From Malacoraja senta (lineage: Eukaryota): DNA of 64,000 bases. A program made the translations under genes and the position numbers. Numbering within the stretch: position 1 is the first letter of the stretch; the number at the start of each line of letters is the position of its first letter. The stretch is taken from the NCBI GenBank assembly GCA_038087875.1, contig CM075992.1, positions 12,092,001 to 12,156,000 on the forward strand, read 5' to 3'. The notes below the pieces were generated by a model. It had not been told where the DNA came from, ran no database searches, and saw only the letters and a list, made by a program, of their open reading frames with translations. This document shows positions 1 through 64,000 of this stretch, piece after piece.

Positions 1-631
1 GGCAGACCCTCACCAAATACAAGTTAATTGACCACTATTTGGCAGTTGAAAAAGGAAGACAGAAAAGATTATGGCAACCAAGAGAAAACAGAATATGTTT
101 GACAGATGAGGTTGAAACAGGGGTGCACTTCCTCCTAAAATGCAAACAATTTGACAAATCAAGGAAAACTTACTTTGACAAACTCAGTCTGGCAACCCCT
201 GATTTTGAAGAACTGGCTGATACATCAAAACTAAGAATAATCCTTGGTGAAGGAAATACGGCACACCTTGGTGCACAATATGTAACAGCATGCCATAACC
301 TGAGAGACGGTGAATGACCAATATGCACGTCTGCATGCACACACTAATTTACATTAACTGACATTATGAAATTAATATTGAATTGCTAAACTTGCTATTC
401 TGTTGCATTGCTTACAGCTGCAAGAACGTGTAGCAATCAATAAAGGGCTATAGGCCTATTGCGAGTTTATGTACAGGGATATATCTATCCATGCACTGTA
501 TACTTGTATTTATATTGATGCATTTTAAATATGTATGTCATGTTTTATACTTTGGCAATATAACGATGTATTTTATCATGCCAATAAAGTTGTTAAAGTT
601 GTTAAATTGAATTGAAATTGAAAATTGAATT
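1..631 (+). mobile_element. Non-LTR retrotransposon 3' end (RTE-X-like)
   Basis: ORF2 C-terminal motif H.LAVEKGR...RIC...EVET..HFLLKC, then 3' UTR ending ttggca...tgccAATAAA and (TTGAA)n tail running into (GA)n. Confidence 0.6.
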
Positions 632-875
632 GAGAGAGGGGAGAGAGTGAGAGAGAGAGAGGCAGAGAGTGAGAGTGAGAGAGAAATGGAGAGAGGGAAA
701 TAGTGAGAGCGAGAGAGAGAGAGGGAGAGAGGGAGAGAGAGATGGAGAGAGAATAGAGAGAGATATGGTGAGAGAGAGATGGAGAGAGAGAGAGAGATGG
801 AGAGAGAGAGAGAGAGAGTAGGGAGATATATAGTGAGAGAGAGACAGAGAGAGAGAGAGGGAGTGAGAGAAAAGG

Positions 876-906
<31 letters not shown>

Positions 907-923
907 TAGAGACACAGTCACAG

Positions 924-1016
<93 letters not shown>

Positions 1017-1026
1017 GAGAGAGGGA
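632..1026. repeat. Compound (GA)n/(TA)n microsatellite
   Basis: Directly visible. Confidence 0.97.
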
Positions 1027-1302
1027 GCTCAGCACTGGTGCCATGGGTCTGGTCCTTGCCCCTGGTGTGATCTCATGGAGGTGGCGATCAGTGGTGATCT
1101 CAGAGTCACCGCGCGGGGAGACATGTGAAGGGGGAGACTTCCCGCCTGGTTCTCGGCGGGTTCATGAGTGGAGTCAACATCTCCAACACCTGAAGATCCA
1201 TGTCCCCGTTGTACCACAGCTGGTATCCCCCAGTCCACAGCCCAGTGTGGACTTTAGAGAACTCCCACGAGCTTCACAACCCTGGACATCCAAACTTGTC
1301 CT

Positions 1303-1437
1303 GTTCATAAGTGATTGAAGCAGAATTAGGCCATTCAGCCCATCAAGTCTACTCTGCCATTTAATCATGGCTGATCTATCTCTCCCTCCTATCCCCAGTC
1401 TCCTGCCTTCTCCCCATAACCCCTGACACCCGTACTA
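1303..1437 (-). mobile_element. CR1 LINE 3' UTR fragment
   Basis: Reverse complement of the CR1 3' end seen at 3910-4020. Confidence 0.75.
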
Positions 1438-1505
1438 AACATGGAGACAGAGAGAGAGAGTTCCCCTTCTCCTGGCCACTTGGGTCTCAGGCAGCACCAT
1501 TTCTG

Positions 1506-1807
1506 TGGTGGCGCAGCGGTAGAGTTGCTGCCTGACAGCGCCAGGGACCGGGTTCAATCCTGACTCCGGATCTGTCTTTTTGGAGTTTGTACGTTCTCCC
1601 CGTGACCTGCGCGGGGTTTCTCCAGGTGCTCCGATCTCCACCCACACTCCAAAGAAGTGCAGGTTTGTTGATAAATTTAATTGTCTTGGTATAGTTGTAA
1701 ATTGTCCCTAGGATAGTGTTAGTGTGCAGGGATCGCTGGTCGGCGCGGACTCGGTGGGCTGAAGGGCCTGTTTCCGCGCGTTATCTCTAAACTAAACTAA
1801 ACTAAAT
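1506..1807 (+). mobile_element. HE1-type tRNA-derived V-SINE
   Basis: A box tggcgcagcgg, B box ggttcaatcc, V-domain (gttctccccgtg...cccacactccaaag), CR1-like tail gaagggcctgtttcc and (CTAAA)n. Confidence 0.85.
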
Positions 1808-2219
1808 TGAGAGTGGCTTCACTCTGGATGCAGGAGTGGTACTGAGTGAGTGATGTTTGCAGCCTCACTCACACAGCCACGACCACTGAGCCAGTCCTTT
1901 GTGGCTTCATTTGTAAACCAGCATCTGCAGTTCCTCGTTTCTACAGTGATGATTGTTGCTCAATATTAAAATTCCATCAGCAATAGCCATCATCCAGAAT
2001 CCATGACCCCCCACTGATACTTTGGGTGAAGATACGGTAATATATTAATACCGTAAATATTAAGTTTCAGTAATTTATATCTACGGGCCAGTATAGATGT
2101 AGTTGCAGAATGGTCTGTAGTGTTACTGATGGCAGGGATAAACTGCAGCTCTGTACTAAAGGACTAACAACAGCATCAATCTTGTGTGCAGCTGTGGTCA
2201 CCCCTTTACAGGAAGGATG

Positions 2220-2468
2220 TTTAGATTGGAGATACAGCACGGTAACAGGTCCTTCTGCCCACCGAGTCCGCGCCGACCAGCGATCCCCGCACACTAACAC
2301 ACACTAGGGACATTTTTAACTTACACTAAGCCAATTAACCTACAAACCTGTACGTCTTTGGTGTGTGGGAGGAAACCAAAGATCTCGGAGAAAACCCAAG
2401 CAGGTCACGGGGAGAACGGACAAACTCCGTACAGACAGCACCCGTAATCGGGATCAAACCCAGGTCTC
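2220..2468 (-). mobile_element. HE1-type SINE, 5' truncated
   Basis: Reverse complement of 1506-1807 family. Confidence 0.85.
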
Positions 2469-3175
2469 TTGTATATTAATGATTTGGACGAGGAGATTGA
2501 AGGATTTGTGACCAAGTTTGTGGATGATAGAAAAATAGGTGGTGGGGCAGGTAGTGTAGAGAAAGCAGGGACTCTACAGAAGGACTTGGACAGGTTGGGA
2601 GAGTGGACAGAGAAGTGGCAGATGGAATATAGTGTAGCAAAGTGTGGACTCATGCATTTTGGTAATAGGAATAAAGGCGTAGACTATTTTCTAAGTGGGG
2701 AGAGAATCCAGAAATAAGAGGTGCAAAGGGACATGGGAATGCTGGTGCAGGATACCCAAAAAGTTAATCTGCAAGTCGAATCAGTAGCAAAGAAAGCAAA
2801 CTCAATGCAAGCATTTATTTCAAGAGGGCTTGTATACAAAAACAGGGATGTAATGCTGAGGCTCTATAAGGTGCTGGTAAGACTGCATTTGGAATATTGT
2901 GAGCAATTTTAGGCACCATATCTGAGGAAGGATGTGCTGGCTCTGGAGAGGATCCAGAGGAGTTGCACAGGAACAATGGCAGGAATGAGTAGGTTACCCT
3001 ATGATGAGTGTTTGTCGGCACTGGGCCTGTACTCGCTGGAGTTTAGAAGAATGAGGGGGGACCTCATAAAAACGTACAGAATAGTGAAAGGCTTGGATAG
3101 AGTGGATGTGGAGAGGATGTTTCCACTAGTAGGAGAGTCTAGGACTAGAGGTCATAGCCTCAGAATTAGAGGACC
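2469..3175 (+). mobile_element. CR1 LINE ORF2 RT fragment
   Basis: YINDLD, KF(V)DD, LGLYSLEFRRMRGDLI motifs; stops and frameshifts. Confidence 0.92.
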
Positions 3176-3187
3176 CGTTGAGTATCA

Positions 3188-3620
3188 TGTAGAGGAAGGA
3201 ACTGCAGATGGTGGTTTACACCGAAGATAGACACAAAATGCAGAAGTAACTCAACTGGACAGGAAGCAACTCTGGAGATAATGAATAGGTGACGTTTCAG
3301 GTCGAAATCCTTCTTCAGACTGAGAGTCAGGGGAGAGGGAGACTAGAGGAATGAAAAGGTACAAAGAACAAATTGGAGCCGGCACCGATGGCCAAGAGAA
3401 GGTGGAGCCCACAATGGTCCATTGGCTGTGGAAGAGATGATTACCAAGGGATACGAACAGTGAAACTAGCAGGATGACTAGGGTGGGGGAGGGACAGAGA
3501 GAGGGAGGGCACAGGTTACTTGAAGTTAGAGAAATCTAGATTCATACTGCTGGGGTGCGAGCTGCCCAAGCAAAATATGAGGTGCTGTTCCCCCAATTTG
3601 CATTTAGCCTCATTCTGACT
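3188..3620 (-). mobile_element. Penelope-like element 3' end (EN C-terminus + pseudo-LTR with hammerhead motif at 3288-3322)
   Basis: EQHLIFCLGSSHPSSMN.DFS peptide on minus; ctgaagaaggatttcgacctgaaacgtc on minus. Confidence 0.85.
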
Positions 3621-3689
3621 ACAGACCCTCGAGTCCTGGCAACATCCTTGTAAATCTCCTCTCAACCCTTTCCAGCTGAACAACATAGT

Positions 3690-4020
3690 ATGCAAGGCCT
3701 GGATGGAGTGGATGTGGAGAGGATGTTTCCACCAGTGGGAGAGTCCAGGACCAGAGGGCACACCCTCAAAATAAAAGGACATACCTTTAGGAAGGAGATG
3801 AGGAGGAATTTCTTTAGTCAGAGGGTGGTGAATCTGTGGAATTTATTGCCACAAAGTCTGTGGAGGACAAGTCAGTGGATATTTTTAAGGCAGAGATAGA
3901 TAGATTCTTGATTAGTACAGGTGTTAGGGGTTATGGGGAGAAGGCAGGAGAATGGGGTTAGGAGGGAGGGATAGATCAGCCGTGATTTAATGGTGGAGTA
4001 GACTTGATGGGAAGAATGGC
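3690..4020 (+). mobile_element. CR1 LINE 3' fragment
   Basis: RRNFFSQRVVNLWN motif and CR1 3' UTR. Confidence 0.9.
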
Positions 4021-4289
4021 CCGTACAGACAGCACCCATGGTCATGATGGAACCTGGGTCTTTGGGCGCTGTGAGGCAGCAACTCTACCGCTGCGCCACC
4101 GTGCCACCCCTATGGGTGCCCAGGTTGGGTGCCTGAAACCTGCTGGGGGGAGGGGGGAGGGGAGGGGGAGGGGGAGAGGGGTGGTGGTGGGGACAGATAT
4201 GATAACAGTGATTTAAAGACTTTGGATGTACAGGGAATCAAGGGATGTGGATCGCGTGCAGGTAGATGAGAGTTGCTGCCCGGAATTTA

Positions 4290-5600
4290 CATCACCAACA
4301 AAAGGCAGGAGTAGTCAGTCTCGCTCTTCCCCACGACCGAAGGGGAGGAGTTGTACAGTTTGATAGCCACAGGGAACAAGGATCTCCTGTGACATTCTGT
4401 GCTGCATCTTGGTGGAACCAGTCTGTTGCTGAAGGTGCTCCTCAGGTTGACCAGTGTGTCATGGAGGGGGTGAGCTGTATTGTCCAGGATGCTCCACAGT
4501 TTGAGGAGCATCCTCCCCTCCAAGACAAGCTCCCATAAATCCAACTCCACCTCCAGGATGGAGCCAGCCTTCCTGATGAGTTTGTTGATCCTATTGCCGT
4601 CCGTGTGTCCGTCTGTGTCCGTGTACGTATCTGCAGTGATTCAGCCAACACCATTCAACAGTCATTGACTACACTTCTGTATTCAGCTTCCATCCCCTCA
4701 CTGATGCAGCCCACAATTGCAGAGACAGACGAACACTTCTGCAGGTGGCAGGAGTCCGGGTTATATCTGAAGGTGTAAATGGTGAACAGGAAGGGAGAGA
4801 GGACCAGCCCTTGTGGGGCCCCTGTGTTGCTCACTACCATGTCCGAGACACAGTTCTATAGCCTGTCACAATGTGGTCGGCCAGTCAGGTAGTTGGTGAT
4901 CCAGGACACCAATGGAGCATCCACCGGCATCCTCATCAGTTTGCTCCCTAGCAGTGCAGGCTGGATGGTGGTAAAAGCACTGGAGAAGTAAAAAAACATG
5001 ACTCTCACATTGCTTCCTGGCTTATCCAGTTGCACATACGACCGATGGAGCAGGTGGATGATGGCGTCCTCAACCCCCATCTTTGTTTGGTAAGCGAACT
5101 GCAGGGGGTCCAGGAATGGTGTAACCAGGGGTCACAGGTGAGTGAGCACCAGCCTCTCCAGGGACTTCATGACGTGTGAAGTCAGGGCCAGCAGTCTGTA
5201 GCCATTGAAGGATTTGGGCTGTGTCCTCTTTGGTACAAGAACCAGGCAGGATGTCTTCTACATCACAGGAACCCTCTCAAGGCTCAGGTTGAAGATATGC
5301 TGGAGTATATGGTATATAGGTAAATGGACGAGAAAGGAATGGAGGGTTATGGTCTGAGTGCAGGTAGATGGGACTAGGTGAGAATAAGTGTTTGGCACGG
5401 ACTAGAAGGGCCGAGATGGCCTGTTTCCGTGCTGTAATTGTTATATGGTTATATGTTATATGGAGTACTCTGCACAACTGGCTGGCTCACACCTTGACTA
5501 CTCTAGGGCTGACACCACCAGGACCCGTGGCTTTGCCAGAGCAGTCTGCTCAGCTCTTTTCTCACTTGCTCAGCCATGATGGTCAGGTGCCACAAAGAAA
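4290..5600 (-). mobile_element. Rex1/Babar LINE RT fragment (CR1 3' tail inserted at about 5314-5460)
   Basis: GVEDAI..LLH, FSSAF.TIQP, TGAPQG.VLSPFLFTIYT, HPLH...RRS.FP.AIKLYN motifs. Confidence 0.88.
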
Positions 5601-5631
5601 GGGCAGAGGAAGTAGATGTTGGGTACATGGA

Positions 5632-5830
5632 AGGTAGACAAAAATGCTGGAGAAACTCAGTGGGTGAGGCAGCATCTATGGAGTGAAGGAAATAGGAATT
5701 CAGTCTGAAGAAGGGTTTCGACCCGAAGCGTTGCCTATTTCTTTCGCTCCATAGATGCTGCCTCACCCGCTGTTTCTCCAGCATTTTTGTCTATCTTCGA
5801 TTTTCCAGCATCTGCAGTTCCTTCTTAAAC
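5632..5830. mobile_element. Mini Penelope fold-back (inverted pLTR pieces) with hammerhead motif
   Basis: Left arm is reverse complement of right arm; ctgaagaagggtttcgacccgaagcg at 5705-5730; TSD atgtt(gg/at)gtacatgga 5616-5631 and 5831-5846. Confidence 0.85.
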
Positions 5831-6728
5831 ATGTTATGTACATGGATTTCAGTAAGGCATTCGACAAGGTTCCGCATGGTAGGCTGCTCCTGAAGGTCAG
5901 ATCGCATGGGGTCCAATGAGAGATAGCTGAAAGGATAGCAAATTGGCTCCATGTAAGGAAGCAGAGGTTGATAGTGGAAGGTTGCTTCTCGGACTGGAGG
6001 GCTGTGACTAGTGGTGTGCCTCAGGGTTCGGTGCTGGGCCCATTACTGTTTGTCATATACATCAATGGTTTGCGTGAGAACATACAGGGCAAGATTAGCA
6101 AGTTTGCTGATGATACAAAAGTGAGTGGTTTTGCAGATAGTGAAGATGGTTGTGAAAGATTGTAGCAGGATCTGGATCGATTGGCCAGGTGGGCGGAGGA
6201 ATGGTTGATGGAATTTAATACAGAGGAATGTGAGGTGTTGCATTTTGTGATGTCAAACAAGGGCAGGACCTACACAGTAAATAGGAGGCCTGTGGGTGGT
6301 GTTGTAGAGCAGAGGGAGCAAGGAGTACAGAACATGGTTCCTTGAGGGTCGAGTCGCAGGTAGTCAAAAAGGCTTTTGGCACTTTGGCCTTCATCATTCA
6401 GAATATTGAATATAGAAGTTGGGAGGTCATGTTGCAGTCGTATAAGACGTTGGTGGGACCGCGTTTAGAATATTGTGTTCAGTTCTGGGCACCATGTTAC
6501 AGGAAAATATTGTCAAGCTTGAAACGGTTCAGAAATGATTTACGAGGATGTTGCCAGGACTAGAGGGTGTGAGCTATAGGGAGAGGTTGAATAGGCTGGG
6601 TCTCTATTCCAAGGAGCGTAGGAGGATGAGGGGGGATCTTGTAGAGGTGTACAAAATCATGAGAGGAATAGATTGGGTTGATGCACAGAGTCTCTTGCCC
6701 AGAGTAGGGGAATCGAGTACCAGAGGAA
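5831..6728 (+). mobile_element. CR1 LINE RT fragment
   Basis: SGVPQGSVLGPLLF.IYIN, KFADDTK, RMRGDL motifs. Confidence 0.92.
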
Positions 6729-6730
6729 AT

Positions 6731-7210
6731 ACAAAGGACAAAGGACATTTATTGTCACATACACCATTTTTCGGTCGAAGCTCCTGCGGCTTGGAGCTCC
6801 CGATGTCGCTCTCTAACCAGGGACCACGAGTTCCACGATGTTAAAGTCCGCAGGCTCCTGCGGTTGGAGCTCCAAAGTCGATCCCCCGACAGGGGTCGCG
6901 AGCTCCACGATGTTAAGTCCTGCAGGCTCCCGCGGTTGGAGCTTCCGAAGTCGGTCTCCAGCAGAGGCCACCAGCTCCTCAATGTTAGGCCGCAGTGCGG
7001 ACAGAGATATCATACAGGAAAAAATTGCATCTACGTCAGGATAAGAGGTTAAAAAGGTTCCCCCCATCACTGTCCCCCCCCCCCACCCCCACATCAGCTA
7101 AGCTAAAGAACATTAAAACATACATTTAACACATACAAAGAAAACAACAAAGAAGGAAGGGATAAGACAGACTGTTGGCGAGGCAGCCATTGCTGGCGCC
7201 ACCTGGTGGT
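6731..7210 (-). mobile_element. GC-rich non-autonomous retroelement with three 72-bp internal repeats and Rex-like tail
   Basis: Minus-strand head ggtggcgcc..atggctgcc, T-rich tract, G run; tail gtatgtgacAATAAA(tgtcctt)n; same layout as 55612-56482. Confidence 0.7.
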
Positions 7211-7551
7211 TCAGAGATGCTGCCTGAGTCACTTCAGCTATTTGTGTCTTTATGGTTTAAAGAAGATAGACACAAATATCTGGAGTCACTCTGGAGAGAA
7301 GGAATGGGTGACGTTTTCTCCTTTTAAAGACCATGCTCCACTCGTAATTAGAAAAATACGTTGACAATCTCTGTGTACAGGGTATTGTGAGCAACTCATT
7401 GGGTTTCTGGAGAGAGATAGGATTGAGAACCATTGGAAATATTATGTTATTTTCTACACAAAGATATGACAAATTACTGAAGCTATGTGACATTTTATTC
7501 CCTGTTTTTAATGCTGCTGCTGCTGACTTTCCTGCTCCTCCATTTTCAAAG

Positions 7552-7672
7552 AAATTCATCATGCAAGCAATCCGGAACAGCACGATCCCAAACGATAACA
7601 GATCAAAGTTATCCACTGGCAATAACAGCCTGAACATTGGCTGGAAGAGCGTGGCAGGGAAAGAGAATTTTG
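7552..7672 (+). CDS. ADGRE-like exon, GAIN domain segment
   Basis: ctgac branch-like motif + pyrimidine tract + ag (7550-7551); donor G|gtaagt at 7673; peptide KFIMQAIRNSTIPNDNRSKLSTGNNSLNIGWKSVAGKENFG resembles the CD97/EMR GAIN exon ending in (L/I)xW...G, phase 1. Confidence 0.65.
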
Positions 7673-8282
7673 GTAAGTCCAAGCGCAGCGTCAACCCTAT
7701 TCATGGCTTTTGCCATCTCATTGTAAGCTAAAGTATTACTTTTGATGTAGTTTCCTTTGTTAGACAGGCGAATGCCTCATTCTTTACTCCTAATACATGG
7801 GGGAAATTTCCAGATAACGGGGAAGGAGAGTGCACAATATAAATGCCTCATTATCCATCAATAATATCCGGATATTATGGAGCATCATTTGTGATGTGTA
7901 GGACAGGTTCAGGAGATTTCAGAAACAAGCCCTTTACCCACCGTCTTTTTACCCAGAGGACATGGGTTTAAGTTGAGAAGGGAATGATTTTATTGGAACC
8001 GCGATCATCCTTTTCACAAAGAGGAGTGGTGAGTATATGGAATGAGCTGCCAGGGAAGGTACTTGAGGCAAGCAGAATAACAACATTTAATAGAGACTTA
8101 GAGAGATACCTGGATAGAAAAAGTTAAGAGGGATATGGACCAGGTGTTGGCAAATGGGACTACCTTAGATCAGGGTTCTTGGTCAGTATGGGCAAGATGG
8201 GCCAAAGGGCTTGTGTCCGTACTATATGACTCTATGAAATGGTTAATGTAGGAATAGATCAGATTGGAGACAATCTGGATGT

Positions 8283-9868
8283 CATAGGAAGAAACTGCAA
8301 ATGCTGGTTTAAACCGAAGATAGACACAAAATGCCGGAGTAACTCAGCGGGACAGGCAGCATCTCTGGATAGAAGGAATGGGTGATATTTCGTGTCGAGA
8401 CAATCAGGGGAGAGGGAGATACAGAGATAAGGAAATGTAAAATGTGAAAAAGAGACAAAGGTGATGGAGATGAAGGACAACGTAGAATAGATCAATGTTA
8501 GCAAGGAGAAGTTAACAACAAAGCAAACAGAGATAAAATGTAAACAAGGACAGTAAGACTGGTCGGAGAACTGGAAGGGGGGAAGGATGGAGAGAGAAGG
8601 AAGGCAAAGGTTACTTGAAGTTAGAGAAGTCAATATTCATACCGCTGGGGTGTAAGCTGCCCAAGTGAAATCTGAGTTTTTGTTCCTCTCATTTGTGCTG
8701 GGCCTCACTATGACAATGGAGGAGGCCCAGGACAGAAAGGTCAGTGTGGGAATGGGAGGAGAGTTAAAGTGTTTAGGAACCGGGAGATCAGGTAGGTTTA
8801 GGTGGACTGAGCGGAGATGTTCAGTGAAATGATCGGCGAGTCTGCGCTTGGTCTCATCGATATATACGAGTCAACACCTGGAACAGTGGATACAGTAGAT
8901 GAGGTTGGAGGAGGAACAAGTGAACCTCTGCCTCACCTGAAAAGATTGTCGGGGTCCTAGGATGGAGTCGAGGGGGGAGGTATAGGACAGGTGTTGCATC
9001 TCCTGCAGTTGCAGGGGAAGGTAACTGGGGAGGGGGTGGTTTGGTTGGGAAGGGACGAGTTAACCAGGGTGTTGCGGAGGGAATGGTGTATGTGGAAAGC
9101 GGAAAGGGTGGAGATGGGAAGATGTGGCTATTGGTGAGATCACATTGGAGGTGGTGAAAATGCCCGAGGATTATGTGCTGTTTATGTGACGGCTGTTGGG
9201 TAAAATGTGAGGACTAGGGGGACTCTGTCCCTGTTGCAACTGGGGAGGGGGGTAGCAAGAGGCGGAGCTGCAGGATATTGAGGAGACTCAGCAATGATTA
9301 AAGAGAGGAACCCCCGTTCCCTAAAGAATGAGACATCTCAGATCTCCTGGTATGGAACACTTAATCTTGGGCGCAGATACGGCGTAGACGGAGGAATTGG
9401 GAGTAGGGGATAGAGTCTCTACAGGAAGCTGGGTGAGAAAAGTGTAGTCTAGATAGCTGTGGGAGTCAGTGGGTTCACACTAAATGTCTGCTGATAGTTT
9501 ATCTCCTACAATGGAATCAGTGAGATCAGGAAATGGTTGGGAGATGTCATAGATGGTCCAAGTAAATTTGAGTGCACGATGGAAATGATTAGTAAAGTTA
9601 ATGTAGTCAGTGAGTTCTGCATGGGTGCAGGAGGTAGCACTGATGTAGTCATCAATGTAGCAGAGAGAGTTCAGGGACAGGGCCAGTGTACGTCTGGAAC
9701 AGGATTGTTCAACGTACCCTACAAAGAGGCAGGCATAGCTGGGGCCCACGCGGGTGCCCATGGCTACGCCTTGGATTTGGAGGAAGTGGGAGGAGTTGAA
9801 GAAGAAGTTATTAAGAGTAAGGACCAGCTCTGCTAGGCGAAGGGGTGTGTTGGTGGAGGGAAATTGAT
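8283..9868 (-). mobile_element. Penelope-like element (RT + GIY-YIG EN + pLTR), degraded
   Basis: MGTRVGPSYACLFVG and YIDD RT motifs (9480-9761); YI.ETKRRL...F.EH EN motif near 8820-8870; pLTR at left end. Confidence 0.9.
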
Positions 9869-10026
9869 ATTCTACATGTAAAAAAAGACTTTAATATAAA
9901 TAACAAAAAAAATTCCAGCAAGGAGGATGTTTGAGATTACAAACAAGAGGCAGTAATAGTGCCACAAAGACAGCTTTATGAATTGCTAGATTGAGAACAA
10001 ACCATCAGAAGTTGTCTTTACTAAGC

Positions 10027-10835
10027 ACATAAATCCTCCAACATTTTAGCCCCCTCCAACTGGATCCCGCTACTGGCCACATCTTCCCATCTCCACCCCT
10101 TTCTGCTTTCCGCAGAGACTGTTCCCTCTGAAACTCCCTGGTCAACTCGTCCCTTTCCACCCAAACCACCCTCTCCCGAGAAACTTTCCCCTGCATCCGA
10201 AGGAGATGCAACACCTGTCCCTTTACCTCCCCCCACGTCTCCATCCAAGGACCCAAACAGTGTTTCCTGGTGAGGCACAGGTTCACTTGCACCTCCTCCA
10301 ACCTCATATACTGTGTCCGCTGTTCCAGATGCGAACTTCTCTATATCAGCGAGACCAAGCGCCGGCTCGGCGATCAGGTGTTTCGCTGAACACCTCCGCT
10401 CAGTCCGTCAAAACCTACCTGATCTCCCGGTGGCTCAGTACTTCAACTTCCCCTCCCATTCCCAATCTGACCTTTCTGTCCTGGGGGCTCCTTCATTGTC
10501 AGAGTGAGGCCCAGCGCAAATTGGAGGAACATCACCTCATATTTTGCTTGGGTAGCTTACACCCCAGCAGTATGAACATTGACTTCTCTACTTCAGATAT
10601 CCCTAGCTTTCCCTCTCTCTCCCCTCCCCTTCCCAGTTCTCCCACTAGTCTTACTGTTTCCGACAACATTCTATCTTTGTCCTACCCCCTCCCGAGACAG
10701 CAGTCTGAAGAAGGGTCTCGACCCGAAATGTCACCCATACCTTCTCTCCAGTGATGCTGCCTGTACCGTTGAGTTACTCCAGCATTTTGTGTCTACCTTC
10801 AATTTAAACCAGCATCTGCAGTTCTTTCCTACACA
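10027..10835 (+). mobile_element. Penelope-like element 3' part (GIY-YIG EN + pLTR)
   Basis: C..RRCNTC, YISETKRRLGD, FAEHL, EEHHLIFCLG motifs followed by pLTR. Confidence 0.9.
10702..10736 (+). ncRNA. Minimal type I hammerhead ribozyme motif in Penelope pLTR
   Basis: CTGAAGA-a-GGGTC tc GACCC-GAAA-tGTC: conserved core boxes flanking a 5-bp helix II; helix III minimal (C>T change vs other copies). Confidence 0.7.
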
Positions 10836-11279
10836 TAAATCCCCATGCTCTGTTACTTGGTTTGATGTTGAGAGCTTGGATTGGTCAGTCTTATTTCTAC
10901 CACAGTGTCTCCCTACAAGTAACTGTATTCAATGTTTTCCCTTCCTGTTGACAGAAATTAAATCCAATCCAATCTCAAATATCCAAAGTTCACACTAACC
11001 ATTGGTCATCCATTCACATTAGTTTTATGCTATCCTACTTTTGCATCCACTCCCTACACACCAGGGGCAATGTATGAAGACCGATTAACATGGAACATTC
11101 AACAATACAACACAAGAGAGACCCTTTGGCCCACAATGTCTGCACTGAACATGATGCCAAGACACTTATCTGTCTACACATAATTCATATCTCTCCATTC
11201 CCTGCATATCCATGTGCCTATGTAAAAGTCTCTTAAATGCCATCTTTGTGTCTGCCTCCACCACCACCATCCTCAGCAG

Positions 11280-11460
11280 TAAACTACAACCTATAAACCT
11301 ACAAACTTACATATCTTTGCAATATTGGAAATAGCAGGAGCACCCAGAGAAAACTCACACAGTCACAGGAAGAATGGAAAACTCCACACAGACAGCACCC
11401 GGGGTCAGGATCGAACCTGGGTTTCTGGTGCTGTGAGGAAGCAACTCTACCAGCTGCACC
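11280..11460 (-). mobile_element. HE1-type SINE, diverged
   Basis: Reverse complement tRNA head (caggatcgaacc) and V-domain. Confidence 0.7.
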
Positions 11461-11730
11461 AAAGTGCGATGCATTAGCATTATTTCAAAATCAGAGATCA
11501 TCCAGTCACAGCAAGAATGAGAAGAAATTTCTTCAAGCGGTAGGTCATCACCCTCAGAGGTTCCTGTCTAATGAAGGCTGTGACTGGTCAGGTCCAGAGG
11601 GATGTTGCTGCTAGATTTGTGTCTCTGTGAATAGTGAACGGATCAATGCGAGGGATCAACCTTGTTCTCCATCTCATCTACCTGTTCACAATAGCATTGG
11701 TACAAGTGACCAACACTGTCCTTGTGGAGA

Positions 11731-12702
11731 TTGTCATATACATCAATGATCTGGATGATGGTGCAGTAAATTGGATTAGTAAGTATGCAGATGATACTAA
11801 GATAGGTGGCATTGTGGATAATGAAGTAGATTTTCAAAGTCTACAGAGCGATTTAGGCCATTTGGAAAAGTGGGCTGAAAGATGGCAGATGGAGTTTAAT
11901 GCTGATAAGTGTGAAGTGCTACATCTTGGCAAGACAAATCAAAATCGGACGTACATGGTAAATGGTAGCGAATTGAGGAATGCAGTCGAACCGAGGGATC
12001 TAGGAATAACTGTGCATAGTTCCCTGAAGGTGGAATCTCATGTAGAATAGTGGTAAAGAAAGCTTTTGGTGTGCTGGCCTTTATAAATCAGAGCATTGAG
12101 TATAGAAGTTGGGATGTAATGTTAAAATTGTACAAGGCATTGGTGAGGCCAATTCAGGAGTATGGTGCACAATTGTGGTCGCCAAATTATAGGAAAGATG
12201 TCAACAAAATAGAGAGAGTACAGAGGAGATTTACTAGAATGTTGCCTGTGTTTCAGCAACTAAGTTACAGAGAAAGGTTGAACAAGTTAGGTCTTATTCT
12301 TTGAGCGCAGAAGGTTAAGGGGGGACTTGATAGAGGTCTTTAAAAATGATGAGAGGCATAGACAGAGTTGACGTGGATAAGCTTTTTCCATTGAGAGTAG
12401 GGAAGATTCAAACCAGAGCATATAATTTGAGAATTAAGGGACAGATGTTTAGGGGTAACACGAGGGGGAACTTCTTTACTCAGAGAGTGGTAGCTGTGTG
12501 GAATGAGCTTCCAGTGGAAGTGGTGGAGGCAGGTTTGATTTTATCATTTAAATATAAATTGAATAGGTATATGGACGGGAAAGGAATGGAGGGTTATGGT
12601 CTGAGTGCAGGTAGATGGGACTAGGGGAGAATAGGTGTCCAGCACGGACTAGAAGGGCCGAGATGGCCTGTTTCCGTGCTGTAATTGTTATATGGTTATA
12701 TG
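11731..12702 (+). mobile_element. CR1 LINE 3' part
   Basis: YINDLD, KYADDTK, FFTQRVV..WN motifs; (TTATATGG)n-type tail. Confidence 0.92.
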
Positions 12703-12714
12703 ATTATAACTGCC

Positions 12715-13020
12715 CAGTACAGTGGCACAGCGATAGAGTGGTTGCCTTGCAGTGCCAGAGACCCGGGTTCGATCTTGACTATGGGTGCTGTCTGTACGGA
12801 TTTTGTACGTTCTCCCTATGACTGAATGGGTTTTCTCCGCGTACGCTGCTTCCTCCCACATTCCAAAGACATGTAGGTTTGTAGGTTAATTGGCTTCTGT
12901 AAATTGTCCCTAGTGTGTAGGATAGAACTAGAGTACCGGTGACCATGGGTCAGAGTGAACTCAGTGGGCCATAGGGCCCGTTTACACTCCTGTATCACTA
13001 AACTAACCTAAACGAAACTA
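12715..13020 (+). mobile_element. HE1-type SINE
   Basis: A/B boxes, V-domain, (CTAAA)n tail. Confidence 0.85.
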
Positions 13021-15832
13021 CATTTTCTGAAGCATTTCTAATTTCTATATAGTAGAGAGTCAGGGCCTATCTGGCAGCTCCAAGTTGTGCATCATGAGGC
13101 ATGGTGGGGCTTCAATGGCATACACATTCACCAGCACCATCTGTAACCATATGGCCCATACACCCTCACTCGATTAATTCTATCCAACCAGGCAGTCGAC
13201 GTTGGCTCAGGCAGGGCATCTACACCTGATGCACCCAGGAATGAGATGCCAGACTAATGAAACTGCCAAAGTTAAACCATGCAGGAGACAGGGCCAAGTC
13301 AACATAGTGGATCTTTCTGGAGACCAACATCCCTACCACACCTAGTCATGAATGATGCTCATGAATCCATATCCTTCCATTCTCGGCTTATCCACCTTCA
13401 GACCTTTCAACTTCCCAAGCACCTTCTCTTTAGTAACAGCAACTCCACTAACTTCTACCCCCTAACTCTCTTGAAATACATACATTTTGCTGGTGTCTTC
13501 TTCTGTAAAGACTGATACAAAAAACGTATTTAATTCATCTGCCATTTCATTATTCCCCGTTATTACTTCAAAGAACATTATTCCAAAGAAGGGAAGTCGA
13601 GGTAATCCAGGAAAATTCTAGGCCTGTGAACCACACGTCAGAACTTTATTCGCAGGGTGGAAATGTCAAAAACTAGATGGCACAGCATTAAGGTGTGAGA
13701 GGCCTTAACATCTTAAGTTTAATGGAGATGTTTGGGGCATGTTTATTACACAGAGCGGTGGGTGCCTGAAACACACTGGTGGTGTGGTGATGGTGGTAGA
13801 TATGATAGTGGCATTTAAAGGCTTTTAGATAGGCACATGATATGCCGAGAATGGAAGGATGCACAGGCAGAGGAAATTTGGTTAAGCATCATGCTTGGCA
13901 TGGCCATTGTGGGCCGAAGGGACTGTTCCTGTGCTTCTAATACTCCAGGTGCTGCCTCACCACTATAATGGACCATAGTCAAAGATCTTCCTTATTTCTA
14001 AACATAAACATTTTTGCAATAAGGGCCAATGTGCTATCTTGCCTCCTAACTACTTTCTTCAGTCTGCTAACGTTTTGCAACTCCTGCACAAGAACACATG
14101 ACTTCTCTACTTCCATCATAGAACATATACAAAACATTGAACATAGAATAGTACAGCACAGGAACAGGCTCTTCTGCCCACGAGGTCTGTGCCTAACATG
14201 ATGCCAAAAGCAACAAATCTGCCTGCATAATCCATATTCCTCCATAGCCTGCACATCCATGTGCTTATCCATAAGTCTCTTAAATGCCACAATCGTAACT
14301 GCCTTCATCTCCACCCCGGCAACTTGTTCCAGGCACCGACCATCCTTTGTGTAAAAAAAGCCTTGCCCCACACATCTCCTTTAAACTTTGTTCCTCTCAC
14401 CTTAAAGCTATGCCCTCTAGTATTTGAAACTTCCATCCTGGAAAATAGGTTCTGACTATCTCCCCTATCTATGCCTCATTTCCAACTCTCCTCCATTTAG
14501 ATAATGTTCTACCTTTGAATTCCTCTTCCAGTGCATGACCTCACATCTTCCACATTAAACTCCATTTGCTAGCTTTTGGTTCTTGAATCTCTCTGTAGAG
14601 TCAGAGTCATAGAGTCAAAGAGTGATACAGTGTGGAAACAGGCCACTTCTCTGGGCTTGGTCCATATCCCTCCAAACCTGTCCTTTCAATGTACCTGTCA
14701 AACTGTTTCTTAAACGATGGGATAGTCCCAGCCTCAACTACCTCCTCTGGCAGCTTGTTCCATACCCCGACCACCCTTTGTGTGAAAAAGGTACCCCTCT
14801 GATTCCTATTAAATCTTTTCCTCTTCATCTTGAACCTATGTCCGCTGGTCCTTGATTCCCCTATGCTGGGCAAAAGACTCTGTTCATCTGCCTGATCTAT
14901 TCCCCTCTTATACACCTCTATAAGATCACCCCTTATCCTCCTGTGCTTCATGGAATAAAGATCAAGCCTACTCAACCTCTCCCTATAGTTCACAACCTCT
15001 AGCCCTGGCAACATAAATCATTTCTGAACCCTTTCAAGCTTGACAATATCTTTCCTATAACATGGAGCCCAGAACTGAACACAATATTCAAAATGCGGTC
15101 TCACCAACGTCTTATACAACTGCAACATGACCTCTCAACTTCTATACTCAATACTCTGACTGATGAAGGCCAAAGTGCCAAAAGCCTTTTTGACCACATC
15201 TACCTGCGACTCAACCCTCAAGGAACCATGCACCTGTACTCCTTGATCCCTCTGCTCTACAACACTACCCAGAGACCTACCATTTATTGTGTAGGTCCTG
15301 CTCTTGTTCGATGTCCCAAAATGCAACACTTCACATTTCTCCATATTAAATTCCATCAACCAATCCTCCGCCCACCTGGCCAATCGATCCAGATCCTGCT
15401 GCAATCGTTCACAACCATCTTCACTATCTGCAAAACCACTCACTTTTGTATCATCAGCAAATTTTGCCCTGTCTGTTCCCATCCAAAGCATTGATGTAAA
15501 TGACAAACAATAATGGGTCCAGCACCGAACCCTGAGGCACACCACTAGTCACAGGCATCCAGTCTGAGAAGCAATCTTCAACCATTACCCTCTGCTTCCT
15601 TCCATGAAGCCAATTTGCTATCCATTCAGCTATCTCTCCTTGGATTCCATGCGATCCAACCTTCCAGAGCAGCCCACCATGTGGAACCTTGTCGAACGCC
15701 TTACTGAAGTCCATGCACACAACATCTACAGCTCGGCCTTCATCAACATTTTTGGTCACGTCTTCAAAAAAATTAATCAGATTTGTGAGACACGACCTCC
15801 CTCATACAAAACCATGCTGACTATCCCTAATC

Positions 15833-16358
15833 TGGCGTTCCGGCGGTGGCGACCGAGGACACTGGTGTCGACCTGAATCCGGAGGCTCGGTCGCGGGCCC
15901 GGTGGACGACATCGTCGGGAGTGCGCAGGTCACAGGTTGGTGACCTGTTTTTCTGGGGCTCACGCAACTACAGCTGCGTTCGCTGGACTGGAGGGCGGCA
16001 GCTTCGGCAGCTTCGACCACCCCGGGCCGCGGAGTTTGAGCCGGCCCGTCGCGGAGCACGGATTCGGCCGCTGGACTGGCTTACCGTCGCCCGGCGGGGC
16101 CACAGCATCAGAAGCCTGGATCGCCTCAGCGCAGAGGGAGAAGAAAGCGGGAAGAGACAGAGACTTTAAGACTTTTGCCTCCATCACAGTGAGGAGGTGC
16201 CTGGTGAACTCACTGTGGTGGATGTTAATTTGTGTTTATTGTGTGTTTTGTCATTTATTATTATATGTATGACTGCAGGCAACGAAATTTCGTTCAGACC
16301 GAAAGGTCTGAATGAACAAATAAAGGAATCTCTCTCTAAAAAAAATCTCTCTCTCTCT
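15833..16358 (+). mobile_element. GC-rich non-autonomous retroelement with Rex-like stem-loop tail
   Basis: TSD ctaatc 15827-15832 and 16359-16364; hairpin ccatcacagtgag...ctcactgtggtgg; tail aatttcgttcagaccgaaaggtctgaatgaacaAATAAA + (TC)n. Confidence 0.8.
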
Positions 16359-17776
16359 CTAATCGCCCCTTGCCCATCCAAATGCCTGTATATCCTATCC
16401 CTCAGAATACTCTCCAGTAACTAACCAATTACAGATGTTAAGCTCACCGGCCTATAGTTCCCAACATTTTCCCTGCAGCCCTTCTTGAAAAGAGGTAAAA
16501 CATTTTCCACCCTCCAGTCTTCCGGCACCTCTCCTGTATTTAAGGATGACTCAAAAAATTTCAACCAGGGCTCCTGCAATTTCCTCTCTAGTTTACCACA
16601 ATGTCCTCAGATATATCAGATCAGGCCCTGGAGATTTATCTATCCTCGAACACGACGGTACCTTCAGTACTTCTTCAACAGTAATCCTGACTGCTCTCAA
16701 GGCACTTCTAGTGACTGCTCCAATTTCCTAGGTCCTACTGTCTTTCTCCTCGGAAATACAGAGGAGAAATACTCATTGAGGACCTTGCCCATCTCCTGTG
16801 GCTCCACACAGAGGTGACCGCTTTGATTCCTGAGAGGTCCCACTCTCTCCCCTCCAGGGATGCACTTGATCCCAGCTGCATATACATGCCCCATGCATCC
16901 TTCTTGTTTTTGACTAATGTCTCAATTTCCCTCGTCAGCCAAGCTTTCTTATGTTTGCCTGCTTTGTCCTTCACTCTAACGGGGACATACACATCCTGAG
17001 CTTTCTTCAGTACACGTTTAAAAACATTCCACTTGGCTGATGTTCCTTTCCCATCTAATAACCTGCTCCAGTTAACTTGAGCGAGACATTCTCTCATAGC
17101 CTCAAATTGGCCTTACCCCAGTTGATCATTTAAACACGTGACCCTCTCCGTCCCTATCCATAACTATCTTAAACCTAATCAAACTTTGGTCACTGGTCCC
17201 AAAAGGCACCTCCACTCCACCTAACCCTAACCCTTCATTAACTTCCCCTTCCCAATTTCCCAATATTAGATCCAGCATTGCCCTCTCACATGTAGGGGCC
17301 TCCACATACTGCTTAAGAAAACTCCTGAACAGTTTTGAGGAATTGCACGCCATCTGAACCCTTCACGCTATGATTTTCCCAGTCTATATTAGGAAAGTTG
17401 AAATCCCCTCCTACAACCTTACTTGACCTGCAGATGTCTGCAATCTCCCGGCACATTTGTTCTTCTAATTCCTGTTGACTATTCATGGTCTGTAGTACAC
17501 CCCCAACAAGGTGATCATCCCTTCCTTGTTCCTCAGCTCCACCTGTATAGCCTCACAACATGAACCGTCAATAATGTCACCTCTGAACACAGCCGTGACA
17601 TCCTCCTTAATCAACAATGCAATCTCCCCTCCTCTTTTCTCCTCACCCCTGTCTCTCCTGAAGCTCCTGTACCCCGGAACATTGAGCTGCCAGTCCTTCC
17701 CCTCCCTTAACCAGGTTTCAGTCATGGCTACAACGTCCCAGTCGCTCGTACCTATCCATGCCCTAAGCTCATCTGC

Positions 17777-18745
17777 TAACCAGCAGCCGTCCGTTCATTT
17801 CACTTTTTAATTTAGTTTTTAGGTTTTTTCCTGTCTATGTCTGTTGGGGAATTTTGACTTTTAATGTAGGGGGGTTAGGGGGGAAACTATCTCTAGGTCC
17901 CTACCTGGTCGGTGAGGCAGCTTTTTCTCCGGGCTTCCCCGTCGACCCGTCCTTGCGGCCTACCAGCGGGCGTGGAGCGGCGTTTCCTGGCGGGGACTGC
18001 CCAGCACCTTCAGCTTCGGTGGTGGCACAGCGCTGGAGCGCTATCGCGGAGCGGAGCGGGCGATGCCTTGCCTGTGTCGCCGCGCTGGATTGACGCGCTC
18101 GAGCTCCGGTGAGCTGCGACCGCCGAGCTCAACACCTCCGGGCTGCGGGACTGCGGAGCGACCAGCTGCGGGCGGCGCCGCCGACTCCAACATTGGGAGC
18201 CTCTGAGCTCCAAATCGGCGCGGCCTTGTCGGCTTCAGGTGCCACGGACTCCGGTAGGAGATCGGCCGTTCCAGCCGTCCCAGCCGCTGCGAGGACTCTC
18301 CTGACGCCGGGGCAACAACACCCGGCGAGAACGGCCAGGAACATCGGGCCTCCGTAGAGGCAACTGTGGAGGCCTCAATAGGCCTGACTTTGGGTGAACT
18401 GGGGTTGGGGACTGGACATTGTGCCTTCCCCCACAAGTGGCAATCATTGTGGGGGGATGATTTTGTGTGTAATGTGTAGTGTCTATGTTAGTCTTTGTCC
18501 AAGATGGCGGTCGGAAGGGAAAGTGGACGCTGGCGCGCTTTAGCAGCCGCTGATCTCTCTTCCATATTGTGTTTTTGATTTTTGTTTTGGGATTTAATTC
18601 TATCTTTAATTTGTGTACTGGTGATGTCTTTGCTATTTATTTCATTCCGCTTACATGTTTCTACACTATTTGTTAAACTTTGTAAGGTGTCCTTGAGACT
18701 TTGTGAAAGGCACTCATAAATAAAATCTATTATTATTATTATTAT
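17777..18745 (+). mobile_element. GC-rich non-autonomous retroelement with L2-like tail
   Basis: Interrupts CR1; body homologous to 55740-56450 (minus); tail tgtaaggtgtccttgag..gaaaggcactcataaataaaatc(TAT)n. Confidence 0.8.
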
Positions 18746-19404
18746 TACCCGTCAGGACCCTTGCAATAAGATACGTTGCAGTTTAAACCAACCTTCCTTC
18801 CTCGCTCTCCTGCCGATTCTGCCCACTAACCTTTCCCACACCATCCTCCATACCAACTTCTAGCCTCTCAGTGTCATGTCCTGCACGAGATCCCACCCAC
18901 CTGCCAATCGAGATTAAACCCTCCCGTGTAGCATTAGCAAACCTTCCCGCTGGGATGTTGGTTACGTTTAGGTGCAACCCGTCCCCTTTATTAGATGCAA
19001 CCCATCCCCTTTATGCAACCCTGCCCCGGAAGAAATCCCAATTATCCAGAATCCCTGCCCCTTGCACCAACTCCTCAGCCACACATTCATTTCACCTGTC
19101 TTCTTATTCTTACCTTCACTAGCTCGAGGTACTGGAGGCAATCCTGAGATCACTACCCTGCAGGCACTGCTTTTCAGTCTTCCACCCTATTCCGTAAATT
19201 CTTGTTGCAGAACCTCCTTCCTCTTCCGACCTCTATCATTTGTGCCAACATGCACAACAACATCCAGCTGCTACCCCTCACTCTTGAGGATGTGGTGCAG
19301 CTACTCCGAGACGTCCTGGACCCTAGCACCAGGGAGGTAACACACCATTCTGGAGTCTCTGCTGCTGCAGAATCCAAACATAATTCAGCATCTTATTTCA
19401 TCTG

Positions 19405-19700
19405 CGCCACAGTGGTGCAGCACCAGAGACACGGGTTCGATCCTGACTATGGGTGCAGTCTGTTTGGGGTTTGTACGTTCTCCCCGTGACCACGAGGGCT
19501 TACTCCGAGTTTCGGTTTCCTCCCACACTACAAAGCCGTACAGGTTTGCAGGTTAATTGTCTTGGGTTTGTATACTTGGTATAAGTGTAAAGTGTCGCTA
19601 GTATGTGTAGGATAGTATTAATGTGCGGGCATCGCTGGTCGGCGCAGACTCGGTGGGCCGAAGTGCCTGTTTCCATGCTGTATCTCTAAACAAAACTAAA
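19405..19700 (+). mobile_element. HE1-type SINE
   Basis: B box ggttcgatcc, V-domain, CR1-like tail. Confidence 0.85.
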
Positions 19701-20095
19701 ATCTATTATAATCATATCGGCAAACATGACACTGAGTCCTCGCCCCCAGGTCATTAATATAAATTCCAACTAGCCTAATCCAAGAACTGACCTGAATGCA
19801 CCCTCGTTGCAGACTTACAGCCTGAAAAAGATTCATTCATTCTAATTTCTGTTAACCTTGGCTATTTTCCAGGTATGGTTTCAAGGATGAAATTTGTATG
19901 AATGGAATTCATGAAAATAGAATTTAAAACAGTGCAGAAATAGGTTCTGCAGCCACAAAGTCGGTGCCAATCGTGATACCAATTTAAACCACACATCCCC
20001 CACATGTGGTCTGTAACCAGCCATCCCCACTGTTCATGTGTCTGTCTGAATGCCTCAAACATTGCCCTCATTTACAATGGGTCTTTTCTCCACAG

Positions 20096-20296
20096 CGGAA
20101 TGATGCTCACAATCTGCGTCTGATCACTCTGGTCGGCGTTCTTGTCTCTCTGGTTTGCCTTGCGCTGTCAGTCCTCACCTTCACCCTGTGTCGGGCCCTT
20201 AAAAGTATCAGGACCACCATCCACACTCACCTGTGCATCAGCCTCTTTTTGGCAGAACTGCTGATCATCGTTGGAATGGACAAGACCGAATATCGG
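20096..20296 (+). CDS. ADGRE-like exon, TM1-TM2
   Basis: ttttctccacag acceptor, gtaggt donor, 201 nt phase 0-0; RNDAHNLRLITLVGVLVSLVCLALSVLTFTLCRALKSIRTTIHTHLCISLFLAELLIIVGMDKTEYR is typical adhesion-GPCR TM1-2. Confidence 0.93.
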
Positions 20297-20429
20297 GTAG
20301 GTGAAGATAATGGTATCCACTTCTCCCGGTGATCTCACTCAGGAACAAGCCTTGGTGCACGACACCAGGATGGGCAGTGAGCCACATCACTGTTCATTAC
20401 TGCACTCAACACATGCTACTGTTTGGCCC

Positions 20430-20500
20430 CGACAGTGTAATGGTCCAGTGTATAATCCAGTGCATCATCCAGTGTACAACCCAATGTACCAATCCATTAG
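20430..20500. repeat. Degenerate 12-13 bp minisatellite (CCAGTGTACnnn), left half
   Basis: ccagtgtataat ccagtgcatcat ccagtgtacaac ccaatgtaccaat. Confidence 0.75.
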
Positions 20501-20834
20501 TGTGTAAGAAGGAACTGCAGATGCTGGTTTAAACCGAAGATAGACACAAAAACTGGAGTAACTCAGCGGGACAGGCAGCATCTCTGGAGAGAAGGAATCG
20601 GTGATGTTTTAGGTCGAGACCTGTCTGAAGAAGTTTATATGAACAATTTGTATGTGAATATGCAAAGCATGATTAGTAAGTTTGAAGATGCCATTAAAAT
20701 ACATGGTATCATAGATAGTAAATAAGGTTGTCAATAATCAGCTGGGTAAGTGGACCAAGGAATGATTAATGGAGTTTAATTAGGATGAGTACATAGTATT
20801 TTATCTAGAATAGGGGAATCAAGAACCAGATGGC

Positions 20835-21655
20835 GAAAGAGGAGGCCCAGGGCAGAAAGGTCAGTGTAGGAACAGGAATGGTTAGCAACCGGGAAATCCA
20901 GTAGGCCATGGTTTAGTATGAGCGCAAGTGTTCAGCGAAACAGTCGGCCGATTCTACACTTGGTCTCGCCGATGTAAAGGAGGCAACATCTGGAACACAG
21001 AGGATGAGACACAAAAAGCAGGAGTAACTCAGCGGGACAGGCAGGATCTCTGGGGAGAAGATATAGGTGACGTTTTTGTGTATATCTTCGGTTCAAACCA
21101 GCATCTGCAGTTCCTTCCTACACACAGAAGATGAGGTTGGTCACGTGACTCAACTTCATCTCAACTGGAAGGATTGCTGGGGTCCTGGGTTGATGTGAGG
21201 GTAGAGCTATAGGGACAGGTGTTACATCTCCTGCGGTTACAGGGGAAGGTACCTGGGAAGCGGGTGATTTGGGTGGGAAGGGATGAGTGAACCAAGGAAT
21301 AGAAGAGGGAGCTGTCTCTGTGGAAGGCAGAAAGGGGTGGAGATGGGAAGATGTAACTACATGGGATCACATTGGAGGTGGTGGAAATGTCAGAGAAATA
21401 ACTGTTGGATGTGGAAGCTGGGGGGGGGGGGGGTGGGGGGGTGAAAGGTGAGGACCAGGGAAACTCTATTCTTGTTCAGTCTGGGGAGAAGGAATGGGAA
21501 GAGCAAAACTACTGGAAACTGAGGAGGTGCAGGTGAGGGATCTGTCTATGACAGCAGGAGGAATCCACATTTACTACAGAAAGAGGACATCTCGGATGTC
21601 CTAGGATGGAAAGCCTCCTCTTGGGAGCTGATTTAGAGAGAAATTGGCAGTAGGG
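20835..21655 (-). mobile_element. Penelope-like fragment containing a mini fold-back insertion at 21009-21121
   Basis: Homologous to 8700-9400; TSD acacaga(g/a)gatgag 20995-21008 and 21122-21135. Confidence 0.82.
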
Positions 21656-22674
21656 GACCGTGTCTATATTACAATTGTACAAGATGTTGGTGTGGCCACA
21701 TTTGGAGAGTTGTGTTCAGTTTTTGTTGCCATAGGTTTGATGTCGTTTAGGTGGAAAGAGTGCAGAGAGGATTTACAAGGATGATGCCAGGACTTGGAGG
21801 TCTGTGCTATGGAGGGAAGTTAGGCAGGCTCGGGTTTTAATCCTTGGAACGCAGGAGGCTGAGTGGTGATCTTATGGATCATGGGGGAATTAGAGGTGAA
21901 TACACAGAGTCTTTTCCCCAGTGTAGTGGAATCCAAAACCAGAGGACATCATTTTCAGATTAGAGGGCATTTAATAGGAATGTGGAAGGCAACCTTTTCA
22001 TGCAGACGGAGGTAGATATATGGAGCAGACTGCCAGAGGGGTAGTTGAGGCAGATACTGGAACAGCATTTGAACAAAGTTTAGACAGATACCTGGATAGG
22101 AAAGGTTTCGAGGGATATGGACCAAACGTGAACAAGTGAGACAAGTGCAGATAGGGCATCTTGGTCGTCATGGGCAAGTTGGGCTGAAGGGCCAGTTTCC
22201 GTGCTGTACGACTCAACGACTCCTTGACTTGAACTGTCCCAAGATCTGTGAGAAACATTGTTGAACTTCTTTCATTCTACTGTGAGTGATTCAGAGATGT
22301 TTCTATACATCAGCAGTACTACATATATGAAGATATGTGTTGTCCTTCTGCAACATGCTGAATCATAAATTCATGCTGGTTCAGTACATCTTGTTATTTC
22401 CTTTTTTCTGCATTCTCGAAGCGATCTGTAAGATTATACAGTAAGTAGCAAGTTTTATTTAGTGTATGATTTGGTCGACCCAGGATGATAACATCACTTT
22501 CTCCGTCTCTCAAAATAGACCATAGATATAGAGCTGTCAGTGTAGAACTGGTGAAAACCACACGTGCGCACAAACCAACTCAGCTGTAGAAATAGGGAAG
22601 GCCAGTGAGTTGGCAGGAAACTTAACTGCATTTGCATGCCATGGAAGGGAAAGATTTAGAGGAGGGTGAAGTGG

Positions 22675-23455
22675 CAAAAACAGGAAGGCAGATTATTACC
22701 TAAATGGTGTCAAGTTCAGAAAAGCGAAAGTACAATGGGATCTGGGGGTCCTTGTTCATCAGTCACTGAAAGTAAGCATGCAGGTACAGCAGGCAGTGAA
22801 GAAAGCGAATGGCATGTTGGCCTTCATAACAAGAGGAGTTGAGTATAGGAGCAAAGAGGTCCTTCTGCAGTGGTACAGGGCCCTAGTGAGACCACGCCTG
22901 GCGTATTGTGTGCAGTTTTGATCTCCAAATTTGAGAAAGGACATTCTTGCTAGTGAGGGAGTGCAGCGTAGGTTCACCAGGTTAATTCCCGGGATGGCGG
23001 AACTGTCAAATGTTGATAGAATGGAGTATCTGTGCTTGTATACTCTGGAATTTAGAAGGATGAGAATGGATCTTATTGAAACATATAAGATTATTCAAGG
23101 ATTGGACATGTTAGAGGCAGGAAACATGTTCCTGATGTTGGGGGAGTCCAGAACCAGGGGCCACAGTTTAAGAATAAGGGGTAAGACATTTAGAACGGAG
23201 ATAAGGAAACACTTTTTCACACAGAGAGTTGTGAGTGTGGAATTCTCTGCCTCAGAGGGCGGTGGAGGCCAGTTCGCTGAATACTTTCAAGGGAGAGCTA
23301 GATAGGGCCCTTGAAAATAGCGGAGTCAGGGGATATGGGGAGAAGGCAGGAACAGGATACTTATTGTCGATGATCAGCCATGATCACACTGAATGGTGGT
23401 GCTGGCTCAAAGGGCCGAATGGCCTACTCCTGCACCAATTGTGTATTGTCTATTT
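22675..23455 (+). mobile_element. CR1 LINE 3' part
   Basis: YRALVRPRL, RKHFFTQRVV motifs, (TATTGTC)n tail; paralogous to 46145-47220. Confidence 0.92.
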
Positions 23456-23739
23456 TCTATTATCACTGGCTCATGGGACTAGTGCAGATGAGGCAAGTTG
23501 GTTGGAATATGCTATTGGGCCGAAGGACCTGTTTCCATATTGTATGACTCTAACTCCATGTTGGAGAGCTCTCTGCCATAGAAGAGAATTCAAAAAAGTA
23601 TTCAACATAGGGAATCTCTTCAATCTACTGAGGAAGTAAAGACAATGATGAGTTTTCTTTGTGATGCAGCAATACACTGGGCCCAGGACAGGCCTTCACA
23701 GATACACACGTCCAGGAACCTGAAGCTGTTGACTCTTTG

Positions 23740-23893
23740 TGTAGGAAAGAACTGCAGATGCTGGTTTAAATCGAAGGTAGACACAAAATGCTGGAGTAAA
23801 TCAGCGGGACAGGCAGCATCTCTGGAGAGAAGAAATAGGTGATGTTTTTGTGTATATCTTCGGTTCAAATCAGCATCTGCAGTTCCTTCCTAC
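23740..23893. mobile_element. Hybrid mini Penelope fold-back element
   Basis: Left flank gctgttgactctttg equals TSD of 47433-47649; right flank acacagaagatgag equals TSD of 21009-21121. Confidence 0.8.
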
Positions 23894-24482
23894 ACACAGA
23901 AGATGAGGTTGGTTACGTGACTCAACTTCATCTCAACTGGAAGGATTGCTGGGGTCCTGGGTTGATGTGAGGAAGAGCTACAGGGTCAGGTGTTATGGAC
24001 GACAGATGGCGCAATGGGCTAAGTGTTCGGCTGGCAACCGGAAGGTAGCCGGTTCGAATCCCGCTTGGAGTGCATACTGTCGTTGTGTCCTTGGGCAAGA
24101 CACTTCACCCACCTTTGCCTGCGTGGAATGTGTGTGAATGTGTGTGAATGTGTGTGAGTGATTGGTGGTGGTCGGAGGGGCCGTAGGCGCAGATTAGCAG
24201 CCACGCTTCCATCAGTCTGCCCCAGGGCAGCTGTGGCTACAGAAGTAGCTCACCACCACCGAGTGTGACTGAGGAGTGAATGAATAATGCGATGTAAAGC
24301 GCCTTGAGTATTAGAAAGGCGCTAAATAGAGGGACTTCCGGTGGCGCTATGGAGGCTTGAGTCCAGTGCCAACTAGCTCCGTGCCGAAGAAACTAAAAAC
24401 GGGAGAAAATCGGGTCTTACCTGCAGCGATCGCGATCTGAACGGCTGCCTGCGTGACGTCATCAGGCGCGCTACTTTACGGT

Positions 24483-25526
24483 ATGTCGTTACAACGTACC
24501 CCCACCCGTGTGACACAAAAAAAAGCCATTAAAGGGAAACTGCAGATGGAAGAGGAAGGCCCTACAGAGGCCTCGGCCTCAGTTACAACGATGCCCCAGG
24601 AAGACCCTCCGAAGAAAACAAAACAGAAAAAGTCTGAAATGGAGGATCTTAAAACTTTTCTCGTTGCCGAATTGAAAACCTTTGGAGAGAATTTTGGAGA
24701 GAAATTTAAAGAGGATCTTTACTCTTTTAAGGTAGATTTTAAAGCAGAAATGCTTTCTACCGTTCAACAAATACTGGAAATCTGGAAAAGGACGACGGAG
24801 GAAGAAGTCAAGGATCAGATGGAAGCGCTGGAAACCAGGCTCGTTTCGGTGGAAGCGAACGTCAATATGGATGTGGCCCCCATTCATCACGAACTTGATC
24901 AACATAGAACAGCGAAAACCGAACTTGAGAAATGGGCGGCGACAAGTGCGGAAACTGTAATTCGCCTCCTTACTGAAAACCAACGCCTCTCCGATATGGT
25001 GATCAAATTAAGTGATAAATGTACCGATTTGGAGGGACGTCAAAGACATAAGAACCTAAGAATTGTAGGGGTGAAAGAAGGAAGTGAGAAGGAAATGGGC
25101 TCTCGGGACTTTGTGGCAGACCTATTACAAAAAGCCTTAAAATTGGATCACAAACCTTCACTCGGTCGAGCTCATAGAGCGCAGCGACGTCGTACACAAG
25201 ATGATGCCCATCCAAGACAAATCATCGTAAAGGTGCAACTGGATCATGAATTTGACGATATAATGAAGAAAATTGTTCGAGGCGGACAGCTCCTTTTTGA
25301 AGGTGTGAGATTCAGTATTTACCGAGATTATCCGGCAGAAGTCTTCAAGAAAAGAGCGCTGTTCACTGAGACAAAAAGAATACTGAAGAATGTACCTGGT
25401 TTGAGATACGGCCTGCTTTATCCCGCAAGACTAAGAGTCACCTACAAGTCCAAGGAGCAATTTTTTACAGACCACGAAAAAGCACTGGAATACGCCAAAG
25501 AAATCGGGAACACGACCGTAGACTGA
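24483..25526 (+). CDS. L1 ORF1p (coiled coil, RRM, CTD), uninterrupted
   Basis: Open 347-codon frame from ATG 24483; DLEGRQR..NLRIVGVKEG, RAHR, IYRDY, LLYPARLRV motifs. Confidence 0.92.
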   Translation: MSLQRTPTRVTQKKAIKGKLQMEEEGPTEASASVTTMPQEDPPKKTKQKKSEMEDLKTFLVAELKTFGENFGEKFKEDLYSFKVDFKAEMLSTVQQILEIWKRTTEEEVKDQMEALETRLVSVEANVNMDVAPIHHELDQHRTAKTELEKWAATSAETVIRLLTENQRLSDMVIKLSDKCTDLEGRQRHKNLRIVGVKEGSEKEMGSRDFVADLLQKALKLDHKPSLGRAHRAQRRRTQDDAHPRQIIVKVQLDHEFDDIMKKIVRGGQLLFEGVRFSIYRDYPAEVFKKRALFTETKRILKNVPGLRYGLLYPARLRVTYKSKEQFFTDHEKALEYAKEIGNTTVD

Positions 25527-26533
25527 AGAATTTACTTTACTCCTTAGGAGTCAAGGACTAACAGGACCGCCAGATCTAAAAGGACCTTTAAAGTTCTTTT
25601 AAGAGCTTTAAGGACATTCGAAAACCGAAATGGACGGAGGACATTGGAGAAAACCGTGATCTTTGTATTTTTTTTTTTTTTTTACTTTTTTTTTTTTACT
25701 AATCATTATTAATATCTGTATATTCATATCTAACTATATATGTAACAACTAATACTTATTAAATATCCATATTACCATTAAAATTATTAACATTAACATT
25801 TCTCATAAAAATTTAATACTGTATATGATTGATAACAATGATTAATAATTAATAGTCTTTGATTAACGTAGAAATGAATTACATACTTATATTATATAAG
25901 AGGATATGCAAGAGGTAAATAAGCCTACGTCATAATAAAACTTGACGGTGTTCCTCTTTATTTTTCAATTTAAAATTAAATTTATAGATTTAGCGAAGAA
26001 ATTAATATGATATGTAGAGAATAATAACGTTGTGAATTTTTGCTATTCCTGAACTTTTCTGCAGGGATACGTGCTTATGTATGTATGCACATGGGTATAT
26101 ATACATATATATGTATGTATATTGTGTGTGTGTATGTATGGGTATGTATATAAGTTTGTTACTCCCAAAGAAGTTATTTGAATGTTAGAAATAATCTTTT
26201 TTCTTCTTCGGGCACGGAGCTGGGAATTTTTTTTTCTTACAAAGGCTACGGAAGTCTTTAGAATTCTAGCCACGTTAGTGTGGCTATCACTAACTACACT
26301 AATTGTAGATGTAGTTCTTTTTCTTTCACCCTTTACTAATCAATTCTATCACTTTTTTCACTTTAAATATTTTGATAACTTAATGTTTGAATGGAAAAAC
26401 AAGTCTAATACAAGGAGATGTGTTCGGAAGAGCGATGTATATGATTTTAAATTCATCTATCTGAAGTTCGGTAGCAGGGTCAGGTTTTATGTGTTGTACC
26501 TTCTGCTCGGCTATAGACCACCTTAGAAACAAT

Positions 26534-29500
26534 ATGCAAGATGTTAATATGACAAGAGGGGGTCAGGGAATAACATTTTGTAGTTGGAATGTCAAGGGAA
26601 TCAATGAACCAATTAAGAGAGGTAAAGTTTTGGCACATCTAAACTTAATCAAAACAGATATAATATTTCTCCAAGAAACACACCTTAAAAAGGAATCTCA
26701 ACATAGACTTAAAGCTAAGTGGATCGCTGAATCATATCATTCCTCTTTTTCCCATAAGTCCAGAGGAGTTGCAGTATTAATTCGTAAAGGAATACCTTTT
26801 ACGAACTCTTCAACAATAGTGGATATTGATGGTAGATATATTATATTAGTTGGAGAGTTAAATGGAGAAAAAGTGATTCTTCTTAATGTATATGGGCCTA
26901 ACTTTGATAACCCCATGTTTTTTAATAAAACATTTAATAAAATTCCTGAATTTACACAATATAAATTAATAATTGGAGGAGACTTCAATTGCACATTAGA
27001 TTCATACTTAGATAGATCATCAAGGCAAAAAAAAGTAAAATCTCAATCAAGTGTATTTCTAAATTCATTTATTAATACCACTAATATTAAGGATGTCTGG
27101 AGAATAGAAAACCCAACTGGACGGGAATATTCATTTTACTCACCAGTACATAAAACATACTCAAGAATAGATTATTTTTTAGTTGACTCTATGTTTATCC
27201 CATTTATTTATAATTCAACATATCATAACATTATAATCTCAGATCACGCACCTGTAACATTCATGATTAAATTAAATGGAATGTCCGAGAAACAAACATA
27301 TTGGAGATTTAACCCACAAATTTCGAACGAAAGGTCATGCCAGGAATATATTATTAAACAGATTCAAATATTTTTTGAGGTAAATGACAACCCTGACACA
27401 CCTACTTCTCTTATGTGAGAAACGTTTAAAGCGTTTGTTCGAGGTACATTAATTTCCGCTCAAGCATTTTATAATAAAGAGAACAGGATTAAGCAACAAA
27501 CATTGGAAAGTGAAATCAAGCAACTAGATATAGAAAATGCGAGAATGCCATCTATTTTAAAACATAATAAAATTGCTGTATTGAAATATAAATTAAATAA
27601 AATGTATTCAGAACAAGTAATAAAACTTTATCAAAAAACCAAACAATTACATTTTGAATTTGGAGACAAACCACAAAAACTATTAGCACGTCAGTTACGA
27701 AAAATGGAAGGGGAAAAAGTAATTCATAAAATTAGAACAGAGACAGGAAAATTATTAAAAATGCCCAAGGACATAAATGATAGATTTCTCCAATACTATC
27801 ATAACCTTTATTCAACTAAAACCGTAGGACAATCAGAAGGAATAGCAGATTTTTTACTAAAATGTAATTTAAAAGGTTTAGATTCGAACGATAGAGAATT
27901 ATTAGAAAGGGAGATTACCATAAAAGATATTGAGGAGTCTATTGGCTCTTTAAAAAATGGTAAAGCAGTAGGACCAGATGGTTTAGGCTCCGAATTTTAT
28001 ATAAAAATTTATGATTTGCTTTGCCCACGTTTACAAAGACTGTATGAGTATATCTATACTCAACAGAAACTTCCAGACACTTTAAATGAATCTATAATAA
28101 CACTTATTCCTAAAGCTGATAAAGATCCGGAAGACCCGGGATCATATAGAGCAATTGCACTTTTAAATACAGATCAGAAAATATTAACTAAAATACTAGC
28201 GCATAGATTAAGTACAGTGATGAATAAATTAATACACCCTGACCAAACAGGCTTTATTCAGAAACGGTACTCATATTATAATCTAAGAAGATTATTTAAT
28301 ATTATATATTCCAAGAGAATTATTAATGAAGATCTAGCAATAATCTCACTTGACGCTGAAAAAGCATTTGATCAGGTCGAATGGTCTTATTTATTTTCGG
28401 TGATGGAAAATATGCAGCTAGGGGAGAAATTCTGTACATGGATAAAACTATTATATACAAATCCCACGGCTAGAATATTTACAAACCAAAGGTTGTCATC
28501 TAAATTTAGTCTATCTAGAGGTTGTAGACAAGGATGCCCGTTATCTCCATTATTATTTGCGCTTGCTATTGAGCCACTTGCAGAAAGAGTCAGGGGGCAT
28601 CCGGAAATACACGGATATAACACAAAGGACACAGTGAATAAAATTTCTCTATACGCAGATGATGTATTAATTTACATTACAAAACCAGAAATTAGTATTC
28701 CAAACTTATTAAAGCTAATAACCCAATTTGGTTCACTTTCAGGATACAGAATAAATTGGAATAAAAGTGAAATTATGCCAATAAGGGAACATAACAAACA
28801 GATAATACAACAATTTCCATTTAAAATAGTAAAGGAAAAAATTTAAATATCTAGGTATTTATGTAACTAAGATATATACATCATTATTTAAAGCAAATTT
28901 TCCACCATTACTGAATAAACTACATAAAAATATTCAATACTGGAAAACACTTCCTATCTCAATGGTTGGCAAAATTAATGCCATAAAAATCATTTTTTTA
29001 CCGCAAATATTATACCTTTTTCAGACAATTCCGATATATCTGGCAAAATTTTTTTTTTTTAAACTGGACTCTATTGTTAATGATTTTATCTGGGATTATA
29101 AGAATCATAGGATAAACAAAAGACATTTGTGTAAATCAAAAATAAATGGAGACTTGGTTTTACCCAACTTTTTGTTTTATTTCTGGGCAGTTAATATTAA
29201 AAATATGAATTTCTGGTTGGAAGAAATAGATCATCAACCAGACTGGTTAAAAATGGAAAAGGAAGATTGTTTACCTTTTGATATCGGTTCGATATTATTT
29301 GCTACGTCTAAATTAAACAAAAAAATTTATAGGGAAAACCCTATAATATTTAGTGCTATTTATCACTTTTTCTTCCAATTGTGAATAACCCTTTGTTTAA
29401 GCCTTCATGGTTGGACGGGGGTTTTACACAATGGAAGAATTATGGAATTAAAAATATGGGACAACTTTACAAAGAAGGCACTTTTCTGACATTTCAGGAG

Positions 29501-30307
29501 TTGCAACAGACTTATGGACTTCGAGGAAATGACTATTTCAGATATCTTCAACTTAGAGATTATGTAAAATCGAATACTCAAAATTTTCGAATTAGAAATT
29601 CAGAAATTCTTGATGAATGTTGGAACAAACATCCTAATACAGAAAAATTAATATCTTATATATATAATATCTTATTAGACAGTGACATTCCATCGACGGA
29701 CTTACACAGACAAACATGGGAAAAAGAATTAAATCAAATAATAACGAAAGATACTTGGGAAGAAAGTTTGCAACACATACATCAATGTTCATTAAACGCC
29801 AGACATTCTCTAATACAATTTAAAGTAATACATAGGTTACATTATTCAAAAACAAAACTACATAAAATTTTTCAACATATCTCACCTATATGTGATAAAT
29901 GTCAACATTTAGAAGCTACCTTATCTCATATGTTTGCAAACTGTATAAAAATTAAAAAATTCTGGGTAAATATTTTCAGTATAATATCTAAAGTAACCAG
30001 CACACAATTGGACCCAGATCCAAAATTAATAATACTTGGAATATTAGAATTAAATCAAACATTTAGAACAACACAAAGAAACTTTATTGATTATAGTTTA
30101 ATAACAGGAAAAAAATTAATTCTAAAATTTTGGAAAGGCCCTACGACCCCCACAATCAAAATGTGGATTATAGAAATGACGGAAACCTTAAACGTGGAAA
30201 GAATCAGATTCTCCCTGTTGGACAAACAGGAATTATTCGTTGGAACATGGTCTCCTTTTATTGATTACTTAAAGGGTCAGAACAGTTCAGCACAGGAACC
30301 TGACTAG
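26534..30307 (+). pseudogene. L1 ORF2p (APE endonuclease, RT, Cys-rich tail), disrupted
   Basis: SWNVKG, LQETH, GGDFN, SRIDY, SDH; RQGCPLSPLLF, YADD; CDKC..HMF.NC; TGA at 27416-27418, frameshift near 28840, apparent deletion near 29360. Confidence 0.94.
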
Positions 30308-30904
30308 CACCCGGGCTAAAGAATGGATGAAATGCTATACTTAGAAATGTACGAATATATCTTGAATGAAGTTTTCTATTTTAATACATTTTTCCATTCT
30401 TCTTTAACTATCTTTTTTCTTTTTTTTTTAATTTTTGTTTTGTTTTGTTTTTCTTCTCTTTCTTTTCTTTCTTTACTTCATCTTTCTCTTTAGTTCTATT
30501 TAGTTTTTTAAAAAAAGGCAAAAGGTATTGGAGACAATGTAATAATAATTGACAATATTATCAAGTTAAAAATGTAAGACTGTAATGATGTAACTAGGTT
30601 GTGTACTTATCTCCAATAAAAAAATATTTAAAATAAAAAAGAAAAAAAAAAGAAAGGCGCTATATAAATCCCATCCATTATTATTATTATTATTATCTCC
30701 AGCGGTTACAGGGGAAGGTACCTGGGAAGCGGGTGATTTGGGTGGGAAGGGATGAGTTATCCAAGGAATAGAAGAGGGAGCTGTCTCTGTGGAAGGCAGA
30801 AAGGGGTGGAGATGGGAAGATGTAACTACATGGGATCACATTGGAGGTGGTGGAAATGTCAGAGAAATATGGATGTGGAAGCTGGTGGGATGAAAGGAGT
30901 GGAC

Positions 30905-33900
30905 CAGGGGAACAGTGCTGTCGGGGAGGATTTAAACTAATATGGCAGGGGGATGGGAGCATGAGCAGTGAGACAGAGGGGTGTAAAATGAGGGTAGAAG
31001 CAATAGGTCGCAAGGTGAAAAGTAAAAGTGGCATGCAGACAAATCCAGGGCAAAAATCAAAAAGGGCCACTTTTCAACATAATTGTATAAGGGGTAAGAG
31101 TGTTGTAAAAACAAGCCTGAAGGCTTTGTGTCTCAATGCAAGGAGCATTCGTAATAAGGTGGATGAGTTGAATGTGCATATAGCTATTAATGACTATGAT
31201 ATAGTTGGGATCACGGAGTCATGGCTCCAGGGTGACCAAGGTTGGGAGCTGAACATCCAGGGATATTCAATATTCAGGAGGGATAGAGAGAAAGGAAAAG
31301 GAGGTGGGGTAGCGTTGCTGGTTAGAGAAGAGATTAACACAATAGAAAGGAAGGACATTAGCTTGGAGGTTGTGGAATCGATATGGGTAGAGCTGCGAAA
31401 CACTAAGGGGCAGAAAACGCTAGTGGGAGTTGTGTACAGGCCACCTAACAGTAGTAATGGAGTTGGGGATGGCATCACACAGGAAATTAGAAATGCATGT
31501 AACACAGGTAAAACAGTTATAATGGGTGCCTTCAGTCTACATATAGATTGGGTGAATCAAATTGGCAGGGGTGCTGAGGAAGAGGATTTCTTGGAATGTA
31601 TGCGGGATGGTTTTCTAAACCAACATGTAGAGGAACCAACGAGAGAGCAGGCTATTCTAGACCGGGTATTGAGTAATGAGGAAGGGTTAGTTAGCAGTCT
31701 TGTTGTGCATGGCCCCTTGGGCAAAAGTGACCATAATATGGTTAAGTTCTTCATTAGAATGGAGAGTGACATAGTTAATTCAGAAACAAGGGTTCTGAAC
31801 TTAAAGAATGGTAACTTTGAGGGTATGAGACGTGAATTGGCCAAGATAGACTGGCAAGTGATTCCTAAAGGGTTGACGGTGGATATGCAATGGAAGGCAT
31901 TTAAAGACTTCAAGGATGAACTACAACAATTGTTCATCCCAGTTTGGCAAAAGAATAAATCAGGGAAGGTAGTGCATCCGTGGATAACAAGGGAAATCAG
32001 GGATAGTATCGAAACAAAAGATGACGCATACAAATTAGCCAGAAAAAGCAGCCTACCAGAGGACTGGGAGAAATTCAGTCCAGCAGAGGAGGACAAAGGG
32101 CTTAATTAGGAAGGGGAAAATTAGGAAAGGGAGATTATGAAAGAAAACTGGCAGGGAACATAAAAACAGACTGCATAAGCTTTTATAGATATGTGAAGAG
32201 AAAAAGATTAGTTAAAACAAATGTAGGTCCCTTGCAGCCAGAAACAGGTGAATTGATCATGGGGAACAAGGACATGGCAGACCAATTGAATAACTAATTT
32301 GGTTCTGTCTTCACTAAGGAAGACATAAATAATCTGCTGGAAATAGTGGGGGACCTGGGGTCAAATGAGATGGAGGAACTGAGTAAAATCCAGGTTAGTC
32401 TGGAAGTGGTGTTAGGTAAATTGAATGGATGAAAGGCCGATAAATCCCCAGGGCCAGATAGGCTGCATCCCAGAGTACTTAAGGAAGTAGCCCCAGAAAT
32501 AGTGGATGCATTAGTGATAATTTTTCAAAACTCTTTAGATTCTGGAGTAGTTCCTGAGGATTGGAGGGTAGCTCATGTAACCCCACTTTTTAAAAAGGAA
32601 GGGAGAGAGAAAACGGGGAATTACAGACCAGTTAGTCTAACATCGGTAATGGGAAAAAATGCTAGTCAGTTATTAAAGACGGGATAGCAGCACATTTGGA
32701 AAGTGGTGAAATCATTGGACAAAGTCAGCATGGATTTATGAAAGGTATATCATGTCTGACGAATCTTATAGAATTTTTTTGAGGATGTAACTAGTAGAGT
32801 GGATAAGGGAGAACCAGTGGGTGTGTTATATCTGGACTTTCAGAAGGCTTTCGACAAGGTCCCACATTAGTATGCAAACTTAAAGCACACGGTATTGGGG
32901 GTTCAGTATTGATGTGGATAGAGAACTGGCTGGCAGAGAGGAAGCAAAGAGTAGGAGTAAACGGGTCCTTTTCAGAATGGCAGGCAGTGACTAGTGGCAT
33001 ACCGCAAGGTTCTGTGCTGGGACCCCAGCTATTTACAATATATATTAATGATTTGGACGAGGGAATTGAATGCAACATCTCCATGTTTGCGGATGACACG
33101 AAGCTTGGGGGCAGTGTTAGCTATGAGGAGGATGCGAGGAGGCTGCAAGGTGACTTGGATAGGTTCTGTGAGTGGGCAAATGCATGGCAGATGCAATATA
33201 ATGTGGATAAATGTGAGGTTATCCACTTTGGTGGCAAGAACAGGAAAGTAGACTGTTATCTGAATGGTGGCCGATTAGGAAAAGGGGAGATGCAATGAGA
33301 CCTGGGTGTCATGGTACAACAGTCATTGAAAGTAGGCATGCAGGTGCAGCAGGCAGTGAAGAAAGCGAATGGTATGTTAGCATTCATTGCAAAAGGATTT
33401 GAGTATAGGAGCAGGGAGGTTCTAGTGCAGTTGTACAGGGCCTTGGTGAGACCACACCTGGAGTATTGTGTACCGTTTTGGTCTCCTAATCTGAGGAAAG
33501 ACATTCTTGCCATAGATGGAGTACAGAAAAGGTTCACCAGACTGATTCCTGGGATGGCAGGACTTTCATATGAAGAAAGACTGGATAGACTTGGCTTGTA
33601 CTCGCTAGAATTTAGAAGATTGAACGTGGTTCTTATAGAAACTTACAAAATTCTTAAGGGGTTGGACAGGCTAGATGCAGGAAGATTGTTCCCGATGTTG
33701 GGGAAGTCCAGAACATGGGGTCACAGTTTAAGGATAAGGGTTTTAGGACCGAGATGAGAAAAACATTTCTCACACAGAGAGTGGTGAATCTGTGGAACTC
33801 TCTGCCTCAGAACGTAGTTGAGGCCAGTTCATTGGCTATATTTAAGAGGAAGTTAGATGTGGCCATTGTGGCTAAAGGGATCAGGGGGTATGGAGAGAAT

Positions 33901-34017
33901 GCAGGTACAGGATACTGAGTTGGATGATCAGCCATGATCATATTGAATGGTGGTGCAGGCTCGAAGGGCCGAATGGCCTACTCCTGCACCTATTTTCTAT
34001 GTTTCTATGTTTCTATG
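30905..34017 (+). mobile_element. CR1 LINE with near-complete ORF2 (EN+RT), several disruptions
   Basis: LNARSIRNK, TESWL, VYRPP, SDHN; NYRPVSLTS, SGIPQGSVLGP, FADDTK; (TTTCTATG)n tail. Confidence 0.95.
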
Positions 34018-34019
34018 TC

Positions 34020-37000
34020 TATTTTACTTCGGAGTCACGTGAGTGACTACGTGAAGGCCGTTAGCCTGCATGCGCGTCATTACATTGACTCACTTTGCGC
34101 AAACGAGCCGACTGGCGGCAGCGTTTGCTCTGTCCAGCGGTAAGTTTAAACATACAAGGTAAGTTTTAAACTTACTTCTAGGGTTGTTTTTTTATTGCAG
34201 GAAACTCTTTACAGAGTTTGCCTGCTGGATTTGGGTCATGACCTCGGGGAATCACGGAAACGGACCGCGGGGAACCCACCCAGGAGACCGCGGAAGTGCG
34301 AGTAGCGGGCGGCGGTTCAAATTCGCCTTTCCGCGGCATCAGACTGGTGCCGGTAGCACCTAGGCAACCCCGTTTGGAGGGTTAGCCACTAAATTATATC
34401 TCCCTCTCTGCGGAGGGGAGCGGAGGGAAGAGGCCCGTTCATTCAAACAAGTCGCGCCAGGAGCACCTAGGCAACCCCACTTGGAGGGTAGCCACGATAT
34501 TATATCTCCCTCTCTGAGGAGGGGAGCGTAGGGAAGAGGCCCGTTGACACAAACGAGTCGGGCCAGGAGGATTCCTGATGGAGAGGATCCCCTCCTTCAT
34601 GGGTAACGTCTTTGAACGTTCAAACCCACATGGAGCACCTGATGAGAGGTGTTCCATAAGGAAATACTCCAAAGGTGGGAGTTATCAGCTTGGGTATCAA
34701 GGAGAATCCGCAGGCAGCGGCACCTGTTTCAGGGCTGCACAATGTCTCCCTCTCTGAGGAGGGGAGCATTCAGGGTCAGTTTAATCTGACCCAGAGCAAA
34801 AAACATTATATCGTTCCGCTGGAGGGGCCATGTCAGCGCAGATATGGTCAGGGGCCTGCGGCAGCACCTGTTTTCAGGGCTGCCTACGAATCTCCCTCTC
34901 TGTGGAGGGGAGTGCGAGTGGTCAGTTGGTAACTGACTTCAAATTCGAAGTGTATCCATGGAACATACTGGAGCACATGCATATGGCTTCAAGAGATACT
35001 CGCAAACGAATGTGTTGCTGCCGGAAGAGTTGGTCTCCAGCCGTTGGCAGAATACCCGCAAGGGGCCAGAGTTCTCTCACGCTACAAGTGCCAGCAAGTG
35101 AACAGCGCTATTAGGGTGACATTGGAGGGCATGAAATCCAGGAAATGAAACCAGCCACCGAATCCTCTCTTCAGGTAAGACTTATCCCACAGGTAAGACC
35201 AGGAGGAGGAAGCAAAAAGCTGTCGGACTAATCAAGGTATCGACGACGAGCAAAGCTTCATCGGTAGGTGGCGACACGCCCCATGCCTCCATCGGGGGTA
35301 AGCGTTTCACTGAAGCCGGTGGCAGCTTGAAAGCTGGGCACGGAAATATGGCCAGAGTTGTCTTTCAAGGCAGGCTCAAAATTATGGCCAGAGTTGTCTT
35401 ATGAGGTAGGCTCAGTATGATGAGGTTTTCAGACCAAGGCCCAAGCTCAGGGGAAATATGGAATGCACGCACCCTACCAGTCCTACTCTCCAATCAAGGA
35501 GGGGAAAAAGAACCCACATCAGCGGCCTTTGGGCTTACCATAAGACCACCGGTAGCCATGGAGGTAGGTGGTTCTGGTTCTTCTGAAACATGGGGTTGTG
35601 GACCATTTACATGTTTGTAATATTTACACTTGTGTTTTTTGTACAAGTGACAATGATAACATGAGATTCAGATCTGGTTTATAAAAACTGATGATAACAT
35701 GTGATTACTTCATACTGCACAACATACATAGGTTCCAAGCAGGCTTGGAATTGGGGCCGGAGTTGTCTTTCAAGGCAGGCCCAGTATTTTGGGCTGGATT
35801 TCATTTTAGGACAGGTTGACAGATGGAGGATGTCACTTCATCCAGATTTATCTCATATGTGCAGTATAGACTTTCAGAATAGTAAACTTCGTTACTGTCT
35901 AACAATTGATTTCTATAGGAGCTATATGGCAAGCATCGATCTCAAAGATGCATGCTATTCAGTTCCCGTTCACAGGGATCACAGGGGATCTCTGAAATTT
36001 ATCTGGATGGGTCAATGATAACAGTTAAAGGTTTGCAAAATGGGCTAACTTCAGCTCCCAGGTTTATTTACCAAATCACCAAAACCGGTGCTTGGGCTGC
36101 TCAGAGCTCAAGAACATTTGTTAACGCCTATCTGGATGATGTTTTAAACACTGTATTTTACTAAACTTAACTGTTTCAGGCTCAAACTATATTGGAGAAA
36201 TTGGGGTCTCTCACCCATCCAGTTAAATTTAAGTTAATACGAATCAGAACTATTGATTAAGGGATTTACATTTAACGATCAACTTAACAGGGACTCCGCC
36301 CTGGGGCAAGAGATGCAATTAACAGAAGCCTGTAACAACCGCGTGGTTATGAAGCAGCTTTCTATTCATCAAGTGTAATTGGCAATATAGCAGCTGTGTT
36401 TCAGGTGTGTAACTTGGGCCTTTGCATTACCAGAACTTACAGCGTGCAAAGAATTAACTTCTCAAGTACCATATAGGTCATTATTAATAGATCTATGCTA
36501 TTACCAGCTGAAGCTACCAAAGTCACAATGGTGGCAGTATTCAGCATTGCTCCAGTATTTTTGGTCAGTAATCTTCAGTAATTACAAACTGATGCTAGTG
36601 CTCAAAGATGAGAAGTTACGAATGACATCTCCACTTACGGAGGCGGATGCGGATTGCATGAGTTACCAATTTTTCAGTTATTGGTATCAACTACCTATAA
36701 ACACTAGGTGCATTCTATAGGTTAAAGTTTATTGTGAGAATGTTCATAATCTGCATGCTCAACTCCAAGTTGATACACTATGATGGTGACATATGTTAGT
36801 CACATGGGTGCAATCAAGTTAAAGTATCCTGTGATATTTACCTAACCTCATTTGATGCTATTGTATCATCACATGAAATCAATGACAACACAGAATGGAT
36901 GTTGGATCACAAAGTATTTAATGTCATTTTGGCTCAATGGAACACCGAATATCGATATGTTTACATCCAGGCTCATTTACCAGTTGCAAAATAAGTGGCA

Positions 37001-38260
37001 TACAGTGGCGAGAGATACATTATCGCCACACTGGGGAGGAATGTTCTTGCATGTCTTTCCTCCATTCTGCCTCATCAGTCGGGTCTTGCAATAAATCCAG
37101 CAAGATACCGCTTCAGGCTTTTCGAACTGCCTGACTGGCATACGCAGCCATGGTTCCCGCTAATGTTGGGAATAATATAGAACCTTATATGCTTATTCAA
37201 AACATAAAACGTTGCTGGTTCAACCTGTGACTCGGGAAACCAGCCTCTGCATGATACATCAAATCATTGACTTGCAGACTCTGAGACGACTATTCCTGCA
37301 GCTCGGGTTGTCAGACCGATCCATGTCGTGCTCACTGCAGAATGCAGGGAAAGCACCAAAAGGCAGTACATTTCCACTTCAGCAGATGGGAAACGTTTTT
37401 GTTTGAATACACATGTTACATACAGTACAGCACGGATAACTGACGTCTTAGAGGTCATTTTCAAATGGGTCTTTGACAATAATTAAGTTACAGTACCATT
37501 AACTGTGCCAACGTGCCTTCTGATCATATTTGCTGCAGCAAGTGGGACCCACACTGTCGGGTCTCACCCTCTGATATCCAGAATTATATAGGATATCTTT
37601 AACACCAGTTGTCCCAGTTACACGGAAGTACGGGACATTGACGTTATGTTAACATTACTTCACCAGGGGGCTCCCCCTACATCCTTATCTTCATCCAGCT
37701 CCCATAAGGTAGTAATCCTCATGGCACTGGCCTCAGTGCAATGGGTCCAGTCACTACATAAATTGCGACTGGACAGGATGGTTACATCTGCTAATAACAT
37801 AATATTTTATGTTTTTGATTTAATCAACCAGAAGTAACCAGGGGCATTAGGTCTCAAACTAGTTTCATGGCATACCCTATGGACCTTCGGTAATGTGTGG
37901 TCACATATTAACAACAATACGTCTAGGTCACCTAAAGCCTCAAAGGCTCCAAACTAAGCAATGTTTGTTAGTTACAAAAACATTCATAAGAAGTATTAGT
38001 TCTACCATCTCCAGGTGGTTAAAATGGGGTTTTGGGTAATGCATGAGTCGATACTAATATTTTCAACACTCACTCCACCAGGGCTGCTACCACATCAGCT
38101 CCAAGGATTATGTACGTTCCACTGGACCACATCGTAGCAGCTGCAGGATGGTCAAACGAACATACTTTACCAACATTTTATATAGCCCATTGCCAAACCG
38201 GGGGTATTTGCCAACTCCATTTTAGATTCTGTTTTATAGTTTTCCCCTGGATGAAGGGGT
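34020..38260 (+). mobile_element. DIRS1-type tyrosine-recombinase retrotransposon, degraded, 3' terminus lost
   Basis: 5' terminus attttacttcggagtcacgtgagtgactacgtgaag; SIDLKDA.YSVP and YLDD (RT), TDAS (RNase H), DMFTSRL and FPPF (methyltransferase-like), HSTRAA and AAGWS (YR). Confidence 0.9.
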
Positions 38261-38765
38261 CACTATCACTAACTTCTCTTGTCATCCACAGTTGCCTCCT
38301 ACGCCCTTTAGAATCTTTCTTCCTTTTTGGAATGAAATGATCCTGCGTCTTCCGGATTATGCCCAGAAATTCCTGCCATTGCTGTTCCACCATCATTCCT
38401 GCTAGGATCCCTTTCCAGTCTACTTTGGACAGCTCCCGTCTCATGCCTTCATAGTCCCCTTTGTTCAACTGCATCACTGACACTTCCGATTTAACGTTCT
38501 CCTTCTCAAATTGCAGATTAAAACTAATCATATTATGATCACTACCTCCAAGTGGTTCCTTTACCTCGAGTTCTCTTATCATATCTGGTTCATTGGACAA
38601 CACTAAATCCAGAATTGCCTTTTCTCTGGTCGGCTCCATTACAAGCTGCTCTAAGAATCCATCTCGGAGGCATTCTACAAACTCTCTTTCTTGGGGTCCT
38701 GATCCAACCTGATTTTCCCGGTCTACCTGCATATTGAAATCCCCCATCACCACAGTGACATTACC
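38261..38765 (-). mobile_element. CR1 endonuclease fragment (duplicated copy)
   Basis: MGDFN, ILDLVL, SDHN motifs. Confidence 0.9.
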
Positions 38766-41700
38766 AGGAGCACCTAGGCAACCCCACTTGGAGGGTAGCC
38801 ACGATATTATATCTCCCTCTCTGAGGAGGGGAGCGTAGGGAAGAGGCCCGTTGACACAAACGAGTCGGGCCAGGAGGATTCCTGATGGAGAGGATCCCCT
38901 CCTTCATGGGTAACGTCTTTGAACGTTCAAACCCACATGGAGCACCTGATGGAGAGGTGTTCCATAAGGAAATACTCCAAAGGTGGGAGTTATCAGCTTG
39001 GGTATCAAGGAGAATCCGCAGGCAGCGGCACCTGTTTCAGGGCTGCACAATGTCTCCCTCTCTGAGGAGGGGAGCATTCAGGGTCAGTTTAATCTGACCC
39101 AGAGCAAAAAACATTATATCGTTCCGCTGGAGGGGCCATGTCAGCGCAGATATGGTCAGGGGCCTGCGGCAGCACCTGTTTTCAGGGCTGCCTACGAATC
39201 TCCCTCTCTGTGGAGGGGAGTGCGAGTGGTCAGTTGGTAACTGACTTCAAATTCGAAGTGTATCCATGGAACATACTGGAGCACATGCATATGGCTTCAA
39301 GAGATACTCGCAAACGAATGTGTTGCTGCCGGAAGAGTTGGTCTCCAGCCGTTGGCAGAATACCCGCAAGGGGCCAGAGTTCTCTCACGCTACAAGTGCC
39401 AGCAAGTGAACAGCGCTATTAGGGTGACATTGGAGGGCATGAAATCCAGGAAATGAAACCAGCCACCGAATCCTCTCTTCAGGTAAGACTTATCCCACAG
39501 GTAAGACCAGGAGGAGGAAGCAAAAAGCTGTCGGACTAATCAAGGTATCGACGACGAGCAAAGCTTCATCGGTAGGTGGCGACACGCCCCATGCCTCCAT
39601 CGGGGGTAAGCGTTTCACTGAAGCCGGTGGCAGCTTGAAAGCTGGGCACGGAAATATGGCCAGAGTTGTCTTTCAAGGCAGGCTCAAAATTATGGCCAGA
39701 GTTGTCTTATGAGGTAGGCTCAGTATGATGAGGTTTTCAGACCAAGGCCCAAGCTCAGGGGAAATATGGAATGCACGCACCCTACCAGTCCTACTCTCCA
39801 ATCAAGGAGGGGAAAAAGAACCCACATCAGCGGCCTTTGGGCTTACCATAAGACCACCGGTAGCCATGGAGGTAGGTGGTTCTGGTTCTTCTGAAACATG
39901 GGGTTGTGGACCATTTACATGTTTGTAATATTTACACTTGTGTTTTTTGTACAAGTGACAATGATAACATGAGATTCAGATCTGGTTTATAAAAACTGAT
40001 GATAACATGTGATTACTTCATACTGCACAACATACATAGGTTCCAAGCAGGCTTGGAATTGGGGCCGGAGTTGTCTTTCAAGGCAGGCCCAGTATTTTGG
40101 GCTGGATTTCATTTTAGGACAGGTTGACAGATGGAGGATGTCACTTCATCCAGATTTATCTCATATGTGCAGTATAGACTTTCAGAATAGTAAACTTCGT
40201 TACTGTCTAACAATTGATTTCTATAGGAGCTATATGGCAAGCATCGATCTCAAAGATGCATGCTATTCAGTTCCCGTTCACAGGGATCACAGGGGATCTC
40301 TGAAATTTATCTGGATGGGTCAATGATAACAGTTAAAGGTTTGCAAAATGGGCTAACTTCAGCTCCCAGGTTTATTTACCAAATCACCAAAACCGGTGCT
40401 TGGGCTGCTCAGAGCTCAAGAACATTTGTTAACGCCTATCTGGATGATGTTTTAAACACTGTATTTTACTAAACTTAACTGTTTCAGGCTCAAACTATAT
40501 TGGAGAAATTGGGGTCTCTCACCCATCCAGTTAAATTTAAGTTAATACGAATCAGAACTATTGATTAATGGGATTTACATTTAACGATCAACTTAACAGG
40601 GACTCCGCCCTGGGGCAAGAGATGCAATTAACAGAAGCCTGTAACAACCGCGTGGTTATGAAGCAGCTTTCTATTCATCAAGTGTAATTGGCAATATAGC
40701 AGCTGTGTTTCAGGTGTGTAACTTGGGCCTTTGCATTACCAGAACTTACAGCGTGCAAAGAATTAACTTCTCAAGTACCATATAGGTCATTATTAATAGA
40801 TCTATGCTATTACCAGCTGAAGCTACCAAAGTCACAATGGTGGCAGTATTCAGCATTGCTCCAGTATTTTTGGTCAGTAATCTTCAGTAATTACAAACTG
40901 ATGCTAGTGCTCAAAGATGAGAAGTTACGAATGACATCTCCACTTACGGAGGCGGATGCGGATTGCATGAGTTACCAATTTTTCAGTTATTGGTATCAAC
41001 TACCTATAAACACTAGGTGCATTCTATAGGTTAAAGTTTATTGTGAGAATGTTCATAATCTGCATGCTCAACTCCAAGTTGATACACTATGATGGTGACA
41101 TATGTTAGTCACATGGGTGCAATCAAGTTAAAGTATCCTGTGATATTTACCTAACCTCATTTGATGCTATTGTATCATCACATGAAATCAATGACAACAC
41201 AGAATGGATGTTGGATCACAAAGTATTTAATGTCATTTTGGCTCAATGGAACACCGAATATCGATATGTTTACATCCAGGCTCATTTACCAGTTGCAAAA
41301 TAAGTGGCATACAGTGGCGAGAGATACATTATCGCCACACTGGGGAGGAATGTTCTTGCATGTCTTTCCTCCATTCTGCCTCATCAGTCGGGTCTTGCAA
41401 TAAATCCAGCAAGATACCGCTTCAGGCTTTTCGAACTGCCTGACTGGCATACGCAGCCATGGTTCCCGCTAATGTTGGGAATAATATAGAACCTTATATG
41501 CTTATTCAAAACATAAAACGTTGCTGGTTCAACCTGTGACTCGGGAAACCAGCCTCTGCATGATACATCAAATCATTGACTTGCAGACTCTGAGACGACT
41601 ATTCCTGCAGCTCGGGTTGTCAGACCGATCCATGTCGTGCTCACTGCAGAATGCAGGGAAAGCACCAAAAGGCAGTACATTTCCACTTCAGCAGATGGGA

Positions 41701-42569
41701 AACGTTTTTGTTTGAATACACATGTTACATACAGTACAGCACGGATAACTGACGTCTTAGAGGTCATTTTCAAATGGGTCTTTGACAATAATTAAGTTAC
41801 AGTACCATTAACTGTGCCAACGTGCCTTCTGATCATATTTGCTGCAGCAAGTGGGACCCACACTGTCGGGTCTCACCCTCTGATATCCAGAATTATATAG
41901 GATATCTTTAACACCAGTTGTCCCAGTTACACGGAAGTACGGGACATTGACGTTATGTTAACATTACTTCACCAGGGGGCTCCCCCTACATCCTTATCTT
42001 CATCCAGCTCCCATAAGGTAGTAATCCTCATGGCACTGGCCTCAGTGCAATGGGTCCAGTCACTACATAAATTGCGACTGGACAGGATGGTTACATCTGC
42101 TAATAACATAATATTTTATGTTTTTGATTTAATCAACCAGAAGTAACCAGGGGCATTAGGTCTCAAACTAGTTTCATGGCATACCCTATGGACCTTCGGT
42201 AATGTGTGGTCACATATTAACAACAATACGTCTAGGTCACCTAAAGCCTCAAAGGCTCCAAACTAAGCAATGTTTGTTAGTTACAAAAACATTCATAAGA
42301 AGTATTAGTTCTACCATCTCCAGGTGGTTAAAATGGGGTTTTGGGTAATGCATGAGTCGATACTAATATTTTCAACACTCACTCCACCAGGGCTGCTACC
42401 ACATCAGCTCCAAGGATTATGTACGTTCCACTGGACCACATCGTAGCAGCTGCAGGATGGTCAAACGAACATACTTTACCAACATTTTATATAGCCCATT
42501 GCCAAACCGGGGGTATTTGCCAACTCCATTTTAGATTCTGTTTTATAGTTTTCCCCTGGATGAAGGGGT
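38766..42569 (+). mobile_element. DIRS1-type element, duplicated copy lacking both termini
   Basis: Copy of 34459-38260. Confidence 0.9.
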
Positions 42570-43415
42570 CACTATCACTAACTTCTCTTGTCATCCACAG
42601 TTGCCTCCTACGCCCTTTAGAATCTTTCTTCCTTTTTGGAATGAAATGATCCTGCGTCTTCCGGATTATGCCCAGAAATTCCTGCCATTGCTGTTCCACC
42701 ATCATTCCTGCTAGGATCCCTTTCCAGTCTACTTTGGACAGCTCCCGTCTCATGCCTTCATAGTCCCCTTTGTTCAACTGCATCACTGACACTTCCGATT
42801 TAACGTTCTCCTTCTCAAATTGCAGATTAAAACTAATCATATTATGATCACTACCTCCAAGTGGTTCCTTTACCTCGAGTTCTCTTATCATATCTGGTTC
42901 ATTGGACAACACTAAATCCAGAATTGCCTTTTCTCTGGTCGGCTCCATTACAAGCTGCTCTAAGAATCCATCTCGGAGGCATTCTACAAACTCTCTTTCT
43001 TGGGGTCCTGATCCAACCTGATTTTCCCGGTCTACCTGCATATTGAAATCCCCCATCACCACAGTGACATTACCTTTGTTACATGCCAGTTTTAACTCCT
43101 GCTGCAACTTACACCCTATATCCGGGATACTATTTGTGGGTCTGTAGATAACACCAATTAGTGTCTTCCTCCTTTACAATTCCTCAACTCAATCCACAGT
43201 GACTCTACCTCGTCAGTCCCTATGTCTTCTCTCGCAAGGGACTGAATTACATCGCTCACCAGCCGAGCTACCCCCCCTACTCTGCCCACCTGCCTGTCCT
43301 TTCTATAGGATGTATATCCCTGAATATTAAGTTCCCAGGCCCGATCCTCCTGCAGCCACGTCTCAGTAATCCCCACAATATCATATCTACCAACCTCTGA
43401 GCCTCAAGCTCATCC
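42570..43415 (-). mobile_element. CR1 endonuclease fragment
   Basis: ITETWL, MGDFN, SDHN motifs. Confidence 0.9.
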
Positions 43416-43702
43416 ACAAATGAACTCAGCTGTAGAAACAAAGGCCAGTGAGAGAAAGTTGTCCTCGCCCATATTGTACTGAACTGTGGTCAGCAGCAGG
43501 TGCCTGCTCCAACCCAGCACAGTTTATGAAAGGACATTGAGCTTCATAAATGCTGCTTCGCCACTTCCTCTGGCAATTTGTTCCATATATCCAGCACCCT
43601 CTGTGTGAAAGCATTGTCCTTCAGTTTCCTATTATCTCTTTCCCATCCCTCCTTAAACCTAAGCTTTCTAGTTGTTAAATGCCTGATGGGAAAAACACTG
43701 TG

Positions 43703-43990
43703 CAGGGGTAGCACAGTGACGCAGCATTAGAGCTGTTGCCTCACAGCGCCGGAAACCCAGGTTCAATCCTGACAACGAGTGCTGTCTCTGTGGAGTTTGT
43801 ACGTTCTCCCTGTGACCGCGTGGGTGCTCCAGTTTCCAACCACATTCCAAAGACGTTCGTGAATGGCTTCTGTAATTCCACCTAGTGTGTAGGATAACAT
43901 AGGACTAGCGTAGGGATGATCGGTGGTCGATGTGGACTCGGTGAGCTGAAGGGCCTGTTTCCATGCTGTTTCTCTAAACTCAACTAAACA
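43703..43990 (+). mobile_element. HE1-type SINE
   Basis: tRNA head, V-domain, CR1-like tail. Confidence 0.82.
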
Positions 43991-44279
43991 TTCACTCTAT
44001 CTACTCCCCATGACTTTATACATCTCTGTAAGATCATCCGTCAGCCTCCTGTGCTCCAAGGATTAAGGTCCTAGCCTGCCCAACTCTCTCTGTAGCTCTA
44101 GAACTTGGGTCCCAACAACATCCTCATAAACCCACTTTGTTATCTTGCGTCAGCTTAATGAAATCTTTCCTAAACTGAAGACAATGCCCAAGTGCAAGTT
44201 CACCTTACTAAAATCCATGTTGACAACATTCACCACCCTACCCTTATTGATCACCTTTGTCACCTCCTCCTAGGTCAGG

Positions 44280-46100
44280 GCATCAGGAAATCATGGTACA
44301 GCTTCATAGGACTTTGGTGAGGCCACATTTGGAATATTGTGTGCATTTCTAGTCGCCCAGGTAGGATGTGGAGGCTTTGGAAAGGGGGCAGAGGAAGTTT
44401 ACCAGATTGTTGCCAGGATTAGGGGGTATTAGCTACATGGAGATGTTGGACAGACTTGGATTGTTTTCTCTGGATGCCGAGGCTGCAGGAAAACCTGATG
44501 GATGTACATAAAATGATGAGAGGCATAGATAGGGCAGGCAGTCAGAACCTTTGTCCCAGGATGAAAGAAATCAAATACTAGAGAGCATAGCTTTAAGGTG
44601 AAAGGGCAAAATTTAAAGCAGATCCACTGGGCAACTTTTGTTTTACACAGAGGGTGGTTAGTGCCTGGATTGCACTGCCAGGGATGGTGGTTGAGGCAGA
44701 TACAATAATAGCATTTATGAGGCTTTTGACTAGAGATATGGATATGCAGGGAATGGAGGGATATGGATTATTCACAGATAGATAAGGGATAGTCTTGGCA
44801 TCGTGTTCAGCACAGACATTGTGGAACGAAGGGCCTGTCCTTGTGCTGCACTGATCTGTGTTTTATGAACACTTGGGAGCTTTGAAACTGAATGGACAGT
44901 TTGCATTACAGTCAAGGAAGGGCTAAACATCCTATGACGTATGAAGGTAGATAAATCTCCTGGTCCTAATCAGATATATACAAGGATACAGTGGGATGCT
45001 GAAGATTAAATTGCAAGAGCCCTGGCTAAGATATATAAATCATCATTAGACAAGGGTGAGGTGCCAGAAACCTTGAAGGTGGCTAATGTTGTGCCACTAT
45101 TTAAAAAGGGCTGCAAAGAAAAACCTTGGAACTATAGAGCAATGAAGATAACGTCTGTGGTAGGTAAGATACAGGAGAGGGTTTTGAGGGATAATAATAA
45201 TAATAATAATAATACATTTTATTTATATAGCGCTTTTCAGGACTCAAAGTCGCTTTAGATAAGATGCATTTGGAAAGGTGGGGGTTGTTTTTGATTGATT
45301 TTTTAAATGAAATAACCAAGGTTGAGGGCAGAGTTGTATCAATAGTCTCTATGGACTTTAGCAGGGCCCAGTGTAAGGTTCTCCATCGTAGGCTTCATTG
45401 GAAGGTTCGATAACGTGGGATCCAGGGAGAGCCAGCTAACTGGATATAGAATGTGTAAGAAGGAACTGCAGATGCTGGTTTAAACTGAAGATAGACACAA
45501 AAAGCTGGAGTAACTCAGCGGGTCAGACAGCATTTCTGGAGAAAAGGAATAGGTGATGTTTTGGGTGACGTTTCGGGTCGAGACCCTTTTTCACACTCGA
45601 CCCGAAACGTCACCTATTCCTTTTCTCCAGAGATGCTGTTTGACCCGCTAAGTTACTCCAGCCTTTTGAGTCTAACTGGATATAGAATTGGTTTAATGGA
45701 TGTGAGCAGGGAGTGTGTGTCTCACGGATCGATGCTGGGCCCATTCTGTTTGTAGTTTATATTAACAATTTGTATGAGATGATTAGTAATGAAAACAAGG
45801 CATGATTAGTAAGTTTGAAGATGCCATTAAAATAGGTGGTATCATATAGTAAATAAGGTTGTCAATAATCAGCTGGGTAAGTGGGCCAAGGAGTTTAATT
45901 AGGATGAACACATAGTCTTTTATCTAGAATAGGGGAATCAAGAACCAGATGACATAGGTTTAAGGTGAGAAGGGAAACATTTAATAGGAACCTGAGGGCA
46001 ATTTTTTCCACACAAAGGATGGCGGGTATATGGAACAAGCTGCCAAAGTAGGTTGAGACAGGAAACATAACTACAGAGTTGAGGCAGGAAACATAACTAC
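44280..46100 (+). mobile_element. Cluster of old CR1 fragments (with L2-type (TAA)n tail remnant at 45191-45256)
   Basis: LVRPHLEYC-like, ANVVPLFKKG, FFHTQR-like remnants. Confidence 0.75.
45453..45671. mobile_element. Mini Penelope fold-back element
   Basis: Inverted pLTR arms; exact 17-bp TSD ctaactggatatagaat 45436-45452 and 45672-45688. Confidence 0.9.
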
Positions 46101-46144
46101 ATTTATATGCCATAGAAGGGAAAGATTTAGAGGAGGGTGAAGTG

Positions 46145-47220
46145 GCAAAAACAGGAAGGCAGATTATTATCTAAATGGTGTCAAGTTCGGAAAATGGATA
46201 GTACAACGGGATCTGGGGGTCCTTGTTCATCAGTCACTGAAAGTAACCATGCAGGTACAGCAGGCAGTGAAAAAAGCGAATGGTGTAGCGGCACCAAACG
46301 TGGTGAATAAAGAGGAGACGTCAGGCCGGTTCAAACAGTTGTTTATTCAAGGGTCGACACGTTAGGTTGGTGCGCTAACTATTATTAATGTTGTTGCTGA
46401 AGCTGAGCGAGGTTGTTCCCTCGGGCTCAGCTACTGGTTGAACACCTGGTGGTCTCGAGGTGAGATGACCTTAAGTACCAGGACACTCCCTCTAGCCCAT
46501 GACGTCACATGCCCGCCCTCGTACTTCCTGACGAGGGTTCGAGCATAAGTGGCCCGTGTATAGGCTGCCGCCGCAATGGTATGTTGGCTTTCATAACAAG
46601 AGGAGTTGAGTATAGGAGTAAAGAGGTCCTTCTGCAGTGGTACAGGGCCCTAGTGAGACCACGCCTGGCGTATTGTGTGCAATTTTGGTCTCCAAATTTG
46701 AGGAAGGACATTCTTGCTAATGAGGGAGTGCAGCGTAGGTTCACCACGTTAATTCCCAGGATGGCGGGACTGTCATATGTTGATAGAATGGAGCATCTGG
46801 GCTTGTATACTCTGGAATTTAGAAGGATGAGATCTTATTGAAACATATAAGATTATTCAGGGATTGGACACGTTAGAGGCAGGAAACATGTTCCGGATGT
46901 TGGGGGAGTCCAGAACCAGGGGCCACAGTTTAAGAATAAGGGGTAAGACATTTAGAATGGAGATAAGGAAACACTTTTTCACACAGAGAATTGTGAGTCT
47001 GTGGAATTCTCTGCCTCAGAGTGCGGTGGAGGCCAGTTCTCTGGATACTTTCAAGGGACAGCTAGATAGGGCCCTTGAATATAGCGGAGTCAGAGGATAT
47101 GGGGAGAAGGCATGAATGGGGCACTGATTGGGGATGATCAGCCATGATCACACTGAATGGTGGTGCTGGCTCAAAGGTCCGAATGGCCTACTCCTGCACC
47201 TATTGTCTATTGTCTATTAT
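46145..47220 (+). mobile_element. CR1 LINE 3' part, interrupted by solo LTR
   Basis: Paralog of 22675-23455. Confidence 0.92.
46284..46575 (-). mobile_element. Solo LTR (292 bp; Gypsy- or ERV-type)
   Basis: TG...CA ends, imperfect terminal inverted repeat TGTAGCGGCA / TGCCGCCGCA, 4-bp TSD ATGG (46280-46283, 46576-46579); absent from paralog at about 22810. Confidence 0.88.
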
Positions 47221-47432
47221 CACTGGTTCATGGGACTAGTGCAGATGAAGCAAGTTGGTTGGAATATGCTATTGGGCCGAAGGCCCCGTTTCCATTTACA
47301 TAGGGAATCTCTTCAATCTACTGAGGAAGTAAAGACAATGATGAGTTTTCTTTGTGATGCATCAATACACTGGGCCCAGGACAGGCCTTCACAGATACAC
47401 ATGTCCAGGAACCTGAAGCTGTTGACTCTTTG

Positions 47433-47649
47433 TGTAGGAAAGAACTGCAGATGCTGGTTTAAATCGAAGGTGGACATAAAATGCTGAAGTAACTCAGCGA
47501 GACAGGCAGCATCTCTGGCGAGAAGGAATAAGTGAAGTTTCGGATCGAGACACTTCAGTCCGAAGAACGGTCTTGAACCGAAATGTCACCTATCCCTTCT
47601 CTCCAGAGATGTTGCCTGTCTCGCTGAGTTGCTCCAGCATTTTGTGTCT
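47433..47649. mobile_element. Mini Penelope fold-back element
   Basis: Inverted pLTR arms, degenerate hammerhead motif; exact 15-bp TSD gctgttgactctttg 47418-47432 and 47650-47664. Confidence 0.9.
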
Positions 47650-47719
47650 GCTGTTGACTCTTTGTTCTGTTGCCTCATTAATGAAGACAGGTTCATGGAT
47701 CCCTAGCTTTCCTGAAGTT

Positions 47720-48180
47720 GATTGGTTGCATTATGGACTGGTTTGGCAATTTGAACACCTAGGAACAAAGGAGAACACAATAATGGTGAACACAGCCTGG
47801 TCCATCATGGGTACTGACCTCCCCACCATTGAAGTGATCTATAGGAGGCGTTGCCTCAAAGAGGCAGCCAGTATCATCAAGAACCCACACCACCTGGCCA
47901 CGCTCTCATTTCACTTCCCCCATTGGGAAAAGGTTTGGGAGTCTGAAACTATGACCTCAGGCTGTTCAGGAACAGCTTCTTCCCAACAACCTTCAGGCAT
48001 TTGAACACTACAAACTCCAACTAAACTACAAACTATGAACTGTCTTGATTGCACCAAGTAATTTCAGTTTTTGTTTTGCACTAATACTGTTTTTTTGTAA
48101 TTTATTGAACTTTTGTTTATTGTATTACCTATGAGTTCTGTGTTTACACAGCTGTTATGGCTGCCATGTAAGAATTTCAC
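47720..48180 (+). mobile_element. Old Rex1/Babar-like LINE 3' fragment
   Basis: RRCLK.A.SIIK.P.H and RNSFFP-like remnants, aatttca tail. Confidence 0.65.
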
Positions 48181-48712
48181 AGTAGAAATAAGTGAGTAGA
48201 GCAGGGGACTGAGCTCACCGCCCTGAGGTGCCCTGTGTTGATGGCCATCGAGGAGCAAGTGTTGTTGCAATCTGGACTGATTGCAGTCTGGTGATGAGGA
48301 AGTCGTGGATCAATATAAACGACAAACCTTACAGAACGTCATCCAGCACGGAAACAGACCAACGGAAGTCACAGTGAAAATAGTGAGTGCATTGATGCTG
48401 TCTCCAGAATTCAACATAATGGAGTTGCCACTTTGGAGGGAACCAAACAGAATCCATGCTACTTTAGAAAAGGAGCAAGGGAGACGATAGGAAACTACAG
48501 GCAGTTAGTCTAACTTGAGTGGTCAGTGAAATGTATCTTCGTACCAATGCATTATCCCTTATATTCCTTATCATTTATCCACACACTGTGAATGGCTCAC
48601 AGTGAACAGATTCAATTGTAATCATGTATTGTCTTTCCGCTGGCTGGTTAACATGTAACAAAAGCTTCTCACTGTACCTCGGTACACGTGACAATAAACT
48701 AAACTGAAACTG

Positions 48713-48870
48713 CAGTGTACAACCAACCAAGTGTCCTGGCCCAGTGCACTGATCCAGTGTAATGACCTAGTGTACCAGCCCAGTATACCAACCCAATATA
48801 CTGACTCAGCGCACAGGCCCAGTAAATCGACCCAGTGAACCAGCCAGTGTACCACCCTGTGCAGCCCAGC
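48713..48870. repeat. Degenerate 12-13 bp minisatellite (CCAGTGTACnnn), right half
   Basis: ccagtgcactga tccagtgtaatga cctagtgtaccag cccagtataccaa ... Confidence 0.8.
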
Positions 48871-48913
48871 TCAGGCTCATTAATCCCTTGTTGTTCTCTT
48901 GCATCACTTCCAG

Positions 48914-49134
48914 ACTCTTTGTGCCCTCATCGCTGGATTCCTGCATTATTTCTTCCTGGCCTGTTTTTCCTGGATGCTCCTGGAAGGTGTGCAGCTTTAC
49001 CTCATGCTGGTGAAAGTCTTCAATGCAAAGAGTCTGAGACCAACGTACATGTACTTGTTTGGCTACGGTTGCCCCCTGATTACTGTTGGCATCTCAGTAG
49101 CCGTGTTTTCCCAGGGATATGGAACAGACAAGTA
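48914..49134 (+). CDS. ADGRE-like exon, TM3-TM4
   Basis: cttccag acceptor, TA|gtaagt donor (phase 2); TLCALIAGFLHYFFLACFSWMLLEGVQLYLMLVKVF...YLFGYGCPLITVGISVAVFSQGYGTDK has the LHYFFLA.F.WM.LEG and GYG.P motifs. Confidence 0.95.
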
Positions 49135-52100
49135 GTAAGTTAGAAAACTGCAGATTTTTTTGCAGACATTGCACTCAGAGCACATTGAGTTTCTGTGACA
49201 GGAATAAACATGGTTGCCGGAGGAGGCCATTCGACCCCTTGCACCTATTCTAACATTCAGTTGGACCTTGACCAACCTACAACCTCAGGACCATTTTTTT
49301 GCACTGACCCTATTTTCCCCATATCCTTGATATCCATCTCTGTCTGAAAACACTCAGCGACTGAGCCTGCAAAACCCACTTGGGGAGAGGATTGCAAAGG
49401 TTCTCCACCCACTAAGTGAAGATATTTCTTCCCATCTCCACATGCAGCATGGGAACAGGCCCTTCATCCCATGAGGTCAACCATCAAGCACCCATTTATC
49501 CCAATCCTACACTGATCCCTCTTTCTCTTCCCAAAATTTCCATCAACTGCTCCAGATCCCCAAGTCCCATTCCTGTATTGTACTGTTCCATGTTCTATGC
49601 TATCATTCATGGGATAATTTACAGCTACCTATCAACCTACACGTGTTTGGGATGTTGATGGAGACTGCAGCACCCAAAGGGGATTTGCGTGGATTTAGGT
49701 GGAACGTGTAAACTCCACATAGGCATCACCCAAAGTCAGGATCAAACCCAGGTCCCTGGAACTGAGGCAACAGTTTCATTAACCACTCTAATTATGATCC
49801 CCGATTGCCAGGGGAAATACTATCCTTGCATCTATTCTATCCCCATAGGAATTTCATATATTTTACTGGGATTTCATCCAACTCTTCTCAACTCTGGATA
49901 GCAGAGGCCCAGTCTGCTGGTCTCGCTCCAGGCATCGAACTGGTGAACGTTCATTTCATTCAGTATGTCAGAGGTGTTCTCTTCCTTGGATAGGGAAACC
50001 CGGCTGATGCACCCACGTATATGTGTCTTAGAGTGCAGCACAGAAATGGGACCTTTGGCCCACCATCAAAGGAAACCAAAATCAGTCATGGTTCCTGAGG
50101 AATACGAAGAAATCAGGAAAATACTTAAACAAGAAATTAGGAGGAGTAAAAGGAGCTTGGCAAATAAGGTCGAGGAGAGTTCCCAGGCATTTTGTATGTA
50201 AGGAGAAAGGGTTACTTGGTAAACGGTAGGTCCACTCCAGGACAAAGGTGGGAATTGATGCCTGAAGCCAGAGAAATGGACAAGGTCCTTAATGTGTACT
50301 TAACATTAGCATTCCCCAAGAGGAAGGGCATGGATGATGTTGAGATTCAGGAGGGTTGTGTTGATATTAGAGTCAGAGTGTCATACAGCAAAGTAACAGG
50401 CCCTTCGGCCCAACTACCCCATGCCAACCCAGATGCCCCATCTACACTGGTCCAACCTGTCCATGTTTGGCACATCTCTCCTGTCCATGTACCTGTCCAA
50501 ATGTCTTTTACATTTTATTACAGTACCTGTCTCAACTATCCACTCTTTCAGGCCGTTGTATGTAACCACCACCCTCTCTGTGAAAAGTCCCCTCAGGTTC
50601 CTATCTTTCCCCTCTCACCTTAAACAAATGTTGCCTGGTTCTTGATTCTCGTACTCTAGATAAACTCTAGATATGCTTTCACCTTACCTATTCCCCTCAT
50701 GATGTCATACACCTCCACATGATCACCCCTCTACCTACTGAGTTTCACGGAATAAAGATCTAGCCTGCTCAACCATTCCCTACAGCTCAGGGCCTCGAGT
50801 GCCAACATCTCACCACACAGGTGAGGTGCCGCAAGGCTGAAGGGTGTGTCTCTATTTAAGAAGGGCTCGAAGGAAGAGAGTATTCTGAGGGATAGGATAT
50901 ATATGCATTAGACAGGGGCTAATCAGGGCTAGTCTGCATGGTTAGGTACATGGAAGAGTGTGACTTACCAATCTAATTAAATTTTGAAGTAATCAAAGAG
51001 GCTGAAAAGGGCAAAGCCACAGACATTGTCTACATTGGCTTCAGCAAGAGATTTGATGAGGTTCCGCATAGTAGGCTGCACTGGATCATTAGATCATATG
51101 TGATCCAGGGAGAGCCAACTGACTGGATAGAGAATTAGCTTTGTGAAAGGAAGCAGAGGGTGATGGTGGAAGGTTCTCATTCAGAATGGAGGTCTGTGAC
51201 TAGTGATATGCCAGGGAATTGTGAAGGCATGATGAGTAAGTTTGTAGATGACACTAAACTGGGTGATATAATAGATAGCGAAGATGTTTATTAAAAAAAT
51301 GCAATGGTACAAGACATTGGTACAAGACACTTAGAGTATTGTGTTCAGTTTTGGTCACCTGTTCCCACAAAAGATCTCCTTTATATTCAGCGTGTGGTGG
51401 GTGCCTGGTACTTTGTGCAGGGGAGGTGGTGGAAGCAGATGTGATAGCATGTTTAATGGGCATTGAAACAAATACACGAGAAGATAGGGAATGGTGGGAT
51501 ACAGACCATGCACAGACAGATGGGAATGTTTATGTTTTCATCATGATCGGAGCAGACATGGTGGGATGAAGGTCTCTTTCAGTGATGTACTGTTCTTTGT
51601 TCAATGTTTTATGTCTGTACCAACCTATGTATCCATCTACAATACAAGAATGCCATTTGCCTGCATTAGTGCTGTATCCATCTAGGCCGTGCCTATTTAT
51701 TTACTACAAACAAAGGTCCCAGCACCTATCCCTATGGTGCAACACTTTATACACACCCAGTCAGAAACACCTCATTCACCATTACCCTCTGCATCCTCTC
51801 ACCAAGCTCATTGGGGCTCCAGTTTATACCCCAGACAGAGTCAGAGTCAAAGGTTGAAACAGTGTGGAATCAGGCCCTTCAGCCCAACTCCCCTACACCA
51901 GCCAACAATGTCCCAGCTACAATAGACCCACTTGCCTGCGACCAATATACTGAAGTCTTCTGGATTCTATGTACCTTAATCTTCTGGATCAGCCCACATG
52001 TGGGGCTTTGTCAAATGTCTTGCTGAAGTCCATATGGGCAACATCTTCTGCCCTCCTTCATCAATCTCTGTAGCCTCCTCGAAAAACTCCATCACAATTT

Positions 52101-52329
52101 CCCCACACAAATACATGCTGACCAAACCTAACCATTCCTGCCTTTCCAAACATTTTCTGTCCCTCAGAACTCCCTCCAATATGTTCCCAACCACTGACAC
52201 AAGGTTCACTCACCTGTACTTATCTGGCTTACCCCTTCTGCCTTAAAACAAAATCTTCTTGCGGTCAAAGTAACATAGTTTGCCTTCCTGACTGCCCCCT
52301 GCACCAGCACATTAACTTCCAGTGGTTTG

Positions 52330-53270
52330 TCTAGAAACATAGAAAATAGGTGCAGGAGTAGGCCATTCAGCCCTTCAAGCCAGCACTGCCATTCAATATG
52401 AGCATGGCTGGTCATCCAGAATCAGTACCCCTTCCCTGCTTTCTCCCCATATCCCTTCATTCCATTAGCTCTAAGACCTATATCCAACTCTCTCTTGAAT
52501 ACATCCAGTGAATTGGCCTCCACTGACATTTGTAGCAGAGAATGCCATGAATTCACAATTTTGTGGATGAAAAAGTCTTTCCTCATCTCAGTCCTAAATG
52601 GCCTACCTCCTTTTCTTACACTGTGACCACTGGTTCTGGACTCCCCAAGCATTGGGAACATTTTTTCCTGGATCTAGCCTGTCCAATCCCTTAAGAATTT
52701 TATATAAGATACCCTCTCATCCTTCTAAATTACAGTGAATATAAGCCCAGTCGATCCAATCTTTCATCATTTGTCAGTCCCGCCATCCTGGGAATTAACC
52801 TGGTGAACCTACACTGCACTCCCTCTATAGAATGTCCTTCCTCAAATTAGGAGGCCAAAACTGCACACGATACACCATGGCCCTGTATAACTGCTGTAGA
52901 ACCAACTTGCTCCTATACTCAAATCTGCTCGCTATGAAGGCCAACATGCCATTTGCTTTCTTCACTGCCTGCTGTACCTGCATGCTTACTTTCAGTGACT
53001 GATGTGCAGGGACACCCAGGTCTCGTTGCACCTCCCCTTCTCCTAATCTGACACCATTCAGATAATCTGCCTTCTTGTTTTTTCCAACAAAGAGGATAAC
53101 CTCACATTTATCCACATTATACTGCATCTGCCCACTCACCCAACCTATCCAAGTCACCCTGCAGCCTCATAGCATCCCCCTCGCAGGTCACACTGCTACC
53201 GAGATTTGTGTCATCCACAAACTTGGAGATGTTACATTTAATTCCTTTGTCTAAATCGTTAATATATATT
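52330..53270 (-). mobile_element. CR1 LINE 3' part
   Basis: QYNVDKCEV, QQAVKKAN, RKDFF motifs; (TTTCTATG) tail at about 52332. Confidence 0.9.
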
Positions 53271-53529
53271 GTATATTGTAAATATAGTCTATCAGGGATG
53301 GAGCAAGAGCTTTCACCAACAGCCCCAACTTGTTCTCAAGGAGGTCACACGTGGCCTCTCTCCGGCTCAGGTGGAGGTGAGTTGGGGTGGGATAGATAGA
53401 TTGAGAGGCAGATATGAGGGGTGCAGTGGAGATGGATGGGGTAAGGTCACTGAACAATCATCAAGGCAAAGAATATAGCTACAAATAATAAAGCCCTTCC
53501 CCAGCCACAACTCCCTGCAGCACAAGAAC

Positions 53530-53765
53530 AAAGACCAGAAGGCTCGAGGACCCCGACCGCAGGAGAACAAAGAAGAGAAGAGATTGAACTTTGTTTTTGC
53601 CTTCCATCACAGTGAGGAATGTGGAGGAGTCACTGTGGTGGATGTTTATGTTAAAATGTATTTTGTGTGTCTCGGTGCTTTTTATTGGTCTGACTGTATG
53701 GTAAATCAAATTGCTTGTATGTTGCAAAACATACTTGGCTAATAAAGTCTGATAATGATTATGAA
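53530..53765 (+). mobile_element. 5'-truncated non-autonomous retroelement with Rex-like tail
   Basis: Same gccttccatcacagtgagg...tcactgtggtggatg hairpin as 16177-16224; tail aaattgcttgtatg..catacttggctAATAAA. Confidence 0.75.
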
Positions 53766-53804
53766 GCCCAACAGTGTCAAGCTGGGTCCACACAGAATTG
53801 TGTG

Positions 53805-54960
53805 TAAGTAAGTAAGTTTATTGGCCAAGTATTCACTTACAAGGAATTTGCCTTGGTGCTCCGCCCACAAGTTACAACATGACATACATGACAGTTACGA
53901 ATGACTCAGAAAACACTAAACATTAATAATAATAAAACATTAATGATAAAACACCATTGATCAAGCTGTGAACCAACAAAATACCAGATCAAAGGGAGGC
54001 TACAGATTTTTGGCTGTTGAGTAGAGCAACTACTCGTGGATAAAAACAGTTTTTATGTCTGGCTGTGGCAGCTTTGACAGTCCAGAGTCGCCTTCCCGAG
54101 GGAATTGATTCAAAGAGTTTGTGTCCAGGTTGAGAGGGGTCAGAGATGATCTTGCCCGCTTGCTTCCTGGCCCTTGCAGTGTGCAGTTCATTTATGGAGG
54201 GAAGGTTGCAGCCAAAAATCTTCTCTGCTGATCGGACGATTCGCTGCAGCCTCCAGGTGTCATGCTTGGTGGCTGAGCCAAACCAGACCATGATGGAGAA
54301 AGTGAGAACAGACTCTATGAAGGCCGTGTAGAATTGAACCATCATTGCCTGTGGCAGATTGTGCTCCCTCAGCTGCCGCTGGAAGTACATCCTCTGTTGT
54401 GCCTTTTTGACTGTGGAGTCGATGGTAGCCCCCCACTTAAGGTCCTTGGAGATGATGGTTCGCAGGAACTTAAAAGACTCCACAGATGTGCCTGTGGTGT
54501 TGTTGATGGTGAGTGGGGTGAGGGGAGGGGGTGCTCTCCTAAAGTCTACAATCACTTCCACTGTCTTAAGAGCATTGAGCTCTAGGTTGTTGCGACGGCA
54601 CCAGGACACCAGCTGTGACACTTCCTGTCTGTAGGCAGATTCCTCCCCATCCTGGATTAGTCCAATCAGGGTTTGTGTCGTCCCGCAAACTTGAGAAGCT
54701 TGACAGAGGTGTCTGTGGAGGTGCAGTCATTGGTGTAGAGAGAGTAGAGGAGAGGAGAGAGTACGCAGCCTTGCGGTGCTCCTATGCTGAGTGTTTGCGG
54801 GTCCGAGATGTGCTTTCCCAGCCTCACATGCTGCTTCCTGTCTGTCAGGAAGTTGGTGATCCACTTACAAAGGGGTTCAGGCACAGTCAACTCAGAAGGT
54901 TTGAAGTGTAGTAGCTCTGGCACAATGGTGTTGAATGCAGAGCTAAAATCAACAAACAGA
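53805..54960 (-). mobile_element. Rex1/Babar LINE 3' part
   Basis: IGAPQGCVLSPLLYSLYTNDC, KFA, LELNALKT, KKAQQRMYF motifs; tail aaattccttgtaagtgaatacttggccAATAAA(CTTA)n. Confidence 0.92.
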
Positions 54961-55152
54961 AGTAAGGTAGCAATGTACCCATGACGGGAGTAGTCAATTC
55001 CTGCCGAGCCTCACACGTGGCAGGGAGGCTGTCTGAGCAGTAATGTTACTGGTGTGGGAACATACCTGTACACGTGTGTGTTGCATGTGTGTTCAAAGTG
55101 TAAACATTTTACAGTGTCATTTGGAAACAACATTTTTTTACTCTTTCCCCAG

Positions 55153-55212
55153 TTGTTGGTTGGATCTAAAGTCGGGATTTCTCTGGGCTTTCCTGGCTGT
55201 GTGATTATTCTG
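55153..55212 (+). pseudogene. ADGRE-like exon, ECL2/TM5, frameshifted
   Basis: ctctttccccag acceptor, gtaagt donor; reads (Y)CWLDLKSGFLWAFL then CVIIL in another frame; conserved GPV is missing (60 nt instead of 67), giving TGA at 55202-55204. Confidence 0.88.
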
Positions 55213-55611
55213 GTAAGTTTGGAAAAATATGAAACAGAGAATGTCTGTTTAATTCAGGAAAATGTGAGCTGATGCGTTTCGGAACCACTAATGAGGATAG
55301 GACATCAACCATGAATGGCAGGTCGGAGGAACAGAGGGGCCTTGGAGCACGGCACAGATCTGGTAAGGTGACAGCGACTGAACTTGCTGTCAGGTTAACC
55401 TGTACTGTAATCTTGGGTATTAATATTTAGCAGTATCGGATTGGATGAAAGTTCTCCAAAGAGCATTGGTAAAGATTATGTCTTTATCACTGGTTTTTGT
55501 GATAAATCTTTAGACTGTCCATAAATATTTGTAGATTCACAATTCATATGAGAAGATTTGAAGTCATCCACTCAGGGCTGATGGAACACCACGGTAATAT
55601 CTACATCAAAT

Positions 55612-56482
55612 GTTCAAAGGTTTCAAAGGTTCATTTATTGTCACATGCAACTACTTGGTGCAGTGAAATTCAAGTTGCCATTGCAGCACATTAATAAGAA
55701 TACCACATAACATTATAAAGGAATTTAACAATAAACATAAAAACATCCCCCCACAAAGGTTTCCACGGTGAGGGAAGGCACAAAATCCAATCCCCATCCC
55801 CTTGTCCATCCATAGTCGGGCCTATTGAGGCCTCCGCAGTTGCCACTACGCCGGCCCAATATTTCAGGCCCTTCTCGCCGGGTGATGGTGCTCCAGCGTC
55901 AGGAGAACCCACTCAGCGGCTTGGGACACCTGGAACGGCCGCTACCTTACCGGAGACCGTGGCTTCTGAAGCCGTCAGGCCGCGCTGGACGGAGCTCCAC
56001 CACTGGCGATCTCGCCGAGAGATCCCAGGCTCCCGATGTTAAAGTCAGCGCCGCCACCCGCGGCTGGCCGCTCCACTGCACTGACCCGCAGCTCCACCGA
56101 TGTTCACCTGCGGTCTCAGCATTTCGGAGCTCCAGCGCGGCGACCCGGGCAAGGCAATGCCCGCTCCGCTCCGCGATAGCGCTCCAGCGCTGTGCCGCCA
56201 CCAAAGCCGTGGTTCTGGCCGGTCCCCTCAGGAAACGCCGCTCCAGACCCGTTGGTAGTCCGCGAGGACGGGTCGAAGATTCTGCCCGGAGGAAAAGCCG
56301 CCTCTCCGACCAGGTAGAGACTAGGAAAAGCAGTTTCCCCTTCCCCCCCCCCACCCCCAACATAAAAAAAAAGTATAGACCTCCAAACAAAACACTTTTT
56401 AACACACTAAAAATAAATGAAAGAAGTGAAAAGACAGACAGCTGCAGGCTGGGCAGCCATACCCAACTGGGTGGTGCCCCCG
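55612..56482 (-). mobile_element. GC-rich non-autonomous retroelement with Rex-like tail, apparently full length
   Basis: Head atggctgcc..cagctgtctgtc, T-rich and G run, GC body homologous to 17790-18460; tail aatttcactgcacc..tgcatgtgacAATAAA(tgaaccttt)n. Confidence 0.8.
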
Positions 56483-56747
56483 CTGCACAATCCCCATAAT
56501 CACTGTCTTTTTGCCCACCTACTGACTTGCGGGCGGAGAGGCATCCACTGCGGACGATCTCCGCAGAGGCACAGATGTGGCACAGGCTGTGGCAAAGCGA
56601 TGGCAGAATGTCGTCTGACACACTAGCGAACAAACTGTCTTTTTAAAAATGATTGTTGAGGATCAATGTAGAGGCAAACATGTCCAAATGTAACTATTTA
56701 TGCACTGCTAGATGTTTCTATGAAATGGAAATGAATTAAAGATAACA

Positions 56748-57338
56748 TCTGCTGCAGTTGTATAGGGCCCTAGTGAGACCACACCTGGAGTATTGTGTGC
56801 AGTTTTGGTCCCCTAATTTGAGGAAGGACATTCTTGCTATTGAGGGAGTGCAGCGTAGGTTCAAAAGGTTAATTCCCGGGATGGCGGGACTGTCATGTGC
56901 TGAGAGAATGGAGCGGTTGGGTTTGTATAATCTGGAGTTTAGAAGGATGAGAGGGTTTCTTATTGGAACATATAAGATTATTAAGGGTTTGAACACGCTA
57001 GAGGAAAGGAAACATGTTCCTGATGTTGGGGTAGTCCAGAACCAGGGGCCACCATTTAAGAATAAGGGGTAAGCCATTTAGAATGGAGACGAGGAAACAC
57101 TTTTTCTCACAGAGAGTTGTGAGTCTGTGGAATTCTCTGCCTCAGAGGGCAGTGGAGGCCGGTTCTCTGGATACTTTCAAGAGAGAGCTAGACAGGGCTC
57201 TTAAAGATAGCGGAGTCAGGGGATATTGGAAGAAGGCAGGAACGGGGTACTGATTGGGGATGATCAGCCATGATCACATTGAATGGCTGGCTCGAAGGGC
57301 CGAATGGCCTATTCCTACACCTATTGTCTATTGTCTAT
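56748..57338 (+). mobile_element. CR1 LINE 3' part
   Basis: YRALVRPHLEYCVQFWSP motif, (TATTGTC)n tail. Confidence 0.92.
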
Positions 57339-57409
57339 TATCAAGAAAATATTATTTCAATAAACCACTGTCTTAATCGGAATAATGTGGCTTTTTCTTT
57401 TCTTGGAAG

Positions 57410-57499
57410 GTCAATGGAGGATTTTTTATTATCACTGTGTTGAAACTGGCTGAAAAGTTTTCAAGTATCAATCCTGATCTGGGCCAGTAGAAGAAAATT
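57410..57499 (+). pseudogene. ADGRE-like exon, TM5 end/ICL3, with in-frame stop and no donor
   Basis: ttttcttttcttggaag acceptor; VNGGFFIITVLKLAEKFSSINPDLGQ*KKI (TAG 57488-57490); DIRS terminal sequence starts at 57500. Confidence 0.87.
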
Positions 57500-58552
57500 G
57501 AAAGATTAAACGAGAACTTACCATTTGAAGTTTGATCTTAATTTTATGAGAAGTTGAAGTGAAGGATTATGTGAAGAGCCCGCCAGCCCGCATGCGCGGC
57601 AATCTGCAAAGTAGCTGCATGAAACCACAAAATAGTTGCTGACCTAAGCTATTAGAAGATTAAAGAGCTAGAACTACCGAATGATCTTTATGAGAATAGG
57701 GTTGGGAGTGGAGGGCACGTAATCTCTCACTTCAACTTCTCATAAAATAAAGATCAAACTTCAAACGGTAAGTTCTCGTTTAATCTTTCTAATTTATTTC
57801 GAGGTCACGTGAGTGACTACGTGAAGATTTTGAAGCTCTGTGGTTTCATGCAGTGACACAATCTGTGTGAAACACTAAAACAGATAAACCATTAATGGTA
57901 GGAAAAAACATGCGTTATTAATATCATGATGCTAAAGGCTCTGTCCCACGGGTTTGCGGTCGTTGGCGGTGAAGCGCGGCATCGGCGGAAGAGGGGACCG
58001 CACGGCAACCACGAGAGCGCCGCACGGATGCTGCGCGGGGGACCAAGTACGGCCGGTTCAACGAGCTTGCGGTTTCGGCTGATGACGTCTTTCGGATCGC
58101 GGGGCTGTGGCGGCGGCCGTGCCGCACACGTGCCTCACTGGCAGAGGCTGTGGCGGTGCAGGTTCGACTCACGGCGCTCGTGCCTCACTGGCGGCGGCTG
58201 TGGCGGCGGCCGTGCCGCACTCGTGCCTCACTGGCGGCAGCTGTGCGGTAGGAACATATTTTTGGACGGTGTTGTTTTTTTTTTAGCACCGTTGGGAACA
58301 ACGCCGCACAGCCCCGGAATTGTGCGTTTGACCGAGCCCGCGGTCTCTGGCGGCCCAAGAGCGGTAGATAGTTCCTGTTTCACCGCCAATGACCGCAGAC
58401 TCGTGAGACGGGCCTTTTACTTGCACACATGGCCATTGTTCTAAACTGGACCGTAGTCCCAATAGACTGTTGAGTTAGACAATAACTGATGCAAAACTGT
58501 GCATAATACTATCTGCAAATATCCAGACATATTTCACCAAATTTTATAATTT
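57500..58552 (-). mobile_element. DIRS1-type element 3' end (right ITR + internal complementary region)
   Basis: 57500-57572 is inverted at 57716-57789 and followed by a copy of the DIRS 5' terminus (gtcacgtgagtgactacgtgaag 57804-57826), which is the ICR layout; possible YR C-terminus remnant (G.FADSI) near 58500-58530. Confidence 0.82.
57936..58416. mobile_element. PIF/Harbinger-like MITE
   Basis: About 38-bp imperfect TIRs (aggctctgtcccacgggtttgcggtcgttggcggtgaa), flanks TAA/TTA, internal GC-rich tandem repeats. Confidence 0.75.
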
Positions 58553-58553
58553 A

Positions 58554-59039
58554 CTAGACCAAGTGCAGACCCACTGAGTCTGTTCCCCCCCAATGCGCAG
58601 TGGGGACAGGGGGGGTGTGCTGTGGCTTCACATGCATACTAACTACCCCACACACACACATGGGGGGGAGGGGGTAGGGGGTGAGAGGGGTATAGGGGGA
58701 GAAGGGGTGGGCGAGGGGAGGCTGCTGGGTCCCGTTCCCTCAACGTGCCATTGCGGGGGGGTGGCTGCGGCTTTAAACGCACATTAACCACCTGCCATAG
58801 ACACAGGGTGGTGAGGGGGGGGTAGGGGAGATGGGAGGGGAGACGGGGAGAGGGAGAGGAGGGGGAAAGGGGAGAGAGGGGAAAGAGAGAGGAGGATGAG
58901 AGAGAGAGGGGGAGAGAGAGGGGGAGGGCAAGGAGGGGGCAAGAGAGTAGAGGGGAGAGAGGAGGTGAGGAAAGAGCAGGTGTGGAGAAAGGAGGGTGGA
59001 GAGTGGGGGGAAAGAGAGGGGAGGAAAGGGAGGGGGTAG
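58554..59039 (-). mobile_element. Helitron-like element 3' end, running into gap
   Basis: Minus strand: hairpin cagactc-agt-gggtctg, 8 nt, then CTAG followed by T; purine-rich low-complexity interior. Confidence 0.6.
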
Positions 59040-59239
59040 NNNNNNNNNNNNNNNNNNNNNNNNNNNNNNNNNNNNNNNNNNNNNNNNNNNNNNNNNNNNN
59101 NNNNNNNNNNNNNNNNNNNNNNNNNNNNNNNNNNNNNNNNNNNNNNNNNNNNNNNNNNNNNNNNNNNNNNNNNNNNNNNNNNNNNNNNNNNNNNNNNNNN
59201 NNNNNNNNNNNNNNNNNNNNNNNNNNNNNNNNNNNNNNN
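59040..59239. other. Assembly gap (200 N)
   Basis: Run of n. Confidence 1.
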
Positions 59240-62200
59240 TGCTGGGTTGGACAATGACATTATTAAGATATTCAGGGACTATCCGTATGAAATTGTGCAA
59301 AAGAGAAAACCAATTTGGGAAGGTTAAAGAGCTTTTAAGAGGGAAACAAGGGATCAGATATGGGGGGTTTTATCCAGCTAAAATGCGAATTTCTTTCAAG
59401 GGTTCTGAAAAGTCATTTGTAAAACCTGAAGATGCGTTCAAATATGCCCAGTTATCATGGAAAAATAGAAATCAAATGGAGGTTTGGCAGATTTGAACCA
59501 TTCCAAGCAATGTTTTGTTTGGGATGGCTAGACTGGTATCTATGGAATTTTGAATCAAGGCCACTTTCTGTTCAAAATGAGTAACAGCTGAACAGAAGTG
59601 AATGGTATATACCAGAAGCATTATCTGTTTTAATAACTACAATATTAAATCCAATTGAAAGAACTTAACCTATTAACAACTTAATAAGTATCTATGTTAG
59701 ATTAGAATAGCTACGGACGCTAACAAAAATAAAAAATAAATAAAAATAACGAACTAACAAAACTAAAGCGAATTTTACTAAATTAATACCTTATCTATAA
59801 CTGGGAGGAGGGGATGAGAAACAGCACCTGGCCTAGGTCCAGGGGCACGTCTCGTTAACCCTTCAACCAACAGTTGACCATTATTGAAGTCAAAATTATC
59901 TGTTTAATAATTAGTAGCTAAAATTGCGATATATACAGATATGTTATAATGAAATATATAGGGTAAAATGGTATTATATATCTGAATGTGAGGCCCCGTT
60001 TTAATATTTTAATATGTTATGATTAACCAAGAGAGTGGAGCTATTTGTTTAACATCACAATGGAAGTTGAAACAAGGTTTTCTCCCACCTACAGGTGGGC
60101 CATTGCTACAGTGCCGACTATATGAGACACTGTATTTTCACTTTTTCAGTTTTTTTAAATTATCACATAAACTCACATGTTTGTGTTTTGTGATTAGTGA
60201 TAAGCGTAAAAGGGATATACCAACAAAACTTAGAAATTCAAAAGTTCCCCAATACCCAAAGACCTGGAATATGGATTGCACCACAAGATTAAAGGTACTA
60301 TAATTATTCAAAATGCAAGATGCTAAGCAAAAGAACCTAGGAGGAATCTCCATTCTGTAGTTGGAATATAAGAGGTATTAACGAACCTATTAAAAGGGGT
60401 AAGATACTAGCTCAGCTGAAACTGTACAACTCTGACATTATCTTCTTACAAGAAATTCATTTAAAAATCTCAGGATCAAGCTAGGTTGAGGGCGAAATGG
60501 ATAGGTCAAACATACCATTCTTCATTTACTTCGAAATCTAGAGGTATGTCAATCATTATAAGAAAAGGTATACCATTTAAAGCAAAGAATACCATAACAG
60601 ACATCGAAGGGAGATACTTAATAGTTAATGGAGAAATTCATGATACTCCAATTACCTTGGTAAATATATATGCTCCTAACTTTGACAACCCTCATTTTAA
60701 AATAAAATTCTGAACATAATCGCAGAGTCTAACTATCAAAATGTTATAATAGGAGGAGACTTTAACTGTGTTTTAGATACGTATTTAGATAAATCAAGCC
60801 AAAAACAGAGAGGGAATACGAAATCTAAAACGGTGAACTTCTCAATACTTATATAAACAATACTAATATAGCAGATATTTGGAGAATTGTTAATCCAACT
60901 GGCAGGGAATACTCGTTTTATTCAATGGCACACAAAACATACTCACGTATAGATTATTTCCTGGTGGATACAAAATTAATCCCTCGTACCTTTAACCCAA
61001 CATACCATACAAATTCGATTTCAGACCATTCACCACTAACTTTCTTTTTAAAACTGGAAGGAATGTCTAAGAATAAACCGTTTTGGAGATTTAATTCTCA
61101 AATCCTAAAAGATCCACAAGCGAGTATATATTTAAAAGGACAAATGGATGCCTTTTTTGAAATAAATGACACTCCAGATATATCGCCTACTGTATTATGG
61201 GAATATTTTAAAGCATACATTAGGGGTATTATAATTTCATATCTAGCTTTTCAAAATAAAAATAATAAGAATGAACAAAGACAGTTAGAAGAACTTATTA
61301 GACAAATGGATATAGATAATGCTAAAGATCCATCCATAGATAAACATAATAAAATAATAATTTTGAAATTTAAATTAAATAAACTATAATAAGCCAAACT
61401 GATAAGACTTTTTCAAATTACAAAACAAGAGCACTTTGAATTTGGGGATAAACCGCATAAACTTTTGGCTCGCCAGCTAAAAAAATGAGAAAAAGAACAT
61501 ACGATCCCAAAGATTAAATCAGATAGAGGGGAATTATTAACCATACCGAAGGATATTAATAAAAGATTTGCGCAATTTTATGAGAATTGTATACATCTAA
61601 AACGACAACTGACTCCAATAAAATTACAGAGTTTTTGGATAATTGTAATCTTCTAGGGGACTAGGACTAGGGGACATAGTTGTAGAATAAGAGGGGCTCT
61701 TTTAAAACTGAGATGAGGAAGAACTTCTTCACCCAGAGGGTGGTTAATTTATGGAATTCACTGCCCCAGGGAGCAGTGGAAGCAGAAACATTAAATATAT
61801 TTAAGTCTAAAATAGATGTTTTTTCAGCTGCCAAGGGGATAAGGGGCTACGGGGAGAGGGCAGGGATATGGACCTAGGTATGGTTAGTATAGTAAGACCT
61901 GAGTGATCTCCTGGACAAGTGTCGATCGCCTGGATTGGGGTCGGAGAGGAATTTCCCGGATTTTTTTCCCGAATTGGGACCTGGGTTTTTATCCGGTTTT
62001 TTGCCTCCCCCAGGAGATCACGCGGTTCTTGGGGTGGAGAGGGGTGATAGCAATATAAAGGGGAGGGTAGTGTCTTGTGTTCTGTGTCTTGTGTCTACTG
62101 TTTGTGGGTAAGGGTGTCTGTTTAGTGTTCAGCCATGAGCGAATGGCGGTGCGGGCTCGATGGGCCTGGTGGTCTACTCTCGCACCTACTTTCTATGTTT

Positions 62201-64000
62201 CTATGTTTCTATGTTTCCAAAGTTAGAGTTGAAGGAACAAGAGGAATTGGGTGCACAAATCTCAATTAAGGAATTAGAAGATACAATAAACTCACTAAAG
62301 AATGGAAAAACACCAGGTCCTGATGGATTTACTAATGAATTTTATAAAGCTTCTATGACAAAATTATACCAAGATTACAAAAAATGTACCAATATGCTTT
62401 AAAAAAACAAATACTACCTGATACATTAGCGGAATCAACGATTACACTAATACTTAAGAAACACAAAGATATAGAAGAACCGGGTTCTTATAGAGCTATA
62501 GCATTGTTAAACACAGATCAAAAAATATTAGCGAAAACATTAGCTAGAAGATTAAGTAAATATATTAGTAAACTAATAAACCCAGATCAGAGGGGGTTTA
62601 TCCCTAAGAGATATTCATCTAACAATATGAGACGTTTACTCAACATAATGCACTCACATAAATCTGAAGAACAAGAATTATCATTTATTTCGCTGGATGC
62701 TGAAAAAGCATTTGACCAAGTAGAATGGAATTATATGGATAAAGTATTACAAAAATTCCAACTGGGAGAGAATTTTATTCTATGGATTAAATTATTATAT
62801 AATAAACCTACAGCTAGAATATTAACTAATAACAATTATCCTCGAAATTTCAACTATCAAGGGGAAATAGACAAGGATGCTCATTATCACCACAGTTTGT
62901 TTGCTCTTATTATTGAACCGTTAGCAGAAAAAATTAGAATACATCCTGATATCCATGGGTATAATACTAAAGATTCAAATAATAAAATATCTTTATACGC
63001 GGATGATATATTACTGTACATTACAAAACCTCAAATCACTATACCAAATAATATTAAATTTAATTGAAGACTTTGGATCTTTATCTGAATACAGAATAAA
63101 TTGGAATAAAAGTGAAATTATGTCAATAAAACCGAAAGACTCAACACATCTTTTAAAATTCCCTTTTAAAATAGCTACAGAAAAATTTTAATACTTGGGA
63201 ATCGAAATTACTACAACATATCAAGGTATGTTTAATGCAAATTTTGATCCTCTGCTTAATAATTAAACACACTAATTAAATTTTGGAAAACGCTCCCGAT
63301 GTCTTTAATAGGCCGAATAATTGCAATAAAAATGATCTTTCTACCAAATTTTATACCTATTTCAATCGATTCCTATATACTTACCAAAAGAAGTTTTTTT
63401 TTTTAATTGGACTCGGATATCACTAATTTTATATGGGACCATAAATCACATAGAATACAAAAAAACTCACTTGAATAAACCTAAAGTAGTAGGGGTTTAG
63501 CACTACCTAATTTCATGTATTATTATTGGTCAGTAAATATTAAAAATATGATTCAACTGATGGATAACTCTGCCCAGCAAGTGGACTGGATTGTAATGGA
63601 GAGAGAGGATTGCTCCTCTGGAAACTTTGGAGCGATCCTCCTCTCACCAATGAAACTGAATAACATAAATTATAATAAGAACCCAATTATACATAGCACA
63701 ATCCGAATTTGGAAACAAATAAAACAAAATTTAAAAATTAAGAATTTATCACTTTTATCTCCCATAGTTAATAATCCTTCGTTTAATCCCTCTATTATAG
63801 ATACATCTTTCACACACTGGGATAGACTAGGAATTAAAACGTTCGGTGACTTGTATGAAACTGGAAAATTACTTTCATTTCAACAATTACAAAGAAAATA
63901 TAAACTCGGAAATAATCAATATTTTAAATATTTTCAAATATGCGACTATTTGAAAAAATATATAAAAGATCATTATAATAGCCAGCAGATGTATTGGATG
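59240..64000 (+). mobile_element. Second L1 (ORF1 C-terminus to 59496; ORF2 from 60313, frameshifted), continues past window
   Basis: YGGFYPAKMRI (ORF1 end); MQD start, TYSRIDY, SDH, SLDAEKAFD, YADD; related to but distinct from the 24329 L1. Confidence 0.93.
61654..62217 (+). mobile_element. CR1 3' fragment with extended structured 3' UTR, inserted in L1 ORF2
   Basis: RKNFFTQRVVNLWN coding end, (TTTCTATG)n tail; L1 resumes at 62218. Confidence 0.88.

What the first reader, a model, noticed from the sequence alone, without database searches (positions are those of the whole stretch)
15833..56482. Modular GC-rich non-autonomous retroelement family that swaps LINE tails
Seen: 17777-18745 (+) and 55612-56482 (-) share a roughly 650-bp GC-rich body (e.g. 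ggcacagcgctggagcgctatcgcggagcggagcgggc), but one ends in an L2-type tail with (TAT)n and the other in a Rex1/Babar-type aatttca..gtgacAATAAA tail. 15833-16358 and 53530-53765 share a tgcc(t)tcc-hairpin-gatg module, also present in the first two, yet have two more distinct tails. 6731-7210 shares the head layout. I see no tRNA A/B boxes; the head (ggcgcc..atggctgcc) looks like a LINE 5' UTR. Established: SINEs borrow LINE 3' tails for mobilisation. Inference: a non-tRNA, probably Pol II, parasite family that repeatedly changes partner LINE. This is the best candidate here for an undescribed system.
Basis: partly seen in the sequence, partly recalled or inferred. Interest (0 to 1): 0.7.

Follow-up and report, generated by a model that had tools for sequence, protein, structure and literature searches.

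The report
Parasitic retroelements that switch LINE helpers
These are short, non-coding jumping elements in a skate- or ray-like genome that begin like a LINE retrotransposon rather than a tRNA, and one abundant form appears to have changed its helper enzyme from the Rex1 to the L2 lineage by fusing to a second small element.

Summary
A (17778-18744 +) and E (55612-56490 -) share 700 bp at 80% identity; C (6726-7211 -) is a shortened relative of E. Their heads match Rex1/L2 LINE 5' ends and no Pol III boxes were found. E, C, B and D end in Rex1-type tails of three subgroups; A ends in an L2-type tail. A is not a bare tail swap: the body is fused to a second 245-bp element with its own LINE-type head and the L2 tail. 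A inserted as one unit. In Logan contigs the body is very deep in four organisms, while the body-to-L2-module junction is deep in only one of the four, so the fusion looks multi-copy and lineage-specific, not chance nesting. B and D share only a 45-nt hairpin with A/E, so 'one family that repeatedly swaps' is overstated: one Rex1-to-L2 switch is supported, plus a probable Rex1-to-Rex1 exchange in B/D. Best reading: non-autonomous, LINE-headed (probably Pol II) elements of Rex1 type. Tail exchange is known for Pol III SINEs; I found no paper on this kind. Dfam and Repbase could not be checked. Verdict: new variant of a known kind.

The parts
17778..18744 (+). Element A: 5'-truncated composite (head remnant, GC body, hairpin, spacer, inner element, L2-type tail), one insertion into a CR1 LINE, no clear TSD
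   Evidence: Loose ends behind 17776 in 68, 63 and 79 contigs of runs X2, X3, X5 continue straight into A's right flank, i.e. the empty CR1 site; TSD search
17778..17895 (+). A: remnant of head, T-rich tract and G-run; lacks the first ~35 nt seen in E
   Evidence: A_head vs E_head z 8.8, 0 of 300 shuffles
17896..18421 (+). A: GC-rich, CpG-rich non-coding body (GC 0.68, CpG o/e 0.93 vs 0.44 for the window)
   Evidence: no Pfam or Rfam match
18422..18459 (+). A: TGCC-hairpin-GATG module
18460..18498 (+). A: T/G-rich spacer, the junction between body and inner element
   Evidence: summed contig depth 97k-168k in X2 but 0.2k-2.2k at 18482/18484 in X3, X4, X5; bridged by X5 record 32
18499..18680 (+). 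A: inner element, second LINE-type head starting CCAAGATGGCG plus T-rich tract
   Evidence: aligns to the 5' end of Rex-type locus L016, z 8.8; the same 11-mer opens labelled Rex1 and L2 consensuses
18681..18744 (+). A: L2-type tail and (TAT)n
   Evidence: vs tail of locus L067 z 7.2 and at most 2.4 vs the 20 Rex tails; vs window tail 45212-45265 z 8.0
55612..56490 (-). Element E: head (56490-56322), GC body (56321-55781), hairpin (55780-55744), T-rich tract, Rex1-type tail with short repeat; no TSD found
   Evidence: tail vs L022 z 5.0, L020 and L024 z 4.2
6726..7211 (-). Element C: full Rex1-type head, shortened body with three 72-bp repeats, truncated E-type tail; possible 5-bp TSD
   Evidence: top hit of a Rex 5'-end weight matrix among 127,500 positions; TRF
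15833..16358 (+). Element B: different GC body, purine tract, hairpin module (16176-16224), Rex1-type tail with perfect hairpin; 6-bp TSD CTAATC (15827-15832, 16359-16364) in a CR1
   Evidence: tail vs L013/L015 z 7.5/7.8
53542..53762 (+). Element D: 5'-truncated relative of B (purine tract + hairpin 53598-53644) with another Rex1-subgroup tail; possible 4-bp TSD
   Evidence: B vs D module z 15.2, upstream z 6.2; tail blastn to L002 81% over 62 nt, E 1.4e-8
53800..54950 (-). 3' fragment of an autonomous-type Rex1/Babar LINE (RVT_1 + PF09004) whose tail matches D's; candidate helper class
   Evidence: tail vs D z 7.0; 452 homologs, mostly 56-67% identical among the 120 listed, the named ones from teleosts
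45191..45260 (-). Short stand-alone L2-type tail with (TAT)n in a CR1; shows the same L2 machinery acted in this genome

Best explanation
A, E and C belong to a high-copy family of non-autonomous non-LTR retroelements built as: LINE 5' end (Rex1/L2 type, the presumed internal Pol II promoter) + CpG-rich non-coding body of unknown origin + hairpin + LINE 3' tail. The RNA is copied by target-primed reverse transcription by whichever LINE protein recognises its 3' stem-loop. E and C use Rex1 tails. A's subfamily arose when a body-bearing element was joined (template switch, or insertion followed by read-through) to a second 245-bp element with its own LINE-type head and an L2 tail; the fusion was then amplified by L2 in one host lineage. 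B and D form a sister or separate family that shares only the hairpin module and carries two other Rex1-subgroup tails. Shown: anatomy, head and tail homologies, single-unit insertion of A, absence of Pol III boxes, high contig depth. Inferred: Pol II transcription, the identity of the helper enzymes, the direction Rex1-to-L2, copy numbers, host clade.
For: Heads: weight matrix from 4 distinct Rex 5' ends ranks C's head first of 127,500 positions, 23.1 bits vs 12.6 next; E head vs C head z 14.2; labelled Rex1 and L2 consensuses open with the 11-mer found at 18499. Tails sort to different LINE groups: D-L001/L002 z 9.2/9.7, B-L013/L015 7.5/7.8, E-L022 5.0, A-L067 7.2. A is one insertion with a truncated 5' end and a (TAT)n end. 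Contigs laid on A: 9516, 8020, 9834, 5909 in four runs; body bins up to 0.8-2.9 million summed depth against 12-172 for the 32 single pieces listed; in X2 depth stays at 97k or more at all 8 tabulated positions from 18436 to 18509; depth at 18482 over depth at 18441 is 1.48 in X2 and 0.043, 0.002, 0.014 in X3, X4, X5. A-type letters at 18187, 18203, 18240, 18259, 18509, 18630, 18665 are the majority in X2 and a minority in the other three. X5 record 32 (18445-18582) bridges the junction and 8 X2 contigs show a second junction form. Strict tail recognition by ORF2 is shown for zebrafish L2 (PMC4176376, passages).
Against: Summed contig depth is no copy number (tool's own warning), no listed X2 piece spans the junction (32 of 33,311 pieces shown), and X2 may be the window's own species or sample. 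A spacer under 80% alike would also look absent in X3-X5. Only A was laid; E, C, B and D are each seen once, so their body+tail combinations are untested. E has no TSD and an uncertain start. E's head is not among the top 8 matrix hits (longer spacer). T-rich tracts alone reach z about 4 in these tests. The L2 label of L067 rests on recalled ORF2 motifs; the tools show only that it is 26-29% identical to Rex proteins and has no hit to the window's CR1. The body has no traced source.
Confidence: 0.62

Rival explanations
1. One reading: all five are one family with a common ancestor that changed partner LINE at least three times.
For: The hairpin module is in A, E, B, D at the same place before a T-rich tract (z 4.5-7.2 between the A/E and B/D groups), with two compensatory pair changes (A-U in B/D vs C-G in A/E; G-C in B/D vs A-U in A; read from the folds). 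Four tail types occur. B body vs C body z 3.8, 2 of 300 shuffles.
Against: B body vs A and E bodies z 1.3 and 1.0; shared part is about 45 nt plus T-rich DNA; four sequences from two lineages give little covariation power.
Confidence: 0.15
2. Plain bipartite deletion derivatives: the GC body and hairpin are 5' and 3' parts of ray Rex1 LINEs not sampled here, and B/D are separate derivatives or LINE 3' ends.
For: Heads and tails both match Rex1. Some little-skate Rex1 consensuses have GC-rich 5' regions, and LeuEri_Rex1-15 shows by eye a 20-nt likeness to C's repeat unit (not aligned).
Against: Four body/module 12-mers and one further body 13-mer have 0 hits in the first 400 nt of the supplement's consensuses; no body frame matches 120 Rex proteins or 58 loci at E<0.2; the hairpin is absent from the window's Rex 3' UTR (z at most 0.4) and from 67 of 67 loci. 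These loci are not from rays, and the consensus 3' ends were cut from view.
Confidence: 0.15
3. A is a one-off nesting: an L2-tailed short element landed in the tail of a Rex-tailed element at this locus.
For: A does contain two heads, and in three of four runs the junction is nearly absent while both parts are deep.
Against: No Rex tail remnant follows (TAT)n; the CR1 empty site joins both flanks; junction depth in X2 is about 10^5; a diverged bridging contig exists in X5.
Confidence: 0.04
4. Ordinary Pol III SINEs with a decayed tRNA/5S/7SL head.
For: Size and LINE-like tails fit; tail exchange is common in SINE superfamilies (PMC3747384 table; PMC11481361).
Against: No ARAGORN, Rfam or box match in any element, while the control SINE passes; heads match LINE 5' ends.
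Confidence: 0.04

Closest known systems
Bipartite non-autonomous LINEs (RIME, NARTc, Bov-A, RTE-N, Vingi derivatives, R2 SIDEs; Kojima 2018, PMC5786205)
   Same: LINE 5' end plus LINE 3' tail, no ORF, presumed Pol II, helper-dependent.
   Different: That paper lists only RTE, Ingi, Vingi and R2 as sources; here the ends are Rex1/L2 type, a 500-bp body with no LINE match lies between them, and A joins two such units and ends in a tail of another clade.
SINE superfamilies with exchanged tails (CORE-, V-, Deu-, Meta-SINEs; PMC3747384 table; PMC11481361)
   Same: One body found with tails of different LINEs, e.g. CORE-SINE HpaI with RSg-1 and UnaSINE with UnaL2 (that RSg-1 is Rex1-clade is recalled).
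   Different: Those have tRNA or 5S heads and Pol III promoters; none found here.
GC-rich-headed potential SINEs BuceSINE and ManaSINE2 (PMC4844689, figure legend)
   Same: Non-tRNA, GC-rich part, LINE-derived tail.
   Different: Mobilised by an RTE LINE; the GC-rich part is the head there, but here sits behind a LINE-type head.
Elasmobranch HE1/HER1 and elephant-shark SINEX-1_CM (PMC3747384 table; PMC1845163 passages)
   Same: Cartilaginous-fish non-autonomous elements sharing a tail with a LINE.
   Different: tRNA-derived and CR1-partnered; sequences not compared here.

Membership tests
SINE (SINEBase definition, PMC3531059) | Head at least 60% like tRNA, 5S or 7SL over 60 nt / Pol III internal promoter | tested here: not met
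   ARAGORN 0 of 5 elements; Rfam at E<=1, 0 of 8 matches fall in the elements; box scan negative, control positive
SINE (SINEBase definition, PMC3531059) | Under 1 kb, at least 100 interspersed copies | tested here: inconclusive
   Lengths 220-970 bp; thousands of contigs laid on A in each of 4 runs, but loci were not counted
Non-autonomous non-LTR retroelement (TPRT) | 3' tail homologous to a LINE 3' end, ending in a short repeat | tested here: met
Non-autonomous non-LTR retroelement (TPRT) | Discrete insertion with TSD or clean empty site; 5' truncation | tested here: met
   B 6-bp TSD; A empty site; D 4 bp and C 5 bp are short enough to be chance; E none
Non-autonomous non-LTR retroelement (TPRT) | No coding capacity | tested here: met
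   0 Pfam families for 4 of 4 element ORFs; frames not kept between A and E
Bipartite non-autonomous LINE | 5' end derived from a LINE 5' end | tested here: met
   C and A's inner head; E through homology to C; B by eye only; D truncated
Bipartite non-autonomous LINE | Consists only of 5' and 3' parts of one parent LINE | tested here: inconclusive
   Body has no match in 58 loci, 120 proteins or the first 400 nt of the supplement consensuses; the ray parent was not available; A's outer body and tail point to different clades
Bipartite non-autonomous LINE | Pol II transcription from the LINE 5' end | not testable with these tools
   Only contigs were available
Rex1-dependent element (E, C, B, D) | Tail shared with a Rex1 LINE | tested here: met
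   the loci carry RVT_1+PF09004 proteins whose 5' ends match, by eye, consensuses labelled Rex1 in PMC13343379 supplement
L2-dependent element (A) | Tail shared with an L2 LINE | tested here: inconclusive
   Tail matches L067 (z 7.2), a non-Rex, non-CR1 ORF2 end; the L2 name is from recalled motifs
Any family | Trans-mobilisation by the partner LINE | not testable with these tools
   needs a cell assay
Dfam/Repbase entry | Match to a curated consensus | not testable with these tools
   neither library is held

The most novel reading that the evidence does not exclude
An undescribed, very abundant class of Pol II parasites in skates/rays that use a 5' end common to Rex1 and single-ORF L2 LINEs, carry a conserved CpG-island-like body and hairpin, and move between helper clades by module fusion; the first LINE-headed non-autonomous elements from the Rex1/L2 group and the first with a cross-clade helper switch caught as a lineage-specific burst.
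Probability: 0.3. Interest if true: 0.7.

Novelty: new variant of a known kind. Interest (0 to 1): 0.5.

Why it matters
It would extend LINE-headed non-autonomous elements to Rex1 and L2, which Kojima 2018 did not list as sources, and it shows the step that paper proposes for the birth of SINE bodies (tail exchange on a LINE-derived unit) without any Pol III head. The pair E/A is a natural test of strict tail recognition across two LINE clades. A shared Rex1/L2 5' end would explain why a parasite can change helper and stay co-expressed. A CpG-rich family at this depth may also supply many promoter-like islands in batoid genomes and is probably mislabelled in automatic repeat libraries.

Tried and rejected
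No whole genome is held, so no locus counts. A 26-nt body motif: 0 hits in viral and metagenome contigs; B/D hairpin pattern 0 in viral contigs; Rex RT 0 confirmed loci in viral contigs. E vs phages and plasmids: no match. A vs five host-contaminated genomes: only low-complexity hits. No RNA holder listed; not evidence either way. Body as relic of the Rex ORF N-terminus (my idea for B): not supported, no body frame under E 0.2. Hairpin as part of the Rex 3' UTR: not supported. Body as structured RNA: folding z -0.7, -2.3, 0.3, -0.7 for A, E, B, C. Body as coding: 2 weak hits, P0121 and P0122, in 1.84 billion proteins, which read like translations of other copies with the same head-tract-body order; 0 of 7744 candidates; their source names could not be obtained. 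In one search I used 19 of 58 loci, chosen after viewing for having a 3' end, plus L067 and the window Rex; L007 and L017 tails were mis-cut and carry no information, and L005/L006 and L013/L015 are near-duplicates. Other z>=3 cells there: D-L013 3.1, D-L015 3.4, C-L001 4.1, E-L009 4.1, B-L010 4.7, C-L012 3.1, B-L016 3.7, E-L016 3.0, C-L020 3.5, all Rex-to-Rex. Ten literature searches listed no paper on such a family; the library lacks most subscription papers and Repbase Reports. Earlier scan notes: nothing by sequence or place; three unrelated tRNA-SINE notes by words.
Full report
Context. The window is repeat-dense vertebrate DNA: CR1 fragments throughout, L1/Tx1-like and DIRS-like elements, tRNA-headed SINEs and a Rex1-type LINE end. 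No genome is held. The host is probably a skate or ray: by eye the CR1 at about 38300-38560 closely resembles the little-skate consensus LeuEri_CR1-6, and rays have among the highest Rex1 coverage (PMC13343379, passages). This is inference. I call the elements A (17778-18744 +), E (55612-56490 -), C (6726-7211 -), B (15833-16358 +) and D (53542-53762 +).

Observation. A and E align over about 700 bp: 546 identities in 680 pairs; blastn E 2e-117. The body is GC 0.66-0.68 with CpG o/e 0.92-0.93 against 0.44 for the window. C is a real relative of E in head, body and tail (z 14.2, 13.5, 6.7); it has three 72-bp repeats and no hairpin module. B and D are related to each other (module z 15.2, upstream z 6.2) but B's body does not match A or E (z 1.3, 1.0). 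The module occurs at 4 sites in 64 kb and folds as a hairpin in all four (z -4.1, -3.4, -2.2, -1.7 for B, D, A, E), with two compensatory changes between the B/D and A/E types. No element has a tRNA, Rfam or A+B box match, while the SINE at 23999 passes (box consensus recalled).

Tails. The LINE fragment at 53800-54950 (-) encodes RVT_1 and PF09004 and has 452 homologs, the named ones from teleosts. An alignment of it with 19 homologs fetched 51 + 7 loci of host DNA from metagenomes and bins. Comparing five element tails with 21 LINE tails (19 chosen loci, the window Rex, L067; 500 shuffles each): D goes with L001/L002 (z 9.2, 9.7) and the window Rex (6.5); B with L013/L015 (7.5, 7.8); E with L022, L020, L024 (5.0, 4.2, 4.2); A with none of the Rex tails (at most 2.4) but with L067 (7.2). 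L067 is a LINE ORF2 end only 26-29% identical to Rex proteins and without a hit to the window's CR1; I name it L2 from recalled motifs. A stand-alone tail of the same kind lies at 45191-45260 (z 8.0 to A). So there are three Rex1-subgroup tails and one L2-type tail.

Heads. Full-length Rex loci begin with a GGCGCC-N4-ATGGC motif that is also the ORF start. A matrix from four distinct such ends ranks C's head first among 127,500 window positions (23.1 bits, next 12.6). E's head has a longer spacer and is not in the top 8, but aligns to C's. A has lost the first ~35 nt of this head, yet carries a second one: CCAAGATGGCG at 18499, and the stretch behind it aligns to the 5' end of L016 (z 8.8; best of 50 comparisons, where T-rich tracts alone reach about 4). 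In the supplement of PMC13343379 (about 1,000 consensus rows, first 400 nt visible) this 11-mer occurs 18 times, at the start of 12 Rex1, 5 L2 and 1 Crack consensus, including little-skate L2-1, L2-3, Rex1-2 and Rex1-12. The head is thus a LINE 5' end shared by Rex1 and some L2, and cannot be assigned to one clade. Body and module motifs had 0 hits there.

Is the body+L2 form real? I laid contigs of four runs, four coded organisms, on 17690-18830 at 80% likeness. (i) Loose ends behind 17776 in three runs (68, 63, 79 contigs) run into A's right flank, so A entered the CR1 as one unit, with no Rex tail remnant. (ii) 5,909-9,834 contigs per run were laid and body bins reach 0.8-2.9 million summed depth, against 12-172 for the listed single pieces: the body family is very abundant in all four. 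(iii) Across the junction X2 stays at 97k or more at the 8 tabulated positions from 18436 to 18509; depth at 18482 relative to 18441 is 1.48 in X2 but 0.043, 0.002 and 0.014 in X3-X5, although the inner element is deep in all four. (iv) Seven positions in body and inner element where A's letter is the majority in X2 are minority letters in the others. (v) One X5 contig (18445-18582, 18 other letters, 4 gaps) bridges the junction, and 8 X2 contigs show a variant body end before 18486. Read together: two older abundant families, and a fused subfamily amplified in one lineage. Limits: depth is not copy number, only 32 of 33,311 pieces were shown, X2 may be the window's own source, and a more diverged spacer would be missed.

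Mechanism. Most likely the outer LINE-type head drives Pol II transcription, the RNA's 3' stem-loop is bound by a LINE ORF2 protein, and TPRT inserts it; 5' truncation (A, D), repeat tails and B's 6-bp TSD fit. Strict, loop-specific tail recognition is shown for zebrafish L2 (PMC4176376, passages), so a new tail means a new helper. The switch in A came through fusion with a complete small element, not by gain of a bare tail. Rex1-to-L2 is the likelier direction because E and C keep Rex tails and the fusion is the restricted form. The roles of body and hairpin are unknown; my guess is a CpG-island-like promoter extension and an RNA-protein site. All of this paragraph beyond the anatomy is inference.

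Comparison. Tail exchange on a shared body is established for Pol III SINEs (PMC3747384, table passages; PMC11481361, passages). LINE-headed bipartite elements are established, but Kojima 2018 (PMC5786205; read parts 1-4 of 5) lists only RTE, Ingi, Vingi and R2 as sources. GC-rich non-tRNA heads are known in birds (PMC4844689, passages). By SINEBase's definition (PMC3531059, passages) these are not SINEs. PMC6274825, PMC5381603 and PMC1845163 (passages) describe nothing like them. Ten searches listed no paper on such a family; Dfam and Repbase could not be checked, and a family this abundant very likely sits in automatic libraries. The 3' ends of the supplement's consensuses were cut from view and could show the hairpin to be Rex1 3' UTR.

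Verdict. Real, probably undescribed in print, a new variant of known kinds: LINE-headed non-autonomous elements of Rex1 type with one supported cross-clade helper switch. The claim of one family with repeated swaps is only partly borne out. Interest 0.5.

Noticed in passing
window 34457-43074: Tandem duplication of 4.3 kb at 99.95% identity covering most of a DIRS-like element (RT motifs seen) and a CR1 piece; recent duplication or assembly artefact.
   Followed up: no
window 24441-30650 (+): Near-full-length L1/Tx1-like LINE: open 361-aa ORF1 without Pfam match, endonuclease and RT in ORF2 with few breaks; an L2-type tail remnant with (TAT)n sits in its poly(A) at about 30652-30696.
   Followed up: partly
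window 7193-7211 (-) and 56470-56490 (-): The first bases of C, and more weakly E, resemble a CTCF site, and the 11-mer at 18499 resembles a YY1 site (both motifs recalled, not scored).
   Followed up: no
window 15833-15860: B's first 25 nt resemble by eye the 5' end of HypSab_Rex1-6 in the PMC13343379 supplement, so B may be near full length with a Rex1 head.
   Followed up: no
window 6780-6995 (-): C's 72-bp repeat unit resembles by eye about 20 nt in the 5' region of LeuEri_Rex1-15; possible source of part of the body.
   Followed up: no
window 5614-5832, 23734-23900, 45452-45677, 47431-47649: Repeated head-to-head pairs of the same ~110-bp repeat forming long palindromes; they give the weak miRNA-family hits.
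   Followed up: no
window 23999-24200 (+): tRNA-headed SINE with intact A and B boxes; used as positive control.
   Followed up: partly
window 48590-48712 (+) and 1-630 (+): Two further 3' ends with AATAAA and short repeats; the one at 48693 looks like the E/C Rex-type tail.
   Followed up: no
window 57800-58500: The most CpG-rich segment of the window, next to a DIRS-like terminus; not related to the elements by blastn.
   Followed up: no
L052-L058 (G001-G005): Bacterial genome bins in genome contigs carry animal Rex1-type LINE DNA; G001 is 17.8 Mb and looks largely host-derived.
   Followed up: no
PMC13343379 supplement, rows seen: Rex1, several L2 and one Crack consensus open with the same 11-mer, suggesting a 5' promoter motif shared across CR1-group clades.
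   Followed up: partly
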